In this document: piece after piece, positions 1 to 64,000 of the stretch
Layout: every line of letters starts with the position of its first letter
How positions within the stretch are numbered: position 1 is the first letter of the stretch
Translations under genes and position numbers: made by a program
The notes under the pieces: generated by a model
The model's database searches: none
What the model was told of the DNA's origin: nothing
The model's input: only the letters and a program-made list of their open reading frames with translations
NCBI GenBank assembly: GCA_964396895.1
Contig: CAYNGJ010000015.1
Location: 33,831 to 97,830, forward strand
Length of the DNA stretch: 64,000 nucleotides
Direction: 5' to 3'
Source: an uncultured Hydrogenophaga sp.
Lineage (GTDB): Bacteria > Pseudomonadota > Gammaproteobacteria > Burkholderiales > Burkholderiaceae_C

Positions 1-1405
1 CCTGGGCGATGCCGGTGGATTGCTCCCGGGATGCCAGTTCGATGCTGGACACCGACACATCGACCTTCTGGATGGCCTCCACCGCCAGCATCACGGCATC
101 GCCTGCCTTTTGCACCACTGCGTTGCCCGCGTCCAGTTTGTTTGCGTTGTCGGTGATGATGGTTTTGATTTCTTGCGCGGCGGCTGCCGAGCGCTGCGCC
201 AGGGCGCGCACCTCTGCCGCGACCACGGCAAAGCCCCGACCTTGGTCGCCCGCACGGGCCGCCTCAACGGCGGCATTCAGCGCCAGGATGTTGGTTTGAA
301 AGGCGATGGAATCGATCACGCCAACGATGTCCGTGATGCGCTGCGACGAGGCGTGAATGCCATGCATGGTGTCCACCACGCTGCCCACCAGTTGGCCCAC
401 TTTCTGCGCCGATTGGGTGGCGCTGGCCGCCAGCTGGCTGACCACCAGCGTGGTCTGGGCGTTTTGCTGCACGGCACCGGTCATTTGCTCCATGGACGAG
501 GCGGTCTGCTGCAACGAGCTGGCCTGCGATTCGGTGCGTTCGCTCAGGTCGGCATTGGCCGACGCGATTTGACTCGATGCTGCAGACACAGCCATGGCGC
601 TTTCCTGTATGCGCCCGAGCACATCGCACAACGCGTCTTTCATGCGTTGAATGGCGCGCAGCATCACCGCCAATTCGTGCTGACCAGTTGACTCGAACTG
701 AACCGTCAGGTTGCCATTGGCCACCTCTTCAGCCACACGCATGGCGGTGTGTATGGGACGCATGATGGAACGCATCAACAGCACCGACACCGCAAGCGCC
801 ATGACCAGGCTCACCACACCCAACCCCACGAGTTGCGTGTTTTGACCGCGCAGGGTCGTTTCAACCGAATCGCTGCGCAGATTGGCCGCCTTTTGCTGGT
901 TGGCCAGCAGCTGGTTGATGGGGGTGCGCAAAGCATCGAGTGCGGGCAACACCTCCAGGTTCAGCATGAAGGTGGCATCTTCATCCTGCCCCGTGCGCAG
1001 CAGCTCGCTGGCAGCGGTGAACGTTTTCACGAATTCAGTGCGCTTGGCCAAGAGTTCGTTGAACAACGCCCGGTCTTCGTCGGTGTGGATCAGTGTGCCC
1101 AACTCGTCAAACATCCCATTCAAGCGTTGGCGCGTGTCGGCCAACCGGGTGCGCACGGCATCGCGTTTGTTGTCGTTGACCACAAACAACTCCAAGGTGT
1201 TGCGGCTGTTGTCTTTGGTTGCGCTGTCAATGGCGGATATCAACTGGAGTTGTTTGAACTCTTTTTGAACCAGGTCGTCCACACTGGACAAGGTGGCGCG
1301 GTTGCTCAACACACCGGTCACAACCACGATGAGCATCAAGCCCAGCATCAACATGAACGACCCGGTCAGGCGCGTTCGGATGGAGAGGTTTTCAAGCAAG
1401 CCCAT
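1..1405 (-). CDS. methyl-accepting chemotaxis protein (N-terminal approx. 468 codons; C-terminus runs off the window)
   Basis: My own minus-strand translation starts at ATG 1405, with RBS AGGAG at 1411-1415 (complement): MGLLENLS... In the same frame, 241-298 encodes [20 protein letters not shown], the MCP signalling-domain core. It is absent from the ORF track because there is no stop in the window. The + strand ORFs listed here are antisense artefacts. Confidence 0.85.
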
Positions 1406-1599
1406 GTCAACTCCTGAAGTAGAGGCCGCATTGCACCCGCATTCTGTGACGACTAAGTGAAAACCCTGATTCCCTCCTGAGTTGGCCGGAGCGCTGCCGC
1501 GAGCAGGCGGTTAAAAAATCTCCCACTACCGCCGAAGGTTGCCGCTACGATCTGAGGCCCGTCAGACGAAGACGATGAGCGGCAACCAAGACTTCCAGA

Positions 1600-2538
1600 G
1601 TGCAATGTTCGGCTACATGCAAGGTGCCGAACGCGATCAACCCCATGCAATCCGCCTACGCTCCATTGCCACCTGAGACAGAGCACCTTGCACCCGGTAG
1701 TCTGTGGGTGTGCTTGCCCAACGAGCCCTACGTGGTGCCCGCCACGCTGTCCCCCTTGTTGCTGTATGTGCTGACGGGTGATTTGGTAGTGGAAGATGCC
1801 TCTGTGGTGAGCGCTCAGCCTGCGCCGCACAGGCAATTGCCACGCTTCAGCGTGTGTGGTGGAACCCGTGGCGTGCGCCGTCTCCAGGCCGCTCCGGGGA
1901 CACAGGTGCTGCTGACGCCCGTGCAAACTGGTCAGTGCTTTTCGCTGCTGGGGTTGTACGCTGGCGAGCTGTTCGATCGGTTGGTGGATGCCGCTGACTT
2001 GCTCCCCGCAGCCACGCTCACGCGCTTGCATGAACAGATGGATGCGGCGCAGTGGTCGGCATGCGCTGCCATGCCAGGGGGGGGCGCGGCCCTGGGTGTG
2101 TGGCACCGTTTTTTGTGTGCGTTGCATCGCATGAACCACTTTAGACACCCTTCGGACAAGGGGCTTGTCCTTCCACTCGGTTGCCTCGACACACCCATAT
2201 CCGAGCTGGCGCAGCGCTGGAGCCTGAGCGTGCGGCAGTTTGAACGCCGCTTCTTCTGTACCCACGGGCAAAGCTTGCGAGCTTACCGCCAGCAATCGCG
2301 CTGCAGCCGTATGCTCACGCAGCTGGCGGGGGCATTGGGCCAACCCCATTCATGGGCCGATACCGCAGCCGGGGCGGGTTACGCCGACCAGGCACATCTC
2401 AGTCGCGACGTCTTGCGCTTCACGGGTCACACCCCGGCGGCGTTGCTGGCTGGGGTGCGCGAGCAAGACCCGGCGCTGTGGCCATTTCACTTGTCGCCCC
2501 AGGTGATGCCGCGCTGGTTCGGCCCGCACGGGTACTGA
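1600..2538 (+). CDS. AraC family transcriptional regulator
   Basis: The C-terminal AraC-type HTH pair is present (ISELAQRWSLSVRQFERRFFCTHGQSLRAYRQQSR ... AGYADQAHLSRDVLRFTGHTPAALL). The start is uncertain; an internal Met at about 1645 is possible. Confidence 0.75.
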   Translation: MQCSATCKVPNAINPMQSAYAPLPPETEHLAPGSLWVCLPNEPYVVPATLSPLLLYVLTGDLVVEDASVVSAQPAPHRQLPRFSVCGGTRGVRRLQAAPGTQVLLTPVQTGQCFSLLGLYAGELFDRLVDAADLLPAATLTRLHEQMDAAQWSACAAMPGGGAALGVWHRFLCALHRMNHFRHPSDKGLVLPLGCLDTPISELAQRWSLSVRQFERRFFCTHGQSLRAYRQQSRCSRMLTQLAGALGQPHSWADTAAGAGYADQAHLSRDVLRFTGHTPAALLAGVREQDPALWPFHLSPQVMPRWFGPHGY

Positions 2539-2663
2539 CCTGCCCTGGCACGGCCCACCATAGGGCTCGTGTCGTTTCGGTTCAAGACACTCGGTGGGTC
2601 TGGGCCTACAGTGGGCCAACAACCAGTGTCCCCCGACACCACAGACAGCCCACGCCCCAAGCC

Positions 2664-3242
2664 ATGCCCAAAACTGCCCCACAAACCACCCCAAACACCA
2701 CCACGGCCACCGTTGCACCAGTCTTCCCATGGCCGCAAGCGGCTGACTACGCGTTTCGCGATGAACACCGCGCGCCGTTGCCCCCCGATTGCGGCCCGCT
2801 TGATGGCAGCGACATGCTGCTCGCCTTTGCAGGCTCGGCCCCCGCCTGGGTCGATGCCCTCATGGCGGCGCGCAACCAGGTGGTGGGCCGCCTGGGCCTG
2901 AAAACCGGCCCCATGCCCGCCGTCCTTCAAGGGCCTTTGCAGGTGGGCCAGTACCTGGGCATGTTCCAGGTGCGGCACCTGGGGCCTGACCTGGCACTGA
3001 TGGGCGAGGACGACAGTCACCTGGACTTTCGCATCTTTGTGCGGGTAGACCGCGCCACCGCACCTGCGGGCGAGGTGGCCGAACTGGTGGTCAGCACCTG
3101 GGTGCGGCCCCACAACTGGGCCGGCCGGACTTACCTGGCCGTGGTCTGGCCGTTCCACTGGCTCATCTCCAAGGTCATGGTCAGGCGATTGGCAGGGTTG
3201 TTGGGCACGTCCACCCCGCACAGGCCTACCACGCAGCCGTGA
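2664..3242 (+). CDS. DUF2867-like domain protein
   Basis: The protein-like part of ORF 2352..3242 begins at ATG 2664 (MPKTAPQ...). The family call rests on my recollection of DUF2867-type sequence (..LMGEDDSHLDFRIFVRV..WVRPHNWAGRTYLAVVWPFHWLI). Its stop overlaps the amidase GTG start by 4 nt. Confidence 0.5.
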   Translation: MPKTAPQTTPNTTTATVAPVFPWPQAADYAFRDEHRAPLPPDCGPLDGSDMLLAFAGSAPAWVDALMAARNQVVGRLGLKTGPMPAVLQGPLQVGQYLGMFQVRHLGPDLALMGEDDSHLDFRIFVRVDRATAPAGEVAELVVSTWVRPHNWAGRTYLAVVWPFHWLISKVMVRRLAGLLGTSTPHRPTTQP

Positions 3243-4933
3243 CGACCGGGCTGCACACCACCGGACCAGCAGGTTTGCTGACCGCCTGGCAGGCGTTGCA
3301 CGCGCTGAACACGGGCACCGTGACCGCCACAGACCTGGTGCGCCAATGCCATGCCCGCATCGATACCATCAACCCCGTGGTGCGCGCCGTGGTCACCGAA
3401 GACCGTTCTGCCGCGCTGGCAGCAGCAGCCGTGCAAGACGCGCTGCGCCAGGAGGCAGCCCACTCGAACGCCCCCCACGCCCGCAGGCCGCCGGTTGCGC
3501 TGGCGGGGCTGCCCATCACCATCAAAGACAGTTTTGCCACCCAGGGCTTGCGCACCACCAGCAGTTTTGCACCACTGGCGCAGCATGTGCCCACGGCTGA
3601 CGCAACCGCCGTGGCCAGGTTGCGTGCGGCAGGTGCCGTCGTCCTGGGCAAAACCAACCTGCCCGAACTGGCGGGCGACGTGCAATGCTGGAGCCCCCTG
3701 TTCGGACCCACACACAACCCCTGGCAGCTGAGCCACACACCCGGTGGCAGCTCGGGAGGCAGCGCTGCCGCCGTGGCCACAGGCCTGTCTTTCATGGACC
3801 TGGGCAGTGACCTGGCGGGCTCCATCCGCATACCCGCCGCGTACTGTGGCGTGGCCGGCCTGAAGACCACAGAGGGCCGCTTGCCCATCGCCGGGCACAT
3901 CCCGCCGCTGCCTGGCGCGCCACGCACCGTCTGGCACATGCTGTCGCTGGGGGTGCTGGCCCGCTGCGTGGCCGACCTGGCACTGGGTTTTGACGCGCTG
4001 GCCACACCCGACACCCCACCGGCAGCACCCGCCCCACTTGGCCGCCCCCTGCGCGTGGCGTGGTGGGACGACTTTGGTGGCCTGCCGCTGTGCCCCCGCA
4101 CCCGCGCGGCCCTGGATGCCACGGTGCGCACCCTCACCCAGGCAGGTGCAACGGTGCAGCGCGTGTGCCCCGCAACCTTCGACGTGCCCACCGCATGGGC
4201 TGCCTTTGGCCACGTGGCGGGTGCCGAAATCGGGCTGGGGCTGCCCGCCATGGCACGCCAGGCGGCGGCCATGGCGGGCAAACTGCTGGGGCCCCTCATG
4301 TCGACCCATGACATGCCGCTGACCCGTGCCATCGCACAAGGCATGGCGCTGGACATGCGGCGATACAACCACGGGCTGAACCAACGTGCCCGGCTGATGG
4401 CCGCGCTCGACAGTTTTTTGACCGAATGGGATGTTTGGCTGTGCCCGGTGGCCGCCACCACGGCCTACCCGGCACGCCCGCCTGGCCGGTGGCCCGCCTC
4501 GCCCTGGCTGAGCGTGGGGCAGCACCGGGTCCCCCGCCTGGAGGCCACGCTGGGCATGACCGTGCCGTTTTCCCTCACGGGTCACCCTGTGGTCAGCTTG
4601 CCTGCTGGGGTGTACGACGGCTTGCCGGTGGGCTTGCAGGTGGTGGGTGCGCGCTGGGCAGAACGCCGCTTGCTGGAGGATGCCATCCTGCTTGAGCGGT
4701 GGTTGGCGCACAGAGGTTCATCCGATAGAATGGTGCAGCGCAGCAAAATGTCATCTCCATCCACACGGGATGCACATCAAACCGATCAGCAGCACACCTG
4801 GAAGACCAGTGAACACCACCGTTACCCACGGGCAGTTGAATACCTTCACGCTGGTGGAGCTGCTGCAGCAACACCGGGGGATGTGTTCGGCCTCGTTGGC
4901 AGGGGAGTCGTCTTTCTCCGACCGCATCCGTGA
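3239..4933 (+). CDS. amidase-signature family amidase with a non-conserved approx. 70-aa C-terminal extension
   Basis: It has the GGSSGGSAAAVA motif, the LGSDLAGSIRIPAAYCG motif and KDSF..G. The recognisable amidase ends near LLERWL (about 4711). The frame then stays open to 4933 and overlaps the next gene. Confidence 0.8.
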   Translation: MTTGLHTTGPAGLLTAWQALHALNTGTVTATDLVRQCHARIDTINPVVRAVVTEDRSAALAAAAVQDALRQEAAHSNAPHARRPPVALAGLPITIKDSFATQGLRTTSSFAPLAQHVPTADATAVARLRAAGAVVLGKTNLPELAGDVQCWSPLFGPTHNPWQLSHTPGGSSGGSAAAVATGLSFMDLGSDLAGSIRIPAAYCGVAGLKTTEGRLPIAGHIPPLPGAPRTVWHMLSLGVLARCVADLALGFDALATPDTPPAAPAPLGRPLRVAWWDDFGGLPLCPRTRAALDATVRTLTQAGATVQRVCPATFDVPTAWAAFGHVAGAEIGLGLPAMARQAAAMAGKLLGPLMSTHDMPLTRAIAQGMALDMRRYNHGLNQRARLMAALDSFLTEWDVWLCPVAATTAYPARPPGRWPASPWLSVGQHRVPRLEATLGMTVPFSLTGHPVVSLPAGVYDGLPVGLQVVGARWAERRLLEDAILLERWLAHRGSSDRMVQRSKMSSPSTRDAHQTDQQHTWKTSEHHRYPRAVEYLHAGGAAAATPGDVFGLVGRGVVFLRPHP

Positions 4934-5552
4934 CCGTGCTGCCGAGATCGACCGGTTGCTGCCCTGGCTGAGTCCCCCCACTGGGCGGGGCGCGTTGCCG
5001 GTTGATGACCTCATCGGCCGCTGGCAAACCCTGGCCCAGCCTGGAGAGACCGACACCAGCGTCTCCAACTTTGCCCGACATACCGCGTTCATTGCCCGCT
5101 TGTTGCACCACTTGCGCACGGCGGGGGCCGATACGCCCAGGCCAGGCCTGGCACCTGAAGCCAGGTTTTTGTGGGGCAACGTGTGGCTGAGGCTGCCGGT
5201 GCTGACGGAGTTGCTGGGCCAGTTGCGTGGACTGGGAACCACGGCCATGGCCGCTCACCACTTTGATCCCAGCACCCGTGTGCGCCTGATGTTCCTGCTG
5301 GCACGTGCAGAAAGCCTGTTCGGCCAAGCCAGCCAACCGGGCTTGCGACGACACCAGCCCCGTGGTGCGGCGCTGTCGTTGAGCCAATTGGGCTGGACCG
5401 TACGCACCCGTTTGCTGTCGGGCGAGAAAACGCACCTGAGCGCCCAGCACTTTTTCGAGCAAGGCAGTGCGGCGATTCGCCCCGTGTTCGCCTGGATCAG
5501 AGACATCGGCGCCAGCCTGAACGAGGAGTACCCGGATGACCCAATGGGCTGA
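4770..5552 (+). CDS. stand-alone NIT-like (nitrate/nitrite-sensing type) domain protein
   Basis: Starts at ATG 4770 (MHIKPIS...). LVELLQQHRGMCSASLAGESSFSDRIRDRAAEIDRLL resembles the N-terminal NIT signature (Q-x-E/H-R-G). No TM segment is visible. Its 3' end overlaps the start of the GGDEF-EAL gene by 17 nt. Confidence 0.5.
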   Translation: MHIKPISSTPGRPVNTTVTHGQLNTFTLVELLQQHRGMCSASLAGESSFSDRIRDRAAEIDRLLPWLSPPTGRGALPVDDLIGRWQTLAQPGETDTSVSNFARHTAFIARLLHHLRTAGADTPRPGLAPEARFLWGNVWLRLPVLTELLGQLRGLGTTAMAAHHFDPSTRVRLMFLLARAESLFGQASQPGLRRHQPRGAALSLSQLGWTVRTRLLSGEKTHLSAQHFFEQGSAAIRPVFAWIRDIGASLNEEYPDDPMG

Positions 5553-7635
5553 TTCCACCCTGACCATGGCGGTGCTGGAGCACTGCCTGGACGGCATGCT
5601 CTGCCAATGCTCGGCAGACCTGGACAGGGTGATTCAAATCACCAACAGTGGCTGCTACCCCATGACGGGTTACGCCGAAGCCGAGCTGACGGGTTCCCGC
5701 GCCTTCACGCTGATGACATTGACGCACCCCGAGGACCGGTCCATGGTGCGCGCACAACTGGCCGCGGCGCTGGAGTTTGGTGCACCGTACCGTTTGGAGT
5801 ACCGGTTGCTCAGCGCCGATGGCCTTGAAAAATGGGTCATCGAGCGGGGCATTTGCCCGCTCGATGGGGGCGATGGAAACGAACGGCAGTTTCATGTGTT
5901 TCTGGAAGACATCATGGCGCGTGTGGACAGCCAGAACCGCCGCGTGGAAACAGAAATCCGCTACCGCAGCATTTTTGAAAATTCGGTGGTGGGGGTGTTC
6001 CAGAGCGCCGACGATGGCCGGTATTTGGCGGTCAACCAAGCGCTGGCCGATCTTTACGGCTTTGCCACACCCGTCGAGCTGATGGCCGGGATCGCCGACA
6101 TCGCGCACGGCCTGTACGTTGACCCTGGGCGGCGCAACGAGTTCAGGCAACTCATTCGCGCCCACGGTCGCGTGGTGGATTTCGAGTCAGAAGTCCGCTG
6201 CGCCAATGGCGAAACCATTTGGATTTCGGAGAACGCCTGGGCGGTGCTCGACCCGCAAGGTCAGCTCCGCTACTACGAAGGCATGGTGAGTGACGTGACG
6301 GAGCGCCGCGGCCACCAGGCCATGCTGCAGTTCCAGGCCACTCACGACCCCCTCACGGGCTTGCCCAACCGCAACCAATTGCCCCAGCGGCTGTCCCGGG
6401 CGTGCGGGGCACCGGTGGCGCTGGCGTTTCTCGACATCGACAACTTCAAGGTCATCAACGACAGCCTGGGGCATGCGCGCGGCGATGAATTGCTGGTTTG
6501 TGTGGCCAAGCGCCTGCAGGATGCGCTGCGACGAACGGACACCGTCGCCCGCTACGGGGGTGACGAATTTGTACTGCTCTTTCAATATTCGGCATCGCAC
6601 GCCGAGGTCATCCAGACGTTGGAACGTGCCATGAGCGCCGTCCAGGCACCGTTGCAGCTGGGCGACCACGTGCTGCACATCAGCTGCAGCATGGGGGTGG
6701 CGCTGTACCCTGAAGACGCCACTGATCTGGCAGGCTTGCTGCGCATCGCCGACATCGCCATGTACGAAGCCAAAGCCCGGGGCAAGGGGTTGTACCGTTT
6801 TCACACCCAGGCCTTGAGCCATGCCGCGCAGGAGCGGTTCAGCTTGGAGGCATCACTGCGATCGGCTTTGGACGCTGGCGAAATCCGGGTGTACTTTCAA
6901 CCCAAGGTGGACATCCACGAACAGGTCTGCGGTTGCGAAGCGTTGGCGCGCTGGCACAGCGCAGTGCATGGGCTGGTGACGCCTGACCGCTTCATTCCCA
7001 TGGCAGAAGAAACCGGCCTGATCCTTCCCCTGGGCTGGCAAATTCTGCGCATGGCCTGCCAGGCGGCCGCCCGCTGGCCCACCTTGCACGGCAAGGCCTT
7101 GAGCGTGGCCGTCAACCTCTCGGCCCGACAGCTGTCGTCGCCTGTGCTGGTCCACGAGGTCAAGCAAGCGCTGGCGCTCAGTGGTTTACTGCCCACCCTG
7201 CTGGACTTGGAGATCACCGAAAGCATGTTGATGGACGATGTCGAGCGGACCATTGGCGTGCTGCACGAGCTGCGTGGGCTGGGGGTTCGCATCGCGGTGG
7301 ATGACTTTGGCACCGGGTATTCATCGCTCAGCTACCTGAAGCGTTTGCCCATTGATGTGCTCAAAATCGACCGATCCTTTGTGGACGGGTGCCAGGCGGG
7401 TGACGGGATGCTGGCCATTCCCAGCGCCATCATTTTTCTGGGCAAGGCGTTGAATCTGCGCATCGTGGCTGAAGGGGTGGAAATGCCCGAGCAACTGGAC
7501 CGGCTGCGCCAGAGCGGCTGCGACGAGTTTCAGGGTTACCACATTGCCCGGCCCATGGACCACGATGCGACCCTGCGCTTTCTGACCGGGCGAGACACGC
7601 GACAAGGGGTTTCCCTGGCGGCGTCGGGTGCTTGA
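5536..7635 (+). CDS. PAS-PAS-GGDEF-EAL c-di-GMP signalling protein
   Basis: It has an RYGGDEF motif, an EAL motif (CEALARW) and DDFGTGYSSLSYLKRLPIDVLKIDRSF. There are two PAS-like segments at the N-terminus. Confidence 0.93.
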   Translation: MTQWADSTLTMAVLEHCLDGMLCQCSADLDRVIQITNSGCYPMTGYAEAELTGSRAFTLMTLTHPEDRSMVRAQLAAALEFGAPYRLEYRLLSADGLEKWVIERGICPLDGGDGNERQFHVFLEDIMARVDSQNRRVETEIRYRSIFENSVVGVFQSADDGRYLAVNQALADLYGFATPVELMAGIADIAHGLYVDPGRRNEFRQLIRAHGRVVDFESEVRCANGETIWISENAWAVLDPQGQLRYYEGMVSDVTERRGHQAMLQFQATHDPLTGLPNRNQLPQRLSRACGAPVALAFLDIDNFKVINDSLGHARGDELLVCVAKRLQDALRRTDTVARYGGDEFVLLFQYSASHAEVIQTLERAMSAVQAPLQLGDHVLHISCSMGVALYPEDATDLAGLLRIADIAMYEAKARGKGLYRFHTQALSHAAQERFSLEASLRSALDAGEIRVYFQPKVDIHEQVCGCEALARWHSAVHGLVTPDRFIPMAEETGLILPLGWQILRMACQAAARWPTLHGKALSVAVNLSARQLSSPVLVHEVKQALALSGLLPTLLDLEITESMLMDDVERTIGVLHELRGLGVRIAVDDFGTGYSSLSYLKRLPIDVLKIDRSFVDGCQAGDGMLAIPSAIIFLGKALNLRIVAEGVEMPEQLDRLRQSGCDEFQGYHIARPMDHDATLRFLTGRDTRQGVSLAASGA

Positions 7636-7922
7636 CACGGGTCAGGCCGAACGGGGCCAGGTCATCCGGCGGGGGCACCGCGTGGGCCGCTGGGGGGGCA
7701 GCTGCTGCGTCGTGCAGCGCAGCCAGACAGCCCAGTGCTTCGACCGGCAGCGTGACCGAGCGGCGTTCCACGCAATGCCCGAAGCGCAAGTGCTCGTGCA
7801 AATGGGCCCGCTCAGGCAAGCGCTGCACCAGCGCCAGGATGTGCGGGCGGTCGCGTTGAAGCTTCATGCCCGTGGCCATGCAATCACCATGCCCGGGGTT
7901 CAGGCGGTCCCAGGCTGGTGAT

Positions 7923-7944
7923 GGGGAATATCCCCATTTTTTTT
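7923..7944 (+). terminator. weak hairpin plus T8 run (possible intrinsic terminator)
   Basis: The sequence is GGGGAATATCCCC followed by ATTTTTTTT. The stem is only 5 bp, so support is weak. Confidence 0.3.
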
Positions 7945-7948
7945 GAGT

Positions 7949-7990
7949 AAAAAATGCCTCTAGCGCTTTGCTGGCATTGATTCAGTGCTA
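7949..7990 (+). repeat. AT-rich dispersed repeat, copy R1a (left arm of an inverted doublet)
   Basis: AAAAAATGCCTCTAGCGCTTTGCTGGCATTGATTCAGTGCTA. It shares the A5-GCCTCY-AGCGCTT ... AGCTA layout with the other copies. Confidence 0.85.
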
Positions 7991-8006
7991 TATATATTAA
8001 TATTTG

Positions 8007-8048
8007 TAGCTGACTGTTGTTATGCATAAAGCGCTGGATAGTGTTTTT
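8007..8048 (-). repeat. AT-rich dispersed repeat, copy R1b (right arm of an inverted doublet)
   Basis: The reverse complement reads AAAAACACTATCCAGCGCTTTATGCATAACAACAGTCAGCTA. It lies tail-to-tail with R1a across a 16-nt AT spacer. Confidence 0.85.
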
Positions 8049-8517
8049 ATGCTGATTTTCCGGGCTGAGGTGTGCTCGCCCCCATCGCCCCCCCGTAGCA
8101 CTTTTTGTACTTCTTGCCGCTGCTGCAGCGGCACGGGTCGTTGCGGCCCGGCATGGCAGGCTGGTAGGAGACGTCGTCGTCCAGCGTCGTCACGGGGGTG
8201 TCCAGCGCGTGCCTCACGGCGTGCCAGCGGTGTTCCCGTCGTGGGCCGGTGTTGGCCGGGACACATCCACATCCTGCTCGAAGAGCGGGAGCGGCCGTTT
8301 GAAGTGGCTGACGCCGCGCTGTGCGCCCCACCACCAGTGGGTGCGCGCACGCCCGGTGGTGCAACGCGTGTGGCGTGAAGAAGGCCACCGATGACCCTGA
8401 CACACACCGTGAACATGACCGACCGCTTGCCCGACATCCTGACCCACAACCGTGTGCTCCTGCCTCACTCTGACCAACCGGGCAAGTGTGGCGCCAACAC
8501 AGGCCGGCTTGCCGCAC
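8047..8517 (-). CDS. SEC-C motif-containing ORF (N-terminal extent doubtful; possibly decayed)
   Basis: The C-terminus NDPCRCSSGKKYKKCYGG is a SEC-C type zinc motif. The upstream two-thirds of the ORF is Arg/Cys/Gly-rich and does not look protein-like. The stop codon lies inside repeat R1b. Confidence 0.3.
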   Translation of the reverse strand: MRQAGLCWRHTCPVGQSEAGAHGCGSGCRASGRSCSRCVSGSSVAFFTPHALHHRACAHPLVVGRTARRQPLQTAAPALRAGCGCVPANTGPRREHRWHAVRHALDTPVTTLDDDVSYQPAMPGRNDPCRCSSGKKYKKCYGGAMGASTPQPGKSA

Positions 8518-8604
8518 GGCGACATCAGGGACACGGGCTGATCTGTCCGGTTGGCATCAGCGCGCCAGGGGGCATGGCATCAAAATGCGCCTTCCCTCAA
8601 CTGA

Positions 8605-9420
8605 ATGGACACCGCCATGGCGCAAGACCTTTTGGAGTCGTTTGAAAACGGGGTGGCCACACTCACCATGAACCGCCCGGCGGCGCTGAACGCGTTGTCT
8701 CGTCCCATGGTGGCGGCGATGGCGGAGGCCTTGCCCCGACTGGCCCTTGACCCGGCGGTGAGGGCCGTGGTGCTCACCGGCTCAGGCCGGGCGTTTTGCT
8801 CGGGCGGCGACGTGAAGGTATTTGCCCAGTCGGGCGGGCAGGGCAGTGGGGCGGGCATGGCGTTTGACCAACGGGTGGCCGATTTGCGCCAACGCATGGA
8901 GGTGGTGCGCTGGCTGCACGAAATGCCCAAGCCCACCCTGGCGGTGTTGCCCGGTCCAGCGGCGGGTGCGGGCTTGTCGCTGGCGCTGGCCTGTGACCTG
9001 CGCATGGCCTCCACCGACGCCAAGCTTTCCACAGGCTTTGCACGCATCGGGTTGTCGGGGGATTTTGGTGGCAGCTACTTCCTCACCCATTGGGTGGGGG
9101 CTGCGGTGGCGCGCGAGCTGTATTTCACCGGACGGGTGGTGTTGGGTGACGAGGCACTGCGCATGGGCTTGGTGCACCGCGCAGTGGCCGCAGAGCAGTT
9201 GCCACAACTGGCGGGACAGTGGGCACAGGAGCTGGCCGCCATGCCCACCATCGCCATTGGCTACATGAAGAAAAATCTGAACCTGGGCATGCGCGGCAGC
9301 CTGGCCGACGTGTTGGATGCCGAGGCCATCCACATGGTGCGCACCTTCGAAACGCAGGACCACAAAAACGCAGCGCAGGCCTTTGTGGCGAAACAGCGCC
9401 CCCAGTTCAGCGGCAGCTGA
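8605..9420 (+). CDS. enoyl-CoA hydratase/isomerase (crotonase) family protein
   Basis: Supporting motifs are VATLTMNRPAALNAL, VVLTGSGRAFCSGGDVK and PTLAVLPGPAAGAGLSLALACDLRMA. Confidence 0.9.
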   Translation: MDTAMAQDLLESFENGVATLTMNRPAALNALSRPMVAAMAEALPRLALDPAVRAVVLTGSGRAFCSGGDVKVFAQSGGQGSGAGMAFDQRVADLRQRMEVVRWLHEMPKPTLAVLPGPAAGAGLSLALACDLRMASTDAKLSTGFARIGLSGDFGGSYFLTHWVGAAVARELYFTGRVVLGDEALRMGLVHRAVAAEQLPQLAGQWAQELAAMPTIAIGYMKKNLNLGMRGSLADVLDAEAIHMVRTFETQDHKNAAQAFVAKQRPQFSGS

Positions 9421-9453
9421 GTCGTCCGGCCAGGACGGCGGCGGGGCCCATGC

Positions 9454-10152
9454 TCAGGCCGGAGCCAGTGGTTGGCGGTGGCGTTTGTACAGGTTGACCA
9501 GGGTCTGGCGCGCGGCTTTCCACCAGGGCCTGGGGGTGGCCAGCCGGTGCAGGGTGTCGGCGTGCCACCGGTGGCTGAGGTAGGTTTCGCGCGGGATGGT
9601 GGTGGCGTGGGGGCTGGCCAGGCCAGGGTCGCTGGTGTAGATTTTGGGAAACACTTGGCGCGCTGCGTGAATCACCCGCCTGTCATAACCACCATAAGGA
9701 AGTGCCACGGCGTCTATGGGACTGCCGCCCAGGGTGTGACTGAGCACGTCACGCGCTTGCACCACCTCTTGGTGAATGGCCTGGTCATCGGCCAGCGTCC
9801 GCCAATTGGTGTGGGCCCACCCATGGCTGCCAATGGACATGCCTGCGTCGCTCAGCTGGCGGACCTGATCCGCATTCAATCGTCCTGGCGCACCCAGCAG
9901 TCCTGCGCACACAAAAAAGGTGGCCGTCAGTCCGCGCGCCTGCAACAGTGGTGCCGCCAGCTCGATGTCGCTGTCAAAGCCGTCGTCGAATGTGATTTCG
10001 ATGGAGGTCCCGGTGTCTGCGGACACCCGGGGAATGCTGTCCAAAATGGCGGTGAACTCGGGCACAGGGCACCAATGCTGCCGCTCGGCCTCGTCCCGCC
10101 AATGTGAGCGTTCACCAATGCCGTGAAAACACAGCACAAGCCGACGGTTCAA
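9454..10152 (-). CDS. polysaccharide deacetylase (NodB-homology) family protein
   Basis: It has the TFDDG motif and HGWAH. The start codon is TTG. Confidence 0.75.
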   Translation of the reverse strand: MNRRLVLCFHGIGERSHWRDEAERQHWCPVPEFTAILDSIPRVSADTGTSIEITFDDGFDSDIELAAPLLQARGLTATFFVCAGLLGAPGRLNADQVRQLSDAGMSIGSHGWAHTNWRTLADDQAIHQEVVQARDVLSHTLGGSPIDAVALPYGGYDRRVIHAARQVFPKIYTSDPGLASPHATTIPRETYLSHRWHADTLHRLATPRPWWKAARQTLVNLYKRHRQPLAPA

Positions 10153-10184
10153 TGTTGTCTCCCTGCGTGGCCGTTGCGATGCGC

Positions 10185-10227
10185 AATGTTAACGGAATGT
10201 AAAGCAAATGTTAAGGCAGGCTTAAGG
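10185..10227. promoter_or_regulatory. four helically phased (11-bp period) GTWAA/AATGTWAA repeats in the deacetylase-lemA divergent intergenic region
   Basis: AATGTTAA is at 10185, AATGTAAA at 10196 and AATGTTAA at 10207, followed by CTTAAGG at 10221. The spacing is exactly 11 bp. Confidence 0.5.
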
Positions 10228-10315
10228 ACTTGCCAGGGGCCGTGGAGCACGGCTTCTGGCGGGGTGCAACGGCTACCATCTCGGCTTTGGTTGGTTTGTG
10301 TTTTAAGGGGATGTC

Positions 10316-10924
10316 ATGCGCACTCAACTGCAACGGGTATTGACTTTGCTGGCCTCACTGGCCCTGGCCACCAGCCTGGTGGGTTGTGGCTACAACGACT
10401 TCCAGCGCCTGGACGAAGAGAGCGTGTCCGCCTGGTCCGAAGTGCTCAACCAGTATCAGCGGCGCGCGGACCTGATTCCCAACATTGTGGCCACCGTCAA
10501 GGGCGAGGCCAACTTCGAACAGGACACCCTGACCAAGGTGGTGGAGGCGCGTGCCAAGGCCACGTCCATTCAGGTCACGCCAGAGACCCTGAACGACCCC
10601 GCCGCCATGCAGAAATTTCAGGCGTCGCAGTCGGAGCTCTCGGGTGCGCTCAGCCGCCTGATGGTGGTGGTGGAGCAATACCCCAACCTCAAGGCCAACC
10701 AAGGTTTCAGCGACCTGCGCGTGCAACTGGAGGGCACCGAAAATCGCATCACCGTGGCGCGCAACCGGTACATCCAATCGGTGCAGGCCTACAACGTGCT
10801 CGCCCGCAGTTTCCCGTCCAACCTCACGGCCATGGTGCTGGGTTACCAACCCAAGGTCAATTTCCAGGTGGCCAACGAGGCCGCCATTGCCGCACCGCCC
10901 GTGGTGGACTTCAACAAAAAGTGA
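10316..10924 (+). CDS. lemA: LemA family lipoprotein
   Basis: It has a lipobox (LVGCG) and the LemA core (AWSEVLNQYQRRADLIPNIVATVKGEANFEQDTL..VEARAKAT). Confidence 0.9.
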   Translation: MRTQLQRVLTLLASLALATSLVGCGYNDFQRLDEESVSAWSEVLNQYQRRADLIPNIVATVKGEANFEQDTLTKVVEARAKATSIQVTPETLNDPAAMQKFQASQSELSGALSRLMVVVEQYPNLKANQGFSDLRVQLEGTENRITVARNRYIQSVQAYNVLARSFPSNLTAMVLGYQPKVNFQVANEAAIAAPPVVDFNKK

Positions 10925-10939
10925 CAGCTTGAGCCCTGA

Positions 10940-11923
10940 TTGGCCTCCATGAACGCCGTTGCTGCGTCCCGCCGCCCAAGCCCACGGTCTGTGGCCGGGA
11001 TGGCAACGAGCAGGCGCGTGGGTTGGGTGTGGGCAGTGTGTTGCTGGTGGTTGCTGCTGTGCGTGCCCCTGGGCACGTGCGCACAGGATTTGCTGCCGGT
11101 GCCCCCCCTCACCGCCAGGGTACTGGACCAGACCGCCACTTTGGAGTCCGGTGCACTGGCCAACATCGAGGCCAAGCTGGCGGACTTCGAGCGCACCCAG
11201 GGCACGCAGGTGGTCGTGGTGATGGTGGCCACCACCTTACCCGAGGACATTGCCGATTTCACCCAACGCCTGGGCGACGCCTGGAATATTGGCCGCCCTG
11301 GTGTGGGCGATGGGTTGTTGCTGGTGGTGGCCAAAGATGACCGTCGATTTCGCATTGCCACCTCCAAAGCGCTGGAAGGTGCCATTCCGGACGTGTTGGC
11401 CAAGCGCATCCTGGACGATGCGGTGAAGCCCGCTTTCCGACGGGGTGATTTTGCCGGGGGCATTCTGGCGGGCCTGGATCAGCTGATGGCCCACATCGGG
11501 GGTGAGGGCTTGCCACCGCCCGCCACACACGCGTCCACCGCTGGTAACGATGTGGACTGGGCCGATGCGCTGATTATTCTGGTGTTTGCAGTGCCGCTGA
11601 TGTCGTCGGTGCTGCGCGGCCTGCTGGGCAACAAGCTGGGGCTGGTGGCCGGTGGCGCAGGCGCGGCGGTATTGGCTTGGGCCATCACCGGGGTGTGGTG
11701 GCTGGCACTGGGTGCGGGTGTATTGGCCATGGTGGTCGGTTTGTTCTCATCGGCATTGCCGTCACCGTCGGTTCGCCGCGGGCGGCGTGTCAGGCAGTCC
11801 TCCGACTGGCCTGGTGGTTGGGGTGGCGGCAGCTCCAGCGGCGGTGGCTGGGGTGATGGTGGCGGTTTCAGCTCGGGCGGTGGCGGCGATTTCGGCGGCG
11901 GTGGTGCGTCGGGTGACTGGTGA
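10940..11923 (+). CDS. TPM-domain (YgcG-like) membrane protein with a Gly-rich tail
   Basis: Supporting sequence is LTARVLDQTATL..IEAKLADFERTQGTQVVVVMV..DDRRFRIATSKALEGAIPD, followed by TM segments and a GGW/GGG tail. The start may instead be the Met at 11000. Confidence 0.85.
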   Translation: MASMNAVAASRRPSPRSVAGMATSRRVGWVWAVCCWWLLLCVPLGTCAQDLLPVPPLTARVLDQTATLESGALANIEAKLADFERTQGTQVVVVMVATTLPEDIADFTQRLGDAWNIGRPGVGDGLLLVVAKDDRRFRIATSKALEGAIPDVLAKRILDDAVKPAFRRGDFAGGILAGLDQLMAHIGGEGLPPPATHASTAGNDVDWADALIILVFAVPLMSSVLRGLLGNKLGLVAGGAGAAVLAWAITGVWWLALGAGVLAMVVGLFSSALPSPSVRRGRRVRQSSDWPGGWGGGSSSGGGWGDGGGFSSGGGGDFGGGGASGDW

Positions 11924-11936
11924 TGGAATCCATGGC

Positions 11937-12464
11937 ATGAACAAGTGGCTCAGGCTCATCAGACACCGCTGGATGGATGTCAGCGACACCCGTCGCACCG
12001 TGCCCGACGACATGGCCACCCGACTGGCCACCTGGGTGGCCGCCAGCGAGCAGCGCCACACCGGCCAGATTCGGCTCTGTGTGGAAAGTGCCCTGCCCAC
12101 CAGCTATTTGTGGCGCGTGGGTCAGGTCACACCCCTGCCCGCGGTGGTGCGCCAGCGCGCCTTGGCTTGGTTTGGCCGTTTGCGGGTGTGGGACACCGAA
12201 CGCAACAACGGGGTGTTGATTTACCTGTTGCTCGCCGAGCGTGCCATTGAGTTGGTGGCTGATAGGGGCTTGGCCAGCCGTGTGCCCACTGCCCAGTGGC
12301 AAGCCATGGTGAACGGATTGAGCACCTGTTTGCAGCAAGGGGATGTGGAGGATGGCTTGACCCAAGCCTTGGGCGAGGTGTCAGCCGTCTTGGTGGAGCA
12401 CTTTCCCACAGAGGGGGCGGCGCCTCGGGTCAATGAGCTGCCGGATGTGGTTGTGCGGGTGTGA
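11937..12464 (+). CDS. TPM-domain protein (third gene of the LemA-TPM-TPM module)
   Basis: Starts at ATG 11937 (MNKWLRLIRHRW...). GQIRLCVE..RVWDTERNNGVLIYLLLAERAIELVADRG is typical of this family. Confidence 0.8.
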   Translation: MNKWLRLIRHRWMDVSDTRRTVPDDMATRLATWVAASEQRHTGQIRLCVESALPTSYLWRVGQVTPLPAVVRQRALAWFGRLRVWDTERNNGVLIYLLLAERAIELVADRGLASRVPTAQWQAMVNGLSTCLQQGDVEDGLTQALGEVSAVLVEHFPTEGAAPRVNELPDVVVRV

Positions 12465-12518
12465 CACCGCAGTGGCCCCGATGAAGGTGGTGCGCGCAAC
12501 AGTCGCTCACCTGTTGTT

Positions 12519-12591
12519 TTGCTGCACTGCAACAAATTTCTTGCATTGAGCAGGGTTTTCCCTATAATAGAGCCATTGCTGCACTGCAACA
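12519..12591 (+). promoter_or_regulatory. phasin promoter (TTGCAT-16 nt-TATAAT) bracketed by two identical 16-mers, TTGCTGCACTGCAACA (candidate PhaR-type operators)
   Basis: The 16-mers are at 12519-12534 and 12576-12591. The -35 is at 12541-12546 and the -10 at 12563-12568. Each 16-mer is an imperfect inverted repeat (TTGcTGCA-c-TGCAaCAA). Confidence 0.7.
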
Positions 12592-12641
12592 TAGCGCAGC
12601 ATCCTCCAATCCCTGTCACCACGTCCAAGAAGGAAATCACC

Positions 12642-13187
12642 ATGTTGATCAATGCCGAACAAATCACTTCCGCCACCCAAGCCAACCTCGATGCCGCCCA
12701 AGGCATGTCTGCCAAGGCCTACACCGGCTTTGAAAAACTGGTAGAGCTCAACATGACCGCCGCCAAGGCCGTCATGACCGAATCGTTTGCCCACGCCCAG
12801 GCCCTGCTGGCCGCCAAAGACCCCCAGCAGGTCCTGGCCCTGCAAACCGGTGTGCTGGCCCCCATGGCTGAAAAGTCTGTGGCTTACGGTCGCCACGTGC
12901 AAGCCATCGTCACCGATGCCAACGCCGACTTCACCAAAGCGGTGGAAGGCAAGGCTGCTGAAGGCCAGAAAGCCATGAGCCAAGTGATGGACAACATCAC
13001 CAAAAATGCGCCCGCCGGTTCCGAGCCTGCAGTGGCTGCCCTGAAATCGGCACTGGCCACCAGCCAGAACGCGATGGAAGCCGCTCAGAAAGCCGCCAAG
13101 CAGGTGGTCAACATGGCCGAAGCCAATGTGGCGGCCGCCACCAAGCAGGTGTTGAGCGCTGCTCAGACCGTGTCCAGCAAGGCTTAA
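12642..13187 (+). CDS. phaP: phasin (PHA granule-associated protein)
   Basis: Starts at ATG 12642 after GAAGGAAA. The sequence is Ala/Gln/Lys-rich and helical (MLINAEQITSATQANLDAAQGMSAKAYTGFEKLVELNMTAAKA...), typical of betaproteobacterial phasins. Confidence 0.85.
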   Translation: MLINAEQITSATQANLDAAQGMSAKAYTGFEKLVELNMTAAKAVMTESFAHAQALLAAKDPQQVLALQTGVLAPMAEKSVAYGRHVQAIVTDANADFTKAVEGKAAEGQKAMSQVMDNITKNAPAGSEPAVAALKSALATSQNAMEAAQKAAKQVVNMAEANVAAATKQVLSAAQTVSSKA

Positions 13188-13217
13188 TGCCCTGCAGGGT
13201 GTACCTTGCACCCCACC

Positions 13218-13243
13218 AAAAGGCTCCTTCGGGAGCCTTTTTT
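13218..13243 (+). terminator. rho-independent terminator after the phasin gene
   Basis: AGGCTCC-TTCG-GGAGCCT followed by TTTTT. Confidence 0.85.
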
Positions 13244-13312
13244 CATGGGCCATTCCAATCCCCAGCCTGCCACCAGGGACGCATGAATGAGTTCATGGTG
13301 TTGCAGGATATT

Positions 13313-13354
13313 TTATTTGCGCAAATAAGCATTGGGTTATTGATGCGCATCAAT
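13313..13354. promoter_or_regulatory. two perfect 16-bp palindromes; the second is a perfect FNR/CRP-family box
   Basis: TTATTTGCGCAAATAA is at 13313-13328 and ATTGATGCGCATCAAT at 13339-13354. The latter contains TTGAT-N4-ATCAA. The centres are 26 bp apart, and the FNR-type box is centred 68 nt upstream of the cytochrome c4 ATG. Confidence 0.7.
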
Positions 13355-13414
13355 GGGACGCTGTTGAACGAATTTGACAATGACCGCTGTTCTGGTAACC
13401 AAAGAGGCAAGGTC

Positions 13415-14068
13415 ATGGCGCAGCAAACAAAAGGTTGGCGGGCGAGGGGTGTGTCCGTCGTGTGCACGGGACTGCTGGGGCTCACCCTCACAGGAGGCTC
13501 CCTGGCGCAGAACATGGTGCCTGGAGCCGGCGACGACATTGCCACAGGTGCCCGTCTTGCGGCCGAGCATTGTGCTGCCTGCCACGGTGTGACCGGGCAG
13601 GGTGTGTCGCCTGAATTCCCCAACCTTGCCGGACAGAATGAAAAGTACCTCGCCAAGCAGTTGCGGGATTTTGCCTCCGGCGTTCGGGACAGCACGGTCA
13701 TGGACACCAAGGCAGCGGTGTTGAGTGAGTGTTCTGTGCGGGCTTTGGCCAAGTATTACCAGAGCCAGAAGCCCAAGGTGACGCCTGCCCCAGACCCCAT
13801 GCTGGCCAATGCCGGCGCCTTCGTTTACGAGCGCGGCAACCCCTATTCAGGGCTGCCGGGGTGTGTCGCTTGCCATGGTACGGGCGCACGGGGGAACGCG
13901 GAATTGCCCCGTCTGGCCGGGCAGAGTCCCCGCTACCTCGAGCGACAGCTCCGTTCATTTGCCGACAAATCGCGCGCGAACGACAACTCCATCATGGCCA
14001 CCATTGCCAGCCGATTGAGCGAGATGGAAATGAAGGCCGTGGTGGAATACTTGGGGGCGATGAAATGA
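13415..14068 (+). CDS. dihaem cytochrome c4
   Basis: Starts at ATG 13415 after AGAGG. It has a signal peptide, two CxxCH motifs (CAACH, CVACH) and LAGQ...YL.KQL repeats. Confidence 0.9.
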   Translation: MAQQTKGWRARGVSVVCTGLLGLTLTGGSLAQNMVPGAGDDIATGARLAAEHCAACHGVTGQGVSPEFPNLAGQNEKYLAKQLRDFASGVRDSTVMDTKAAVLSECSVRALAKYYQSQKPKVTPAPDPMLANAGAFVYERGNPYSGLPGCVACHGTGARGNAELPRLAGQSPRYLERQLRSFADKSRANDNSIMATIASRLSEMEMKAVVEYLGAMK

Positions 14069-14667
14069 AACACCAACAGTTTGTACGTACCACCTTGGCT
14101 GGTTGGGCGTTGGTGGGTGTCTGCGCCACGGGATGGGCCATTGATGCCGACTTGGTGCCCGAAGCGAAAAGGTCCGCCTCAGGCTTGCACCTGACCGCCG
14201 TCGAGGCGGCCGCCATGAAACAGGCCAACCCGCAAAAGGTGTTGCTGATCGACATCCGTACCCGAGCTGAGGCGATGTACCTGGGGATGCCCACCTTGGC
14301 CGACTACCTCGTTCCGGTGTTGGATTTCCCGGAGAACTGGGAGTGGAGCACCGATCAGGGCGAGTACTTGCAGCAGGGCAACCCCCACTTTGTCAAAGAC
14401 ATCGAGCAGCGCTTGGCGCAGTCGGGCTTGAGCAAGGATGACCCTGTGATCTTGATCTGCCGTTCGGGCGTGCGCAGCAACAGCGCGTCCGGCTTGCTCA
14501 AGCACTACGGGTTCAAGCAGGCCTACACCGTCATTGACGGTTACGAGGGCGACAAGGCCACCACAGGTCCCGACAAAGGGCAGCGCACGGTCAACGGGTG
14601 GAAAAACGCCAAGCTGCCATGGACCTACAAACTGGACAACAAAAAGGTGTACACGGATCCCATCTGA
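14065..14667 (+). CDS. rhodanese-like domain protein (secreted)
   Basis: Its start overlaps the c4 stop (ATGA). It has a signal peptide, and ILICRSGVRSNSASGLL is a rhodanese active-site loop. Confidence 0.8.
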   Translation: MKHQQFVRTTLAGWALVGVCATGWAIDADLVPEAKRSASGLHLTAVEAAAMKQANPQKVLLIDIRTRAEAMYLGMPTLADYLVPVLDFPENWEWSTDQGEYLQQGNPHFVKDIEQRLAQSGLSKDDPVILICRSGVRSNSASGLLKHYGFKQAYTVIDGYEGDKATTGPDKGQRTVNGWKNAKLPWTYKLDNKKVYTDPI

Positions 14668-14712
14668 CGACCTCACTGCCGCATCTCAGGCGGATGCTTG
14701 CACCGATCCAAT

Positions 14713-14738
14713 AAAAAAGAGGCTCTGGCCTCTTTTTT
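14713..14738. terminator. bidirectional intrinsic terminator
   Basis: AAAAAAGAGGC-TCTG-GCCTCTTTTTT lies between convergent genes. Confidence 0.85.
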
Positions 14739-15333
14739 ATTTCTGCAGGGCGTCAAATCGGACGGTGCGGATGTCTGTTTCCACGCCGTCCACCCGCCTG
14801 GCGCCATTGAAGCGCTTGGTCCAGTACGCGGCGCGCATGTCCTCCACCCGTACACGTGCACCGGAGCGTGGTGCGTGGATGAATTTTCCCTCTCCCACAT
14901 AGATGCCGACGTGACTGAACGCGCGACGCATGGTGTTGAAAAACACCAAGTCACCGGGTCGGAGTTCGTCACGGCTGATGGCCGTGGTGGCCCTGGCCTG
15001 TTCTTCCGCCCGCCGGGGCAGCACCAAGCCAATGGTCTGCTCGTACATGGAGCGCACAAAACCGCTGCAATCAAATCCGACGGATGCATCCGAACCACCC
15101 CTTTTGTAGGGCACTCCCAAAAATCCCATGGCAGTCATGACCAGGTCTGATGCGGTGGAGGCAACGCTGTCCCGCAATTCGGTGGCCCGAACCAGCAGGC
15201 CTCTCTCGGCCAACACCTGCTCCATGGCGGTGTTGGGTGCAGGCGAGGCCAATGTGAGCACGCTCGAACTGGCCAGCAGGCAGGCCAAGAACAGTTTCAG
15301 GGTGGTGCGTAGACGACGATTCAACACATTCAT
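14737..15333 (-). CDS. NlpC/P60 (C40) family peptidoglycan peptidase
   Basis: It has a signal peptide, then YKRGGSDASVGFDCSGFV (catalytic Cys) and HVGIYVGEGKFIHAP (His). Confidence 0.9.
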   Translation of the reverse strand: MNVLNRRLRTTLKLFLACLLASSSVLTLASPAPNTAMEQVLAERGLLVRATELRDSVASTASDLVMTAMGFLGVPYKRGGSDASVGFDCSGFVRSMYEQTIGLVLPRRAEEQARATTAISRDELRPGDLVFFNTMRRAFSHVGIYVGEGKFIHAPRSGARVRVEDMRAAYWTKRFNGARRVDGVETDIRTVRFDALQK

Positions 15334-15474
15334 GCGTGGTCAAAGTGGGTGGGTTGTGTCCCGTCAAGACGGAGCACAACCACGAAAGAAGGGATTTGAA
15401 CCTCACCTTGCGGATGAGACAAAACCCCCGCACTATATATTGATGTCTGTACCAGCCCTCTCAATAGGAACCCT

Positions 15475-16077
15475 ATGCTGATCGAAGTCACCGAAAGTCA
15501 AGTCGTTTTGATCGACTACCAAAGCAAACTCATGCCCGCCATTCAGGACGGAGCGGCGACTTTGGCCAATGCGCACAAGTTGGCGCAAGCCGCGCGTTGG
15601 CTGGACGTGCCGGTCTGGGGCACCGAACAAAACCCAGAGCGCCTGGGGTTCAATGACGCCGAACTCAAAGCCTTGTGCCGTACCACGTTGCCCAAAATGC
15701 ACTTCAGCGCTGCCGACGCAGGCTTGGTTGACGTGCTGCGCCCGCCGGTCAAGCCTGCATCGGGCAACGCCCGCAGCTTGCCCAAGCATTTGCAAAAGCC
15801 CGCAGTGGCCTCGCCCGAGCGAAACACCATACTGATGGCTGGCTGTGAAGCCCATGTGTGCCTGCTGCAATCCGCCTTGTTGTTGCTGGAGGATGAGTTT
15901 GATGTGTGGGTCGTCACGGATGCCTGTGGTTCCCGCACAGAGCGCAACCGCGATGCAGCCTTCGACCGGTTGGCCGGTGCCGGTGCCGAGTTGGTGACCA
16001 CGGAAATGGTGTTGTTCGAGTGGCTGCGGTCTTGCGAGCACCCCCGTTTCAAGGAAATGCTCTCACTCATCAAGTGA
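15475..16077 (+). CDS. isochorismatase-family hydrolase
   Basis: Supporting motifs are VVLIDYQ and ILMAGCEAHVCLLQSALLL, in the usual family layout. Confidence 0.8.
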   Translation: MLIEVTESQVVLIDYQSKLMPAIQDGAATLANAHKLAQAARWLDVPVWGTEQNPERLGFNDAELKALCRTTLPKMHFSAADAGLVDVLRPPVKPASGNARSLPKHLQKPAVASPERNTILMAGCEAHVCLLQSALLLLEDEFDVWVVTDACGSRTERNRDAAFDRLAGAGAELVTTEMVLFEWLRSCEHPRFKEMLSLIK

Positions 16078-16100
16078 GTTCGCGGGTTGGTTTCGTCAGT

Positions 16101-16140
16101 TAGCAGCAAGCGCTGTTATCCATAATTATGAATTCAATTT
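16101..16140 (-). repeat. degenerate or internally deleted copy (R2) of the AT-rich repeat
   Basis: The reverse complement reads ..GGATAACAGCGCTTGCTGCTA. It keeps the AGCGCTT core and the GCTA end but lacks the middle. Confidence 0.35.
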
Positions 16141-16161
16141 AGGCCTGAGAGGAGACCTCAC

Positions 16162-18057
16162 ATGAGCAACTATGCCGATTTTTTCCGTCGCTCCGTGGAT
16201 GACAGAGATGGGTTCTGGCGCGAGCAGGCCCAATTGATCGACTGGCACAAGCCATTCGAGCAGGTGTGTGACTACACCAACCCCCCGTTTGCCAAGTGGT
16301 TCGCTGGTGGCGAAACCAACCTGTGCCACAACGCCGTGGACCGCCACTTGGCCACGCGCCCCGACCAGAATGCGCTGGTGTTTGTCTCCACTGAGACCAA
16401 CACCGAAATTGCCTACAGTTTTCGCGAACTGCACGCAGAAGTTCAGCGCATGGCAGCCATCCTGAAAGCGCTGGGCGTGGTCAAGGGTGACCGCGTGTTG
16501 ATCTACATGCCCATGATTGCTGAGGCCTGCTTTGCCATGTTGGCCTGCGCGCGCATTGGGGCGGTTCATTCTGTCGTCTTCGGCGGCTTCGCCAGCCATG
16601 CACTGGCCAGTCGCATCGACGATGCCAAACCCACCGTCATCGTCAGTGCCGACGCGGGCATGCGGGGTGGCAAGGTGGTGCCCTACAAGCACCTGTTGGA
16701 CGCAGCCATTGAGCTCGCCGCGCACAAGCCCGCCAAGGTCTTGATGGTCAACCGTGGCCTGGCCGATCTGTCGCCCGTGGATGGTCGAGACGCAGATTAC
16801 GCCAGCCTGCGTCAAACCCATCTGGACACGGTGGTGCCTTGCGAGTGGCTGGACAGCACGCACCCCAGCTACATCCTCTACACCAGCGGCACCACGGGTA
16901 AGCCCAAAGGGGTGCAGCGCGACACCGCTGGCTACGCGGTCGCCCTGGCGGCATCCATGAAGCACATCTACATGGGCGAACCGGGTGAAACCTACTTCAG
17001 CACCAGCGACATCGGCTGGGTGGTCGGACACAGTTACATCATTTATGGACCGCTGATCAACGGCATGGCCACCATCATGTACGAGGGCCTGCCCATCCGC
17101 CCCGACGCGGGTATCTGGTGGAGTTTGGTCGAGAAATACAAAGTCAGCGTCATGTTCAGTGCACCCACAGCCGCCAGGGTGCTGAAGAAGCAAGATCCCG
17201 CCTTCCTGACGAAGTACGACCTGTCCAGCCTGAAAGCGCTCTTTCTCGCAGGCGAGCCGCTGGACGAGCCCACCGCCACCTGGATTTCCGATGCCATCAG
17301 CAAACCCATCATTGACAACTACTGGCAAACGGAAACGGGCTGGCCCATCATGGCCATTTGCAATGGCGTGGAGAAAGCGCCCACCAAATTCGGCTCCCCC
17401 GGCAAAGCGGTTTACGGTTTTGATGTGCGCCTGATCGACGAAGCCACGGGTGAGGAAATCAATGAGCCCAACAAGAAAGGTGTCATTGCTGTGGAGGGGC
17501 CGTTGCCCCCAGGTTGCCTGCAAACCATTTGGGGCGACGATGAGCGCTATGTGAAGACCTATTGGTCCAGCATCCACCAGCGCATGATGTACAGCACCTT
17601 TGACTGGGGTGTGAAAGATGCAGACGGTTACTTTTTCATCTTGGGGCGCACCGACGATGTCATCAACGTTGCTGGACACCGCCTTGGCACCCGCGAGATC
17701 GAGGAAAGCATTTCCAGCCACCCCAACGTCGCTGAGGTGGCTGTGGTGGGCATCGCCGACCAACTCAAGGGTCAAGTGGCGGTGGCATTTGCCGTGCTCA
17801 AAGACCCCAGCGTGGCTGCCAGCGATGCAGACGCGCTGAAATTGGAAGGCGCCATCATGAAGGTGGTGGACGACCAACTGGGCGCGGTGGCCCGTCCGGC
17901 CAGGGTGCGTTTCGTACCGGTGTTGCCCAAAACCCGCAGCGGCAAGCTGTTGCGCCGGGCCATTCAAGCGGTGTGTGAGGGTCGCGACGCCGGCGACCTG
18001 ACCACCATGGAAGACCCCGCCGCCCTTCAGCAAATCAAGGATTCGGTCGTTCGCTGA
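16162..18057 (+). CDS. prpE: propionate--CoA ligase (acyl/acetyl-CoA synthetase family)
   Basis: The 631-aa length and the N-terminus MSNYADFFRRSV..FWREQAQLIDWHKPF..PPFAKWFAGGETNLCHNAVDRHL match the PrpE type. It also has YTSGTTGKPKG and a conserved C-terminal Lys region (PKTRSGKLLRR). Confidence 0.8.
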   Translation: MSNYADFFRRSVDDRDGFWREQAQLIDWHKPFEQVCDYTNPPFAKWFAGGETNLCHNAVDRHLATRPDQNALVFVSTETNTEIAYSFRELHAEVQRMAAILKALGVVKGDRVLIYMPMIAEACFAMLACARIGAVHSVVFGGFASHALASRIDDAKPTVIVSADAGMRGGKVVPYKHLLDAAIELAAHKPAKVLMVNRGLADLSPVDGRDADYASLRQTHLDTVVPCEWLDSTHPSYILYTSGTTGKPKGVQRDTAGYAVALAASMKHIYMGEPGETYFSTSDIGWVVGHSYIIYGPLINGMATIMYEGLPIRPDAGIWWSLVEKYKVSVMFSAPTAARVLKKQDPAFLTKYDLSSLKALFLAGEPLDEPTATWISDAISKPIIDNYWQTETGWPIMAICNGVEKAPTKFGSPGKAVYGFDVRLIDEATGEEINEPNKKGVIAVEGPLPPGCLQTIWGDDERYVKTYWSSIHQRMMYSTFDWGVKDADGYFFILGRTDDVINVAGHRLGTREIEESISSHPNVAEVAVVGIADQLKGQVAVAFAVLKDPSVAASDADALKLEGAIMKVVDDQLGAVARPARVRFVPVLPKTRSGKLLRRAIQAVCEGRDAGDLTTMEDPAALQQIKDSVVR

Positions 18058-18067
18058 ATTTATTGAT

Positions 18068-18122
18068 AAAAATGGCACCTGTCGCTTACGAAATAAGCTT
18101 CAGGTGCTTTTTTATTGGTAGC
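18068..18122 (+). repeat. AT-rich repeat copy R3, folded as a hairpin plus T-run (a likely terminator for prpE)
   Basis: AAAAATGGCACCTGTCGCTTACGAAATAAGCTTCAGGTGCTTTTTTATTGGTAGC. The stem is GCACCTG/CAGGTGC (18075-18107) and T6 follows. Confidence 0.7.
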
Positions 18123-18263
18123 ATTGATGTGTCGTGATTTGCACGGATATGTTTCCCGGTGTGCGTAAGGGTTGCACCGATGTCCCAAGGGTAAGTGCCC
18201 GCATTCGGTCCGCTCGATGAGCGTTATGATGGTTGCTTATATATGTAACCCAGAGTTATCCAT

Positions 18264-18641
18264 ATGCAGGAATCCCCCAGTGAGGCAGGCGACCAAGGGC
18301 AAAAGGTCAGGGTGTTCGAGCTGGCCGCCGAGTTGTTCGGCGTGTTGGCCACACCCATGCGCCTGCGCATCCTCAGCGCGCTGTGCGACACGGAGAAGTC
18401 GGTGTCACAGTTGCTCAGTGAAATCGACACCACCCAACCCAATCTGTCCCAGCACCTGAATGTGCTGTACCGCACAGGGGTGCTGGCCAAACGCAAAGAA
18501 GGTACACAGGTGATTTACCGTGTCCAGAGCGAGCAAGCCGTCACTTTGTGCCGAACGGTGTGCACCCAAATTGCCATCGAGATGGACGAGCCAGGCAGCA
18601 TTCCGGTGGCCCAGCGGCTGTCACCGCGCATGGTTCCCTGA
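18264..18641 (+). CDS. ArsR/SmtB family transcriptional regulator
   Basis: LFGVLATPMRLRILSALCDTEKSVSQLLSEIDTTQPNLSQHLNVLYRTGVLAKRKEG is a winged HTH. Confidence 0.85.
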   Translation: MQESPSEAGDQGQKVRVFELAAELFGVLATPMRLRILSALCDTEKSVSQLLSEIDTTQPNLSQHLNVLYRTGVLAKRKEGTQVIYRVQSEQAVTLCRTVCTQIAIEMDEPGSIPVAQRLSPRMVP

Positions 18642-18926
18642 GCCTGGACCAGGCGTCTAGTCATCGGTTGCTTGGCTCGCAGACGTCGACGCCTGCCTGA
18701 CAAACACCTGACCGGTAGCAGGCCAGCAACACTGAACGTGCTCTTGTTTTTTTATCGGCATACGCCACAGATTTCTTGCACTTGCCTGCTTGCAGGTGAG
18801 ACAATATCGAGTTGCAGAACTTGGCCCTTCCTGTCACAGTCGCATCCGCCCAACGGTACAGCCGTGTCGCGGAAGGTTTCTTAACCAGCTCATGTTTCCC
18901 AGAGGGAGACGGAGGTCAGCGAAACA

Positions 18927-21803
18927 ATGAACGAGACTAACAACGTCTACAGTGCCTTCAAAGGCAACTCGTACCTTTTCGGCGGTAACGCCCCCTACGT
19001 GGAAGAGATGTATGAAAACTACCTCTCCAACCCCGGCAGCGTTTCCGACACTTGGCGCAGTTATTTTGATGCGCTGCAAAATGTCCCGGCTGTGGATGGC
19101 ACCGATGCGCGCGACGTGCCTCACCTGCCCGTCATCAATGCCTTTGCCGAGCGCGCCAAACAAGGCACGACCCAGGTGGTGTTGGCCAGTCCAGATTCCG
19201 AGATGGGCCGCAAGCGGGTTTACACCCAACAGCTGATTGCCGCTTATCGCAACGTCGGTGCACGCTGGGCCGATCTGGACCCCCTGAAGCGCACGGAGCG
19301 TGAACACATTCCCGAGTTGGATCCCGCCTTCTATGGCCTGACCGACGCTGACATGGAAACCGTGTTCAACACCAGCAACACCTTCTTTGGCCGCGACACC
19401 ATGTCGCTGCGCGAGCTGATGAATGCGCTGCGTGAAACCTACTGCGGCACCATTGCGGCCGAGTACATGTACACCACCGACCAGAACCAAAAGCGCTGGT
19501 GGCAGGAAAAGCTCGAATCCATTCGCAGCAAGCCCAATTTCACGGCTGAGAAGAAAAAGCACATCCTGGGTCGTTTGACAGCCGCCGAGGGTCTGGAGCG
19601 TTTTCTTCACACCAAATACGTGGGGCAAAAGCGCTTCTCGCTGGAAGGCGGCGAGAGCTTCATTGCCTCCATGGACGAGCTGATTCAGTCCGCCGGAGCC
19701 AAGGGCGTGCAGGAAATCGTGATCGGCATGGCCCACCGGGGCCGTTTGAACGTGCTCGTCAACACCCTGGGCAAGATGCCCAAGAACCTGTTTGCCGAGT
19801 TCGACCACACCGCCCCCGAAGACCTGCCCAGCGGTGATGTGAAGTACCACCAGGGTTTCAGCTCTGACGTGACCACACCCGGCGGTCCCGTTCACCTGAC
19901 GCTGGCGTTCAACCCTTCCCACTTGGAAATTGTCAACCCCGTGGTGGAGGGTTCGGTGCGCGCGCGCATGGACCGCCGTGGTGACCCATCAGGCAAGCAA
20001 GTGCTGCCCGTGTTGGTGCACGGTGACGCGGCCTTCGCAGGTCAGGGTGTGGTCATGGAAACGCTGGCTCTGGCCGAAACCCGTGGTTATTTCACGGGTG
20101 GCACGGTCCACTTGGTCATCAACAACCAAATTGGCTTCACCACATCCGACCCCCGTGACAGCCGCTCCACGCTGTACTGCTCGGACGTGGTCAAGATGAT
20201 CGAATCGCCGGTGTTGCACGTCAACGGCGACGACCCTGAGGCCGTGGTGTTGGCCACCCAGTTGGCACTGGAATTCCGCATGGAGTTCAAGAAAGACGTG
20301 GTGGTGGACATCGTTTGTTTCCGCAAGCTGGGCCACAACGAGCAGGACACCCCCTCGCTCACCCAGCCGCTGATGTACAAAAAGATTGCCGCCCACCCTG
20401 GCACCCGCAAGCTGTATGCGGACAAACTGGCGGCCCAAGGCATGGGCGACTCCCTGGGTGACGACATGTTCAAGGCTTACCGCGCTGACATGGACGCTGG
20501 TCGCCACACCGTTGACCCCGTGCTGACCAACTTCAAGAGCAAGTACGCGGTGGACTGGACACCCTACTTGGGCAAAAAGTGGACCGATGCGGGGGACACC
20601 GCCGTTCCACTGGCCGAGTGGAAACGCTTGGCCGAGCGCCTGACCACCATCCCCGGCAATGTCACACCCCACCAACTGGTGAAGAAGGTGTACGACGACC
20701 GTGCGGCCATGGGGCGTGGCGACATCCCCGTGGATTGGGGCATGGGTGAGCACATGGCATTCGCCTCGCTGGTGGCCAGCGGATACCCTGTGCGCTTGTC
20801 CGGTGAAGACTGCGGACGTGGCACCTTTACCCACCGGCACGCCGTGATTCACGACCAAAACCGTGAAAAGAGCGACGAAGGCACCTACATTCCGCTGCAA
20901 AATGTGGCCGAGAACCAGGCGCCGTTTGTGGTCATCGATTCCATCCTCTCTGAAGAAGCGGTGCTGGCATTTGAATACGGCTATGCGTCCAACGACCCCA
21001 ACACGCTGGTCATCTGGGAAGCGCAGTTTGGCGATTTCGTCAACGGCGCGCAGGTGGTGATTGACCAGTTCATTGCGTCGGGTGAGGTCAAGTGGGGTCG
21101 TGTGAACGGCATCACCCTCATGTTGCCGCACGGGTATGAAGGCCAGGGACCAGAGCACTCGTCAGCTCGCCTGGAGCGCTTCATGCAGCTGTCGGCCGAC
21201 ACCAACATGCAGGTGGTGCAGCCCACCACGGCCAGCCAGATCTTCCATGTGTTGCGCCGCCAGATGGTCCGTAACCTGCGCAAGCCCTTGGTCATCATGA
21301 CCCCCAAGTCGTTGCTTCGCAACAAGGATGCCACCTCCCCACTGTCCGAGTTCACCCGCGGTGCCTTCCAGACCGTGATCGGTGAAACCAATGCCGACGT
21401 GGTGAAAAAAGCCGACAAGGTCAAACGCATCGTGGTGTGTTCCGGCAAGGTGTATTACGACCTGGTCAAGAAGCGTGAAGAAAAGGGCGCGGACGATGTG
21501 GCGATTCTGCGTGTGGAGCAGCTCTACCCGTTCCCCCACAAGGTGTTTGCGTCCGAGTTGAAAAAGTACCCCAACGCCACCGAAGTCATGTGGTGTCAGG
21601 ACGAACCACAGAACCAGGGTGCATGGTTTTTTGTGCAGCACTACATCCATGAAAACATGCTTGAAGGCCAGAAGCTGGGCTATTCAGGCCGCGCATCCTC
21701 GGCATCGCCTGCCGTGGGTTATGCCCATCTCCACCAAGAACAGCAAAAAGCGCTGGTGGACGGCGCTTTCGGCAAGTTCAAAGGTTTTGTTCTGACCAAA
21801 TAA
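18927..21803 (+). CDS. sucA: 2-oxoglutarate dehydrogenase E1 component
   Basis: The 958-aa protein has the typical E1o N-terminus (..YLFGGNAPYVEEMYENYL) and is conserved throughout. Confidence 0.97.
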   Translation: MNETNNVYSAFKGNSYLFGGNAPYVEEMYENYLSNPGSVSDTWRSYFDALQNVPAVDGTDARDVPHLPVINAFAERAKQGTTQVVLASPDSEMGRKRVYTQQLIAAYRNVGARWADLDPLKRTEREHIPELDPAFYGLTDADMETVFNTSNTFFGRDTMSLRELMNALRETYCGTIAAEYMYTTDQNQKRWWQEKLESIRSKPNFTAEKKKHILGRLTAAEGLERFLHTKYVGQKRFSLEGGESFIASMDELIQSAGAKGVQEIVIGMAHRGRLNVLVNTLGKMPKNLFAEFDHTAPEDLPSGDVKYHQGFSSDVTTPGGPVHLTLAFNPSHLEIVNPVVEGSVRARMDRRGDPSGKQVLPVLVHGDAAFAGQGVVMETLALAETRGYFTGGTVHLVINNQIGFTTSDPRDSRSTLYCSDVVKMIESPVLHVNGDDPEAVVLATQLALEFRMEFKKDVVVDIVCFRKLGHNEQDTPSLTQPLMYKKIAAHPGTRKLYADKLAAQGMGDSLGDDMFKAYRADMDAGRHTVDPVLTNFKSKYAVDWTPYLGKKWTDAGDTAVPLAEWKRLAERLTTIPGNVTPHQLVKKVYDDRAAMGRGDIPVDWGMGEHMAFASLVASGYPVRLSGEDCGRGTFTHRHAVIHDQNREKSDEGTYIPLQNVAENQAPFVVIDSILSEEAVLAFEYGYASNDPNTLVIWEAQFGDFVNGAQVVIDQFIASGEVKWGRVNGITLMLPHGYEGQGPEHSSARLERFMQLSADTNMQVVQPTTASQIFHVLRRQMVRNLRKPLVIMTPKSLLRNKDATSPLSEFTRGAFQTVIGETNADVVKKADKVKRIVVCSGKVYYDLVKKREEKGADDVAILRVEQLYPFPHKVFASELKKYPNATEVMWCQDEPQNQGAWFFVQHYIHENMLEGQKLGYSGRASSASPAVGYAHLHQEQQKALVDGAFGKFKGFVLTK

Positions 21804-21812
21804 CCATGGGTT

Positions 21813-21840
21813 TGCAGCGGGCCCAGTAGTGCCCGCTGCA
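21813..21840 (+). other. perfect 10-bp stem-loop in the sucA-sucB spacer
   Basis: TGCAGCGGGC-CCAGTAGT-GCCCGCTGCA. No T-run follows. Confidence 0.6.
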
Positions 21841-21872
21841 TCCCTCAAGCATGAAGAATTGAAGGATTAAAA

Positions 21873-23132
21873 ATGGCTATCGTAGAAGTCAAAGTTCCAC
21901 AGCTGTCCGAGTCGATTGCGGAAGCGACCTTGCTGCAGTGGAAGAAAAAACCCGGTGATCTGGTGGCGGTCGATGAAATCCTCATCGAAATTGAGACCGA
22001 CAAGGTGGTGCTTGAAGTGCCCGCACCTTCCGCAGGCGTGTTGGGTGAAATCGTTGAGGGCGATGGCAGCACCGTCGCGTCCGAGCAGGTGATTGCCCGC
22101 ATCGACACCGATGGCAAAGGCGCCGTCGCGCCTGCCGCAGCCGCACCCGCTGCAGCAGCGCCCGCTCAAGCGGCGGCTGCAGCCCCCGCTGCTGCTGTCT
22201 CCAAGGCCGGTGTGGCCATGCCCGCAGCGGCCAAGCTGATCGCCGACAACCACCTGGTGGTGGGCTCTGTGCCCGGCACGGGCAAAGACGGCCGTGTGAC
22301 CAAGGGTGACGTGTTGGCCGCTGTGGCCGCCAATGCAACCAGGCCCGCTGCTGCAGCAGTCGCCATCCCCACGGGCGTGCCCACCAAGGCCTTGCCCCAG
22401 GTCACGGCCATTCCCACCCCCGACCTGGGTGACCGACCCCAGCAGCGCGTGGCCATGACACGCCTGCGTGCCCGCGTGGCCGAGCGTTTGCTGCAGTCCC
22501 AGGCCACCAACGCCATCCTGACCACGTTCAACGAGGTGAACATGGCGCCAGTGATGGACATGCGCAAAAAATTCCAGGACAAGTTCGAAAAAGAACACGG
22601 CTGCAAGCTGGGTTTCATGAGCTTTTTCGTGAAAGCCGCCGTGCATGCACTGAAGAAGTACCCCGTGCTGAACGCTTCGGTCGATGGCAACGACATCGTT
22701 TACCACGGCTTCTTCGACATCGGCATTGCCGTGGGCTCGCCACGCGGCTTGGTGGTGCCCATCCTGCGCAATGCCGACCAGATGAGCTTTGCCGACATCG
22801 AAAAGAAAATTGCCGAATACGGTCAGAAGGCCAAAGACGGCAAGTTGGGCATTGAAGAAATGACCGGTGGCACCTTCTCCATCTCCAATGGTGGCACCTT
22901 CGGCTCCATGCTGTCGACCCCCATCATCAACCCACCGCAGTCGGCCATTTTGGGCGTGCACGCCACCAAAGACCGTGCGGTGGTGGAGAACGGGCAGATC
23001 GTGATTCGTCCCATCAACTACCTGGCCATGAGCTACGACCACCGCATCATCGACGGTCGCGAAGCCGTGCTGGGCCTGGTGGCCATGAAGGAGGCGTTGG
23101 AAGATCCCTCGCGCCTGCTGTTCGGGATTTGA
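21873..23132 (+). CDS. sucB: dihydrolipoyllysine-residue succinyltransferase (E2o)
   Basis: It has a lipoyl domain ([15 protein letters not shown]), an Ala/Pro linker and the catalytic motif [13 protein letters not shown]. Confidence 0.97.
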
Positions 23133-23135
23133 TGC

Positions 23136-23187
23136 TTTTTAGGCATCTGGCGCTTACTGTTAAACAATAGTCAGCTACATTTTATTG
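23136..23187 (+). repeat. AT-rich repeat copy R4 (sucB-lpdA spacer)
   Basis: TTTTTAGGCATCTGGCGCTTACTGTTAAACAATAGTCAGCTACATTTTATTG. Confidence 0.75.
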
Positions 23188-23241
23188 CATATTTCCAGGC
23201 CGCCTTCAGCAATGGGGGTGGCCTGTTTTCAAGGTAATCAC

Positions 23242-24669
23242 ATGAGCAAGCAATTTGATGTCATCGTCATCGGTGGCGGTCCCGGCGGCTACATCGCGGC
23301 CATTCGCGCAGCACAACTCGGCTTCAACGTCGCCTGCATTGACGAGTGGAAAAACGACAAGGGCGGCCCCGCACCCGGTGGCACCTGCACCAACGTGGGT
23401 TGCATTCCCTCCAAAGCGCTGCTGCAATCGTCCGAGCACTTTGACCAGGCCAGCCACCACTTTGCCGATCACGGCATTGGCGTCAAAGGCCTGAGCATGG
23501 ACGTGGCCAAAATGGTCGCCCGCAAAGACGCCGTGGTCAAGCAAAACAACGACGGCATCCTGTACCTGCTCAAGAAGAACAAGGTCAGCTTTTTCCATGG
23601 CCGGGGGTCTTTTGGCAAAGTGGTGCCCAACGGCTACGAAATCCAGGTCAGTGGCGCCAATGCGGAAACGCTGGAAGGCAAACAAATCATCGTGGCCACG
23701 GGTTCCAATGCCCGTGCGTTGCCCGGCACTCCCTTCGACGAAGAGCTGGTGCTGTCCAACGAAGGTGCGCTGCGCATCGGCACCGTGCCCAAGAAGCTGG
23801 CCTTGATAGGCTCTGGCGTGATCGGCTTGGAAATGGGATCCGTGTGGCGCCGCCTGGGATCAGAAGTCACCATTCTGGAGGGTTTGCCCACTTTCCTGGG
23901 CGCCGTGGACGAGCAAATTGCCAAAGAAGCCAAGAAGGCGTTCGACAAGCAAGGTCTGAAAATCGAATTGGGCGTTCAGGTCGGCGACATCAAGACCGCC
24001 AAGAAGGGCGTCAGCATTGCCTACACCAACGCCAAAGGCGAAGCACAGAAGCTGGATGTGGACAAACTCATTGTCTCCATTGGCCGCGTGCCCAACACCA
24101 TTGGGCTGAACGCCGAAGCCATTGGCCTGCAATTGGACGAGCGCGGTGCCATTGTGGTGGACGAGCAGTGCCGCACCAACCTGCTGGGTGTCTGGGCGGT
24201 GGGCGACGTGGTGCGTGGCCCCATGCTGGCCCACAAGGCTGAAGAGGAGGGCGTGGCCGTGGCCGAGCGCATTGCTGGTCAGCATGGTCACGTCAACTTC
24301 AACACCATTCCCTGGGTCATCTACACCAGTCCGGAAATTGCCTGGGTTGGACGCACCGAGCAACAGCTGAAGGCCGATGGCGTGAAGTACAAGGCTGGCA
24401 CCTTCCCCTTCCTGGCCAACGGGCGAGCCCGCGCCCTGGGCGACACCACCGGCATGGTCAAGTTCCTGGCCGACGCCGCGACCGACGAAATCCTGGGTGT
24501 TCACATCGTGGGCCCCATGGCCAGCGAGCTGATTGCCGAGGCTGTGGTGGCCATGGAATTCCGCGCCAGCGCGGAAGACATCGCCCGCATCTGCCACGCC
24601 CACCCGTCGCTCAGCGAAGCCACCAAAGAAGCGGCCCTGGCCGTCGACAAGCGTACTTTGAACTTCTGA
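23242..24669 (+). CDS. lpdA: dihydrolipoyl dehydrogenase (E3)
   Basis: Starts at ATG 23242 (MSKQFDVIVIGGGPGGY). It has the redox-active GGTCTNVGCIPSK motif and a C-terminal HAHPSLSE. Confidence 0.96.
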   Translation: MSKQFDVIVIGGGPGGYIAAIRAAQLGFNVACIDEWKNDKGGPAPGGTCTNVGCIPSKALLQSSEHFDQASHHFADHGIGVKGLSMDVAKMVARKDAVVKQNNDGILYLLKKNKVSFFHGRGSFGKVVPNGYEIQVSGANAETLEGKQIIVATGSNARALPGTPFDEELVLSNEGALRIGTVPKKLALIGSGVIGLEMGSVWRRLGSEVTILEGLPTFLGAVDEQIAKEAKKAFDKQGLKIELGVQVGDIKTAKKGVSIAYTNAKGEAQKLDVDKLIVSIGRVPNTIGLNAEAIGLQLDERGAIVVDEQCRTNLLGVWAVGDVVRGPMLAHKAEEEGVAVAERIAGQHGHVNFNTIPWVIYTSPEIAWVGRTEQQLKADGVKYKAGTFPFLANGRARALGDTTGMVKFLADAATDEILGVHIVGPMASELIAEAVVAMEFRASAEDIARICHAHPSLSEATKEAALAVDKRTLNF

Positions 24670-24670
24670 C

Positions 24671-25774
24671 ATGGGTGTCGGTGTCATTGCCGCGTATGAC
24701 AAGGCCCTGAGCGATCGGGGCTTTGTCAGCGATCCAGCACAGGTCCACGCCATTCGCGCCCTTGAGCGTTGCGCCACGGAGTGGGCGGCCTACAAGCACA
24801 AACGCTCCAACTCGCTGAAAAAATTGTTTGTGCGCCCGGAAATACCGCGCGGCGTGTACATGTATGGTGGGGTAGGGCGGGGTAAAAGCTTCCTGATGGA
24901 TTGCTTTTTTCACGCCGTTCCCATTCAACGCAAAACAAGGCTGCACTTCCACGAATTCATGCGCGAAGTGCACCGGGAACTGCGGGAGCTGCAGGGCATC
25001 GTCAACCCGCTGGACGAGCTGGGCAAACGCATGGCGCAGCGATACAAGCTGATTTGCTTCGATGAATTTCACGTGGCAGACGTGACCGATGCCATGGTGC
25101 TGCACCGTTTGCTGGATGCCCTCTTCAAGCACGGGGTGGGGTTTGTCACCACGTCCAACTTTCACCCCGATGGGCTGTACCCCGATGGCTTGCACCGCGA
25201 TCGCATTCTGCCGGCCATCGAGTTGCTGAAGCAGCGGCTGGAAGTGATCAATGTGGACCACGGTACCGACTACCGTCACCGGGCCCTGGAACACGTCCAC
25301 CTGTACCACACCCCCCTGAACGCCGAGGCTGACCAGGCCATGGAACGGGCCTTCAACGACATCGCCGAAGCGGGGGACGAGACACCGGTGCTCACCATTG
25401 AGTCGCGTCAAATCCAGGCCCATCGCAAAGCGGGGGGGCTCATCTGGTTCGACTTCAAGACCCTGTGTGGTGGCCCACGCTCACAAAACGATTACCTGGA
25501 GCTGGCCTCACAGTTCCACACGCTGATGCTGAGCAACGTGCCCCAGATGTCGGTGCGCATGGCCAGCGAGGCCCGTCGGTTCACCTGGTTGGTCGATGTG
25601 CTGTATGACCGAAAGGTCAAACTCGTCATGTCGGCCGAGGTACCGCCCGAGCAGTTGTATGTGGAAGGCCCCATGGCGCACGAGTTTCCCCGCACGGTGT
25701 CCCGGTTGGTGGAAATGCAATCCGCAGAATTTCTGGCCGAACCCCACCGCATGGTGGACACCTCCTTGACGTGA
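24671..25774 (+). CDS. zapE: AFG1/ZapE family ATPase
   Basis: It has a Walker A motif (GGVGRGKSFLMD) and sits in the typical position after lpdA. Confidence 0.85.
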   Translation: MGVGVIAAYDKALSDRGFVSDPAQVHAIRALERCATEWAAYKHKRSNSLKKLFVRPEIPRGVYMYGGVGRGKSFLMDCFFHAVPIQRKTRLHFHEFMREVHRELRELQGIVNPLDELGKRMAQRYKLICFDEFHVADVTDAMVLHRLLDALFKHGVGFVTTSNFHPDGLYPDGLHRDRILPAIELLKQRLEVINVDHGTDYRHRALEHVHLYHTPLNAEADQAMERAFNDIAEAGDETPVLTIESRQIQAHRKAGGLIWFDFKTLCGGPRSQNDYLELASQFHTLMLSNVPQMSVRMASEARRFTWLVDVLYDRKVKLVMSAEVPPEQLYVEGPMAHEFPRTVSRLVEMQSAEFLAEPHRMVDTSLT

Positions 25775-25808
25775 GCGCGCGTGGCCCACGATGTGCGCTG
25801 CCTGCGAG

Positions 25809-26567
25809 TCAGTCGCGGGGCCCCAGCTTGACCACCACCACGGAGAGGTTGTCCCCGTGGCCCTGCGCCCTGTCCCGGGCCAACCTGATCAAGGCTTCAC
25901 ACGCTTCCTTGGCCGAATGCTGCTCGACGATTCTGGCCATTTCCCCATCGGAAAAGTAGTGCCACACACCATCGCTGCAAGCCACGAAAACGTCGCCTGC
26001 CGCGATGACTTGGATGGTGTGTTCTCCGTGCGGAGGTGCCGCAGATGCCCCCAGACAACCCGTCAACACATTGGATTGCGGATGGTTATGGGCTTGCTCC
26101 GGGGTCAACAGACCTTTATCAACCAGCGTTTGCACGTAGGAGTGGTCTGTGGTGCGGCGAACCAACTGGCCGGAGTGGAAGTGGTAGATGCGCGAATCAC
26201 CGGAGTGCACCCAATGGCAGCTGGCATTGGGCATGAGCAAAAAGGCTGCAATGGTGCTGTGGGGTTCCTGCTCGGCAGACACCGCAGTCAGCTGAATGAC
26301 GGTGTGGGCTTCTTGAATGATATTTTGCAGAAATTCGGGGGCGGATTCGGTGTCAGGTGAAAACCGCTCGAACAGCTGCTGCGCCGTCATCAGGACTTGG
26401 TCGGACGCTTTGCGGCCCCCGCTGCGTCCACCCATGCCATCGGCCACAACACCCAGCACACAGCCGGGGACGTGGCTGTGCGACCAAACACCCAACTGAT
26501 CCTGCTGGTAGTCGCGGTCGCCCTTGTGGAGGCCGGTGCCCGCCGTGATGCGGTAGCTGCTGGCCAT
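25809..26567 (-). CDS. PP2C-family Ser/Thr protein phosphatase
   Basis: Supporting motifs are VVADGMGG, HSGDSRIY, ACSDGVW and DNLSVVVVK. Confidence 0.88.
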   Translation of the reverse strand: MASSYRITAGTGLHKGDRDYQQDQLGVWSHSHVPGCVLGVVADGMGGRSGGRKASDQVLMTAQQLFERFSPDTESAPEFLQNIIQEAHTVIQLTAVSAEQEPHSTIAAFLLMPNASCHWVHSGDSRIYHFHSGQLVRRTTDHSYVQTLVDKGLLTPEQAHNHPQSNVLTGCLGASAAPPHGEHTIQVIAAGDVFVACSDGVWHYFSDGEMARIVEQHSAKEACEALIRLARDRAQGHGDNLSVVVVKLGPRD

Positions 26568-26610
26568 CAGCCGTGCGGTGTGAATGCCATCACAACGCTG
26601 GTGACCTTCA

Positions 26611-27423
26611 TCACCACAACTTCCACCAAGGGTCCTTGGCCTGCTGAAAACCCTTGGTCAGGTAGGAGGATTGGGGATAATTTTTCACGAGCACCCGTTT
26701 GGCGTCGTCTTTCAGGCTGGTCATGCCCAAGGCGTCGTATGCCACCACCAGGATGTAGAGCGCTTCTTCCAGTGCGGGGGAGTTGGGGTAATCGGTGATG
26801 GCTGTCTGAGCACGGTTGGCCGCGGCCACATAGGCAGTCCTGTCCAGGTAGTACCGCGCCACGTGAACTTCGTGCTCTGCCAGCGAATTGACGATGTAGG
26901 TCATTCGCAAACGACTGTCCGGTGTGTACCGGGAGTCGGGGAAGCGTGCCACCAGGTCACGGAACGACTCGAAAGACTCTTTGGCGGCAGCCTGATCTCG
27001 CTCAGACAGGTTCTGTTGAGACAGAAAACCGAACATGCCCAGGTTGTCATTGAAGGCCGTGAGCCCTTTCAGGTACAGGGCGTAATCCAATGCGGGGCTG
27101 GCGGGATGGGTTTTCATGAACCTGTCCAACGTGGCCTGCGCCTGGGCCAAGTCTCCGGCCTTGTATTGGGCAAACGCCTTGTCCAACTGGGCTTGTTGGG
27201 CCAGTGGCGTACCGGCCGCGCGTCCCTCCAGTTTCTCCAGCAGGGTCACGGCTTTGTCAAAATTGCCCGATTCACGTTCTTCACGCGCCTCAGACTGGAT
27301 TCTTTGCGTGCTCCAATTGACGGTGGGGTCTTTGGGCGACGATGAGCAGCCGCTCAGTCCCATGACGCCTGCGGCAAACAGCAATGCTGCACCTTGTCGA
27401 AACGATAATTTGGGGCCTTGCAT
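26611..27423 (-). CDS. bamD: outer membrane protein assembly factor BamD
   Basis: Starts at ATG 27423. It has a lipobox (LSGCSS), TPR-like repeats and the usual divergent pairing with rluD. Confidence 0.9.
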   Translation of the reverse strand: MQGPKLSFRQGAALLFAAGVMGLSGCSSSPKDPTVNWSTQRIQSEAREERESGNFDKAVTLLEKLEGRAAGTPLAQQAQLDKAFAQYKAGDLAQAQATLDRFMKTHPASPALDYALYLKGLTAFNDNLGMFGFLSQQNLSERDQAAAKESFESFRDLVARFPDSRYTPDSRLRMTYIVNSLAEHEVHVARYYLDRTAYVAAANRAQTAITDYPNSPALEEALYILVVAYDALGMTSLKDDAKRVLVKNYPQSSYLTKGFQQAKDPWWKLW

Positions 27424-28476
27424 GACACCCTTTCTAGAGCTGGAACCACCACATTGAAGAGCGAAATTATATCGACCGACCCGGACACCTCCGCACTGGA
27501 TCTGGAAGCCGAACAACGCCACTTTCTGGTGTCACCCGACTGGCATGGCCAGCGGGTGGACAAGTGCCTCGCAGGCCTGCTGGGCGAGTTCTCCCGTTCT
27601 TACCTCCAGCAGTTGATGCAACAGGGAGACGTCACCTTGAACGAGCAGGTGCTGACGAAGGCCTCCGCCAAAGTGCGCGCAGGTGACCACATTTGTGTGT
27701 CCCTCAGGCCCACGGACCAAGCTCAGGCTTTCAAGGCTGAGGCCATTGGCCTGGACATCGTCCATGAGGATGACGACTTGCTGGTCATCAACAAGCCGGC
27801 GGGTTTGGTGGTTCATCCGGCGGCAGGTCACTGGTCTGGCACCCTGATGAACGGATTGCTTCACCACCACGGGGGTGCGCAAATGCTGCCGCGTGCCGGC
27901 ATCGTGCACAGACTGGACAAAGACACATCGGGATTGATGGTGGTTGCCAAGACGCGCACGGTGATGGAAGCCTTGGTGCGTCAGATTGCGGCCCGTGACA
28001 TCCATCGGTATTACCTGGCCATCGCCGAAAAGGTGTGGTCACATTTGGGCGTGGTCAGCGTGACGGAGTCACTGGGGCGCGACCCTGCCAACCGGCTCAG
28101 GATGGCCGTGCTGGCACGCGATGCCAGTACGGCCAAGCCCGCACGTACGCTGTTCAAACCGGTGGCCACCAACGGTGATGTGAACCTGGTGGCGTGCAAG
28201 CTGTACACCGGGCGCACACACCAGATTCGGGTTCACCTAGCCTGGTATGGGCACCCGATTTTGGGCGATCTGGTGTACGGTGGTCATGTGCGGCTGGGCA
28301 TGACGCGGCAGGCACTTCATGCCACGCGACTGGAATTCGTTCACCCCGTCACCGGGCAAGGCATGGGGTTTGAGGCACCCCTGCCCGCAGACATGGAAAA
28401 AGTTCTCCAAGACCAGTCCCTGCACTACAATACAGCGTCTTTGGGGTTAGCCACTTTTGGCCTTCCCCCTGACTGA
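27418..28476 (+). CDS. rluD: 23S rRNA pseudouridine synthase RluD
   Basis: It has an S4 domain plus the [15 protein letters not shown] catalytic motif. Only non-ATG starts are available (TTG 27418 or TTG 27454). Confidence 0.9.
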
Positions 28477-28535
28477 CCTGCCAACGGGTCCTTCCACCTG
28501 CGTGTCGCGGGTGCACTTATCCCACGCTCAGCCCA

Positions 28536-29159
28536 ATGAATTCGGCGCATGCTCGCAGCATCGTGGAAGCTGCACTGATTTGCAGTCCGCAACCTCTGTC
28601 CCTGAAAGATCTGCAAGTCATGTTTGACGGCGAGGTCGGCATGGACACGCTCAAGTATTTGCTGGCCGATTTGCAAAAGGCTTGGGAGGGCAGGGGCGTG
28701 GAGTTGGTGGAAGTGGTGTCGGGTTGGCGCTTCCAGTCCAAGCCTGCATTTCGCCATTTTCTGGACAAGCTACACCCGGAGAAACCACCGAAATATTCCC
28801 GAGCAACCCTGGAAACGCTGGCCATCATTGCCTACAAGCAGCCGGTCACCCGGGGAGACATGGAAGAAATCCGAGGGGTGACCATCAACTCGCAATTGCT
28901 CAAGCAGTTGGAGGACCGGGGCTGGGTGGAGGTGATAGGACACCGTGACACAGTGGGTCGGCCCGCTTTGTTCGCCACCACCCGCCAGTTCTTGGACGAC
29001 CTGGGACTGAAATCGTTGGACGGGTTGCCACTGCTGGAGGGAAGCCTCATGGCATTGGCGCCAGACACGTCACCTGAGCTGCCTTTGACGACCCAAGACA
29101 CCGAAGCGACTGGTTCGCCCGACAACACCCCCACCGAAGCTGAGCCCCTCTCAACTTGA
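28536..29159 (+). CDS. scpB: SMC-Scp complex subunit ScpB
   Basis: Supporting sequence is [59 protein letters not shown]. Confidence 0.9.
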
Positions 29160-29187
29160 CCACCCAATTGCCCTGAGCTCTTACCAC

Positions 29188-30390
29188 ATGCCTTCACGCA
29201 CCCCAATACACCCTGCGGCCACAGACGCCTTTGCGGACAAACCGCTGGTTGCCGATGGACTGGCTTCACCCCCCGGTGGCCCTGGTGACAGTGCTGTTGA
29301 CCAGGGGGTGGACTTTGCGGCCGTGGTCAGCGGCGAGTTCGATCAGGCAGAAGCGCTTGAGCCCGTTCCCCTGGCCAAACGCGTACTGCTGCCGGAGCCA
29401 GACAGTCCCAAGCTCCACAAAGTGCTGGCACAGGCAGGCATGGGGTCGCGACTGGAAATGGAAAAGCTCATTCTGGAGGGGCGAATTTCCGTCAATGGAC
29501 AGCCTGCCCACGTCGGCCAACGCGTGCAGTATGGCGACGTGATCAAAGTCAACGGCAAGCCATTGCGGGTGCGGCTGGCCCCACCTCCGCCGAGGGTGTT
29601 GGCGTATCACAAACCAGCTGGTGAGGTGGTGACCCATGACGACCCGCAAAACCGCCCCACAGTGTTCCGGCGCCTTCCGCGTGTCTATCAAGGCAAATGG
29701 CAGTCCGTGGGGCGCCTGGACTTGAACACGGAAGGCCTGCTGTTGTTCACCAATGCGGGCGCATTGGCCAACCAACTCATGCACCCCCGCTTTGGTCTGG
29801 AGCGGGAATATGCTGTGCGCGTGCTGGGCGCACTCAACAACGAGGAAAAGGCTAAGCTGCTGGCCGGCGTGAAACTGGAAGACGGTCCTGCCCAATTCAA
29901 GACCATCGAGGACGGCGGCGGTGACGGTGCCAACTGCTGGTACCGGGTGACCATCGCCGAAGGCCGCAATAGGGAAGTGCGACGCATGTTTGAAGCCATC
30001 GGCCATGCCGTGAGCCGACTGATTCGCATTCGGTATGGTGCCGTGGTGTTGCCGCGCGGCCTCAAGCGCGGTGCCTGGGTAGAACTGGACGCCGCAGACA
30101 TTGACTCGCTCACCCGGGCGGTGGATGGTCGTTCTTCTAAGCCAGCCGCGCCGGATGCCAGGGCTTTGCCTGGTGGACGTGGCCGTCCCGGACGCTCGGG
30201 CGACACGGGCAGTCGAATGTTTGGTAAAGCCGCCGTGACCAAAAACAAGGTGGCGGGGGCCTCTGGTGAGCCAGATCCGTTGAAAACATCCGTCGGCTAC
30301 ATCGGCACCGACGCCATCAAAAAGCAGCGGGAGCGGCAGCTTCGCCACGGACGCCCCAAGGCGGGTGGTGGTGGCGGGCGCAGCCGCTGA
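29188..30390 (+). CDS. rluB: 23S rRNA pseudouridine(2605) synthase RluB with an Arg/Gly-rich tail
   Basis: It has an S4 domain (LHKVLAQAGMGSRLEMEKLILEGRISVNG) and GRLDLNTEGLLLFTN. Confidence 0.9.
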   Translation: MPSRTPIHPAATDAFADKPLVADGLASPPGGPGDSAVDQGVDFAAVVSGEFDQAEALEPVPLAKRVLLPEPDSPKLHKVLAQAGMGSRLEMEKLILEGRISVNGQPAHVGQRVQYGDVIKVNGKPLRVRLAPPPPRVLAYHKPAGEVVTHDDPQNRPTVFRRLPRVYQGKWQSVGRLDLNTEGLLLFTNAGALANQLMHPRFGLEREYAVRVLGALNNEEKAKLLAGVKLEDGPAQFKTIEDGGGDGANCWYRVTIAEGRNREVRRMFEAIGHAVSRLIRIRYGAVVLPRGLKRGAWVELDAADIDSLTRAVDGRSSKPAAPDARALPGGRGRPGRSGDTGSRMFGKAAVTKNKVAGASGEPDPLKTSVGYIGTDAIKKQRERQLRHGRPKAGGGGGRSR

Positions 30391-30482
30391 AGGCTGCCCT
30401 GGCGCAACCGAGGCTCTGATGCTTGTGGTCCACGGTAAAATCGTGGGCTTGACTCTTTTTTCATTCTCAATAAGGAAAAACC

Positions 30483-30908
30483 ATGGCGATCGAACGCACC
30501 CTCTCCATCATCAAACCCGATGCCGTAGCCAAAAACGTGATCGGACAAATTTACGCACGTTTTGAAGCCGCTGGCCTCAAAGTCGTGGCCGCCAAAATGG
30601 CCCACCTCTCCCGCAACGAGGCGGAAGCGTTTTACGCCGTGCACAAAGCGCGTCCTTTCTTCAAAGACCTGGTCGATTTCATGATCTCCGGCCCCGTGAT
30701 GATCCAGGCACTGGAAGGCGAGGGCGCCATTGGCAAGAACCGTGACCTGATGGGTGCCACCGACCCCAAGAAAGCCGATGCGGGCACCATTCGTGCTGAC
30801 TTCGCTGACAGCATTGACGCCAACGCCGTCCATGGTTCAGACGCCCCTGAAACAGCACAGGCTGAAGTGGCTTTCTTCTTCCCTGGCATGAACGTCTACT
30901 CTCGTTGA
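30483..30908 (+). CDS. ndk: nucleoside-diphosphate kinase
   Basis: [15 protein letters not shown]...NAVHGSD (active-site His). Confidence 0.98.
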
Positions 30909-30909
30909 G

Positions 30910-32055
30910 ATGACAGCGGCCAACCTGCTTGACTTTGATCTGGAAGGTCTGGCCGCTTTTTGTGAGCGGCTTGGTGAAAAGCGCTTTCGCGCGGTTCAAT
31001 TGTTTCGCTGGATTCACCAAAAAGGCCAGAGTGACTTTGACCAGATGAGTGATCTGGCCAAGTCGTTGCGCACCAAGTTGGCGGGCCACGCCACAGTGCA
31101 GGCACTGCCGGTCCTGTCGTGCCAAGAGTCGGCCGATGGCACCATCAAATGGCTGTTCGACGTCGGTGCTGGCGACGCAGTAGAAACCGTGTTCATTCCC
31201 GAAGACGATCGCGCCACTTTGTGCATCTCTTCGCAAGCAGGCTGTGCCGTGGGCTGCCGGTTTTGCTCCACCGGGCACCAGGGGTTCAGCAGAAACCTGA
31301 CCACCGCAGAAATTGTGGCTCAGCTGTGGTATGCGGAGCACTTTCTCAGGCAACGCAGAGGCATTGATGAGCGCGTCATCTCCAACGTGGTGATGATGGG
31401 CATGGGTGAGCCGTTGCAAAACTACTCAGCACTGCTCCCTGCGCTCAGGACCATGCTGGATGACCACGGTTATGGGCTGTCGCGCAGGCGGGTCACGGTG
31501 TCCACGTCGGGTGTGGTGCCCATGATGGACAGGTTGTCCGCCGATTGTCCGGTTGCCTTGGCCGTTTCGCTGCACGCCCCCAACGACGAGCTTCGAAATT
31601 CATTGGTCCCCCTGAACAAGAAATACCCCCTGCACGAATTGCTGGATGCTTGCTTGCGGTACTTGCCCAGGGCGCCCAGGGACTTCATCACCTTCGAATA
31701 CTGCATGTTGGCCGGCGTCAATGACCAAGCCGAACATGCCGAGCAATTGGTCACTTTGCTGAGGGATCACGGCGAACGTGGAGTGGCTTGCAAAATCAAC
31801 CTGATTCCATTCAATCCGTTTGCCGACTCGGGTTTGCTGTGCTCCAGCAAGGACGTGGTACAGGCGTTTGCCAAGCAATTGAGCAGCGCGGGCCTCGTTA
31901 CCACGGTGCGAAAAACACGCGGCGACGACATTGATGCCGCGTGCGGTCAACTCGCGGGTGATGTCAAGGACAGAACCAAGGCGCAAGAGCGCATGTTGGC
32001 CATGCGCCGTGTCACGGCAGCGCCCGTTCAATGGTTTCCAAAAGGAGGGGGATGA
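30910..32055 (+). CDS. rlmN: dual-specificity RNA methyltransferase RlmN (radical SAM)
   Basis: It has the [18 protein letters not shown] cluster motif and a C-terminal DIDAACGQL. Confidence 0.96.
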
Positions 32056-32864
32056 TGACGCTTGCCCGGTTTTTCTGGCATTGGGCCCCTGCTGCACTGT
32101 TGGTGCTGGTGGTTGGCTGTGCCGCGCCGCCTCAGGGTGCTTACACGGCGGGCTCGGGTCAAGACCTGACCACCGACTCGGACGAAAGTGAAGCCCGCAA
32201 ACGTGCCCGCTTGCGGGTGGAACTGGCCAGTGGGTATTTTGAACAGGGCCAAACCACAGTCGCACTCGATGAAATCAAGCAGGCCTTGAACGCCGATCCA
32301 GCTTATGCACCGGCGTTCAATCTGCGCGGGCTGGCCTATTTGCGCCTGTCGGAATTCCGACTCGCCGAGGACAGCTTCCGCACGGCTCTCAGGATCAACC
32401 CGCGGGACGCGGGTGTGGCGCACAACCTCGGCTGGATGCTGTGTCAGCAGTCCAAATTTGCAGAGGCCATGGGCTTGTTCGGGCAGGCGCTGGCCAATCC
32501 CATTTACCCCGGCCAGGCCAAAACCCTGATGGCTCAGGGTATCTGCCAGGCGCGTGCTGGCCAGGTCCTTGAGGCAGAATCTTCCCTCTCGCGCTCCTTT
32601 GAGCTCGATGCCGCCAACCCGGTGACCGCTTTCAATCTGGCCAAGTTATTGGCGCAGCGCGGTGATCTGCCCAAGGCGCAGTTTCATTTGCGTCGTCTGA
32701 ACAACAGCGACTTGGCCAATGCCGAAACCCTGTGGCAAGGCATCAAAGTCGAGAGAAGGCTCGGCAACGCCGTGGCCGAAAGACAACTTGGTGACCAACT
32801 CAAACGCCGTTACCCCCAGTCCAAAGAGCTGGGGTGGTACGAGCGAGGTGCTTTTGATGAATGA
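32052..32864 (+). CDS. pilW: type IV pilus biogenesis/stability TPR lipoprotein PilW (PilF-type)
   Basis: It has a lipobox (VVGCAAP) and TPR repeats, and sits in the conserved slot between rlmN and rodZ/ispG. Confidence 0.8.
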
Positions 32865-33798
32865 CAACGTGCGCAACGACGCCAACTCTCCCACTCAGTC
32901 CATCTCCGGAACAACCCCGAAAGCCGACCCCATGGGCTCCGAGTCTGCTGGCAGCCTTTTGCGCGCGGCACGTGAGCGCTCGGGACTCCACATTGCTGCG
33001 CTGGCTGCGGCATTGAAGGTTCCCGTCCGCAAGTTGGAGGCTTTGGAGTCGAACCGCTGGGAAGAGTTGACCGATGCCACGTTCACGCGGGCGCTGGCGT
33101 CCAGCGTGGCACGTCATCTGAAGGCCGATCCCGTGGCCATTCTGGCGGCATTGCCTTCTCACCACCCTGTGCCATTGGTCATTTCTGATGGGCTCGGCAA
33201 AGCCGCGCCTGACCACAAGCTGCGGACATCGCAGGGTGGAAAACCGCTGATCTGGGCCATTGCCGTGCTGTTGCTGGGCTCGGTGGGCATGTATTTATTC
33301 CCCCATGTCTGGCCCACTGAAACCCCAGTGGTTGCCGAAACCGCTTCAGCCATGCCTGACACGTTGCCGACAGCGCCCCTTCAGATGGAGAACAGTCCAC
33401 CAGCCGCTCTTTCGGATGCGGGTGCGGTGACGCCCAATGGTGCCGTGGTCGGCAACCTGCCCCAGCCCGCTGAAGCGGCGCCTGTGGCCGCTGCTCTGGT
33501 GGTGACAGCTCCCGTGGCTGCCACCGAGGTCAAAGTGGCGCCAACCGTCACCGGCGGCTCACTGCCCCTGATGGTGCTCAAGGCCAGCCGCGATACCTGG
33601 GTGGAGGCCACTGACAACACCGGACGTTTGCGCATCCAGCGCGTGGTCAAGGCCGGAGAAGAGCTTGCCTTCACCGATGCCGCCGCACTGTCCGTCGTCA
33701 TTGGCAACGCGGCGGGGGCACAGGTCGAAGTCCGAGGCAAGCCCTTGGACCTGGCGGCTGTGGCCAAAAACAACATTGCACGCTTCGAGGTCAAATGA
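32857..33798 (+). CDS. rodZ: RodZ-like helix-turn-helix cytoskeleton protein
   Basis: Starts at ATG 32857. It has an N-terminal HTH ([35 protein letters not shown]), a TM segment and a C-terminal DUF4115-like part. Confidence 0.8.
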
Positions 33799-35084
33799 CA
33801 TTGCCTGCGTCTCCTGAAACATGGGCCGGGTCGGATGAGCCCATTGCTTTGCCTTCGCCTGTGCCCTCCAACACCCACGCCGTGATGGTGTCTTGGGGGG
33901 AGCGGCACGTTCAGATCGGCGGTGGTGCCCCGGTGCGCATCCAGTCCATGACCAATACCGACACCGCCGATGCGGTCGGCACCGCCATCCAGGTCAAGGA
34001 GTTGGCGCTCGCGGGTTCTGAGCTGGTGCGCATCACCGTCAACAACGAAGAAGCGGCACGGGCGGTGCCTTACATCCGCGAACAGCTGGACCGCATGGGC
34101 GTAGATGTGCCGTTGGTGGGAGATTTCCATTACAACGGCCACCGCCTGTTGGCCGACTTCCCCGATTGCGCGCAGGCCCTGTCCAAGTACCGAATCAACC
34201 CCGGCAACGTGGGCAAGGGCGACAAACGCGATCGCCAGTTTCTGCAAATGATCGAAACGGCAGCCCGGTTGGACAAGGCGGTGCGCATCGGCGTGAATTG
34301 GGGCAGTTTGGACCAGGAGCTGCTGGGCCGACTGATGGACGCCAACAGCCAGCGCACCGTGCCTTGGGATGCGCGCCAGGTCATGTACGAGGCCCTCATT
34401 TCCTCGGCACTGGACTCCGCAGCGCAAGCAGAAGCCGCAGGTTTGCCGGCCAACCGCATCATCCTGTCCTGCAAGGTCAGTGGGGTCCAAGACCTGATCG
34501 CGGTCTACCAAAGCCTGGCCCAACGTTGCCGCTATTCCCTGCACCTGGGTTTGACCGAAGCCGGCATGGGCACCAAAGGCACTGTGGCATCGGCCACCGC
34601 ACTGGCCATTCTGTTGCAACAGGGCATTGGCGACACCATCCGTGTATCGCTGACGCCAGAGCCGGGTGAGGCCAGGACGCAAGAGGTGGTGGTGGCGGCA
34701 GAAATTCTCCAGTCTCTCGGTTTGCGCTCGTTTGTGCCCAGTGTCACCGCCTGTCCCGGCTGTGGCCGCACCACCAGTACCACCTTTCAGGAACTGGCCA
34801 AACAAATTGACGACTACCTGCGCCGCTCCATGCCGGTGTGGCGCACCCAATATCCCGGCGTGGAATCGCTGAAGGTCGCCGTGATGGGCTGCATCGTCAA
34901 CGGCCCCGGCGAGAGCAAGCATGCGGACATCGGCATCAGCCTGCCCGGCACCGGGGAGGCCCCGGCCGCGCCCGTGTTCATCGACGGGGAAAAAAGGCTC
35001 ACCCTGCGGGGCAATGGCATTGCCCAAGAATTCCAGTCTGTGGTCGAAAACTACATCCAACAACGCTTTGGTGCCCAAGCCTGA
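33795..35084 (+). CDS. ispG: 4-hydroxy-3-methylbut-2-en-1-yl diphosphate synthase
   Basis: It has the conserved GcpE sequence, including [10 protein letters not shown] and [11 protein letters not shown]. Confidence 0.96.
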
Positions 35085-35108
35085 CGGACAGAACACCTAT
35101 TTTTTAAC

Positions 35109-36407
35109 ATGGCCGAAAAAATCACCGCCGTCAAAGGCATGAATGACATTCTCCCTGCCGATTCGGCGGGCTGGGAATGGTTGGAGCAACACCTGCGCAC
35201 CCTCATGGTGGCCTATGGCTACCGCAACATGCGCACACCCATTGTCGAACCCACGGCGCTGTTTGTTCGTGGCCTGGGCGAAGTGACCGACATCGTGGAA
35301 AAGGAGATGTACTCCTTCGAGGACAGGCTGAATGGCGAGGCACTCACCCTCAGGCCAGAGAACACCGCAGGGGTGGTGCGTGCCGTGGTGGAGCACTCCA
35401 TGCTGTACGAAGGTGGCAAGCGGTTGTATTACATGGGGCCCATGTTTCGGCACGAAAAGCCCCAACGCGGGCGCTACCGGCAGTTTCACCAGTTTGGCGC
35501 CGAGGCCTTGGGGTTTGCCGGGCCTGACGTGGATGCAGAGCTCATCCTCATGGCCTGCGACCTGTGGCAACGCCTGGGTCTGCGGGGGATTCGGCTGGAG
35601 ATCAACAGTTTGGGCCAGCCTGCGGAGCGTCTGCAGCACCGGCAGGCCCTGATCAGTCATTTCGAGGCGCATGCCGACGTGCTGGACGAGGACGCCCGTC
35701 GCCGTCTGCACAGCAATCCCTTGCGCATTCTGGACACCAAAAACCCCGCTATGCAGGCCATGGTCAACTCGGCCCCTCGCCTGATGGACTGTCTGGGCGA
35801 AGCGTCACTGGCCCATTTCAACGGCCTGCGCGCCATCCTGGATGCCAATGGCGTGGCCTACACCATCAACCCCCGACTGGTGCGGGGCATGGATTACTAC
35901 AACCTGTCGGTGTTTGAGTTTGTGACCGACCAGTTGGGGGCGCAGGGCACAGTGTGTGCCGGCGGCCGCTACGATGGCTTGGTGGCCCAGGTGGGCGGCA
36001 AGCCCGCACCGGCGGTGGGTTGGGCATTGGGCATGGAGCGCATTCTCGAATTGCTCAAGGTGGACAGCCTGTTGCCCGCGCCCCAGCCAGTGGACGTGTT
36101 TGCCGTGGTGCCGGATGCGTCTGCCGCGCCTGTTGTGGCACGCGTGTTGCGCGCACTGCGGCAGCAGGGTGTGAACGTGCAAATGCACGCAGCGGGCGCG
36201 GACGGCCAGGGCAGCATGAAGTCCCAGTTCAAAAAGGCGGATGCCAGCCAGGCACCGTTTGCCCTGATTTTTGGCCAAGACGAATTGTCACAACAGCGGG
36301 TGGCCCTCAAACCCCTGCGCGCCGATGCCGATGGCAATGCGGGCGCCCAGCGCCTGCTGGACTTGGCCACCGTTGACCATTGGGCCGCTGAACTGAAGCG
36401 GTCCTGA
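35109..36407 (+). CDS. hisS: histidine--tRNA ligase
   Basis: Supporting motifs are [33 protein letters not shown] and AGGRYDGL. Confidence 0.97.
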
Positions 36408-36470
36408 CCATTTTCGGGTGCGGAGCCCTTCCCACCTAGAATCCCTCACTTCCACCACCACGTACCTTTC

Positions 36471-37133
36471 ATGGCCCAAAGTCTCGATCTCGAAGAACAG
36501 GAACAGCTTGACCAGATCAAGCACTTCTGGAAACGCTACGGCAACCTCATCACCTGGGTGCTGCTGGCCGCCAGCGTGTCCTTTGCTGCGTGGAATGGCT
36601 GGCAGTTCTGGCAGCACAAGCAGGCCTCGGGCGCAGCCGTCCTGTTCGATGAAATCGAAAGGGCCGTGGCGGACAAGGACGCCACCCGCATGGAGCGCAC
36701 CCTGACTGACATGAAGGCGCAATTTGGCAGCACGGTCTATGCCCAGCAGGGGGCTTTGCTGGCTGCGCATGGCCTGTCCGCCGCAGGCGATGCCCCCAAA
36801 GCCCGGCAGGCCCTGGAATGGGCCGCCGGGCAAAACAAGGACGAAGGCCTGCAGGCGATTGCCCGCCTGCGTCTGGCGGGTTTGCTGATGGAAAATGGCA
36901 CCCCCGAAGAGGCCAAAAAGTCGCTGGAGGCGACCATGCCCACTGCCTTCGAGGGCCTGCTGGCGGATCGCCAGGGCGACCTGCACCTGCGGGCCGGTCA
37001 GTCTGACCAGGCCCGTCAAGCCTACCTCAAGGCCTACCAACTGCTGGCCGACACCACGGAGTACCGTCGCCTGGTGGAAATCAAGCTCAACGCACTGGGC
37101 GTGGACCCCACACCGGCCGCCGCCAAGTCATGA
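36471..37133 (+). CDS. YfgM-family membrane-anchored TPR-like protein
   Basis: The N-terminus EEQEQLDQIKHFWKRYGNLITWVLLAA is followed by a TM segment. It occupies the conserved position between hisS and bamB. Confidence 0.8.
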   Translation: MAQSLDLEEQEQLDQIKHFWKRYGNLITWVLLAASVSFAAWNGWQFWQHKQASGAAVLFDEIERAVADKDATRMERTLTDMKAQFGSTVYAQQGALLAAHGLSAAGDAPKARQALEWAAGQNKDEGLQAIARLRLAGLLMENGTPEEAKKSLEATMPTAFEGLLADRQGDLHLRAGQSDQARQAYLKAYQLLADTTEYRRLVEIKLNALGVDPTPAAAKS

Positions 37134-38284
37134 CCCATCATAATTTGAGGAAAAATATGCCTCTAGCGCTTATATATAAAGGCTTTTCAGCTATTGTTAT
37201 TGCAAGCGCCTTGGTGGCATGCTCCTCATCGGGCAACCGACCCAAGCCAGCCGAGCTGACCCCTTTGCTGCCCATGATGTCGGTGCGCCAGGTTTGGGTG
37301 AACCCGGTGGGCGCCAGTGCCACCCCCATGACGCTCTCGGTGAACGGTGACCGCGTGTCCGTCGCCTCCGGCAACGGTACCGTGGCCCAGGTGGATGTGA
37401 ACACCGGTGCCGATGTCTGGCGCGTGGTCTTGGGCACGCCGCTGTCTGCGGGCGTCGGTTCTGATGGCCACATGGCCGCAGTCGTCAGCCAACGCAACGA
37501 CCTGATTGCGCTGGTGGCGGGCAAAGAAGTGTGGCGCCAGCGCTTGCCCTCGGCCGCCTACACCGCGCCATTGGTGGCCGGGCAACGGGTGTTTGTGCTG
37601 GGCGCAGACCGCTCTGTCACCGCGTTTGACGGCAACTCAGGCGCCCGTTTGTGGACCCAGTCCCGCACTGGCGAACCGCTGGTGCTTCGCCAGTCTGGCG
37701 TGCTGCTCGCGGTGGGCGACACACTGGTGGCGGGTTTGGGTGGCCGCATGGTTGGATTCAACCCCAACAACGGCAACACCCGCTGGGACGTGCAGCTCGC
37801 CGTGCCCAAAGGTGCCAATGACATCGAGCGCATGGTGGATTTGGTGGGCCCCATCAGCCGCGCTGGCAATGAGGTCTGCGCGCGCGCTTTCCAGACCGCA
37901 ATTGCCTGCGTCGACGCCCAGCGTGGTCGCCTGAAATGGACACAAGCCGCCGATGGCCGCAGTGGCCTGGGCGGAGACGAGCGCTGGCTGTTTGGTGCTG
38001 AGTCTGATGGGCGAGTCGTCGCTTGGCAGCGCGACACTGGCCAAAAGGCTTGGACATACTCTGGTCTGCTGCACCGTAACGCCCTCAGCCCCTTGCTGCT
38101 GGGCCGCTCACTGGCCACTGCAGACGGGTTCGGTTTTATTCACCTGCTGTCCCGGGAAGACGGCAGTCCCATGGCCCGCCTGACCACCGATGGTTCCCCC
38201 ATCCACACCGCCCCTGTGCTGGCCGGTGACACCCTGCTGGCCCTCACGCAAAATGGCAATATGTTTGCCTGGCGTCCACAATAA
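37130..38284 (+). CDS. bamB: outer membrane protein assembly factor BamB
   Basis: It has a lipoprotein signal peptide (..IASALVACSS) and PQQ-like beta-propeller repeats. The start is ATG 37130 (ATGA overlap with yfgM) or ATG 37157. Confidence 0.92.
   Translation: MTHHNLRKNMPLALIYKGFSAIVIASALVACSSSGNRPKPAELTPLLPMMSVRQVWVNPVGASATPMTLSVNGDRVSVASGNGTVAQVDVNTGADVWRVVLGTPLSAGVGSDGHMAAVVSQRNDLIALVAGKEVWRQRLPSAAYTAPLVAGQRVFVLGADRSVTAFDGNSGARLWTQSRTGEPLVLRQSGVLLAVGDTLVAGLGGRMVGFNPNNGNTRWDVQLAVPKGANDIERMVDLVGPISRAGNEVCARAFQTAIACVDAQRGRLKWTQAADGRSGLGGDERWLFGAESDGRVVAWQRDTGQKAWTYSGLLHRNALSPLLLGRSLATADGFGFIHLLSREDGSPMARLTTDGSPIHTAPVLAGDTLLALTQNGNMFAWRPQ
37151..37202 (+). repeat. AT-rich repeat copy R5, lying inside the bamB signal-peptide coding region
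   Basis: AAAAATATGCCTCTAGCGCTTATATATAAAGGCTTTTCAGCTATTGTTATTG is translated as (K)NMPLALIYKGFSAIVI. Confidence 0.85.
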
Positions 38285-38323
38285 CGGACCACTCGGTCCA
38301 ACCACTACCCGAATTTTTCAGTT

Positions 38324-39661
38324 TTGAAACCCGTTCTGGCCCTCGTCGGGCGCCCCAATGTGGGCAAATCCACCCTGTTCAACCGCCTGACCAAGTCCAG
38401 GGATGCCATCGTGGCCGATTTCGCCGGCCTCACGCGCGATCGGCACTACGGCAATGGCCGGTTGGGCAACCGCGAGTTCATCGTGGTCGACACCGGTGGA
38501 TTTGAACCCGATGCCGGTGACGGCAGCATCTACAAGGAAATGGCGAAGCAAACCCGCCAAGCGGTGGCCGAGGCAGACGTGGTCATGTTTGTGGTGGATG
38601 CCCGCGCCGGTGTCAGTGCCCAAGACCACGACATTGCCAACTACCTTCGGCGGCTGGGCAAGCCCTGTTTGCTGGTGGCCAACAAGGCCGAGGGCATGCA
38701 GGACGGTGTCAAATTGTCCGAGTTCTTTGAGCTGGGTTTGGGCGAAGTGCTGGCCGTGTCGGCCTCCCATGGCCAGGGTGTTCGCTCCCTGACCGAAGTG
38801 GCCCTGGACCTGTTGCCACCGGTGCCGGAAGACGATGACACCCCCGAAGACCCCAGCGTGATCAAGCTCGCCGTGGCCGGTCGGCCCAACGTGGGCAAGA
38901 GCACACTCATCAATGCTTGGCTGGGAGAGGAGCGTCTGGTGGCCTACGACATGCCGGGCACCACGCGCGACGCCATTTCCATCCCGTTTGAGCGCGACGG
39001 CCGCAAATTCGAACTGATCGACACGGCTGGCATACGCCGCAAGGGCAAGGTGTTTGAGGCCATTGAGAAATTCTCCGTCGTCAAAACCCTGCAAGCCATC
39101 GAAAACGCCCATGTGGTGTTGCTGCTGTTGGATGCCACGCAGGGGGTGACCGAGCAGGACGCGCACATCGCTGGCTTCATTTTGGAGAGCGGGCGGGCGG
39201 TGGTGCTGGCCATCAACAAATGGGATGCCGTGGACGAGTACCAGCGGCAGGTGGTGGAGCGGTCGGTTGAACAGCGCTTGGCCTTCATGAAGTTCGCCGC
39301 CATGCACCTCATTTCTGCCAAAAAACGGCAGGGACTGGCCCCGGTCTGGAAGTCCATCGCCCAGGCCCACGAAGCTGCGAACCGGAAAATGCCCACCCCC
39401 GTGCTGACCCGCCTGCTGCTGGAAGCGCTGCAATTTCAGGCGCCACAACGGGGTGGCATGTACCGGCCCAAGCCACGGTACGCGCACCAGGGTGGCATGA
39501 ACCCACCGGTGATCGTCATCCATGGCAACTCGCTGGAAAACATCACCGAGTCGTACAAGCGTTTTCTGGAAGGACGTTTCCGCAAAGCCTTTGACTTGGT
39601 GGGTACGCCACTGCGGATTGAGATGAAAACCTCGGACAATCCCTACAAAGACCAAGATTGA
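38324..39661 (+). CDS. der: ribosome biogenesis GTPase Der (EngA)
   Basis: It has two GTPase domains ([12 protein letters not shown] and [12 protein letters not shown]) and a KH-like C-terminus. Confidence 0.97.
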
Positions 39662-39734
39662 AGGTGGGGCCAACCGCAGCCCGCGAGGCTGTGGTATGGT
39701 CCTATCCCCATCACTTTTGAACACGGAACATATC

Positions 39735-39989
39735 GTGAGCAATAACAAAGGCCAACTCTTGCAAGACCCTTTTCTGAACCAGCTCCGGCGCGAACATGTG
39801 CCGGTATCCATTTACCTGGTCAACGGCATCAAGCTGCAAGGGCAAATCGAATCTTTCGATCAGTACGTGGTACTGCTGCGCAACACCGTGACCCAAATGG
39901 TCTACAAGCACGCCATTTCCACCATCGTACCCGGGCGCCCCGTGCAGTTTTCTGCTGCGCCTGCTGACGAAAGCACCTCAGCCAGCTGA
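39735..39989 (+). CDS. hfq: RNA chaperone Hfq
   Basis: GTG start at 39735. The sequence reads [47 protein letters not shown]. Confidence 0.97.
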
Positions 39990-40043
39990 TCTGCTCTGGC
40001 CTCCGAAAACGGTGGCCACAGCCTGCCCACCGCTTTCGCACCA

Positions 40044-41252
40044 TTGAAACCCATACCCACCACCGCTGGCGCCATCCCTTCAGTCATACTGGCGGGGGTC
40101 GACTTTGGTGTTCCCCATTTCGACGGTGAACTGGACGAGTTGGCCCAGTTGGCTGAGACGGCTGGCTTTCGGGTGGCGGACAAACTCACTTGCAAGCGCA
40201 GGGCACCCGACCCGGCGTTGTTTGTGGGCTCGGGCAAAGCCGCTGAGCTCAAGCTGATGGTGGATGCCCAGGGAGCCAGCGAGGTTCTGTTCGATCAAGC
40301 GCTGAGTCCAGCCCAACAGCGCAACCTGGAACGTTTTTTGGGTGTGGCCGTGAACGACCGGACATTGCTCATATTGGAAATTTTTGCGCAACGCGCCCGC
40401 AGCCACGAGGGTAAACTGCAGGTGGAGCTGGCCCGCTTGCAATACCTGTCGACCCGATTGGTGCGCCGCTGGTCGCACCTGGAGCGCCAGCGTGGCGGTG
40501 TGGGTCACCGCGGTGGTCCGGGTGAAACCCAGATTGAGCTTGACCGCCGGATGCTGTCCGACAGTGTCAAACGCACCCGTGAGCGGTTGGAAAAAGTCAA
40601 AAAGCAGCGTGCCACCCAGCGCAAACAGCGCGACCGCCGCCAAGCCTTCAACGTCTCACTGGTGGGCTACACCAACGCGGGCAAATCCTCGCTGTTCAAC
40701 GCCCTCGTCAAGGCGCGCAGTTACGCGGCCGACCAGTTGTTTGCCACTTTGGACACCACCACGCGCCAGTTGTACCTGGGCGATGCCGGTGGCATGGTGT
40801 CTTTGTCCGACACGGTGGGGTTCATTCGGGACTTGCCACATGGCTTGGTGGATGCTTTCTCGGCCACCCTGCAAGAGGCTGTGGATGCCGACCTCTTGCT
40901 GCACGTGGTAGACGCTTCCAATCCCGGTTGCCTGGAGCAAATGCAAGAGGTTCAGCGCGTGCTCAATGAGATTGGTGCAGCCGATGTACCCCAGTTGCTG
41001 GTGTTCAACAAGTTGGACGCGATGGCACCAGAATCCGTGCCCGACACCTTGATGGGGAGCATGGAACTGGACGGGCGAGGGCTGCGCCGCGTATTTGTCA
41101 GCGCCACACAGGGAACTGGATTGCCCGAATTGCGCTCTCTCTTGGTGGAAATTGTTGCCCAGGGTAAGCGTGCCAGCGGTGGCCCCTGGGACACCGACAA
41201 CCGTTTTGTGCCGACCGACGAAGCAGAGGCCGACGGTCTGGACCTCGCCTGA
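40044..41252 (+). CDS. hflX: GTPase HflX
   Basis: It has GYTNAGKSSLFN, DTVGFI and NKLD motifs plus the HflX N-domain. Confidence 0.95.
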   Translation: MKPIPTTAGAIPSVILAGVDFGVPHFDGELDELAQLAETAGFRVADKLTCKRRAPDPALFVGSGKAAELKLMVDAQGASEVLFDQALSPAQQRNLERFLGVAVNDRTLLILEIFAQRARSHEGKLQVELARLQYLSTRLVRRWSHLERQRGGVGHRGGPGETQIELDRRMLSDSVKRTRERLEKVKKQRATQRKQRDRRQAFNVSLVGYTNAGKSSLFNALVKARSYAADQLFATLDTTTRQLYLGDAGGMVSLSDTVGFIRDLPHGLVDAFSATLQEAVDADLLLHVVDASNPGCLEQMQEVQRVLNEIGAADVPQLLVFNKLDAMAPESVPDTLMGSMELDGRGLRRVFVSATQGTGLPELRSLLVEIVAQGKRASGGPWDTDNRFVPTDEAEADGLDLA

Positions 41253-41291
41253 CATCCTTCACCCACTTTGTACCCACACGTTGTTGACACA

Positions 41292-42677
41292 ATGAACCCA
41301 ATCAAGCTCTCCCGCACAGGACTGCCCAGCCGCAGTTGGTGGCGCATGTTCAACCTGAACGATCCCCGTTGGGGACGCGGGGAAGGCGGCACCGACGGGG
41401 ACAGCAAGTCCCCCCGTCCCCCTGAAAGCGACGCCCCCGCACCGCCACCGACGCAGGAACCCGGGCGCAGCAACCGCCCCAATACCACGCAAGGTCCACC
41501 CGACCTGGACGAGCTGTGGCGCGACTTCAACCAAAAGCTCGGTGGTCTGCTGGGAGGTAAGGGCGGAGGCGGAGGCCGTCGGCCCAACGATGGTTCTGGT
41601 CCTTCTGGCTTCAACCCAGACCCCAAAAGTGCCGGTATTGGTTTGGGGTTGGTGGGGGTCGTGGCGTTGCTGTTCTGGGCCAGCACAGGCTTCTTCATTG
41701 TTCAGGAAGGTCAGCAAGGCGTCATCACCCAATTTGGCAAATACCATTCCACGGTGGGCGCTGGTTTCAATTGGCGCTTGCCCTATCCCATCCAGCGCCA
41801 TGAACTGGTGTTTGTGACCCAGATCCGATCGGTGGATGTGGGCCGCGATGCGGTGGTGCGGGCCACAGGCCTGCGCGAATCGGCCATGCTGACGGAAGAC
41901 GAAAACATCGTCGAAATCAAATTCGCCGTGCAATACCGTCTGAGTGACGCACGGGCCTATCTATTCGAAAGCCGGGACCCGGACGCCGCTGTCATCAAAG
42001 CCGCCGAAACCGCCGTGCGCGAGGTGGTGGGCAAAATGAAAATGGATGCCGCGTTGGCCGAAGAGCGTGACCAAATCGCCCCACGCGTGCGCACGCTGAT
42101 GCAGAACATCTTGGACCGCTACAAGGTCGGTATTGAGGTGGTGGCCGTCAACATGCAGCAAGGGGGGGTGCGTCCACCCGAGCAGGTTCAGGCGTCGTTT
42201 GACGATGTGTTGAAGGCCGGTCAGGAACGCGAACGTATCAAGAACGAAGCCCAGGCCTACGCCAACGACGTGGTGCCGCGCGCCGAGGGTGCAGCCTCTC
42301 GCCTGAGGGAAGAGGCAGAGGGCTACAAGCAGCGCATCGTCGCCCAGGCCAAAGGTGATTCAGAGCGCTTCCGCTCGGTATTGACCGAGTACCAAAAGGC
42401 CCCCCAGGTCACCCGTGAGCGCATGTACGTGGATGCCATGCAGTCCATGTACGGCAACGTGACCAAGGTGCTGATCGACTCCAAGCAGGGCAACAACCTG
42501 TTGTACCTGCCACTGGACAAAATCATGCAAATGACCAACGGGGGCAACGCGACCAGCACCACGGGAGGCGCAGCGGCCAGTACCCTGCCCAACCCGGTGC
42601 CCGCCAGTTCCAACAGCGGCACCACCACCAGCCGCACCCGTGACGCCGAGCGCACCCGCCAGCGCGACGTCCGCTGA
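41292..42677 (+). CDS. hflK: FtsH protease modulator HflK
   Basis: It has an SPFH/band-7 domain and the N-terminus ..MFNLNDPRWGRG. Start candidates are TTG 41268, ATG 41292 and ATG 41346. Confidence 0.93.
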   Translation: MNPIKLSRTGLPSRSWWRMFNLNDPRWGRGEGGTDGDSKSPRPPESDAPAPPPTQEPGRSNRPNTTQGPPDLDELWRDFNQKLGGLLGGKGGGGGRRPNDGSGPSGFNPDPKSAGIGLGLVGVVALLFWASTGFFIVQEGQQGVITQFGKYHSTVGAGFNWRLPYPIQRHELVFVTQIRSVDVGRDAVVRATGLRESAMLTEDENIVEIKFAVQYRLSDARAYLFESRDPDAAVIKAAETAVREVVGKMKMDAALAEERDQIAPRVRTLMQNILDRYKVGIEVVAVNMQQGGVRPPEQVQASFDDVLKAGQERERIKNEAQAYANDVVPRAEGAASRLREEAEGYKQRIVAQAKGDSERFRSVLTEYQKAPQVTRERMYVDAMQSMYGNVTKVLIDSKQGNNLLYLPLDKIMQMTNGGNATSTTGGAAASTLPNPVPASSNSGTTTSRTRDAERTRQRDVR

Positions 42678-42701
42678 AGCCGTACATAGGAAGCAGACAA
42701 A

Positions 42702-43598
42702 ATGAACAGATTGGGTTTTATCGGTGCTTCGCTGGTGCTGGTCTTGGCCATCCTCAGCTCCACCGTCTTTGTGGTTGACCAGCGCCAGTTTGGCGTGGTC
42801 TACCAGTTGGGACAAATCCGCAGCGTGATCACCGAACCGGGGCTGAATTTCAAAATGCCGCCCCCGCTGCAAAACGTGTCCTACATCGACAAGCGCCTGC
42901 TCACGCTGGACAGCACAGATGCTGAGCCCATGCTGACCGCTGAAAAACAGCGCGTGGTCATCGACTGGTACGTGCGTTGGCGTGTGTCAGAACCCCAGGA
43001 ATACATCCGCAACGTGGGACTCGACGAGCGGGCAGGTGCCCTGCAGCTGACCCGTGTGGTGAGAAACGCGTTCCAGCAAGAGGTGAACAAGCTCACGGTC
43101 AACGAACTGTTGTCCACCAAGCGCGACGCGCTGATGAACGACGTGCGCACCCAGGTGCTCAGCGCGGTGCGCAGCGCCGAAAAGCCTTGGGGCATGGACG
43201 TGGTGGACGTGCGCATCAACCGCGTGGACTACTTCGAGACCATCACCGAATCGGTCTATCGCCGCATGGAGGCCGAGCGCCAGCAGGTGGCCAATCAGCT
43301 TCGCTCCACCGGTTCTGCCGAGGGTGAGCAAATCCGCGCGTCCGCCGACCGGCAACGTGAAGTGACGCTGGCCAACGCCTACCGCGAGGCACAGAAAGTC
43401 AAGGGCGATGGCGATGCCGAGGCCGCGCGCACCTATGCCGAGGCGTTTGGCAAAGATGCGTCGTTCGCTCAGTTCTACCGCAGCCTGGAGGCCTACAAGT
43501 CCAGTTTTGCCAGTAAGTCGGATGTGGTGGTCGTGGACCCCTCGTCGGAGTTCTTCAAGGCCATGCGCAGCAGCAACCTCGGCAACACAGGCAAATGA
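42702..43598 (+). CDS. hflC: FtsH protease modulator HflC
   Basis: It has an SPFH domain and is the partner gene downstream of hflK. Confidence 0.95.
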   Translation: MNRLGFIGASLVLVLAILSSTVFVVDQRQFGVVYQLGQIRSVITEPGLNFKMPPPLQNVSYIDKRLLTLDSTDAEPMLTAEKQRVVIDWYVRWRVSEPQEYIRNVGLDERAGALQLTRVVRNAFQQEVNKLTVNELLSTKRDALMNDVRTQVLSAVRSAEKPWGMDVVDVRINRVDYFETITESVYRRMEAERQQVANQLRSTGSAEGEQIRASADRQREVTLANAYREAQKVKGDGDAEAARTYAEAFGKDASFAQFYRSLEAYKSSFASKSDVVVVDPSSEFFKAMRSSNLGNTGK

Positions 43599-43613
43599 GC
43601 GGGCTCACTGCCC

Positions 43614-43799
43614 ATGCTTGACAGCCTGTGGTTGGCACTGGCCCTCGTGTGCATCATCGAGGGCCTTTTTCCTTTTGTATCCCCGTCATCTTGGCGGCAG
43701 ACGTTCACCACACTGCTTGGCTTGAGTGACGGACAAATCCGATTTTTCGGATTGTTCGCCATTTTGCTGGGACTGCTCGGGTTGGTTTTTTTGGCCTGA
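43614..43799 (+). CDS. DUF2065 (YjeT-like) small membrane protein
   Basis: The 61-aa protein has two hydrophobic helices and IEGLFPFVSP. It occupies the conserved slot between hflC and hisZ/purA. Confidence 0.75.
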   Translation: MLDSLWLALALVCIIEGLFPFVSPSSWRQTFTTLLGLSDGQIRFFGLFAILLGLLGLVFLA

Positions 43800-43843
43800 G
43801 TGGACCCGGTAAAATCCCTTTTTTAACAGCCCCCTGAAAACAC

Positions 43844-46425
<2,582 letters not shown>

Positions 46426-46433
46426 TTTTTAAC

Positions 46434-46483
46434 AAAAAGTGCACTCAGCGCTTTATTTATAAGCATTGTTAGCTACTTATTTT
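46434..46483 (+). repeat. AT-rich repeat copy R6 (purA-PRTase spacer)
   Basis: AAAAAGTGCACTCAGCGCTTTATTTATAAGCATTGTTAGCTACTTATTTT runs directly into the GGAG RBS of the next gene. Confidence 0.85.
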
Positions 46484-46493
46484 GGAGTAAGTC

Positions 46494-47018
46494 ATGTTGA
46501 CTGAAGACGGCAAGCATCTGTACGTGTCTTACGACGAGTACCACAACCTCATCGAGAAACTGGCACTCCGAATCCACCAGTCGGACTGGGAGTTCGACAC
46601 CATCCTGTGCCTGGCCCGCGGTGGCATGCGCCCGGGTGACATCCTCAGCCGGATTTTTGACAAACCCCTGGCCATCATGTCCACCAGCTCCTATCGCGCC
46701 GACGCCGGTACCGTGCAAGGCCGGTTGGACATTGCGCGCTTCATCACCACCCCCAAGGGCGAAATCGCGGGCAAGGTGCTGCTGGTGGACGACTTGGCCG
46801 ACACTGGTCACACCCTGCAGGCGGTCATCAACACCCTGAAAAACCACTATGAGCCCATCACCGAGTTGCGCAGCGCCGTGATCTGGACCAAGGGTGTCTC
46901 GACCTTCACGCCCGACTACTCGGTGGAATTCCTCCCCACCAACCCCTGGATTCACCAGCCTTTTGAAGGCTACGACAGCCTGCGCCCCGCCGCATTGCTG
47001 GAAAAGTGGAAGCTCTGA
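46494..47018 (+). CDS. phosphoribosyltransferase (Gpt-like purine PRTase)
   Basis: It has the VLLVDDLADTGHTL PRPP-binding motif and LARGGMRPG. Confidence 0.8.
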   Translation: MLTEDGKHLYVSYDEYHNLIEKLALRIHQSDWEFDTILCLARGGMRPGDILSRIFDKPLAIMSTSSYRADAGTVQGRLDIARFITTPKGEIAGKVLLVDDLADTGHTLQAVINTLKNHYEPITELRSAVIWTKGVSTFTPDYSVEFLPTNPWIHQPFEGYDSLRPAALLEKWKL

Positions 47019-48247
47019 CACCTGCCATGCCCGAATCGCTGTCCACCCGGCTCATTCACCATCCCTATGTCGCGCCCGTTGGGTTCGACGCCGTGGCGCC
47101 GGGGGTGCACAAGGCCTCAACGGTGTTTTTCGGCAACGTGCATGAGTTGCGTCACCGCGAGTGGCGCGACAAATCCGGCTACACCTACGGCCTGCACGGC
47201 ACGCCCACCACCTTCATGCTGGAAGAGCGCATTGCCACCCTCGAAGGAGGCCAGCACTGTGTGCTGGTGCCCAGCGGCCTGGCGGCCGTGGCCTTGGTGG
47301 ACCAGGCGTTTTTGCGGCAGGGCGACGAGCTGCTGGTACCCGACAACGCCTACGGTCCCAACAAGGCGTTGGCCGAGGGAGAGTTGAAGGGCTGGGGCAT
47401 CACCACCCGGTACTACGACCCCATGAACCCGGCGGATCTGGCCCGCCTGATCACCCCCGCGACCCGGCTGGTGTGGTTGGAAGCCCCTGGCTCCATCACC
47501 CTGGAGTTTCCCGACCTGCCAGCGTTGGTGGCCGTCATCACGCAGGCCAATGCCGAGCGCGCAGGGCAGGGTGGCGCCAACGCCGCCCGGCCCATGTTGA
47601 GCGTACTGGACAACACCTGGGGTGCAGGCATCGCTTTCAACGCGTTCGACCTGGGGGTGGACATGTCCATGCAGGCCCTCACCAAATACCCCAGCGGTGG
47701 CGCCGATGTGCTGATGGGCTCGGTGGTCACCCGTGACGCATCTCTGCACCACAGTTTGCTCATGACGCACATGCGCCTGGGTCTGGGTGTGGGTGGCAAC
47801 GATGCCGAACTGGTGTTGCGCGGCCTGCCCAGTGTGGCCTTGCGCTACCACGCACAAGACAGCAGCACCCGCGCCCTGGCGCAGTGGATGCAACAGCGCG
47901 CTGAGGTGGCCTGCGTGCTGCACCCGGCATTGCCCACCTCACCCGGCCACGCCCACTGGCTGCGCGATGCCAGTGCGGCGGCCTGCCTGTTCAGCGCGGT
48001 ATTCAAACCTGCCCACACGCAGGCGCAGGTGGACGCGTTCTGCGACCGGCTCCAGCGGTTCAAGCTGGGTTGGAGTTGGGCAGGGCCCATCAGCCTGTGT
48101 GCACCTTACGACGTGCCCGCCATCCGCCAGCGGCCCTGGCCCCACGCCGGTGGCTTGGTTCGCTTCGCCATTGGGCTGGAAGCCGTCGCCGATCTGCAAG
48201 CCGACCTGACCCAGGCGCTGCAGGTGTTTTCCGACACCCATGCCTGA
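47006..48247 (+). CDS. metC: cystathionine beta-lyase (PLP, Cys/Met metabolism family)
   Basis: Supporting sequence is TRLIHH..YGLHGTPTTFMLEERIATLEGG and QALTKYPSGGADVLMG (PLP Lys). The start may be Met 47027. Confidence 0.85.
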   Translation: MEALTPAMPESLSTRLIHHPYVAPVGFDAVAPGVHKASTVFFGNVHELRHREWRDKSGYTYGLHGTPTTFMLEERIATLEGGQHCVLVPSGLAAVALVDQAFLRQGDELLVPDNAYGPNKALAEGELKGWGITTRYYDPMNPADLARLITPATRLVWLEAPGSITLEFPDLPALVAVITQANAERAGQGGANAARPMLSVLDNTWGAGIAFNAFDLGVDMSMQALTKYPSGGADVLMGSVVTRDASLHHSLLMTHMRLGLGVGGNDAELVLRGLPSVALRYHAQDSSTRALAQWMQQRAEVACVLHPALPTSPGHAHWLRDASAAACLFSAVFKPAHTQAQVDAFCDRLQRFKLGWSWAGPISLCAPYDVPAIRQRPWPHAGGLVRFAIGLEAVADLQADLTQALQVFSDTHA

Positions 48248-48277
48248 CCCCCTTTTTTACCCCAACGAAAGCACCTT

Positions 48278-48487
48278 TTGGCAACTCCCAATTACGGATA
48301 CGAAAAGCGCCAGCGTGAGCTCGCCAAACGCCTGAAAAAAGAAGAAAAACTCAAATCCAAAGCCGATCGCAAACACACCGAGCCCGGTGAGTTTCCCGAC
48401 GGTGGAGACGGCTCAGCGCCCCCCAACGCACCGAGTGGCGACGCCAGCGGCAGCAGCCCCCCTCAGACTGGCGGCACCTCGGCCTGA
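48278..48487 (+). CDS. small basic/low-complexity hypothetical protein
   Basis: It has a TTG start. The N-terminus NYGYEKRQRELAKRLKKEEKLKSK resembles small conserved Burkholderiales proteins, from memory only. Its 3' end overlaps selU convergently by 25 nt. Confidence 0.35.
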   Translation: MATPNYGYEKRQRELAKRLKKEEKLKSKADRKHTEPGEFPDGGDGSAPPNAPSGDASGSSPPQTGGTSA

Positions 48488-49533
48488 ATCAGCGCACTGG
48501 CCGCCTGGGCCAGTGAGGTTTGGCTGCGATCGGCCAGTACACACACCTGTGCCTGGCCAAACTGCACAAAGTTGCGCCCAATGGACTGCGCGTACATGGG
48601 GTCGTAGTGCACCGTCAACAGCGCTTGCACCACCTCGGGCGTGTGCCCCGCCAGGACTTGTTCCACCCACTGTGCCACCTGTGCGTTGCCCCTGCGCTCG
48701 GCCAGGGCCTGCAGGCGTTGGCAAAAAAACGCCGGGTCTGTCACAAAAAAATCATAGTCTTCCAGCAACAGCGCCACGCGCTCGGCGTCTGACAGCTGAA
48801 GGTCTATGCACGGGCTGGCGCGCATCGCGTCCATGAGGGCGTCAGGCACCCGCAGGTCGCCCACTTTTTTGCTTTCACTTTCCACGTACACCGGCCGCGT
48901 CGGGTCAAAGCCGCGCAGCGCTGACCACACCAGGGTGTCAAAGCGCTTCTGGCTGGGTTGGGGCACGCCTGGAATGTGGCCCAGCACCGAGCTGCGGTGG
49001 TTGGCCAGCGCCTCCAGGTCCAGCACCTGGGCACCCCGGGCCGCCAGCGCGGTCAGCAACCGGGTTTTGCCACTGCCAGTGGGGCCACAGATCACCCGGT
49101 AGTGCAGTGCCTGTGACAGGGCCGGTAATTCGGCCAGCACCGCCTGGCGAAACGCCTTGTAGCCCCCCTCCAGCAGGGTCACTTGAAACCCGATGGCACC
49201 CAGAATGGTGGCCAGCGCACCGCTGCGGTTGCCACCACGCCAGCAGTACACCAGTGGTTTCCAGCCCTTGGGGGCATCCAGCAGCTCACGCTCAATGTGG
49301 TTGGCGACGTTGCGGGCCACCAGCGCGGCCCCACGTTTTTTGGCCTCGAACGCATTGACCTGCTTGTACAGGGTGCCAATGGCCACGCGCTCCTCGTTGT
49401 TCAGGCTGGGCCAGTTGATGGCGCCTGGCACATGGTCCAGGGCATGTTCCAGCTCGGTGCGTGCGTCGATGATGGCATCGAACGTGCCCAGTTGGTTCAG
49501 CGCCAGCGGCGCAGCCAGTGTTTTCAAGCTCAT
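48463..49533 (-). CDS. selU: tRNA 2-selenouridine synthase
   Basis: It has a rhodanese domain with YCWRGGNRS and a P-loop (ICGPTGSGKT). Confidence 0.9.
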   Translation of the reverse strand: MSLKTLAAPLALNQLGTFDAIIDARTELEHALDHVPGAINWPSLNNEERVAIGTLYKQVNAFEAKKRGAALVARNVANHIERELLDAPKGWKPLVYCWRGGNRSGALATILGAIGFQVTLLEGGYKAFRQAVLAELPALSQALHYRVICGPTGSGKTRLLTALAARGAQVLDLEALANHRSSVLGHIPGVPQPSQKRFDTLVWSALRGFDPTRPVYVESESKKVGDLRVPDALMDAMRASPCIDLQLSDAERVALLLEDYDFFVTDPAFFCQRLQALAERRGNAQVAQWVEQVLAGHTPEVVQALLTVHYDPMYAQSIGRNFVQFGQAQVCVLADRSQTSLAQAASALIQAEVPPV

Positions 49534-49546
49534 GTTGGGGGTGGTG

Positions 49547-50239
49547 TTATTTCAGTTGAGGCAGCAGCACAGGCCAGACGTTGTCCAGCATCAGCGCCTG
49601 TGCCTCTTCGTTGGGGTGAATGCGGTCGGCCTGGAAGAGGCGGGTGGCATCGGCACCGTCGGCCACGTTGGCCAGCAAAAACGGCACCAGTGCCGACTTG
49701 TGCTGCCGGGCCACTTTCACAAACACCTGGCTGAAGTCCCGGGCGTAGGCGCTGCCATAGTTGGGCGGCACCTGCATGCCCACCACGGTCACCTTGGCTC
49801 CCGCTTGGCGGCTGGCCTGCGCCATGGCCGACAGGTTGGCCTCGGTCATGCGCAAGTCCAGGCCGCGCAGGGCGTCGTTGCCCCCCAGCTCCAACAGAAC
49901 ATGGGTGGGCCGGTGACGCTTGAGCAGTGCGGGCAGGCGGGAACGGCCACCGGCCGTGGTGTCGCCACTGATGCTGGCGTTGATGACCTCCGCGCCGGAG
50001 ACCCGCTCTTGCAACCGGGCTTGCAGCAGCGCCACCCAGCCGGTGCCGCGCGCCAGGCCATATTCGGCGCTGAGCGAGTCACCCACCACCAGCAAGGTGA
50101 ACTGGGTGGGCGCCGACGCGGCCTGCACCTGGGCGGGCAGCGCCCCCATTGCCCCGGCGCAGAGGCAGGCCAAGCCAAGCACGCTACAGTGCGAGACAAG
50201 GCGACGACGTGTCGTCGGCATGGAGTGAATGTGGCGCAT
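49547..50239 (-). CDS. tesA: SGNH/GDSL arylesterase (TesA-like), secreted
   Basis: Supporting motifs are VVGDSLSAEYG, GGNDALRG and DRIHPN. The start is Met 50239 or 50221. It is divergent from an ABC ATPase, as with tesA/ybbA in E. coli. Confidence 0.85.
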   Translation of the reverse strand: MRHIHSMPTTRRRLVSHCSVLGLACLCAGAMGALPAQVQAASAPTQFTLLVVGDSLSAEYGLARGTGWVALLQARLQERVSGAEVINASISGDTTAGGRSRLPALLKRHRPTHVLLELGGNDALRGLDLRMTEANLSAMAQASRQAGAKVTVVGMQVPPNYGSAYARDFSQVFVKVARQHKSALVPFLLANVADGADATRLFQADRIHPNEEAQALMLDNVWPVLLPQLK

Positions 50240-50963
50240 GACTGAAGTTTTGAATAGGCAATCGGGCACCGGTGCGCAAACGCCGGCAGGGGTGGTGGAA
50301 ACCGCAGTGGTGCGGGTGGAGCGGCTGGGTAAGTCGGTGACGGACTCGGGCGGCACGCTGGCTATTTTGCGCGATATCGATTTTTCGCTTCGCCGAGGTG
50401 AAACGGCCGCCATTGTCGGCGCTTCGGGCTCGGGTAAAAGCACGCTGTTGTCCATCGTGGCCGGCCTGGACACCCCCACACAAGGCACCGTGTGGCTGGA
50501 TGGCCAGGACCTGTTTGCCCTGAGCGAAGACCAGCGTGCCGCGCTGCGTGCGCAGAAGGTAGGTTTTGTGTTCCAGAGTTTTCAACTCATGGGCAACCTG
50601 ACGGCGCTGGAGAACGTGATGCTCCCCCTGGAGCTGGCAGGCCGTCGCGATGCCCGCAGCGCCGCCACCGACATGTTGCAGCGCGTGGGTTTGGGCCAAC
50701 GGCTGGGGCATTACCCCAAGGTGCTCTCGGGTGGTGAGCAACAGCGCGTGGCCCTGGCTCGCGCCTTTGTGGTGCGGCCCGCCGTGCTGTTGGCCGATGA
50801 GCCCACCGGCAGCCTGGACTTTGCCACCGGCGAAACCATCATGCGGCTGATGTTTGACCTCAACCGCGAGCTGGGCACCACACTGGTGCTGGTGACGCAC
50901 GACAGGCAGATTGCCGCGCGGTGCGAGCGGCGCATCACCATCGAAGCGGGCTGCATGGTCTGA
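50229..50963 (+). CDS. ABC transporter ATP-binding protein (YbbA/LolD-like)
   Basis: It has Walker A (GASGSGKST), the signature LSGGEQQRVALARA and Walker B (LLADEPTGSLD). Confidence 0.9.
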   Translation: MWRMTEVLNRQSGTGAQTPAGVVETAVVRVERLGKSVTDSGGTLAILRDIDFSLRRGETAAIVGASGSGKSTLLSIVAGLDTPTQGTVWLDGQDLFALSEDQRAALRAQKVGFVFQSFQLMGNLTALENVMLPLELAGRRDARSAATDMLQRVGLGQRLGHYPKVLSGGEQQRVALARAFVVRPAVLLADEPTGSLDFATGETIMRLMFDLNRELGTTLVLVTHDRQIAARCERRITIEAGCMV

Positions 50964-51013
50964 CCCTGGCGCGCCCCCGCCACGCCGAGTGGGTCAGCGG
51001 GGATAATCGGCAC

Positions 51014-51763
51014 ATGTCTTCACACAAAGTTCTGTTCGGCTTTCATGCCGTGGGTGTGCGCCTGAAAACGGCGCCCCAGTCCATCGTCGAGGTGTATTAC
51101 GAGGTCACCCGGCGCGACGCCCGTATGCGCCAGTTTCTGGACCGTGCCCGCGAAGCCGGTGTGCGCCTGATCGAGGCCGACGGCCTGCGCCTGTCCAAAC
51201 TGGCGGGCAGCCACGGCCACCAGGGTGTAGCTGCCCGGGTAGACCCGGTGGCCCAGATCACCTCGCTGGACGAGCTGCTGGAGCAGCTGGAAGCCGACGG
51301 GGTGAACAATCCCTTGCTGTTGGTGTTGGACGGCATCACCGATCCGCACAACCTGGGCGCTTGCCTGCGCGTGGCCGACGGAGCAGGGGCCCACGCCGTG
51401 ATTGCCCCCAAAGACCATGCGGCGGGCATCAACGCGACGGTGGCCAAGGTGGCCAGTGGGGCCGCCGAAACCATGCCGTATTTCATGGTGACCAACCTGG
51501 CACGTACCCTGGGTGAACTGAAGGAGCGCAACATCTGGGTCATTGGCACCAGCGACGATGCGCCCAACACGCTCTACCAGGTGGATTTGAAAGGACCTGT
51601 GGCCCTGGTGCTGGGGGCCGAGGGCGCCGGCATGCGCCAGCTGACCCGCAAAACCTGCGACGAACTGGTGAGCATTCCCATGAAAGGCGCGGTGGAAAGC
51701 CTGAACGTGTCGGTGGCCAGCGGCGTGTGCCTTTACGAAGCCTTGCGCCAGCGCGGTGGTTGA
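51014..51763 (+). CDS. rlmB: 23S rRNA (guanosine-2'-O)-methyltransferase RlmB (SpoU/TrmH family)
   Basis: Starts at ATG 51014. Supporting sequence is LFGFHAV.., HQGVAARV, DPHNLGACLRVADGAGAH and SLNVSVASGVCLYE. Confidence 0.9.
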   Translation: MSSHKVLFGFHAVGVRLKTAPQSIVEVYYEVTRRDARMRQFLDRAREAGVRLIEADGLRLSKLAGSHGHQGVAARVDPVAQITSLDELLEQLEADGVNNPLLLVLDGITDPHNLGACLRVADGAGAHAVIAPKDHAAGINATVAKVASGAAETMPYFMVTNLARTLGELKERNIWVIGTSDDAPNTLYQVDLKGPVALVLGAEGAGMRQLTRKTCDELVSIPMKGAVESLNVSVASGVCLYEALRQRGG

Positions 51764-51997
51764 CCCGAGCAGCGTTCACTCAAAGCCTCCACCCCGCCAC
51801 CACCTCCAGCACATCCAACGCCAGCGCACGTAGGGCAGCGACGAGTCGCCGGTGTCAATGTGGGTTCAGGGTCCCCTCGAACATCGCCTTGGCGCAGCCG
51901 CTGCAGGGCGGCAATGGCGGCGCCCTCTGGGTAGAGCAGCGCCGACTCGGTGTCCTCCTCCGTCTGTTACGCGGCGGTCTGCCAGTCCCGGTTCGCC

Positions 51998-52627
51998 TCA
52001 GATCCAACCCAGGGCGCCCAACCCTGCGCCGACCGCCAGCATCCACAACAGGTGAATCCGGGTGCGCCAGACCAGCACTGCCACCGCAAGGCTCAGCGCC
52101 CAGGCGGCCCAGGGCTGTCGGCCCAGCCAGGCGGGCAGGGCGGTCACGGTGTCGGTGGTCACCGCCGGGGTGGACAGCAGCCAGCCCGTGGCCAGCATCA
52201 GCGCCACCACCACCGGTGCCAGCCCTTGTTTGAACGCACGCACCCACAGCCGCTGCTGGTGACGGTGCACCCAGCGCGTGGCCCCATAGGTGAGCAGGGA
52301 AGAGGGCAGCAGTATGGCCACCATGGACACCACCACCCCGGCCAACGCCAGGGGCCAGGCGTGCCAGCCTGCCGCCACGCCACCCCCCGCATTCAGCCCC
52401 ACCTGCCACCCCAGCAAGGCCACAAACAGCACGTTGGGGCCGGGCGCGGCCTGGGCCAGGGCAATGCTGCTGGAAAACTGCAGTTCGCTCAACCAGTGCC
52501 GCTCGTCGTGCAAAAACCGGTGCATGTCGGGCACGGTGGCGATGGCGCCACCAATGGAGAGCAGGGACAACGTGGCAAAGTGCAGGAACAGCGCCACCCA
52601 GTCGGCCAGACCAAGTGAGGTGATCAT
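51998..52627 (-). CDS. chromate transporter (CHR) family protein, half-size
   Basis: It is a polytopic membrane protein. ALAQAAPGPNVLFVALLG is CHR-type. Confidence 0.8.
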   Translation of the reverse strand: MITSLGLADWVALFLHFATLSLLSIGGAIATVPDMHRFLHDERHWLSELQFSSSIALAQAAPGPNVLFVALLGWQVGLNAGGGVAAGWHAWPLALAGVVVSMVAILLPSSLLTYGATRWVHRHQQRLWVRAFKQGLAPVVVALMLATGWLLSTPAVTTDTVTALPAWLGRQPWAAWALSLAVAVLVWRTRIHLLWMLAVGAGLGALGWI

Positions 52628-53265
52628 GGGGATGGGAGGGATTGGTGGGATGGTGTGGCCGCAGGCCGCGCCTGACGGCTGATGGCCAGCGCCGCCACAG
52701 CGGTCACCAGCGGGGCCAGTCCCAGCAGCACCCAGGCCAGCGGCCAGCGCAGCACGCCCACCATCACAAACCCCAGCAACACCAGTACCGCGCAGCCGGT
52801 GGTGCCCATGGGGTTGTGGCGCAGTGGGCCCAGCATTTTCAGGCCAGTGCCGGCGATCAGCCCTGCGGCCACGGCACCCAGACCGCGAAGCGCGCCGTGC
52901 ACGGCCGGTGCCTCAACCCAGGCACTGACCAGCACCACCAGCAGCAGCATGATGCACAAGGGCAGGGTGAGCATGCCCGCTAGGGCGGCCATGGCGCCAC
53001 CCGCACCGAAAAAGCGCCCCCCCAGCATCAGCGACATGTTGACCACGTTGGGCCCGGGCATGATCTGCGCCACCGCCCAATCTTCCAAAAACTGCTCGTT
53101 GCTGAGCCAGCGGCGCTTTTCCACCATCTCGCGCTGGACCAGCGCCACCACACCGCCAAAGCCTTGCAGAGCCAGCCAGGAAAAGGCCCAGAACAACGCG
53201 GTTTTGGAGGCAGGTTGGGCCAAGTTTGGCACGCCAGTCATGGGCGTTGTGGCATTCAAATGCAT
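52624..53265 (-). CDS. chromate transporter (CHR) family protein, half-size
   Basis: Supporting sequence is FGGVVALVQREMVEKRRWLSNEQFLEDWAVAQIMPGPNVVN. It overlaps its partner gene by 4 nt. Confidence 0.85.
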   Translation of the reverse strand: MHLNATTPMTGVPNLAQPASKTALFWAFSWLALQGFGGVVALVQREMVEKRRWLSNEQFLEDWAVAQIMPGPNVVNMSLMLGGRFFGAGGAMAALAGMLTLPLCIMLLLVVLVSAWVEAPAVHGALRGLGAVAAGLIAGTGLKMLGPLRHNPMGTTGCAVLVLLGFVMVGVLRWPLAWVLLGLAPLVTAVAALAISRQARPAATPSHQSLPSP

Positions 53266-53318
53266 AGCTTAAAAGTGAATACAGTCATGCGCTATGTGGC
53301 AATTTGTTGTTAATTTTT
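53265..53318 (-). repeat. AT-rich repeat copy R7, exactly filling the SDR-stop to chrA-start spacer
   Basis: The reverse complement reads AAAAATTAACAACAAATTGCCACATAGCGCATGACTGTATTCACTTTTAAGCTA. Confidence 0.7.
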
Positions 53319-54061
53319 CACACCGTCATACCACCGGCCACTTCCAGCACCGCACCATTGACGTAGCTTGCCTCGTCGCTGGCCAAAAAGGCGTAAACGT
53401 TGGCGATTTCCTCGGGTCGGCCCAGGCGCTTGAGTGGCACGCGGTGCTCCATTTCGGCAATCACTTTGTCGGGAATGGTGCTGAGGATGGGGGTGGCCAC
53501 AAAGCCTGGGGCCACGGCGTTCACGCGGATGCCTTTGGGACCCAGTTCGCGACTCCAGGTTTTGGTGAAACCGATCACGCCAAACTTGGTGGCCGCGTAA
53601 TTGGTTTGCCCGAAGTTGCCATAAATGCCGACCACCGAACTCGCGTTCAGGATGACGCCACTGCCTTGGGCCACCATGGTGTCGGCCACCGCTTGCGTGC
53701 AGTGAAAAACGCCGCGCAGGTTGACGTCAATGACCTTGTCAAACTGCTCCAGTGTCATCTTTTGCAGCCGTGCATCCTGCGTGATGCCGGCGTTGTTCAC
53801 CAGCACGTCAATGCGGCCAAACCGCTCTTTCACCTGGGCGACCACGGCGTCCACCATGTCCCGTTGGGTCACATCCATCACGAAGCCGATGGACTCCGCA
53901 CCCAGCGCCTTGCAACGGACCACGGCATCGTCCACGGCGGACTGCTTCATGTCGCACACCACGACCACGGCGCCTTCGGCGGCAAATTTCATGGCGGTGG
54001 CCATGCCAATGCCCTGGGCAGCGCCGGTGATGATGCTGACCTTGTTGTTCAATCGTTTCAT
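53318..54061 (-). CDS. SDR family oxidoreductase (FabG/3-oxoacyl reductase-like)
   Basis: It has [12 protein letters not shown] and YAATK catalytic motifs. Confidence 0.9.
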
Positions 54062-54139
54062 GTTTTGGGGTAATGGCTGGTTTGAGAAAAGCGCCCACGG
54101 GGCGCAAGGGTGTGTGGGCGGTGCACGGGGTGTGGCCGC

Positions 54140-54754
54140 TCAATCGACATTGTGCACAGGCGTGTGCCACACCAGCCGCCCCTGACCACCGTCGTTCAGA
54201 CGTTGCTCAAAGGTGGCGGCCTGCGCGTCGGGCAGGCTGAGGGTCAGCGTCACCACGCTGCCGTGTGCCACGGCCAGCAACTGGGCTTGCTGCTGCTCAA
54301 TTTCGCGGCGCACCCAGCCTTCCAGCGCATAGGGCACGCTGCATTGACGTTGCACCAAGCGTTGCAGGGGCACGAGTTGGGCATTGGCCTTGGCGCTCAG
54401 CAAGGCCTGGGCCACGGCGTCGGTGTAGGCACGGACCAGGCCGCCAGCACCCAGTTTGACACCCCCAAAGTAACGCACCACGGTGGCCAGACAACCGTCC
54501 AGCGCCTGGTGGCGCATCACGTCAAGCATGGGGCGGCCTGCGGTGCCGCCGGGTTCGCCATCGTCGTTGGCGGCCGACTGACCACCAGCCAACAAGGCCC
54601 AGCACACATGCGCCGCAGTCGGATGCTGCTGCTTGAGCCCGGTCACCCGCGCCAACGCCGCCGCGCGGTTGCCCACGGGCTCCACACACGCCAGGAAACG
54701 GCTTTTTTTGATGGTGAGTTCGGCGTGCGCGGCGCTCAGCAGTGTCTGGCTCAT
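54140..54754 (-). CDS. YigZ/IMPACT family protein
   Basis: Starts at ATG 54754. Supporting sequence is IKKSRFLACV..HVCWA..DDGEPGGTAGRPML and RYFGGVKLGAGGLVRAY. Confidence 0.85.
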   Translation of the reverse strand: MSQTLLSAAHAELTIKKSRFLACVEPVGNRAAALARVTGLKQQHPTAAHVCWALLAGGQSAANDDGEPGGTAGRPMLDVMRHQALDGCLATVVRYFGGVKLGAGGLVRAYTDAVAQALLSAKANAQLVPLQRLVQRQCSVPYALEGWVRREIEQQQAQLLAVAHGSVVTLTLSLPDAQAATFEQRLNDGGQGRLVWHTPVHNVD

Positions 54755-54840
54755 GCGGCGATTGTCGTCAAAGCGGTTTTGACAGGGTCTGCACTGGCGC
54801 CGAGTTGACTGAGGCACCGAACGAGGCCACACGCCAGCAT

Positions 54841-54890
54841 GTGTTACATTATTCCACGATGTATATTATGTAAAGTCATGCAGAGGCAAA
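54841..54890 (-). repeat. degenerate copy (R8) of the AT-rich repeat
   Basis: The reverse complement reads TTTGCCTCTGCATGACTTTACATAATATACATCGTGG. It shares TGCCTCT with R1a/R5 and GCATGACT with R7, and has no AGCTA end. Confidence 0.3.
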
Positions 54891-54981
54891 CCGCACCATC
54901 ACAGATGCAGACAACCGACCCCGCCCACTTCGGGCCTGGGCCCGTGCATGGATCGGCAACGGCCTTTCAGGCCCCGTGCAG

Positions 54982-57633
54982 TCAGGGCAACACCTGCATT
55001 GACTGGGTCCACTGCGTGGGCTGCAGCTGCAAGGCGCGGTATTGCACCTTGGCCCAGGTGGTGGACATGTCGCGGTAGCGCGGTGACCACACGTTGCCGC
55101 TCTGGCCCGTTTGGTAGATGAATGCGCTGTTGTCCAGGTCGGCCAAGTCGTACACCGCGCGCAGCGATGCGGCGTGCCGGTTGGCGTAGGGCTGTGCCGG
55201 GTTGTCCAGCTGGAATTGACCCACGTTGACCGTGAAGGTGTCGCCCCCAGTGGGCACACTGACCTCGAACGCCGGTGCCAGCGCCTTGACGTTACTGAAC
55301 GGTTGGTGTTTAGACACCGCGGGGTGGGCTTGCCCCCAGCGCCATTGATCCACACGGGGGCCGTGCCGGGTCTGCAATTCCGTCAATGCAGTGCTCAGCG
55401 CCCGTGAGGACGCTTCGGCACAACCGCCCTCCCCGCACCAAAAGCCATCGTTGCGGGCCAACGCGTCTTCCATGGCGGTGCGGAAATGGCGCTTGCCGTA
55501 GAGGGACTTGGTCCGTGCCTCGCCCAGTGTGCGGACCAACGCTTGCCGTGTGAACACGTCCACCCATGCGGTGAAGATCAGGGGTGCGGCGTGGTCGGCC
55601 CGCATCACGCCGTCAAAGTGGGCCAAGGCCTGTTGCGCGGCGACGGCCAAGGGGTGGTCGGAAGGGGTGTTTTGCAACACCGGCAACAGCTTCAAAGTGG
55701 CCAGGGAGAGCTCATCGGCTTGCAAGGCCTGCATGGACTGCCGCGTGTGGCGGGGGGTGGCCGCCAGCAGGGCCTCAATGCGCTGCTGGCGGTGGGGGTG
55801 CGTCCAGTCCTGGGTGATGAAGTGCGGGTAGTCGGAGCCGTGGATGCGCTGGTTGGCGGTGGCCAGCCAGCCCCGCTGCTGCGCTTGGGCAGAGGCCGCC
55901 CGCTGGGCCGCCGCCACTGCCGGGCTGGTGCCGGGGGTGAATGCCGGTGTTGACGGTTCGCCCAGGCGGGTTTCGGGTGTGTCGGCGTAGGGTATCCAGC
56001 CCTGCCAGTCGTAACGCGCATCCCAGCCGGGCGACGGCGCCACACCCCGAATGTCATTGTCCGGGGCGCGAACGGGCACTTTGCCTGCGGCCTTGTAGGC
56101 CACGTGGCCCTGCACATCGGCCACCACCACGTTCTGCATGGGCGAGTGGTAATGGCGGTACGCGGCGAGCAGCTCATCCACACTGCGGGCGCGGTTGCCT
56201 TCCAGCCCGGCCAGCACCGTGTGGTTGTCGGCGTCCAGCGCGCTCCAGCGCAATGCCAACACGAACTGGCGGGTGTCCAGCAGTTCGGCGTGACTGGATT
56301 GGGCATCGCTGAGCACCGGGCCGTGGCGCGTGGTGCGCACCGTGTGGTGGACGTCGCCTTGCCCTTTGACGCGGATGGTTTCCTCGCGGGTGTCAAAGTC
56401 GGCCCAGGCGGCTGGCTGGCCGGGGGGCGCGGGCACGCGGTACTGCGCGGGGTTGGCGGGGTTGACTTGTTCCAGATACAGGTCTTGCACGTCAGGGGCG
56501 GTGTTGGTGAAGCCCCAGGCCAGGTGGGCATTGCGCCCCAGCACCACAAAAGGCAGGCCCGGCAGGGTGGCGCCCGTGACGTTCAGTTCGCCCTGCCCCG
56601 CCGCCGTCGGTGCCTGCAAACGTGCAAAGTACCAGACGGCAGGGGCGCTCAGGCCCAAGTGGGGGTCATTGGCCAACAATGGCCGCCCACTGTGGGTGCG
56701 CGAGCCCGCCACCACCCAGTTGTTGGAGCCCTTGCCATCCACCTCGCCCAGGGTGTGGGCCCAGTCGTTGACCGACTGCGCCAGTGTGGCGGACGCGGTG
56801 CGCGTCAATTTTGCATAAAAAGTGCCTCCAGCGCTTTCCCTTATTGGGTTGTCAGCTGCACTTTTTTTATTGAATTTGTCCGACTGATCGGCATACACGC
56901 CCAGGCCCCGGTACAGCTGGGCCAAGTCGGCGGTGGCGGCAGGCAGCTCGCCGGGGTAAGCCGGGAACAGTTGCCACAGGCGCTGGGTGTCCAACACCTG
57001 CAAGGCGGTGAGCCGCGCGAACTCGTTGCCCCAGTTGCCGCCCAGGTCCAGCGCCATCATGAGCGCCCAGCCCATGGCGTCGATGGGGGTCCAAAATTGG
57101 CCTTTTCGGGCGGCGCTGCGCGGGTCAATGCCCAGTGCCAGGAACTCGGGGGTGAGTGACTGGTGGCTGTGCGCCATGAAGGTGTTCACGCCATCGGCGT
57201 AGGCTTGCAGGGCGGCCTGGGCATGGGTAGGCAACCCTTGCCACTGGCGCTCGGCGGCCTGGGGCAAGCCGAGCGTGCGCAGCAGCTTGTCGGTGGGCAG
57301 GGTGGCAGGGCCCAGCACTTCCGACAACGTGCCATGCATCACCCGGCGGTTGAACTCCAGTTGCCACGCCCGTTCCTGCGCGTGCACCATGCCCAGGGTT
57401 TTGAAGGCATCGAGCGGGTTCTGGGCCAGGATGTGCGTGACGTCGGCGGGGTCGCGCCTGACCTGCACCGCTGCGCTCAAGCCCGGCAGATGCGCAACGC
57501 CCTGCATTTGGGGCAGGCTGCGCAGGGCATACACGGCGGTGGTGGCACCGGCGATCAGCGCGGCCGCGCCCAACAGGCCCATCACGGCCAGGGAAATTCG
57601 GGTCAGTCGGGTCAATCGGGTCAATCGGTTCAT
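54982..57633 (-). CDS. penicillin acylase family Ntn-hydrolase (AHL/beta-lactam acylase type)
   Basis: It has a signal peptide, an alpha-subunit region, a spacer, then G-SNNWVV (nucleophile Ser at residue 303 by my count) and ANDPHL. Confidence 0.92.
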   Translation of the reverse strand: MNRLTRLTRLTRISLAVMGLLGAAALIAGATTAVYALRSLPQMQGVAHLPGLSAAVQVRRDPADVTHILAQNPLDAFKTLGMVHAQERAWQLEFNRRVMHGTLSEVLGPATLPTDKLLRTLGLPQAAERQWQGLPTHAQAALQAYADGVNTFMAHSHQSLTPEFLALGIDPRSAARKGQFWTPIDAMGWALMMALDLGGNWGNEFARLTALQVLDTQRLWQLFPAYPGELPAATADLAQLYRGLGVYADQSDKFNKKSAADNPIRESAGGTFYAKLTRTASATLAQSVNDWAHTLGEVDGKGSNNWVVAGSRTHSGRPLLANDPHLGLSAPAVWYFARLQAPTAAGQGELNVTGATLPGLPFVVLGRNAHLAWGFTNTAPDVQDLYLEQVNPANPAQYRVPAPPGQPAAWADFDTREETIRVKGQGDVHHTVRTTRHGPVLSDAQSSHAELLDTRQFVLALRWSALDADNHTVLAGLEGNRARSVDELLAAYRHYHSPMQNVVVADVQGHVAYKAAGKVPVRAPDNDIRGVAPSPGWDARYDWQGWIPYADTPETRLGEPSTPAFTPGTSPAVAAAQRAASAQAQQRGWLATANQRIHGSDYPHFITQDWTHPHRQQRIEALLAATPRHTRQSMQALQADELSLATLKLLPVLQNTPSDHPLAVAAQQALAHFDGVMRADHAAPLIFTAWVDVFTRQALVRTLGEARTKSLYGKRHFRTAMEDALARNDGFWCGEGGCAEASSRALSTALTELQTRHGPRVDQWRWGQAHPAVSKHQPFSNVKALAPAFEVSVPTGGDTFTVNVGQFQLDNPAQPYANRHAASLRAVYDLADLDNSAFIYQTGQSGNVWSPRYRDMSTTWAKVQYRALQLQPTQWTQSMQVLP
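56817..56868 (+). repeat. AT-rich repeat copy R9, translated in frame (antisense orientation) inside the acylase spacer peptide
   Basis: AAAAAGTGCCTCCAGCGCTTTCCCTTATTGGGTTGTCAGCTGCACTTTTTTT lies within the AT-rich patch 56808-56880, which encodes DKFNKKSAADNPIRESAGGTFYAKL. Confidence 0.85.
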
Positions 57634-57668
57634 GGTGTGGTCGGGGCGGCTGAAGCCCGGTCAGTTGT

Positions 57669-58673
57669 TCAGTCCCAAAACATCAGGGCTTCTTTGCCCA
57701 TGAGGTGCAGTTCCACCGGTTTGCCCACAGGCAACAGCACCTTGGTGGGCACATGGCCAAAAGGCAGCTCGCCCAAAACGGGCACTCCGTGCGGACACCT
57801 GTCGGTGGGCGCCGACAGTTGTTGGCGCAACCAGTCGGTGACGGAGCGGAGCTTGAACCCACGGTCGTGGGGCACGGGTTTGTACTGGGTGAACTGGCCC
57901 ATCAGCACGGCTTGCTGCTGTCCCAGGATGCCCGCATACAACAATTGGGTGAGCATGCGCTCCACCCGGTAGGGGTGCTCGCCCACGTCTTCCAGAAACA
58001 GAATGCCGCCGGGCACCGAGGGCATCCACGGCGTACCCACCAGCGAACACAGCACCGCGAGGTTGCCGCCCCACAGCACGGCGTTGTGGATGCTGACCGC
58101 GGGCTCGTCGCCGGTGGCCACGGGGCGGTCGTGTTTAGGCACCCGCCAACCCGTGCCCTCGCCCAGGCCACAGAGCAGGTCTTCGAAGCAGGATTCCATG
58201 ATGTCATCGGGCACCGGGGCTTCGTCCGTGCCCAGTGCCGGGTCGGCACCAAAGTCTTCCCCCAGCGCCGGACCAGCCCAGGTCACGGCCCCCTGCCCCA
58301 AGTCGCCTTGGGTGCGTTGCCGGTGCGCCATCAGGCCGAGTTGCAAAGCGGTGAAATCACTCAGGCCCACCCAGTGCATGCCCGCTTCGATGGATTGGGC
58401 CACCGCGTCAAACGGGAGTTGCGGCAACAGGCGGGTGAGGCCGTAGCCACCTCGGGAAATGAGGGCCACATCGGCCTGGCTGGCGGCGGCGCGGGCAATG
58501 GCGGCCAGCCTGACCTCGTCGGGACCGGCAAACCGCTGGTGGCTGCGCAGGGCGTCGGCATCCACCTCGACGGTGTGGCCCAGGGTCTTCAGCCTGTTGA
58601 TGCCCCGGCGAAACGCCGTTTTGTCGCGCACGGCACCGGAGGGGGAGTAGATGTAAATGTGTTTGTGGGTCAC
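57669..58673 (-). CDS. ldcA: LD-carboxypeptidase (S66 family)
   Basis: GTG start at 58673 (GTGA overlap with the upstream gene). Supporting sequence is IYIYSPSG, ISRGGYGLTRLL, GLSDFTAL and LPFGHV. Confidence 0.85.
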   Translation of the reverse strand: MTHKHIYIYSPSGAVRDKTAFRRGINRLKTLGHTVEVDADALRSHQRFAGPDEVRLAAIARAAASQADVALISRGGYGLTRLLPQLPFDAVAQSIEAGMHWVGLSDFTALQLGLMAHRQRTQGDLGQGAVTWAGPALGEDFGADPALGTDEAPVPDDIMESCFEDLLCGLGEGTGWRVPKHDRPVATGDEPAVSIHNAVLWGGNLAVLCSLVGTPWMPSVPGGILFLEDVGEHPYRVERMLTQLLYAGILGQQQAVLMGQFTQYKPVPHDRGFKLRSVTDWLRQQLSAPTDRCPHGVPVLGELPFGHVPTKVLLPVGKPVELHLMGKEALMFWD

Positions 58674-59269
58674 GGTGAGCTGCCTTTGCGTTGTTTGACG
58701 CTGTTGAGTCGTTGGCGGCGGCGCCAGCGGGTGCGGGCCACCCAGATCAGGCTGGTCAGGGCGTAAACCACCAGCCCACCGGTCACGGCGAAGATGACCA
58801 GCCCCACCACCAGGGGTTTGCCCACGCCGGTGAGGTAGGTCCAAAAGCGCGCCAACTGCTGGCCCAGGCTGCGGGCCTCCTGCTTCACCGGGTCAGGCGC
58901 TTGGGCCAGTACCTCTTGGGCGTTTTGCGCCACCGTGGGGGGCTCGCCCACCAGCTTCACCCCCAGCTTGTAGGCGGCGTAGTACACCGGTCCAAAGGTC
59001 ACGGGGTTGGTCACCAGGGTGCTGCCCATGGCCACTGGCAGGTTGGCCCGCAGCAGCACGGCGGTGGCAGCAGAAAAGGGGATTTGCGCCACCGGAATCA
59101 AAAAGCCAAAAAAGATGCCAATGGCCAGGCCCAGTGCCAGGCCCTTGCGGCTCATGTGCCACAGGCGGGGGTGGTACAGGGCGGGGCCCAGCCATTTCAA
59201 CCAGCGGTTGTGCTGAACACTTTCCCGCGTGGGCAGTTGTTTTTTGAGCCAGGCGTTCATGGGCGCCAA
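58670..59269 (-). CDS. DUF2062 domain membrane protein
   Basis: Supporting sequence is RKGLALGLAIGIFFGFLIPVAQIPFSAATAVLLRANLPVAMGSTLVTNPVTFGPVYY. Confidence 0.8.
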   Translation of the reverse strand: MAPMNAWLKKQLPTRESVQHNRWLKWLGPALYHPRLWHMSRKGLALGLAIGIFFGFLIPVAQIPFSAATAVLLRANLPVAMGSTLVTNPVTFGPVYYAAYKLGVKLVGEPPTVAQNAQEVLAQAPDPVKQEARSLGQQLARFWTYLTGVGKPLVVGLVIFAVTGGLVVYALTSLIWVARTRWRRRQRLNSVKQRKGSSP

Positions 59270-60528
59270 CCGGTGGACTTCAGCAGTTCGCCCACTGCGC
59301 AGGCCAGTGCCTGGCCGCCATCGGGCGTGTCGGGGTGGGCCAGTGGGCAGTGGGCCATGACCAGGCCTTGCAGTGCGTTCATGGGTGATGCGGGGAGGTC
59401 TGCGGGCTGAAAACGGGCAAAGGCGCGCAGCGCAGCGCGGTGGCCTGGGTCGGGGAACGGGGCATCATAAGCGGGGTGCAAGGCAGCGGCTCGGCGCGGG
59501 CGCGGGGTGCGCCGGGGGGGTGCCGGGCGGTCAACGGCCGGGGCGTGCTCGGCTGGGGGGCTCCAGCTCAGCACGGCCGCACATCCGGTGGGCCATGCCT
59601 GCACACAGGCCGCCGCCAAGGCCGCCATGCCGCCCTGCGCGGGTGCGAGCAGCAGCACGCGCCGCACCCCCAGGTGCTGCAACAGCGCCTGCAGCACTTG
59701 GCTGTGCCATTCGATGCGGTGTGCCTGCTCTTTTTTGGGCTTGTCGCTGTGGCCAAAGCCCAGCAAATCGGGCACCACCACCCGCAGGCCCAGGTCCGCC
59801 AGCGCGGGCAATACGTGGCGGTACTCCCATCCCCAGCCCTCCGTGGTGTGCAGGCACAGCACGGCCAGGTCGCTGGACATGTCGCTGGGGGGGGGCTGCT
59901 CCAGGTAATGCAGGCGCAGCCCCGCCAGCACGGGCCAGTCGCTCACCCAGTGGCGCTGGCCAGGCAACGGGGGAAGGTGGGCAAAGCGGCTTTCCGGCGT
60001 GCGCAGCGCGTCTTCGCGCAGTGGCTGTGGGTTGACACGGCGGGGCGCAAAAAAGGCCTTCAGTACCTGCGCGCAGTCGTGGGCCAGTACACCACCTTGC
60101 ACCAGGGTGTGGTGGTTGAGCGCGGGCAGCGCAAAGAGGTTGAGTACCGAGCCTGCGGCACCGGTTCGGGCATCCGCTGCGCCAAACACCACGCGTGCCA
60201 GGCGCCCATGCAGCATGGCACCGCTGCACATGGCACACGGCTCCAGCGTGACGTACAGCGTGCAGCCGTCCAGCCGGTAGTTGCCCAGGGCTTGTGCGGC
60301 GGCTCGCAGTGCCACCACTTCGGCATGGCCTGTGGGGTCGTGGCTGGCCACAGGGCGGTTGTGGCCGGTGGCCAACAACTGGCCCTGGGCGTCCACCACC
60401 ACGGCGCCCACGGGCACTTCGCCCTGGGCCGCGGCCTGCTCGGCTTGTGCCAGTGCCAGCTGCATCCAGCGCTCGTCGTCTGCCTGTGTCTCGCGCGTTG
60501 AACCTTGTTGCTGCCCCACTGTCACCAT
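59257..60528 (-). CDS. tadA: tRNA adenosine(34) deaminase TadA fused to a degenerate haloalkane-dehalogenase-like alpha/beta-hydrolase domain
   Basis: Starts at ATG 60528. The deaminase motifs HAEVVAL and PCAMCSGA are present. The second domain has RFAHLP..GLRLHY..PDLLGFGHSDKP..AYDAPFPD, but the nucleophile position reads PAQGG instead of HDWGG. Confidence 0.8.
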   Translation of the reverse strand: MVTVGQQQGSTRETQADDERWMQLALAQAEQAAAQGEVPVGAVVVDAQGQLLATGHNRPVASHDPTGHAEVVALRAAAQALGNYRLDGCTLYVTLEPCAMCSGAMLHGRLARVVFGAADARTGAAGSVLNLFALPALNHHTLVQGGVLAHDCAQVLKAFFAPRRVNPQPLREDALRTPESRFAHLPPLPGQRHWVSDWPVLAGLRLHYLEQPPPSDMSSDLAVLCLHTTEGWGWEYRHVLPALADLGLRVVVPDLLGFGHSDKPKKEQAHRIEWHSQVLQALLQHLGVRRVLLLAPAQGGMAALAAACVQAWPTGCAAVLSWSPPAEHAPAVDRPAPPRRTPRPRRAAALHPAYDAPFPDPGHRAALRAFARFQPADLPASPMNALQGLVMAHCPLAHPDTPDGGQALACAVGELLKSTGWRP

Positions 60529-60637
60529 CGAGTCCCAGGTTAATGCCAAATGGCTCGGGCCGGGTCCGCACCAAGCCGTACCATCTGATGATAGCCACCG
60601 GCACTGCGCCGCGTTCAACCGCCCTGCCCTGCACCCC

Positions 60638-61279
60638 ATGTACTGCCCTGCCCACTTCGAAGAAACCCGATTGCCCGTGCTGCACGACCTGGTGCACCAA
60701 CACCCCCTGGCCACGCTGGTCACCCAGGGGGCCAATGGCCTGTCGGCCGAGCACGTGCCTTTGCTGCTGCGGCCCGGCACCGGTGGCCAGGACCTCCTGG
60801 TGGGCCATGTGGCGCGCGGCAACCCATTGGCACAGGCCCACCTGGCCGAGGTCTTGGTGGTGTTCCAAGGCCCGCAGTGTTATGTGTCGCCCAACTGGTA
60901 CGCCAGCAAACCAGACAGTGGTCAAGTGGTGCCCACTTGGAACTACGCAGTGGTGCACGCGAAAGGCACCCTGCGCACCCTGGACGATGCGGGCTGGAAG
61001 CGCACGCTGCTGAACGAACTCACCCAAACCCACGAACAGGCGCAGCCCCATCCCTGGGCGGTGGACGATGCGCCAGAGCCCTACATCGAGCGTTTGCTGG
61101 GCGCCATTGTGGGCATTGAAATTCAGGTCCATGCCCTGAACGGAAAATGGAAGGTCAGCCAGAACCAGCCCGCAGCCAACCGAGTCACGGTGGTGGCCGG
61201 GTTGCAGGGCGCAGGCGGCGCGCAGCAACAGGCCATGGCGGAGCTGGTGCAGGCCTTTGGCCAAGCCCCCGCGCGGTGA
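60638..61279 (+). CDS. FMN-binding negative transcriptional regulator (PaiB family)
   Basis: Starts at ATG 60638. Supporting sequence is MYCPAHFEE..HPLATLVT..CYVSPNWY..VPTWNY and KVSQNQ. Confidence 0.85.
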   Translation: MYCPAHFEETRLPVLHDLVHQHPLATLVTQGANGLSAEHVPLLLRPGTGGQDLLVGHVARGNPLAQAHLAEVLVVFQGPQCYVSPNWYASKPDSGQVVPTWNYAVVHAKGTLRTLDDAGWKRTLLNELTQTHEQAQPHPWAVDDAPEPYIERLLGAIVGIEIQVHALNGKWKVSQNQPAANRVTVVAGLQGAGGAQQQAMAELVQAFGQAPAR

Positions 61280-62036
61280 GTGCCGCTTGAACACCGATCC
61301 GTTTTTTTACTTGGTGGCCATCCCAGCCGTGCTCTTGCTGGGGTTGAGCAAAAGTGGCTTTGGCGCGGGCTTTGGTTCGCTGGCGGTGCCCATGTTGGCA
61401 CTGGCCATCCCGGTGCCGCAGGCCGCCGCGATCATTTTGCCTCTGCTGTTTGTCATGGACGTGCTCACGCTCAAGGCCTTTCGCAAAGAGCTGGACTGGG
61501 CGCTGTTCCGCTTTCTGCTGCCCTGGGGCTTGCTGGGCATTGCGGTGGGGGCTGCGCTGTTCAAAACACTGGACAGCCACACGGTGGCCGGTCTGGTGGG
61601 CCTGTTCGCCTGGGGGTTTCTGGCGCAGCGCAAGCTGTTTCCGCCCAAGGCCGACGCACCGCCACCGGGCAAGTTCTGGGGGGCGGTCATGAGCACCACC
61701 TCGGGCTTCACCAGCTTTGTGTCGCACTCGGGCGGGCCGCCCATCAACGCCTACGTCATCCCGCTGAAGCTGGCACCCACCGTGTTCACCGGCACGCTGG
61801 CGGCGTTTTTTTTCGTCATCAACCTGAGCAAGTGGCTGCCTTACGCCTGGCTGGGGCTGTTCGATGCCAGCAACCTGGCCACCTCAGCCGCCCTGCTGCC
61901 GTTTGCGCCCCTGGGTGTGTGGGCCGGGGTGAAGGTGGCGCGGCGCATCAGCATGGTGTGGTTTTACCGGCTGGTGGACTGGGGCATGTTCCTCACCGGC
62001 GCCAAGCTGGTGTGGGATGGTTTTGTGGCGCGTTGA
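61257..62036 (+). CDS. TauE/SafE family sulfite-exporter-like membrane protein
   Basis: It is polytopic, with LLLGLSKSGFGAGFGSLAVPMLAL and GGPPINAYVIP. The start is uncertain, and it overlaps the paiB end. Confidence 0.8.
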   Translation: MAKPPRGECRLNTDPFFYLVAIPAVLLLGLSKSGFGAGFGSLAVPMLALAIPVPQAAAIILPLLFVMDVLTLKAFRKELDWALFRFLLPWGLLGIAVGAALFKTLDSHTVAGLVGLFAWGFLAQRKLFPPKADAPPPGKFWGAVMSTTSGFTSFVSHSGGPPINAYVIPLKLAPTVFTGTLAAFFFVINLSKWLPYAWLGLFDASNLATSAALLPFAPLGVWAGVKVARRISMVWFYRLVDWGMFLTGAKLVWDGFVAR

Positions 62037-62050
62037 TCAACAATGTGAAC

Positions 62051-62092
62051 AAAATAGCCACCCAGCTATTGATGGATATGAATTTGTAGCTA
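62051..62092 (+). repeat. AT-rich repeat copy R10a (left arm of the second inverted doublet; diverged core)
   Basis: AAAATAGCCACCCAGCTATTGATGGATATGAATTTGTAGCTA. Confidence 0.65.
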
Positions 62093-62106
62093 TAAAATTA
62101 ATTGTA

Positions 62107-62149
62107 TAGCTGACCATTCAATGACCATAAGCGCCAGAGGCTGATTTTT
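62107..62149 (-). repeat. AT-rich repeat copy R10b (right arm of the second inverted doublet)
   Basis: The reverse complement reads AAAAATCAGCCTCTGGCGCTTATGGTCATTGAATGGTCAGCTA. It is separated from R10a by a 14-nt AT spacer. Confidence 0.85.
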
Positions 62150-62168
62150 CGTATTTTTTGACGGGACA

Positions 62169-62732
62169 TCACACCTGCGCGGCCAGTGGCAAATTGAGCA
62201 GCAGGTTCTGGGGCTTGACGCGCACCAGCCCTTGGGCGTCGGTGGCCAGGCCCAGGTACACCGGTTTGCCCGCTACGTCGGCCCGCATGTCGGCGGGGTC
62301 GGCAAAGCGCAGGGTGAACAGGCTCACCAGCTGGCGCAGGCGCTCGGGCTCCACCTCGTTGTGCTGGTACAGGTCGTTGAGCAAGGCGGTGGATGCAACG
62401 TCCAGGCCCACATGCCAGCGCCAGGCCGGGTCGTTGATGGCCTGCACCGGTTCAATGTGCACCTGCACCCCCAGGAAATGCCGCACCCACAGGGCCAGCA
62501 CCTGTGCCAGGGCCTTGAGGCCGGAATGCGTCAGGGTCAGGTTCAGCACCAGGCCGTGGGTCAAATCCTGGGTCAGCGCATGCGTCAGGTCCAGCAAAAA
62601 CCGGTGCCGGTGGCCTTCGCGCCAAAAGCGTTCGGTGTTGTCGGGGCCGAGCACCGGCATGTCTGGTCGGGGTTGGACGCTGCCGCTTTGCAGCAACAAC
62701 CGCCCTACCTGGCCCAGCCCGGCGGTTTCGTT
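62169..62732 (-). CDS. hypothetical protein, C-terminal portion only (now fused to an integrase fragment)
   Basis: This is the GC-rich, protein-like part of ORF 62169..62891 (..INDPAWRWHVGLDVASTALLNDLYQ..RLRQLVSLFTLRFADPADMRADVAGKPVYLGL..). I do not recognise the family. The boundary at 62732 is approximate. Confidence 0.5.
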   Translation of the reverse strand, partial: NETAGLGQVGRLLLQSGSVQPRPDMPVLGPDNTERFWREGHRHRFLLDLTHALTQDLTHGLVLNLTLTHSGLKALAQVLALWVRHFLGVQVHIEPVQAINDPAWRWHVGLDVASTALLNDLYQHNEVEPERLRQLVSLFTLRFADPADMRADVAGKPVYLGLATDAQGLVRVKPQNLLLNLPLAAQV

Positions 62733-62891
62733 CAGCAGGTCAAGCGTGTCGCGCCGGCCGTTGAGACGGTAATCGTAGCGGAAGGTGACGGTACCGGTGG
62801 TTGATACCGTTACGTACATGCCGTCGCGGTCGGAAGCCTTGTAAATCTTGGACTTAGGCTTGAGATTGCGTAGTGCGGTGTCGGTAAGCAT
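62733..62891 (-). pseudogene. N-terminal approx. 50 codons of a P4-type tyrosine integrase (DUF4102 arm-binding domain), truncated
   Basis: MLTDTALRNLKPKSKIYKASDRDGMYVTVSTTGTVTFRYDYRLNGRRDTL matches the canonical integrase N-terminus (LTD..IR..KP..K.Y...D..GL.L.V...G...W...YR..GK). It has its own AGGAGGA RBS at 62902-62908 (complement). No catalytic domain follows. Confidence 0.8.
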
Positions 62892-63495
62892 CGAGGTTTT
62901 TCCTCCTGTTCATGACGGCTTTTACCGTCAGGGGTCAGGAGACCTGCTGATGCTCGGAAAGCCGCATGAAACAAGCTTTCCTGAGGAGTGATTTACCGTC
63001 AAAGACCGGTTTGGTCTGGATAGTAAACGGGAGGGTCTTAATCCGGCCTCCGGTTTCTACCGTCACCTCTACCGCCAATCCGTTTCGCTGGCCGGCGATA
63101 GCCACCGATAGCTGCCGTGACGTATTTCTTTTTAAATCAACACGTTACAACAGCTTTTCGATAGGTCACGATAGTCCCCGAAGGACCTGATTTCACTCCC
63201 ACTCTATTGTCAACAGTCGATCGCGCCTCAGAGGGAAAGCGCGCTGTTTGCCAGCCGATAAAGGCACCGATACCGACAGACTTACCGTCGCCCCCTCCGA
63301 GGGCTCTTAGCTCTCGATCTCACTTATCGAAGGTTCATCACAGTTTTTTTGAATACAAAAGTATCATGTTTTTAAACGCAATGACGGTATCGCGTGCTCA
63401 CTCCAGAGGGAGATGACGGTATTTAGAACGGCTTTGACGGTATCACAACCTTCCTGGGTCGAGACCCGAGCGGTTCATGACGATCGCTAAATACC
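62892..63495. mobile_element. AT-richer non-coding att-like or regulatory region of a decayed integrative element, packed with TACCGTCA/TGACGGTA and CGATAG motifs
   Basis: TACCGTCA-type sites are at 62923, 62994, 63058 and 63283, and the inverse TGACGGTA at 63382, 63414 and 63435. CGATAG-N4-CGATAG is at 63096 and 63159, and CCGATA-N6-CCGATA at 63255. No credible ORF is present. Confidence 0.65.
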
Positions 63496-63514
63496 TCGCT
63501 TGCAGCGATGCTGG

Positions 63515-63556
63515 CTTCTAATCCGCATGTCCTTGGTTCGAGTCCAGGTCAGGGAT
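63515..63556 (+). other. tRNA 3' fragment (anticodon loop CTTCTAA = Arg-UCU type, variable loop, T-arm, 3' acceptor strand); a likely att core
   Basis: The T-arm is CTTGG-TTCGAGT-CCAGG (63532-63548). A 5-nt variable loop follows TCCGC. The upstream sequence cannot pair with the 3' acceptor strand TCAGGGA, so this is not a complete tRNA. Confidence 0.6.
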
Positions 63557-63572
63557 TCAAGTAAATCAAGAT

Positions 63573-63600
63573 TCAGCAGGTTAGCGCCTGCTGACTTTTT
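63573..63600 (+). terminator. intrinsic terminator downstream of the tRNA fragment
   Basis: TCAGCAGG-TTAGCG-CCTGCTGA followed by CTTTTT. Confidence 0.8.
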
Positions 63601-63821
63601 CGCTTTCTGAGATCGCCGTGTCCGACTTGTCCGAAATTCTTGACGGACCCATGCATGGGACCCCATCGCACCTCGCTTTGTCGTCGCGACGTTGTCGTTC
63701 AAATCAAAAACTGCCGACTGGAGCCAATCCCTGCTCAGACAGCATTGTGTCCGCGCTGCAACTTCGGTGCCCGTCCGCCCCTCTCTCCGCAAGGACTCCG
63801 GGTGTTCAGTTGGAGGACAAC

Positions 63822-64000
63822 TTACACCGCGTCCTGAGGCACTTGCGCAAGAGCCACTGCCAGGAAATCGAGAACAGCGCGGATGCGGGCTGTGTGGCGC
63901 AGGTCTTCGTGGGTCAGCAACCACAGGTCCAGGCTGAAGGACTCCGGCAAGTCAGCTACCCGAACCAGGTCGGGTTTGTGATCTGCGATGGCGCAGGGCA
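63822..64000 (-). CDS. LysR-family transcriptional regulator, C-terminal end (the rest lies beyond the window)
   Basis: My own translation is ..PCAIADHKPDLVRVADLPESFSLDLWLLTHEDLRHTARIRAVLDFLAVALAQVPQDAV*, with the stop at 63822-63824 (complement). It is not in the ORF track because there is no start in the window. Confidence 0.7.
   Translation of the reverse strand, partial: PCAIADHKPDLVRVADLPESFSLDLWLLTHEDLRHTARIRAVLDFLAVALAQVPQDAV

What the first reader, a model, noticed from the sequence alone, without database searches (positions are those of the whole stretch)
7940..62160. Dispersed AT-rich repeat family (at least 10-12 copies in 64 kb) with an A5-GCCTCY-AGCGCTT...AGCTA-TTATT layout
Nearly every AT-rich patch that interrupts this GC-rich window is the same element.

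Forward copies:
- 7949 AAAAAATGCCTCTAGCGCTTTGCTGGCATTGATTCAGTGCTA
- 37151 AAAAATATGCCTCTAGCGCTTATATATAAAGGCTTTTCAGCTA
- 46434 AAAAAGTGCACTCAGCGCTTTATTTATAAGCATTGTTAGCTA
- 56817 AAAAAGTGCCTCCAGCGCTTTCCCTTATTGGGTTGTCAGCTG
- 23136 TTTTTAGGCATCTGGCGCTTACTGTTAAACAATAGTCAGCTA
- 18068 AAAAATGGCACCTGTCGCTTACGAAATAAGCTTCAGGTGC

Reverse copies (shown reverse-complemented):
- 8007-8048 AAAAACACTATCCAGCGCTTTATGCATAACAACAGTCAGCTA
- 62107-62149 AAAAATCAGCCTCTGGCGCTTATGGTCATTGAATGGTCAGCTA
- 53265-53318 AAAAATTAACAACAAATTGCCACATAGCGCATGACTGTATTCACTTTTAAGCTA

Diverged copies lie at 62051, 16101 and 54841. Many copies also carry a TTTTGA-type lead-in before the A-run and a TTATT(G) tail. The element is too short to encode anything, is far more AT-rich than its surroundings, and occurs roughly once per 5 kb here. 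That is REP/MITE-like behaviour. I cannot tell from the sequence whether this family has been described.
Basis: seen in the sequence. Interest (0 to 1): 0.72.

Follow-up and report, generated by a model that had tools for sequence, protein, structure and literature searches.

The report
Conserved 69-bp palindromic repeat of Comamonadaceae
The AT-rich patches are worn copies of a roughly 69-base, non-coding palindromic repeat found in hundreds of copies in many Comamonadaceae genomes; it sits at gene ends and sometimes inside genes, and its core sequence is kept intact far longer than neutral DNA would be.

Summary
GCGCTT-N16-YAGCTR occurs 6 times in the window against 0 in 100 shuffles. A model built only from other genomes recovers 7 copies, and 2 more are clearly diverged members. 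16101 and 53265 are marginal. 54841 is not supported. "Nearly every AT-rich patch" is overstated: about 8 of 25.

The window copies are degenerate versions of a sharply bounded ~69-bp element: AT-rich arm, GCCTC, hairpin CYAGCGCTT-N7-AAGCGCTRG, CAGCTA, AT-rich tail. It occurs in Acidovorax, Comamonas, Simplicispira, Giesbergeria, Ottowia, Rhodoferax and others. I found no match in Rfam or in the literature I could search.

It behaves like REP/ERIC elements. It lies in short spacers at gene ends, in either orientation, rarely between divergent genes, next to unrelated genes, and is present or absent at some orthologous sites. It has no terminal inverted repeats, no target duplication and no RAYT nearby.

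Copies are inherited at orthologous sites. Their core also stays AT-rich and near consensus inside conserved genes: GC3 is 0.30 against 0.94 in rlmI, and similar in earP and the window's acylase. The stem shows almost no compensatory change. This points to recognition of the DNA sequence rather than RNA structure or neutral junk. The recognising or mobilising protein is unknown.

The parts
7931..8008 (+). Element copy, left arm of a convergent doublet. It begins at the stop codon (7919-7921) of ORF 7589-7921 (+).
   Evidence: nhmmer with the window profile, E 2.4e-12. Independent family profile, E 1.1e-5. Sequence read.
7989..8065 (-). Element copy, right arm of the doublet. Its A-run overlaps the TAA stop (8047-8049) of the SEC-C-motif gene 8047-8517 (-). 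The doublet 7929-8068 folds into one long hairpin flanked by an A-run and a T-run, so it resembles a bidirectional terminator.
   Evidence: Exact pattern match at 8007-8035. nhmmer E 1.5e-11 and 0.057 with the independent profile. Pfam SEC-C. Doublet fold -41.7 kcal/mol, z -4.3.
16098..16157 (-). Marginal, strongly diverged copy. It keeps the 3' arm and loop (ATGGATAACAGCGCTTGCTGCTA) but has lost the 5' arm. It lies between gene 15475-16077 and the acyl/acetyl-CoA synthetase gene 16162-18057.
   Evidence: Local alignment to the consensus scores 24 against a shuffle mean of 14.9, sd 2.9. nhmmer does not detect it.
18054..18123 (+). Diverged copy directly after the stop of the AMP-binding synthetase gene (16162-18057). 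It has evolved its own stem (GCACCTG...CAGGTGC) followed by a T-run, so it looks like an intrinsic terminator.
   Evidence: Full-length alignment to the consensus scores 31 against a shuffle mean of 14.1, sd 2.5, max 24. Window profile E 0.018. Pfam for the upstream gene.
23122..23195 (+). Copy in the sucB-lpdA spacer inside the 2-oxoglutarate dehydrogenase operon. It starts at the sucB stop (23130-23132). lpdA appears to start at about 23242 (read from the sequence).
   Evidence: Pattern match at 23149-23177. nhmmer E 2.3e-12 and 0.015 with the independent profile. The sucA RNA motif upstream identifies the operon.
37134..37204 (+). Best-preserved copy. It overlaps the yfgM-like (TPR_21) stop at 37131-37133. 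In one frame it encodes the start and lipoprotein signal peptide of BamB (M..MPLALIYKGFSAIVIASALVAC). The same arrangement is present in relatives.
   Evidence: nhmmer E 1.9e-13 and 1.5e-8 with the independent profile. Pfam TPR_21 and BamB. Orthologous copy in L140-L147.
46416..46493 (+). Copy that fills the whole purA-hpt spacer, from the purA stop at 46423-46425 to the hpt ATG at 46494. Its tail carries the hpt ribosome-binding site (GGAG).
   Evidence: Pattern match at 46447-46475. nhmmer E 3e-13 and 1.1e-3. Pfam for purA and hpt. The orthologous copy in L140-L147 is 76-79% identical and 26-31% GC, whereas 4-fold degenerate sites in flanking genes are 49-65% identical.
53258..53317 (-). Marginal, diverged copy between the short-chain dehydrogenase gene (53318-54061, -) and the chromate-transporter gene (52624-53265, -).
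   Evidence: Window profile E 0.03. Alignment to the consensus scores 23 against a shuffle mean of 15.3, sd 3.0. Not detected in relatives.
56799..56874 (+). Copy lying in frame, antisense, inside the penicillin-acylase gene 54982-57633 (-). It encodes DQSDKFNKKSAADNPIRESAGGTFYAKL in the variable stretch a few dozen residues upstream of the GSNN motif. This stretch would be the alpha/beta spacer region (inferred from general knowledge of penicillin-acylase-type Ntn hydrolases, not tested here).
   Evidence: nhmmer E 6e-15 and 1.3e-5 with the independent profile. Pfam Penicil_amidase 6e-198. Translation. Homologues down to ~61% identity carry the same peptide, and Hydrogenophaga homologues are shorter here. 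A Polaromonas DNA copy has E 9e-4. GC3 is 0.44 here against 0.84 in the rest of the gene.
62042..62109 (+). Diverged copy just after the TauE-family gene (ends 62036). It forms the left arm of a second convergent doublet.
   Evidence: Window profile E 3e-3. Alignment to the consensus scores 31 against a shuffle mean of 15.5, sd 3.0. Gene identity from L001.
62090..62167 (-). Copy that forms the right arm of the second doublet, directly after the integrase-like gene 62169-62891 (-).
   Evidence: Pattern match at 62107-62135. nhmmer E 2.7e-13 and 5.9e-6. Pfam Arm-DNA-bind_3/DUF6352.

Best explanation
The patches are old, vertically inherited, partly decayed copies of a ~69-bp interspersed palindromic element common to many Comamonadaceae genera.

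**Canonical form:** aaaTTtcAAGtcAAATtG-GCCTC-[YAGCGCTT-aTCCAtc-AAGCGCTR]-GCAGCTA-TcAAattaatAGCa. That is a 9-bp stem with a 7-nt loop between two AT-rich arms.

**How it works.** It behaves like REP/BIME or ERIC elements.
1. It encodes nothing.
2. It was spread by insertion into short spacers at the 3' ends of genes and within operons. Rarely it ended up in frame inside genes.
3. It must depend on a host-encoded protein acting in trans that recognises the palindromic core.
4. After insertion the core is held by a sequence-specific constraint acting on the DNA, not by RNA folding. Copies therefore persist at the same sites across genera. They fade to host GC content only in lineages where the family, and presumably its partner protein, has been lost.
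5. Individual copies have been co-opted locally: part of the BamB signal peptide, part of the acylase spacer region, the hpt leader, and terminator-like hairpins at 18068 and in the 7931-8065 doublet.

**Shown:** the family, its boundaries, its taxonomic spread, its positional bias, filled and empty sites, orthologous retention, the GC3 contrast, and the lack of covariation.

**Inferred:** the insertion mechanism, the existence of a partner protein, and any benefit to the host.
For: **Family and boundaries**
Nearly all are in Comamonadaceae. It also hits 16 viral or prophage contigs.
- Information content falls to zero outside positions -18 to +50, relative to the G of GCCTC.
- The profile finds 258 hits in about 1.1 Mb.

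**REP-like placement**
- Flanking genes were co-directional for 63 copies, convergent for 19 and divergent for 4. Both orientations of the element are equally common.
- Neighbouring genes are unrelated.

**Insertion**
- Filled and empty orthologous spacers differ cleanly by about 65-80 nt.

**Abundance varies by lineage**
- There is about 1 copy per 6 kb in three loci chosen through earP.
- There are none in 63 kb of Acidovorax, Paracidovorax and Ramlibacter loci chosen through rlmI.

**Constraint at the DNA level**
- In rlmI the 23-codon copy has GC3 0.30 against 0.94 for the rest of the gene (Acidovorax L070), and 0.30 against 0.83 (Rhodoferax L149). In genomes without other copies it is ameliorated to 0.91-0.96.
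- Two earP sites still match the profile in four genomes, with GC3 0.32-0.62 against 0.79-0.90.
- The acylase copy has GC3 0.44 (window) and 0.37 (Polaromonas) against 0.84 and 0.82.
- The purA-hpt copy is 76-79% identical between the window and a relative. Four-fold degenerate sites in flanking genes are 49-65% identical, and other spacers 23-74%.
- In orthologous pairs from other genomes the core is kept while the loop and arms are scrambled.

**Not RNA structure**
- There are 29 compensatory cells against 382 non-Watson-Crick cells. G.U (77) is not favoured over A.C (109).
- The window singlets fold no better than shuffles.
Against: - No transposase or other partner gene was found next to copies. 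Whole genomes could not be scanned, so this is a weak negative.
- There are no terminal repeats or target duplications from which to infer a mechanism.
- Intragenic copies are not simple insertions. The rlmI copy replaces a helix with no change in length relative to E. coli and to outgroups. Each earP copy adds only about 6 residues relative to Pseudomonas EarP.
- Apparent constraint could instead come from gene conversion among copies or from repeated insertion at hot spots.
- In the window lineage the 3' arm of the hairpin is decayed in all strong copies. If there is a function here, it cannot be the hairpin itself.
- Some conservation of the purA-hpt and bamB copies may be due to the ribosome-binding site and to coding.
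Confidence: 0.55

Rival explanations
1. Purely selfish, now dead MITE- or REP-like debris. The copies are neutral relics of past transposition and have no function or maintenance.
For: - The window copies are degenerate. Only 4 reach E < 1e-3 with the family profile, and their hairpin is lost.
- Copies decay without compensation.
- Some lineages have none.
- Filled and empty sites exist.
Against: - Neutral AT-rich DNA should have drifted to host composition. Instead copies inside rlmI, earP and the acylase keep GC3 of 0.30-0.6 against 0.8-0.94 across genera.
- The purA-hpt copy is more conserved than 4-fold degenerate sites and than all other spacers in the block.
- Cores persist while loops and arms are scrambled.
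Confidence: 0.15
2. An RNA-level element: a hairpin that ends or stabilises upstream transcripts, or serves as a processing or leader element within operons. This is the role proposed for REP and ERIC in enterobacteria.
For: - Copies sit at gene 3' ends and within operons and are rare in divergent promoter regions.
- The canonical hairpin is stable (-17.7 kcal/mol, z -4.0).
- The 7931-8068 doublet (z -4.3) and the 18068 copy look like terminators.
- Some tails carry the ribosome-binding site of the next gene.
Against: - There is almost no compensatory covariation and no G.U excess on either strand.
- Both orientations relative to transcription are equally common.
- Copies are maintained inside coding regions in both sense and antisense orientation. 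A terminator there would be harmful.
- The canonical hairpin has no U-tract.
- Window singlets are unstructured.
- The scan finds no terminator or promoter consensus at 37.1 kb or 46.4 kb.
- No Rfam family matches.
Confidence: 0.12
3. A DNA signal kept by drive rather than by ordinary selection. It would resemble an uptake signal sequence, or another 'self' mark read by a DNA-handling machine. Copies are renewed by biased recombination or gene conversion, which can overwrite existing sequence.
For: - Intragenic copies are neutral or nearly neutral in length.
- Copies stay near consensus at orthologous sites across genera.
- In the few loci sampled, lineages that lack other copies also show an ameliorated intragenic copy.
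- Both orientations occur.
- The consensus is family-wide.
- Inverted pairs lie between convergent genes, as with Neisseria DUS.
Against: - A 69-bp motif is far larger than any known uptake sequence.
- About 94% of copies are intergenic.
- Density is only about 1 per 6-10 kb at best.
- Intergenic copies differ from empty sites by clean length differences, as insertions do.
- Nothing tested here bears on competence in these bacteria.
Confidence: 0.1
4. A promoter or operator for one regulon, for example an alternative-sigma promoter with GCGCTT as the -35 box and CAGCTA as the -10 box at fixed spacing.
For: - The window copies show fixed 16-nt spacing between two conserved hexamers.
- Several copies lie just upstream of start codons.
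Against: - Copies are rarest exactly where promoters are, in divergent spacers (4 of 86 classified).
- Convergent doublets would fire into each other.
- Neighbouring genes are functionally unrelated.
- Both orientations occur relative to downstream genes.
- There is no sigma-70-like match.
- In canonical copies the 'spacer' is simply the second hairpin arm.
Confidence: 0.03

Closest known systems
REP / BIME palindromic units and REPINs (Enterobacteria, Pseudomonas; mobilised by RAYT / TnpA-REP)
   Same: - Short and non-coding, probably present in hundreds of copies.
- Built around an imperfect palindrome.
- Lies at the 3' ends of genes and within operons and avoids promoter regions.
- No terminal inverted repeats and no target duplication.
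- Persists long-term by vertical descent, as described for REPINs (bioRxiv 10.1101/2021.07.10.451892; PMC3116915).
   Different: - The unit is ~69 bp with AT-rich arms rather than 20-40 bp and GC-rich.
- It has no GTAG or CGTC head (PMC3733652 defines these super-families and does not mention Comamonadaceae genera).
- Copies are singlets, not inverted doublets.
- No RAYT was found.
- Copies occur in frame inside genes.
ERIC / IRU elements of Enterobacteriaceae and Vibrio
   Same: - An imperfect-palindrome unit of intermediate size in transcribed spacers.
- Occurs in either orientation.
- Conserved across a whole family of bacteria.
- Present or absent at orthologous sites.
- No known transposase.

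The ERIC properties are taken from established knowledge, not tested here.
   Different: - ERIC is ~127 bp with a different sequence, though I ran no alignment against it.
- To my knowledge ERIC is not reported as maintained inside coding sequences.
Rickettsia palindromic elements (RPE)
   Same: - Palindromic repeats that also lie in frame inside conserved protein genes and are translated.
- Several reading frames of the element are open. Three forward-frame translations and one reverse-frame translation recur in real proteins.
   Different: - RPEs add 30-50 residues as insertions. Here the rlmI copy adds none and the earP copies add about 6.
- The sequence and the host clade are different.
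BRE, the beta-proteobacterial repeat element of Hot et al. 2011 (PMC3110155)
   Same: - A small repeat reported in Bordetella and in Comamonadaceae (Polaromonas, Delftia, Acidovorax).
- Mostly intergenic, with some copies inside ORFs.
   Different: - BRE is ~90 bp and 69% GC, occurs in tandem arrays, and reaches at most 29 copies per genome.
- Its supplementary file, which is listed as containing the BRE sequence list (List S1), has no AGCGCTT, AAGCGCT or CAGCTA.
- It is a different element.
DNA uptake sequences (USS of Pasteurellaceae, DUS of Neisseriaceae)
   Same: - A family-wide conserved DNA motif in both orientations.
- Found at orthologous positions, including inside genes, with no change in length.
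- Inverted pairs lie between convergent genes.
   Different: - Uptake sequences have 9-12-bp cores (about 30 bp with flanks), occur at about 1 per kb, and many lie in coding DNA.
- This element is 69 bp with a hairpin, occurs at about 1 per 6 kb or less, and is about 94% intergenic.
- Intergenic copies show insertion-like length differences.

Membership tests
REP / REPIN-RAYT system | Short imperfect palindrome repeated many times in extragenic DNA | tested here: met
   A 9-bp stem with a 7-nt loop inside a 69-bp unit. About 94% of 240 copies are intergenic. Density is up to about 1 per 6 kb.
REP / REPIN-RAYT system | Conserved GTAG or CGTC tetranucleotide at one end of the palindrome | tested here: not met
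   The consensus flanks of the stem are GCCTC on the 5' side and GCAGCTA on the 3' side. There is no GTAG or CGTC head on either strand.
REP / REPIN-RAYT system | Inverted doublets (REPINs) as the common unit | tested here: not met
   Only 1 of 79 neighbouring pairs lies within 300 nt. The window's two convergent doublets are exceptions.
REP / REPIN-RAYT system | A RAYT (Y1 HUH transposase) gene flanked by the repeats | tested here: inconclusive
   A six-frame regex for HxH...[FYW]W[DEQ]...Y[IVLM]xxNP found nothing in 1.05 Mb of loci, and no neighbour gene recurs. RAYTs are single-copy, however, and whole genomes could not be scanned.
MITE (miniature inverted-repeat transposable element) | Terminal inverted repeats | tested here: not met
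   The ends (aaaTTtcAAG... and ...aatAGCatt) are not complementary. The only inverted repeat is internal.
MITE (miniature inverted-repeat transposable element) | Target-site duplication flanking each copy | tested here: not met
   No k-mer of 3-8 nt is duplicated across the boundaries above expectation in 133 near-full-length copies. The only excess comes from conserved internal AG motifs.
Intrinsic (Rho-independent) terminator | GC-rich hairpin immediately followed by a U-tract | tested here: not met
   The canonical hairpin is followed by CAGCTATCAAAT. The scan finds no terminator-like site at 37.1 kb or 46.4 kb. Only the derived copy at 18068 and the 7931-8065 doublet have flanking A and T runs.
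Structured RNA family (Rfam) | Match to a curated covariance model, or covariation that supports a structure | tested here: not met
   No Rfam hit on the copies at the gathering threshold in the window or in 18 loci. On one canonical copy there was nothing better than E about 2. There were 29 compensatory cells against 382 non-Watson-Crick cells.
BRE (Hot et al. 2011) | ~90-bp GC-rich unit, often in tandem arrays | tested here: not met
   This unit is 69 bp and about 45% GC (well below the 65-72% GC of its host genes) and never occurs in tandem. The BRE supplement lacks this element's core words.
DNA uptake signal sequence | Preferential uptake of DNA carrying the motif by competent cells | not testable with these tools
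   This needs transformation or uptake assays. The indirect features are mixed.

The most novel reading that the evidence does not exclude
The element is not just a passive repeat. It is a DNA-level signal that some machinery in the genome actively renews, by conversion, homing or biased uptake, and that can overwrite existing sequence without changing its length.

This would explain three observations:
- A full-length copy replaces a conserved helix of RlmI codon for codon.
- Copies inside rlmI, earP and the acylase stay AT-rich and near consensus across genera.
- The intragenic copy has faded in the sampled lineages that lack other copies.
Probability: 0.15. Interest if true: 0.85.

Novelty: new member of a known kind. 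Interest (0 to 1): 0.55.

Why it matters
- **Annotation.** Comamonadaceae include major environmental, wastewater and plant-pathogenic bacteria. Many of their genomes appear to carry hundreds of copies of this element, yet I found no description of it in Rfam 15 or in the literature I could search. Recognising it improves annotation: it explains odd AT-rich spacers, misplaced start codons such as bamB, and low-GC3 islands inside genes.
- **Markers.** Presence or absence of copies gives a ready phylogenetic and strain-typing marker.
- **Evolution of repeats.** The contrast between conserved AT-rich copies and fully ameliorated ones in sister lineages is a clean natural experiment on what keeps short repeats alive in bacterial genomes. 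The options are host function, a partner enzyme or drive.
- **Protein evolution.** The translated copies in the BamB signal peptide, the acylase spacer region, RlmI and EarP show repeat DNA being turned into protein sequence.

Tried and rejected
1. **Small ORFs.** Frames differ between copies and most contain stops (reading). Rejected.
2. **Sigma-54 or sigma-70 promoter.** The spacing and hexamers do not fit, and the scan finds nothing at the copies. Rejected.
3. **tRNA, tmRNA or a known RNA family.** No tRNA or tmRNA was found and no Rfam family matches the copies.
4. **Target-site duplication.** None found.
5. **RAYT motif search and clustering of neighbour genes.** Nothing recurrent.
6. **Identity with BRE of Bordetella and Comamonadaceae.** Rejected.
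7. **Literature searches.** I searched for the core sequence words and for Comamonadaceae or Acidovorax with REP, MITE, RAYT or repeat terms. Nothing relevant came back.
8. **GenBank phages.** No match. PLSDB plasmids gave only 5 records.
9. **The intragenic hit in folC (L044, E 1e-5).** It coincides with the native conserved FAxIESARGxISLTYFE motif that E. coli FolC also has. I treat it as a chance or partial match.
10. **Long-range pairing** between the 5' arm and the 3' tail, and a fixed-register second hairpin. Neither is supported by mutual information.
11. **The apparent Y5:R27 covariation** (TAG..CTA against CAG..CTG). It is weak: 21 compensatory cells against 72 mismatched. It may simply reflect CTAG-to-CCAG/CTGG mutation bias.

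Full report
**1. The observation**

They are far beyond chance. AGCGCTT-N15-24-AGCTA occurs 3 times against 0 expected. RGCGCTT-N16-YAGCTR occurs 6 times against 0 in 100 dinucleotide-preserving shuffles, always with a 16-nt gap. Seven copies align almost without gaps over 75-80 nt.

A profile built only from copies found in other genomes recovers the same seven, with E from 1.5e-8 to 0.057 in a window-only search. Alignment to the family consensus, compared with shuffles, adds 18068 and 62051 as real diverged copies. It leaves 16101 and 53265-53318 marginal and does not support 54841.

Of 25 AT-rich patches, about 8 are copies. "Nearly every patch" is therefore too strong, although most of the long patches are copies.

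**2. What the copies are copies of**

I scanned public collections for GCCTCYRGCGCTT-N16-YAGCTA. Almost all come from Comamonadaceae: Acidovorax, Paracidovorax, Simplicispira, Giesbergeria, Comamonas, Ottowia, Albidiferax/Rhodoferax and Hydrogenophaga.

In those genomes the element is much better preserved than in the window. The consensus is aaaTTtcAAGtcAAATtG GCCTC YAGCGCTT aTCCAtc AAGCGCTR GCAGCTA TcAAattaatAGCa.
- Conservation starts abruptly at -18 and ends abruptly at +50 relative to the G of GCCTC, so the unit is discrete and ~69 bp long.
- Its centre is a 9-bp stem with a 7-nt loop (-17.7 kcal/mol, z -4.0).
- The loop occurs in both orientations, ATCCATC and GATGGAT.

The window copies keep GCCTCY-RGCGCTT and YAGCTA at the right distance, but the second stem arm has decayed. 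The singlets no longer fold better than shuffles.

**3. Where copies sit**

In the window, every intergenic copy begins at or within about 20 nt of the stop codon of the upstream gene and usually fills the spacer:
- sucB-lpdA
- purA-hpt
- yfgM-bamB
- the spacer after an acyl-CoA synthetase gene
- two convergent doublets between convergent genes

Across 240 copies in other genomes the element shows no preferred orientation: 28 copies are co-oriented with both flanking genes and 35 are opposed. It is strongly depleted between divergent genes. Among classified copies, 63 were in co-directional spacers, 19 in convergent spacers and 4 in divergent spacers.

Neighbouring genes are diverse. The largest cluster among 438 flanking ORFs has 4 members, and none resembles a transposase. 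Close inverted pairs are rare, 1 of 79. I found no target duplication, no terminal inverted repeat and no RAYT-like motif in 1.05 Mb.

**4. Evidence for insertion and for inheritance**

Some orthologous spacers are filled in one genus and empty in another, with clean length differences of about 65-80 nt. Examples are L049 against L040, and L024 against the window and L142.

Many sites are also shared:
- The window's purA-hpt and yfgM-bamB copies are present in relatives that are ~78% identical in DNA.
- The acylase copy is shared with homologues down to ~61% protein identity, including Polaromonas.
- Three Acidovorax-like genomes fetched through earP share several intergenic copy positions.

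Abundance differs sharply between lineages. There is about 1 copy per 6 kb in those three loci. There are none in 63 kb of loci from another Acidovorax, P. citrulli and Ramlibacter.

**5. Copies inside genes**

About 6% of copies lie in open frames with coding-type composition on both sides. Checked cases include:
- rlmI
- earP (two sites)
- ygfZ
- pgeF/yfiH
- selO
- a uvrA-like gene (two sites)
- the window's penicillin acylase

In the window the acylase copy encodes 28 residues in the variable stretch shortly before the GSNN motif. The 37134-37204 copy supplies the BamB start and lipoprotein signal peptide (same in L141).

These are not simple insertions:
- The rlmI copy is full length (profile positions 5-71, E 5e-16). 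Yet the protein aligns without a gap in this segment to E. coli RlmI, to all 120 close homologues and to a 74%-identical homologue that has the native helix. More distant outgroups carry the native helix FFxxRIAAAVARRxxL, followed by a longer linker.
- Each earP copy adds only about 6 residues relative to Pseudomonas EarP.

I cannot explain how a ~60-nt segment was replaced codon for codon. Insertion followed by a compensating deletion and a one-step patch replacement both remain open.

**6. Evidence that the DNA sequence itself is maintained**

- In rlmI, GC3 of the 23-codon copy is 0.30 against 0.94 for the rest of the gene in Acidovorax L070, and 0.30 against 0.83 in Rhodoferax L149.
- In three genomes with no other copies nearby, the same peptide is encoded with GC3 of 0.91-0.96 and the profile no longer matches.
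- In earP, both sites still match the profile in four genomes whose proteins are 71-79% identical. Their GC3 is 0.32-0.62 against 0.79-0.90. One site in one genome is ameliorated.
- The acylase copy has GC3 of 0.44 (window) and 0.37 (Polaromonas) against 0.84 and 0.82.
- Between the window and its relative L140, the purA-hpt copy is 76-79% identical at 26-31% GC. Four-fold degenerate sites in the flanking genes are 49-65% identical at about 80% GC, and the other ten spacers of the block are 23-74% identical.
- In orthologous intergenic pairs from other genomes the core blocks persist while the arms and loops differ as much as between unrelated copies.

The stem does not evolve like an RNA helix. 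There are 29 compensatory cells against 382 non-Watson-Crick cells, and G.U (77) is no more frequent than A.C (109).

Taken together, recognition of double-stranded or hairpin DNA by a protein, or homogenisation among copies, fits better than RNA folding or neutral decay.

**7. Comparison with known systems**

- No Rfam 15 family matches the copies.
- The core sequence words do not occur in the searchable literature in any relevant paper.
- BRE, the only small repeat I found reported for Comamonadaceae, is a different element: ~90 bp, GC-rich and tandem.
- The REP super-family survey does not mention these genera.

In behaviour the element is closest to REP/BIME and ERIC, with an RPE-like ability to be translated. 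It fails the tests that define REP/REPIN membership (GTAG/CGTC head, doublets). The RAYT test is inconclusive. It also fails the MITE tests (terminal inverted repeats, target duplication).

**8. Verdict**

The family is real and statistically solid. In this genome the copies are old, inherited and constrained rather than recently mobile.

I class it as a new member of a known kind, the small interspersed palindromic repeats of bacteria. It has one unusual and unexplained property: full-length copies are maintained inside conserved genes without changing their length.

Noticed in passing
window 18840-18921 (+): SucA RNA motif (RF01070, 82.5 bits, E 3.5e-14) directly upstream of sucA (18927-21803). 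It confirms the 2-oxoglutarate dehydrogenase operon in which the 23122-23195 copy lies.
   Followed up: no
window 62169-64000: GC drops to 0.54-0.59 after 62 kb. The first gene there is an integrase-like fragment (Arm-DNA-bind_3 plus DUF6352, 240 aa). The second doublet may mark the edge of an integrated island. L001 shows heavy-metal ATPase, HMA and ECF sigma genes beyond the window end.
   Followed up: partly
window 39661-39716 (der-hfq spacer): A GC-rich spacer that is 67% identical to the relative L140. It has a conserved hairpin CCGCAGCC...GGCTGTGG followed by TATGGTCC. It may be a regulatory element of hfq and is unrelated to the repeat family.
   Followed up: no
window 14705-14746: A classical bidirectional terminator-like hairpin, AAAAAAGAGGCTCTGGCCTCTTTTTTATT. 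This AT-rich patch is not a member of the family.
   Followed up: no
L124 5464-5528 vs L131 5457-5523; L047 vs L079; family-wide: The 7-nt loop of the hairpin occurs in both orientations (ATCCATC and GATGGAT), even between orthologous copies. This suggests hairpin-mediated loop inversion. The commonest stem-plus-loop sequence reads TTATCCAT(C/A), which resembles a DnaA box (TTATCCACA). I did not test whether this is meaningful.
   Followed up: partly
family-wide, positions 5 and 27 of the core: The main polymorphism is CTAG changing to CCAG or CTGG on either arm. This is the change expected from very-short-patch repair bias against CTAG. It may create the appearance of weak covariation.
   Followed up: no
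plasmid NZ_CP154589.1 (Citrobacter freundii) 42338-42386; LC623924.1 36556-36609: Element-like sequences (about 82% identity over 71-78% of the unit) on an enterobacterial plasmid and on an uncultured-bacterium plasmid. They may be DNA captured from Comamonadaceae.
   Followed up: no
L133 5061-5120 (-) and 5199-5258 (+): Two xanthine riboswitch (NMT1, RF03054) matches on opposite strands about 80 nt apart in a Comamonadaceae locus.
   Followed up: no
L097 (Acidovorax sp. SCN 68-22), long uvrA-like ORF: A UvrA-like ATPase ORF (open for about 1850 codons between stops) carries two in-frame element copies, encoding ...QTIAAGTDAASARGQLDLKN... and ...VIASNTDGISAGGKKYLKN....
   Followed up: partly
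L063 (-) copy ending near its TAGCTATGAAAATCATAG tail: The start codon and first residues of a probable gpsA gene (MKIIVLGAGAWG) lie inside the tail of an element copy. This is another case of a copy supplying a gene start, as at bamB in the window.
   Followed up: no

Follow-up and report, generated by a model that had tools for sequence, protein, structure and literature searches.

How does a dispersed repeat come to lie across the start of a conserved gene, and what has become of it there? This question is raised by bamB in the 64,000-nt stretch of DNA analysed here (the window), which stems from an uncultured Hydrogenophaga sp., a repeat-bearing groundwater bacterium. The answer depends on whether the segment really belongs to a repeat family, on which start codon the gene uses, on how old the arrangement is and on whether the repeat retains a role besides coding.

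The locus

The local gene order is ispG-hisS-yfgM-bamB-der-hfq, of which hisS-yfgM-bamB-der-hfq is conserved. The bamB reading frame scores 315.3 bits with TIGR03300, a curated equivalog with a cut-off of 285.2, its product matches the PQQ-like beta-propeller domain PF13360 at 3e-61, and 12 of the 16 orthologous sequences have a mature length of 354 residues. In E. coli BamB is dispensable, so that the label of an essential lipoprotein, under which the gene had been entered in the first-pass annotation, is too strong. The TGA stop of yfgM (37131-37133) and the first of the two candidate bamB starts share bases in the overlap ATGA.

Table 1. Features at the bamB locus and the sister copy near purA (window coordinates; negative codon positions, here and in the text, are counted from the lipobox Cys)
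Feature	Position	Strand	Basis or remark
yfgM-like gene (TPR_21)	36471..37133	+	PF09976 6e-56; ORF list
Upstream candidate start (long model, 31-residue leader)	37130..37132	+	overlaps yfgM stop
Dispersed repeat with two palindromes, bamB copy, read in frame as (H)NLRKNMPLALIYKGFSAIVIA	37139..37203	+	nhmmer profiles; composition
SD-like GAGG within the element, 6 nt before ATG 37157	37147..37150	+	duplex with 16S 3' end, -5.6 kcal/mol
Element-internal ATG, favoured start (short model, 22-residue leader including Cys)	37157..37159	+	SD, orthologues
Core block 1, GCCTCTAGCGCTT, 5' arm of palindrome 1	37159..37171	+	family-invariant
Core block 2, TCAGCTAT, 5' arm of palindrome 2	37187..37194	+	GCT at -10 identical in 10/10 orthologues
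Lipobox L-V-A-C (Cys codon 37220-37222)	37211..37222	+	matches [LVI][ASTVI][GAS]C
Mature BamB, 354 residues and stop	37220..38284	+	TIGR03300, PF13360
Sister copy filling the purA-phosphoribosyltransferase (prt) spacer	46420..46494	+	orthologously conserved comparison

The repeat family and its copy in bamB

The family is an AT-rich dispersed repeat of about 65 nt with two short palindromes, scattered through the genome, and has the consensus aaATTTcaAGccAAATtGGCCTCYAGCGCTTA..TAAGCGCTaTCAGCTATcaATTtgaTAGCA. In the window its layout is an A-run, GCCTCYRGCGCTT and a 15-nt gap to TCAGCTA (17 nt to AGCTA). The pattern GCGCTTW-N(8-30)-AGCTA is found five times in the window against 0.03 expected, and the span from GCGCTT to AGCTA is 28 nt in every one of these five copies, the instance in bamB lying at 37166-37193. 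With a profile made from the other five copies of the window, the bamB copy scores 21.6 bits (E=3e-5) over 37142-37201, and nhmmer with a profile of 58 independent metagenome copies extends it to 37139-37203 with 31.4 bits (E=1.8e-8), a score that is inflated because the metagenome copies were picked by a pattern which the bamB copy fits exactly. Both profiles were built without the bamB copy, none of the 58 copies lies in a bamB gene, and the matches run over 60-65 nt, taking in flanks beyond the search pattern. By these measures the segment is a true copy of the family, as first proposed, with bounds wider than the 37151-37202 originally assigned to it; it begins at about 37139 and therefore also contains the SD-like GAGG. 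In the family's palindromes 77.6% of the cells are paired, compared with 26-45% when they are slid; covariation in the two palindromes did not exceed that of shuffles.

The composition of the copy sets it apart from its surroundings. Its GC is 0.32 and its GC3 0.23, as against a GC3 of 0.75 in the remaining bamB and of 0.50-0.82 over codons 1-22 of ten other genes. The codon CTA of the element is absent from 4584 reference codons, ATA reaches 0.2 per 1000, and CTT and TCA are otherwise almost unused. The only ordinary GC-rich part of the leader is S-A-L-V-A-C (37205-37222).

The family occurs in Comamonadaceae, including Acidovorax, Comamonas and Diaphorobacter. Some of the window copies form inverted doublets (7941-8063, 62043-62161), and the 3' end of the copy in the purA-prt spacer carries the SD sequence of the next gene. 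Judged by open frames and by gene identities confirmed with NCBIfam, further copies lie in frame within the genes for UvrA, MutL, PBP1C and YgiQ, so that one family seems to be read in frame within unrelated coding genes, here also in bamB. In a Diaphorobacter plasmid the stop codon of cobN falls inside a family copy. The family probably is, or has been, mobile, since R. ferrireducens has an extra copy in its ispG-hisS spacer; this spacer measures 79 nt as against 22-32 nt elsewhere, and GATTTA flanks the copy on both sides as a possible 6-nt target duplication.

Start codon and leader peptide

Two ATG codons come into question as the start of bamB, and the sequence and translations first noted for both models agree with the DNA and the ORF list: the reading from 37157 begins MPLALIYKGFSAIVIASALVAC, whereas that from 37130 gives MTHHNLRKNMPLAL... 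We consider the ATG at 37157, which lies inside the element, to be probably the main start. The duplex of its GAGG with the 16S 3' end is comparable to those of other genes in the window, and the 'ATTTGAGG/ATTTCAAG' at this site belongs to the family consensus, whereas the ATG at 37130 has no SD sequence (-1.7 kcal/mol). An ATG between -21 and -25 is present in all ten orthologues; the upstream one is retained only at loci L012 and L013 and is replaced by TTG in L010 and L018. At locus L019 a stop codon lies four codons upstream of the ATG, with three sense codons in between, which leaves the corresponding ATG as the only possible start, and the bamB of a 99% identical relative (P0001, 375 aa) has been called from the ATG matching 37157. 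The ATG at 37130 may serve as an alternative start. The ambiguity matters to annotation, as 384 and 375 residues have been called in near-identical strains. It had also been stated that no in-frame start exists between 37202 and the lipobox; a TTG (37211) and a GTG (37214) do exist downstream of 37202, but neither would leave a signal peptide. When four of the 24 runs containing this organism, all of them DNA metagenomes, were mapped, the only variant in the leader region was 37134 C>T, with no frameshift or stop to tell the two starts apart.

The element encodes 15 of the 21 residues ahead of the lipobox Cys. It was thus rightly seen as the source of a candidate start codon and of most of the n- and h-regions; the SD-like sequence can be added to this, and S-A-L-V-A-C alone lies outside. 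The last basic residue is the Lys at -14 (the long model adds a further Arg and Lys upstream), and it is followed by an h-region of 13 uncharged residues with a mean Kyte-Doolittle value of 2.25, so that a lipobox, a hydrophobic stretch and a basic n-region, the sequence marks of a lipoprotein signal peptide, are all present. As the leader ends in the canonical lipobox LVAC, its removal by signal peptidase II after lipidation, which the first-pass annotation had assumed, is a sound prediction. With its basic n-region, 13-residue uncharged stretch, LVAC and Ser at +2, the peptide is no different from ordinary Sec/SPase II lipoprotein signal peptides; what is unusual is the DNA that encodes it. 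The last basic residue stands at -14 in lineages with and without the element, which has thus not lengthened the leader.

Orthologues and age of the element

A scan of genome contigs for orthologues gave nine loci only, none of them close, and the bamB orthologues were gathered by a protein homology search followed by retrieval of their encoding contigs. The element is found in the same codon register in nine distinct orthologues besides that of the window (55-85% identity), including that of Rhodoferax ferrireducens, as well as in the 99% identical strain. All bearers share CCT/CTA/xCG/CTT at -20 to -17 and GCT at -10. Polaromonas retains the 3' half of the element; in the bamB of Polaromonas sp. 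C04 CCTCGGGCGCTGATAGCTATTGTTTTCGTAGC is kept, with GCT at -10, and AGCTATTGTT is identical there. Acidovorax, Ramlibacter, Rubrivivax and the loci L002, L004 and L142 have GC-rich leaders without the element. Had such relatives used the same nucleotides for the same N-terminal peptide, the repeat would have lost its claim to the leader; their DNA is different, and the claim therefore stands.

A simple insertion into the bamB of the present genome, as it had initially been pictured, does not hold, for orthologues across genera share the element in register. Since its position is precisely shared with related genera, it is not a recent insertion but would be an old, domesticated one. In a single-gene tree the 9-10 element-bearing orthologues form a clade with 100/100 support; Rhodoferax and Polaromonas fall outside this main clade, with Acidovorax, Ramlibacter and L142 between on unsupported forks.

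The account which we favour, at a probability of roughly 0.75, is that a Comamonadaceae repeat inserted at the junction of yfgM and bamB and became the front end of the latter. According to this account, a dispersed copy would have landed there in a distant ancestor and been co-opted, its A-rich 5' part now giving the ribosome-binding region and start codon and the remainder serving as codons for the n- and h-regions of a signal peptide, which would end in the native lipobox LVAC and be removed by signal peptidase II following lipidation. No empty bamB site was found, and we therefore infer arrival by insertion, presumably as one event, from family membership rather than from a site seen before and after; a plain 65-nt insertion would not predict a leader that is no longer than in relatives lacking the element. 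If the account is right, bamB provides a clean, datable example of a gene start rebuilt from repeat DNA, with its ribosome site, start codon and export signal, and implies that a repeat-derived patch can persist over a genus-to-family span of evolution.

Conservation of the core and a possible role in cis

A repeat in this place might be tolerated because its peptide is discarded. The leader may indeed be discarded, but the conservation of core nucleotides exceeds the needs of the peptide, so that tolerance is at best half of the account. Among ten orthologues, none of the 118 invariant-residue columns of mature BamB keeps a single codon, and invariant third positions amount to 2.6%; the synonymous sites of the mature part are saturated, whereas the core blocks CGCTT and GCT vary little or not at all. 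Codon -18 has CG in 10/10 orthologues while its residue varies between A, S, T and P, a behaviour seen in one of 127 variable mature columns. Codon -17 is CTT in eight of the ten, with a third-position T in nine, codon -8 ends in T in all ten, and GCT at -10 is likewise universal, whereas none of nine invariant mature Ala columns keeps one codon. Since AT-richness and intact cores have outlasted the neutral sites of bamB, the element is under selection in place. What is selected is at the least an AT-rich start of translation free of structure, and perhaps also some function that the element itself performs.

Such a function would make the element a coding patch which still acts in cis on the level of DNA or RNA, a tentative reading that supplements the favoured account and does not replace it. 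The site could be a bipartite recognition sequence (CGCTT - 17-18 nt - AGCTA) for a protein encoded by the host or the element, or a structure controlling the translation of bamB or its uncoupling from yfgM. Besides the four leader codons, which behave as mature BamB columns almost never do, conservation of the non-coding copy in the purA-prt spacer, compared across five lineages, falls on these two blocks as well, and the core blocks are slightly more alike within than between genomes (3/120 permutations), a weak signal from columns chosen post hoc that is gone over the whole element (52/120 permutations). Known selective pressures, towards AT-rich starts without structure and towards rare codons in signal peptides, could, however, keep T-ending codons; moreover, the 3' arms of the palindromes have decayed in the window's bamB copy, and the local RNA fold is ordinary (z=-1.6). 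Slightly less probable is the extended version, in which CGCTT and AGCT, two helical turns apart, would form a dual-coding site kept as a trans-factor recognition or RNA signal, likewise at purA-prt, and the family would be an old, host-maintained network of cis elements at operon junctions rather than selfish DNA. Core conservation beyond coding need nonetheless offers a testable hint that Comamonadaceae repeats serve their host.

Several specific candidates for a cis function were discarded. A long hairpin in the RNA fold of 37125-37235, with SD and ATG paired downstream, has the same z of -1.6, and its partner is not conserved in L010. Sigma-70, sigma-54 and ECF promoters, an IHF site and a DnaA box were set aside by inspection, since hexamers misfit or columns are unconserved. 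A promoter and terminator scan of 36400-38400 placed no site inside the element; Rfam had no match at the element (the window yields the sucA motif only) and none at the elements of nine loci with canonical family copies.

Other possible origins

Instead of a single arrival, the junction just past the yfgM stop could be a hotspot, hit repeatedly, at which the main clade, Rhodoferax and Polaromonas acquired or renewed the element independently. This would also account for the fresh-looking cores, and other copies lie flush with gene ends, as in the purA-prt spacer and at the cobN stop. The single-gene tree needs three changes, but its backbone forks are unsupported and compatible with one origin; the variant GCGCAT, common to the bamB and ispG-hisS copies of R. 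ferrireducens, is a single base; and the codon register is identical across all bearers. We consider repeated acquisition unlikely.

An ordinary AT-rich start with a hydrophobic leader might by chance resemble the repeat, since a raised AT content and rare codons are common at gene starts and in signal peptides, and relatives lacking the element have a leader of the same geometry. The profile searches that excluded the bamB copy, with their E values over 60-65 nt, lead us to reject this as highly improbable, and neither the pattern frequency nor a GC3 far under that of other gene starts agrees with it. Least probable of all is the reverse direction, a descent of the family from the bamB leader region by mobilisation and amplification: it would suit an ancestral, undisturbed leader geometry and an Acidovorax leader starting ATGCCGCGCGCGTTG (compared with ATGCCTCTAGCGCTT in the window), but the bamB copies are all less palindromic than the canonical ones, Acidovorax, Comamonas and Diaphorobacter have the family while the one Acidovorax bamB examined is without the element, and we know of no small repeats of such kind that arose from leaders.

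Relation to known repeats

The insertion and co-option of a repeat at bamB, as favoured above, resembles several known systems. The Rickettsia palindromic elements (RPE) were reportedly treated by Ogata et al. in 2000. According to the summary in PMC10969869, they are short dispersed palindromic repeats of 100-150 nt, often in frame inside unrelated housekeeping genes. The copies of the present family in UvrA, MutL, PBP1C, YgiQ, the window's acylase and bamB likewise lie in frame at peptide-tolerant parts. With about 65 nt and a distribution in Comamonadaceae, the element falls outside the Rickettsia family homology and the 100-150 bp that define RPE, and no sequence relation would be expected. 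By analogy it seems to work like an RPE without being one. Unlike an RPE, which forms an extra loop, the bamB copy would supply the translation start and the whole working part of the signal peptide without lengthening the leader, and it is conserved across genera. The bamB case is, accordingly, a modestly interesting variant of a known in-frame repeat phenomenon.

REP/REPIN elements with RAYT transposases and MITEs are high-copy, short, hairpin-capable and mostly intergenic (PMC2817692, PMC10969869). The same can be said of the present family, with its inverted doublets and one presence/absence polymorphism with a possible target duplication. In the family consensus, its two short palindromes notwithstanding, neither a conserved GTAG/GTGG head as in REP/REPIN nor terminal inverted repeats as in MITEs are evident, and stable copies at orthologous sites across genera are unusual for active elements of these kinds. 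In Neisseria opa genes, tandem CTCTT pentamers in the leader-coding part turn the gene on or off by slippage. There, too, repeat DNA lies within the part of a gene that encodes a cleaved leader, but bamB has a single copy of a dispersed element whose length and frame are fixed, and nothing points to phase variation. A literature search found the core sequences in no paper, and nothing on Comamonadaceae repeats or on dispersed repeats forming signal peptides. Because signal peptides need only charge, hydrophobicity and a cleavage site, small repeats may in general end up in them or provide material for them. At a practical level, the repeat breaks short-read assemblies at the start of bamB.

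The repeat copy at the start of bamB

The genes ispG-hisS-yfgM-bamB-der-hfq follow each other in the window (about 62% G+C) in a conserved order, and the open reading frame at 37130-38284 encodes BamB according to the family profiles (TIGR03300, 315 bits, cut-off 285; PF13360, 3e-61). At its 5' end, where a 60-nt stretch falls to 30% G+C, the first-pass annotation had seen a repeat supplying the start region and the bulk of the leader; its quoted sequence and both translations were correct on re-reading, and the claim holds whether the gene starts at ATG 37130 or at ATG 37157 (see table for what the element contains). The codons of the element have a GC3 of 0.23 (0.75 in the rest of bamB, 0.50-0.82 over codons 1-22 of ten other genes) and include the rare CTA (0/4584 reference codons) and ATA (0.2 per 1000). 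Since the leader has a Lys at -14, 13 uncharged residues and the canonical lipobox LVAC, its removal by signal peptidase II may reasonably be expected. Logan contigs of one groundwater run stop on both sides of the element core (37147/37168), so that short-read assemblies are broken by the repeat at the bamB start.

Features of the bamB copy and of family copies at other sites (negative codon numbers count back from the lipobox Cys codon, 37220-37222; L handles denote retrieved contigs or loci; prt, phosphoribosyltransferase)
Feature	Position	Observation
Element in bamB	37139-37203	Holds SD-like GAGG, ATG 37157 and the codons for MPLALIYKGFSAIVIA
SD-like GAGG	37147-37150	Within the element
ATG start candidate	37157	Within the element
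SALVAC codons	37205-37222	Sole leader part in ordinary GC-rich sequence
Codon -18		xCG in 10/10, residue varying (A, S, T, P); only 1/127 variable mature columns keeps two positions
Codon -17		CTT in 8/10; third-position T in 9/10
Codon -10		GCT in 10/10; in the mature part, all nine invariant Ala columns mix codons
Codon -8		Third-position T in 10/10
purA-prt spacer copy, window	46420-46494	
purA-prt spacer copy, L010	19279-19348	
purA-prt spacer copy, L015	19296-19357	
purA-prt spacer copy, L018	19304-19368	
purA-prt spacer copy, L019	19272-19344	
In-gene copies, contigs L081, L122/L037, L137, L077, L071		Metagenome

Six copies in the window can be aligned over about 70 nt, comprising an A-run, GCCTCYRGCGCTT, a variable stretch, gTCAGCTAca and T-rich sequence. 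Where 0.03 matches to the pattern GCGCTTW-N(8-30)-AGCTA would be expected, the window has five, each with an identical 28-nt span (37166-37193 in bamB). A profile made from the five other copies places the bamB copy at 37142-37201 (E=3e-5, 21.6 bits). Scanning public metagenomes with the core pattern yielded 120 additional copies and a fuller consensus, aaATTTcaAGccAAATtGGCCTCYAGCGCTTAtccagTAAGCGCTaTCAGCTATcaATTtgaTAGCAa, with two short palindromes (AGCGCTTA/TAAGCGCT and GCTATCA/TGATAGC); their arms pair in 77.6% of cells, compared with 26-45% when the partner is slid, and covariation within them in the metagenome copies is at or below that of shuffles. A profile from 58 of the metagenome copies places the element at 37139-37203 with 31.4 bits (E=1.8e-8), a score inflated by the bamB copy itself fitting the pattern used for fishing, and its alignment extends into flanks beyond this pattern (including AATTTGAGGAAAAAT versus aaATTTtaAGtcAAAT). 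BamB is encoded at none of the metagenome loci carrying fished copies. The family, which has no match in Rfam, is assigned to the Comamonadaceae because copies occur on plasmids of Diaphorobacter, Acidovorax and Comamonas.

Age and distribution of the bamB copy

Orthologous bamB DNA was obtained via protein search and aligned on the Cys codon. The element stands in the same codon register in nine further distinct orthologues (55-85% identity) and in a 99% strain copy (L013); one of the nine, Rhodoferax ferrireducens, reads AAAAAACGCCTCTAGCGCATACC...CAGCAGCTATT. Polaromonas sp. C04 has retained the 3' half (CCTCGGGCGCTGATAGCTATTGTTTTCGTAGC), likewise with GCT at -10 and with the 10-mer AGCTATTGTT identical to that of the window. 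In six other bamB lineages (Acidovorax, Ramlibacter, Rubrivivax and the loci L002, L004 and L142) the leader is GC-rich and shows nothing of the element. The identical register in all bearers argues for one event, after which the element would have been eroded in some GC-rich lineages. In the BamB tree, a clade of the nine or ten closest bearers has 100/100 support. Rhodoferax and Polaromonas are placed elsewhere, among non-bearers, at forks that lack support, so that a single origin stays compatible with the tree.

A constant leader geometry was unexpected, as a 65-nt insertion should lengthen the leader: all leaders examined, those lacking the element included, carry their last basic residue at -14 and 13 uncharged residues after it. 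The old leader may have been replaced by one of equal length, a longer leader may have been shortened again by selection, or the event may predate all lineages sampled. The position of this last basic residue is the same in all Burkholderiales lineages examined, whatever DNA encodes it.

The bamB copy is ancient, common to several genera in register, matched to the leader geometry of the ancestors and conserved as nucleotides. The first-pass annotation, right in outline, could not have shown these four properties; the alignment of bamB 5' regions that it had proposed as a check for an insertion does reveal different leader DNA in the six element-free lineages, but an insertion in register across genera is not recent.

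Conservation of nucleotides beyond the peptide

Synonymous sites are saturated in the mature part of bamB among ten orthologues: 0/118 invariant-residue columns use a single codon throughout, and just 2.6% of columns have an invariant third position, nearly always G or C. The conserved leader codons (-18, -17, -10 and -8) coincide exactly with the core blocks of the family, which are also the conserved parts of the non-coding purA-prt spacer copy. Two readings remain. Selection for AT-rich, weakly folded starts and for rare leader codons, known in general, could keep the blocks. Alternatively, the element could have a function of its own, which is favoured by the CG of codon -18 being kept in 10/10 despite the change of residue; however, no promoter- or terminator-like site was found within the bamB copy, the RNA fold around the start is unremarkable, and the 3' arms of both palindromes are degraded in the bamB copy of the window. 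When bamB and purA-prt copies from one genome were tested for concerted evolution, the element as a whole gave no signal (52/120), and the core blocks, with columns chosen post hoc, gave a weak one (3/120).

The translation start of bamB

We give ATG 37157 roughly two chances in three of being the start. Its SD duplex reaches -5.6 kcal/mol, against -1.7 (none) at ATG 37130; the 375-aa BamB of the 99% relative is annotated from the second ATG; and an ATG lies between -21 and -25 in every orthologue, within the A-rich part of the element, whereas an ATG at -30 is confined to the window and the loci L012 and L013. In the orthologue L019 a stop precedes the equivalent ATG by four codons, leaving that of the element as its sole possible start. 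On the other side, ATG 37130 forms an ATGA overlap with the yfgM stop, other genes of the window also lack an SD, and several orthologues include the Lys-Asn encoded by the A-run, which the window matches only from 37130. Strain variants in two groundwater runs and L013 comprise 37134 C>T (Thr2Ile in the long model) and 37115 G>A (in yfgM); none lies in the element, and in the 37130 extension the metagenome variants bring neither stop nor frameshift, T2I being the only one.

Mobility and copies at other sites

The family moves or has moved in the past, as R. ferrireducens carries an extra canonical copy in its ispG-hisS spacer (L020 7921-7999), which measures 79 nt versus 22-32 nt in seven other genomes. 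This copy has GATTTA on both flanks, a possible target-site duplication, and the palindrome 1 variant GCGCATA/TATGCGC common to that genome's bamB copy. The purA-phosphoribosyltransferase spacer is wholly filled by a copy, a site kept in five lineages; in place of the 3' arm that palindrome 2 has in canonical copies, the 3' end here (TTTTGGAGTAA) carries the following gene's Shine-Dalgarno sequence.

Within the metagenome sample, in-frame copies lie inside UvrA, PBP1C, MutL and YgiQ (genes confirmed by NCBIfam) and, judging by eye only, inside a biotin-carboxylase-like protein; most run opposite to the bamB copy and give peptides like KIADSAxxVSAGGQ. On the Diaphorobacter sp. HDW4A plasmid NZ_CP049911.1 (L143 301-360), the annotated TGA of cobN lies within a copy, so the element supplies the final codons and stop of this gene, and it ends flush with the ATG of the following TonB-dependent receptor gene. 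Rickettsia palindromic elements and other MITE-like repeats make in-frame fusions with genes (PMC10969869); the Comamonadaceae family behaves alike but is not a member of these. The bamB copy ranks among in-frame translated small repeats, recruited in this case as translation start and lipoprotein leader.

Tail-to-tail inverted doublets of the repeat, REPIN-like and matched by the profiles on both strands, occur at 7941-8063 and 62043-62161. A weak copy lies at 18052-18115, directly past the gene preceding sucA, and a sucA RNA motif (RF01070, 82.5 bits) is found upstream of sucA at 18840-18921.

Follow-up and report, generated by a model that had tools for sequence, protein, structure and literature searches.

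A penicillin-acylase-family gene in the 64,000-nucleotide stretch of DNA analysed here (the window) carries, in frame and within the linker between its predicted α and β subunits, a copy of a short AT-rich repeat that is dispersed through the window and through related genomes. This copy is probably an old insertion, shared with relatives, that has survived as a tolerated passenger. According to this explanation, a repeat of ~60–70 nt would have inserted into the hypervariable first half of the α–β linker, from a family that is frequent both in Polaromonas and in the lineage of Comamonadaceae/Burkholderiaceae to which the window belongs. The insertion would predate the split of the window's lineage from its nearest relatives and probably also its split from Polaromonas, and the acylase copy would have survived because its orientation and phase are usually free of stops and because the disordered segment that it encodes is barely constrained. 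Judging from other members of the enzyme family, the precursor would cleave itself at Gly302/Ser303 with subsequent trimming of the linker, and the repeat-encoded peptide would be mostly or wholly lost from the mature heterodimer or would dangle as a disordered tail of the α subunit. In this genome the copy is most simply regarded as something carried along rather than as a working part of the enzyme.

The repeat copy within the acylase gene

The host gene encodes an 883-residue precursor (Table 1) in which the Pfam profile PF01804 (Penicil_amidase) matches residues 56–874, essentially the whole length of the protein, with E=6e-198. The best solved relative is the D-succinylase 7eby (phmmer 2e-59; Foldseek TM 0.81–0.83), and a Foldseek search with the acylase model also matched cephalosporin and penicillin acylases, in agreement with an α/β heterodimer fold. 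Structural statements below refer to an AlphaFold model computed from 120 sequences (mean pLDDT 88.8, pTM 0.92), which replaces an earlier run with 27 close homologues (pLDDT 62) in which residues 251–332 all scored below 50 and the linker was not discriminated. Enzymes of this group (S45 Ntn-hydrolases) consist of a signal or anchor, the α subunit, a spacer and the β subunit, with a serine as the first β residue (PMC11241749, PMC5566955). The serine of GSNNW, proposed as the nucleophile in a preliminary description of this DNA, is residue 303; in alignments it corresponds to residue 1 of numerous solved β chains, and it is invariant among the 120 homologues.

That description had also noted that the gene is GC-rich apart from one patch of ~70 nt, and this proved correct: the GC fraction in 70-nt windows was 0.56–0.80 throughout the open reading frame except at 56790–56929, with a minimum of 0.46 at 56825–56894, and the segment at 56809–56877 is the sole AT-rich patch. 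On the + strand the patch reads AAAAAGTGCCTCCAGCGCTTTCCCTTATTGGGTTGTCAGCTGCACTTTTTTT; its reverse strand translates to ...SDKFNKKSAADNPIRESAGGTFYAKL..., without a stop or a frameshift, as residues 252–276, within one residue of the 251–275 given earlier. Two results identify the patch as a copy of a dispersed repeat, again as had been claimed. A 20-mer core of the repeat matched the window four times with three or fewer mismatches, compared to 0.00 matches expected from shuffled sequence, and a profile built from Polaromonas copies only, with no window sequence in it, matched 56812–56857 with E=0.0024 in a search of 1.6 Mb. The acylase copy has a 9-bp terminal inverted repeat, for which the predicted stem was weak on the + strand (z=-2.1) and had z=-0.5 on the mRNA strand. 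Inspection of the window sequence on either side of this old insertion revealed no clear target-site duplication. Rfam 15, at gathering and at permissive thresholds, gave nothing meaningful at 56700–57000; the sole Rfam match in the window was a sucA motif at 18840–18921.

Table 1. Coordinates of the acylase gene, its linker and the repeat copies in the window
Feature	Position	Strand	Basis
Penicillin-acylase-family (MEROPS S45, Ntn-hydrolase) precursor gene, 883 aa	54982..57633	-	ORF list, Pfam, structure relatives
Codon of Ser303, predicted N-terminal nucleophile of the β subunit	56725..56727	-	Alignment with solved β chains
Conserved C-terminal part of the α–β linker, residues 277–302 (...LAxxxxxWAxxLGxVxGKG), predicted helix 278–293	56728..56805	-	Alignments, AlphaFold
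Hypervariable N-terminal part of the α–β linker, residues 248–276	56806..56892	-	Alignments, 120 proteins and 81 loci
Repeat-encoded peptide, codons D252–L276 (DKFNKKSAADNPIRESAGGTFYAKL)	56806..56880	-	Translation
Dispersed AT-rich repeat copy; family orientation +, read antisense by the acylase gene	56809..56877	+	nhmmer, 20-mer search, Polaromonas profile, GC minimum
Left arm AAAAAGTGC of the 9-bp terminal inverted repeat, acylase copy	56817..56825	+	Sequence, predicted stem
Right arm GCACTTTTT of the terminal inverted repeat, acylase copy	56858..56866	+	Sequence, predicted stem
Family copy, intergenic; looks composite up to ~8062	7942..8004	+	
Weaker, terminator-like member; membership less certain, lowest score of seven	18064..18125	+	
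Family copy	23129..23197	+	
Family copy; overlaps start codon and signal peptide of a BamB-like lipoprotein gene	37144..37213	+	
Family copy, ends immediately before ATG at 46494	46427..46493	+	
Family copy, opposite orientation	62088..62153	-	

Position in the linker and fate of the encoded peptide

Placement of the repeat copy in the α–β linker of an S45 precursor, another element of the preliminary description, is supported by three lines of evidence. First, alignments to solved α chains stop at acylase residues 213–215, and the α C-terminus extrapolated from the remaining lengths of those chains falls at ~251–262. Second, conservation among orthologues ends at Y247 and returns from approximately residue 277 to Ser303, with hypervariable length and sequence in between; LYxxLGVY and GKGSNNW were separated by 34 to 69 aa of linker in alignments of 120 proteins and 81 loci. 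The repeat-encoded segment is located 27–51 residues ahead of Ser303, beyond the last conserved α-subunit helix, and is followed by the conserved C-terminal part of the linker, which leads into the predicted scissile bond. Third, in the AlphaFold model residues 251–280 form the coil of lowest confidence (block pLDDT means of 60, 54 and 63), flanked by helices at 237–244 and 278–293, and residues 268–271 are the only stretch below 50. We found no report of a mobile or dispersed repeat within an S45 spacer.

That the peptide would be excised, and hence absent from the mature enzyme, we infer from family knowledge only (PMC11241749). Spacers of S45 acylases are in general released on maturation (PMC11241749; PMC5566955), their length varies widely across the family, and cephalosporin acylase mutants with shortened spacers still mature (PMC5566955). 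It is possible, if doubtful, that the repeat peptide instead escapes excision and forms a C-terminal tail of the mature α subunit, or that the spacer is kept inside the enzyme. The extrapolated α C-terminus overlaps the start of the segment, and in MacQ, an acylase from the Comamonadaceae, density for the spacer remains within the mature molecule and a mutant that is not cleaved retains activity (PMC5566955); against retention are the release that is usual in the family, the predicted disorder of the segment and its poor conservation in the window's lineage.

The repeat family and the history of the acylase copy

Besides the acylase copy, the window contains at least five clear members of the family, for a total of six to seven in 64 kb (Table 1). 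The aligned window copies have in common AAAAA..GCCTCYAGCGCTT..N13-15..TCAGCTA..TTTTATTG, and the family as a whole is an AT-rich element of ~60–70 nt with the conserved blocks GCTAT..ATAGCTGC..GCGC..GGGCTGGAGGCC..ATTT. In related loci we obtained 87 profile matches, which establish a multi-copy, dispersed and mostly intergenic family whose non-coding copies are frequently positioned just ahead of a start codon. RNAalifold applied to 18 non-coding copies gave -0.44 kcal/mol with no covarying pair and no conserved hairpin, and the 9-bp terminal stem is confined to the acylase copy of the window, other copies showing just A-run/T-run ends. Given the lack of a consensus RNA structure, calling the whole family a 'palindromic element' is unjustified.

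One of the six frames of full-length non-coding copies was usually open (10/12), whereas the other frames were open in only 0–4 of 12. This usually open frame is read in the acylase and also in the LD-carboxypeptidase encoded next to it, in which, among relatives, a family copy lies in frame in the interdomain linker between the S66 N- and C-domains. In addition to these two linkers, in-frame copies were present in two further genes of the relatives, and the copy at the BamB-like signal peptide of the window was counted with them as an insertion into an unrelated, intact gene.

At the acylase site, a repeat at the identical position and in the same orientation and frame was present in 29 of 80 species-level orthologues, from Polaromonas and the window's own clade. 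The closest relative, L081 (88% aa and 84% nt identity), has a colinear copy of equal length without any indel; it is more decayed, with consensus bases lost and AGCGCTGGAGGC changed to AGAGATGGAAGC. Identity between the two segments is only 58–65%, indicating that the segment evolves faster than the gene. A more distant orthologue, L002 (69% aa), has the copy-specific loop ACC(C)AATA..AAGCGCTGG in common with the window. Because the closest orthologues carry a homologous, partly decayed copy, the insertion is old and shared rather than recent and private. The suggestion in the preliminary description that the segment is an indel thus holds only in part: it stands relative to Hydrogenophaga orthologues, whose loci lack the repeat family and whose linker is shorter, GC-rich and without the segment, but it does not stand relative to the nearest orthologues. 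The observation that the description had named as refuting its reading, a homologous segment in orthologues that lack the family, was thus not made. The family profile found no matches in the Hydrogenophaga loci, and a search of their linkers for repeat remnants gave no profile match better than E ~1; a faint likeness to 'KT[ST]..AP' or AAAAC..GCTGC..GGCGC in a few of these sequences was insufficient to support ancestry of the segment there.

Loci with an acylase copy also tended to have other family copies in their flanks (24/29, compared to 1/51 of those without an acylase copy; Fisher p=2e-14, uncorrected for phylogeny). Linkers with a copy averaged 51 aa and a GC fraction of 0.55, and those without averaged 40 aa and 0.68. 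The net gain over repeat-free linkers is only ~11–16 aa where ~20 would be expected, which requires the assumption of subsequent deletions. The acylase tree places the window clade as sister to the repeat-free Hydrogenophaga clade, and therefore a single insertion requires loss in Hydrogenophaga, the alternative being two insertions. One relative, L006, lacks the acylase copy and has a near-consensus copy in the carboxypeptidase, whereas the window and L081 show the reverse, indicating that gains and losses are ongoing.

These patterns bear on an alternative that we consider unlikely, namely that the linker was hit repeatedly and independently, or that old copies were overwritten, such that the copies of the window clade and of different Polaromonas clades are not orthologous. 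The common site would then reflect either a selection filter, under which an insertion survives only in a linker and in the open frame, or a preference of the element for its own remnants. The patchy presence of copies in both genes and the paraphyly of the repeat-bearing clades in the acylase tree would agree with repeated insertion, as would two sequence patterns: acylase copies of the Polaromonas clade P3 resemble the non-coding copies of P3 (0.77) more than they do the P1 and P2 acylase copies (0.61–0.63), and L067, L074 and L075 carry the variant GAAGCCCGATTTGAT in both the acylase copy and an upstream intergenic copy. However, the site, orientation and frame are the same in 29 of 29 loci, the window and L081 are colinear, and the Polaromonas groups P1–P3 and L002 have the copy-specific AAAACAGGAGCT in place of the family consensus ATTTAATAGCT. 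A within-clade permutation for similarity of copies in the same genome was not significant (p=0.08, 0.18 and 0.70), and the P3 pattern can also be explained as retained ancestral sequence. Concerted evolution of the acylase copy with nearby copies, for which the P3 signal and two anecdotal variants are suggestive, was not adopted given the same permutation result.

An old, shared insertion carried as a passenger accounts less readily for one stretch of the Polaromonas copies. In 20 Polaromonas orthologues the AT-ending codons of the 5′ block GCT ATC AAA ACA GGA GCT are unchanged, the GC3 of this block is 0–0.13 compared to 0.8–0.9 elsewhere in the acylase gene, and, among 764 seven-codon windows, its third-position identity falls within the top 2.4%, with hypervariable flanks on either side. 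Conservation of synonymous sites in this block does not fit a purely neutral passenger and is one unexplained point. It could be accounted for if the copy were retained for a function of its nucleotides within the gene, either as protein-binding or promoter-like DNA or as mRNA that slows translation between α and β, with the discardable linker as a place where such a signal can sit; the frequent occurrence of non-coding copies immediately upstream of start codons would be in keeping with this proposal. We nevertheless consider it quite improbable. Within the window's lineage, divergence of the repeat outpaces that of the remaining acylase gene, the copy has decayed or been lost in many lineages, the family has neither a conserved secondary structure nor an Rfam match, and the hairpin of the window's acylase copy is weak on the mRNA strand. 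Moreover, peptide-level selection on AIKTGA together with a locally low mutation rate may have kept the codons unchanged. We likewise give little credence to a broader form of the idea, in which linkers of self-processing or multidomain enzymes would be long-term safe harbours and the Polaromonas 5′ block GCTATCAAAACAGGAGCT would be selected as nucleotide sequence; such a block might act as DNA, through protein binding or promoter-like activity, or as a signal for translational pausing between α and β, located in protein that is discarded.

Although only ~20–25 nt of the acylase copy are strongly conserved within the window, the chance that its likeness to the repeat is a mere property of an AT-rich, low-complexity linker is practically nil, as refuted by the 20-mer count, the match to the independent profile, the near-consensus copies at the identical site in orthologues and the strong association with flank copies.

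Significance and comparison with known repeats

The acylase and carboxypeptidase copies offer a clean and datable example, in free-living and GC-rich betaproteobacteria, of dispersed repeats entering protein-coding genes, where an insertion persists only if it is in the single open frame and in a disordered linker. The linkers concerned are the pro-peptide of a self-cleaving Ntn-hydrolase and, in the LD-carboxypeptidase encoded next to it, the stretch between the two domains. For annotation, they show that AT-rich patches within genes of such genomes need not mean frameshifts, assembly errors or gene boundaries. They also constitute a natural experiment on the tolerance of the acylase spacer to foreign sequence, which bears on the engineering of quorum-quenching and β-lactam acylases. 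If the synonymous-site conservation in Polaromonas is real, a nucleotide-level signal may be embedded inside a discarded peptide.

The in-frame repeat in the acylase adds a further case to an established phenomenon, represented by the Rickettsia palindromic elements (RPE; Ogata et al., 2000; summarised in PMC10969869 and PMC3733652) and by intragenic REPs. As in the RPE case, a short dispersed repeat lies in frame in unrelated and apparently functional genes, with a recurring reading frame, a recognisable peptide and insertion sites that the fold tolerates. RPE-1, however, is ~150 bp long and occurs in obligate intracellular alphaproteobacteria, whereas the family described here is ~60–70 nt long, AT-rich, without a conserved hairpin and found in free-living, GC-rich betaproteobacteria. 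The likeness is one of functional analogy; homology is not expected because the hosts and the composition and length of the elements differ.

Intragenic REPs of the GTAG/CGTC-tagged type (PMC3733652) are similar in that an otherwise intergenic family has members wholly within open reading frames, where they encode 20–30 amino acids, and some members that overlap gene starts. REPs are GC-rich palindromes of 20–40 bp, often in inverted pairs, with a GTAG/CGTC tag and a link to RAYT transposases (PMC3733652), none of which we saw for the window family in the data examined, which comprised 64 kb of this genome and loci of ~20 kb from relatives; the window family is AT-rich and ~60–70 nt long, with no conserved stem. 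MITE and ERIC elements (reviewed in PMC10969869) are likewise small and non-autonomous and can form in-frame fusions with host open reading frames. The 9-bp terminal inverted repeat of the acylase copy recalls MITEs, but a target-site duplication was not apparent and the window family as a whole does not consistently have terminal inverted repeats. The beta-proteobacterial repeat element BRE (PMC3110155) also occurs in Polaromonas and other Comamonadaceae, with some copies in coding sequences; identity was rejected, as BRE is ~90 bp long, 69% GC and often in tandem, compared to a GC fraction of 0.46, ~70 nt and a single copy for the acylase patch.

Two spaced motif pairs, detected statistically only and not described as elements, have been reported from Comamonadaceae genomes: ATAGCT(N)22CAAAAG in Polaromonas naphthalenivorans, with 125 copies of which 18 are in genes, and GCTTAT(N)5AAGCG in Acidovorax ebreus, with 114 copies (PMC5217627). 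They resemble the window family in sequence blocks (ATAGCT; GCGCTTAT..ATAAGC) and in distribution, being mostly intergenic near gene ends with a minority inside genes. That the family is identical with these pairs may be taken as a lead only; the exact patterns were absent from the loci except in two window copies, in which the A. ebreus core occurs in reverse complement.

An AT-rich repeat copy in the acylase gene

The acylase precursor matches Pfam Penicil_amidase over residues 56-874 (E=6e-198), and the GC content of its gene is 0.56-0.80 in 70-nt windows except at ~56790-56929, where it falls to a minimum of 0.46. The plus strand of this patch reads AAAAAGTGCCTCCAGCGCTTTCCCTTATTGGGTTGTCAGCTGCACTTTTTTT, and its reverse complement translates as ...SDKFNKKSAADNPIRESAGGTFYAKL... 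without a stop. The preliminary description of the patch as a dispersed-repeat copy lying in frame inside the gene was thus borne out, with residue numbering off by at most one. The acylase N-terminus (MNRLTRLTRLTR; 57598-57624, minus strand) contains three tandem 9-nt units, CGATTGACC, CGATTGACC, and CGACTGACC, shortly ahead of a hydrophobic anchor or signal segment.

By listing every AT-rich island in the window and then aligning them, we found six clear copies of the family and one weaker, terminator-like copy, sharing the motif AAAAA..GCCTCYAGCGCTT..(13-15 nt)..TCAGCTA..TTTTATTG. The 20-mer core had four matches at ≤3 mismatches in the window compared to 0.00 expected from shuffles. A profile built from Polaromonas sequences only matched 56812-56857 (E=0.0024; 1.6 Mb searched), and membership of the acylase patch is therefore independent of the choice of window copies. 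The acylase copy in the window carries a 9-bp terminal inverted repeat, AAAAAGTGC/GCACTTTTT; the family has no conserved secondary structure (consensus -0.44 kcal/mol, 0 covarying pairs), and an Rfam search returned no family matching the repeat.

Features of the acylase gene and of the repeat family (window coordinates unless a locus handle, L, of an acylase relative is given)
Feature	Location	Strand or orientation
Acylase ORF, 883 aa	54982..57633	minus
Repeat-encoded peptide DKFNKK...AKL (D252-L276)	56806-56880	minus (acylase frame)
Family copy	7942-8004	
Family copy	23129-23197	
Family copy	37144-37213	
Family copy	46427-46493	
Family copy (acylase)	56809-56877	
Family copy	62088-62153	reverse
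Weaker, terminator-like family copy	18064-18125	
LD-carboxypeptidase in-frame copies	L039 7345-7399; L002 797-847; L006 6503-6550; many Polaromonas loci	
Conserved 5' block	L027-L076 acylase linkers, e.g. L047 10654-10674	

The region 7942-8062 appears composite: a normal left half is followed by TATATATATTAATATT and by another half, AGCTGA...AAAGCGCTGGA, in inverted order, a layout that resembles two copies or a nested insertion. The distance from the end of a non-coding copy to the next start codon is often only a few bases, as at the window's ATG at 46494 and at a tadA-like deaminase gene in Polaromonas (L027 5216, L046 5295, L067 5311, and similar sites); the repeat may have a role in 5' leaders or be tolerated there. 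The plus strand has a sucA RNA motif at 18840-18921 (Rfam RF01070; 82.5 bits, E=3.5e-14), upstream of apparent 2-oxoglutarate dehydrogenase genes.

Position of the peptide in the precursor

Ser303, in GSNNW, matches the first residue of beta chains with solved structures. Against alpha chains of known structure, the aligned part ends at query residue 213-215 and leaves 36-49 chain residues unaligned, placing the alpha C-terminus roughly at residue 251-262. Among 120 homologues, conservation extends up to Y247 and resumes from ~277 (...LAxxxxxWAxxLGxVxGKG/S), with length and sequence varying freely in between. An AlphaFold model built on 27 sequences was of low quality and was set aside; the model from 120 sequences (pLDDT 88.8, pTM 0.92) resembles D-succinylase 7eby (TM 0.81-0.83) and also cephalosporin and penicillin acylases. 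Here confidence reaches its chain-wide minimum at residues 251-280 (block values 60, 54, 63), only 268-271 falls below 50, and the repeat-encoded segment is predicted as a coil flanked by helices 237-244 and 278-293. The alpha-chain alignments, homologue conservation, and model thus place the peptide in the first half of the alpha-beta linker, which is unconstrained. As a family, S45 acylases release their spacers (PMC11241749), but in MacQ, a Comamonadaceae enzyme, spacer density stays inside the mature particle (PMC5566955). The linker part holding the peptide is probably discarded on maturation.

Descent of the acylase copy among orthologues

The earlier interpretation held for the repeat's location in the linker and its absence from family-free orthologues, but the proposed ~25-aa indel relative to the closest relatives was not found: the acylase of L081, the closest relative, is colinear with zero gaps. 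This protein is 88% identical in amino acids and 84% in nucleotides to that of the window, compared to 58-65% across the repeat, where consensus bases have been lost. In the window-L081 lineage, the segment is thus inherited and decays faster than the gene.

Across 80 species-representative loci, the linker matched the family profile at the same site, orientation, and frame in 29, nearly all from Polaromonas, with L002 and L079 from the window's clade; the typical encoded peptide is DAIKTGAAGARGESAGGLFD. Decayed copies occur in L001, L003, and L005, further members of that clade. Linkers with a copy average 51 aa with a GC content of 0.55, versus 40 aa and 0.68 for those without. We also checked whether orthologues free of the family still carry the segment, and Hydrogenophaga orthologues have no copy. 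In the 51 loci without an acylase copy (1.0 Mb, mostly Hydrogenophaga), only L006 had any family match. Flanks hold further copies in 24/29 loci with an acylase copy compared to 1/51 without (Fisher p=2e-14, phylogeny ignored).

In a neighbour-joining tree of the acylase protein with the linker removed, the repeat-free Hydrogenophaga clade is sister to the window's clade and Polaromonas lies outside both, a topology that calls for a single old insertion followed by a loss, or else for two insertions. Shared descent is favored by the identical site and frame in all copy-bearing loci, by AAAACAGGAGCT common to the Polaromonas and L002 acylase copies (family consensus, ATTTAATAGCT), and by similar loops in the window and L002. 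Turnover is favored by L006, which has no acylase copy, and by the Polaromonas clade P3, whose acylase copies are closer to P3 non-coding copies (0.77) than to acylase copies of clades P1/P2 (0.61-0.63). Extra same-genome similarity within clades was not significant in permutation tests (p=0.08-0.70), and we therefore do not claim gene conversion. Overall, we regard it as likely that the acylase carries an old, vertically inherited, in-frame Comamonadaceae repeat copy, which would be tolerated because it lies in the single open frame within a disordered, probably discarded part of the linker.

In the 5' block of the Polaromonas copies, GCT ATC AAA ACA GGA GCT, synonymous sites are conserved: 20 acylase orthologues retain identical AT-ending, non-preferred codons, with a GC3 of 0-0.13, whereas these amino acids have a GC3 of 0.8-0.9 in the rest of the gene. 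Among 764 seven-codon windows, the block ranks in the top 4% for overall nucleotide identity and in the top 2.4% at third positions, in the midst of the protein's most variable residues. This conservation contrasts with the fast repeat decay seen in the lineage of the window and is a hint that the nucleotide sequence itself is under selection. We think it unlikely that a nucleotide-level signal is kept inside the discarded peptide.

Other genic copies and known elements

In-frame insertion is general for this family: 33/87 profile matches in the loci fall inside long, high-GC3 open frames. In Polaromonas, L002, L003, and L006, the LD-carboxypeptidase gene adjoining the acylase also has a copy, with orientation and frame as in the acylase (e.g. 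PSAIKEGAASAIPARAGGVFS), at the junction of the Peptidase_S66 N- and C-domains; the gene lacks it in the window (57669..58844, minus strand), L081, L001, and Hydrogenophaga. Full-length non-coding copies usually have one stop-free frame of six (10/12 versus 0-4/12 for the others), and both genes use that frame; non-coding copies in the window tend the same way (...IA.....SARGxF). In genic copies, the consensus ..TTTAATAGC.. (Leu-Ile in frame) is replaced by ..AACAGGAGC.., ..AGAAGGAGC.., or ..TTCAGGAGC.., encoding Thr-Gly, Glu-Gly, and Ser-Gly, respectively, which looks like an adjustment toward a soluble linker.

Small dispersed repeats in frame in intact genes are the hallmark of Rickettsia palindromic elements (RPEs; Ogata et al. 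2000, summarised in PMC10969869, PMC3733652), and for free-living bacteria there is a catalogue of intragenic REPs that encode 20-30 residues (PMC3733652). The acylase repeat behaves like an RPE or intragenic REP, but we rejected membership in either family on palindrome and tag features. It is also not the betaproteobacterial BRE, a GC-rich, 90-bp, tandem element (PMC3110155). Spaced motifs that look related have come out of statistical motif searches of Polaromonas naphthalenivorans (125 copies, 18 in genes) and Acidovorax ebreus (PMC5217627); these exact patterns are absent from the examined loci, except that two window copies match the A. ebreus core in reverse. We found no literature report of such a repeat inside an Ntn-hydrolase spacer.

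A BamB-like lipoprotein gene (37130-38284, plus strand; Pfam PQQ_2/BamB, E=3e-61) reads the repeat in the orientation opposite to the acylase copy. Its copy, 37144-37213, holds the likely start codon and signal-peptide n- and h-region, MPLALIYKGFSAIVIAS..LVAC, and may have supplied part of the signal peptide. Further copies lie in long, high-GC3 frames of other genes at L039 21504-21558, L035 19874-19929, and L029 5376-5420 (all minus strand), the first two reading VLSKLELWAQAAQGLG.DF.
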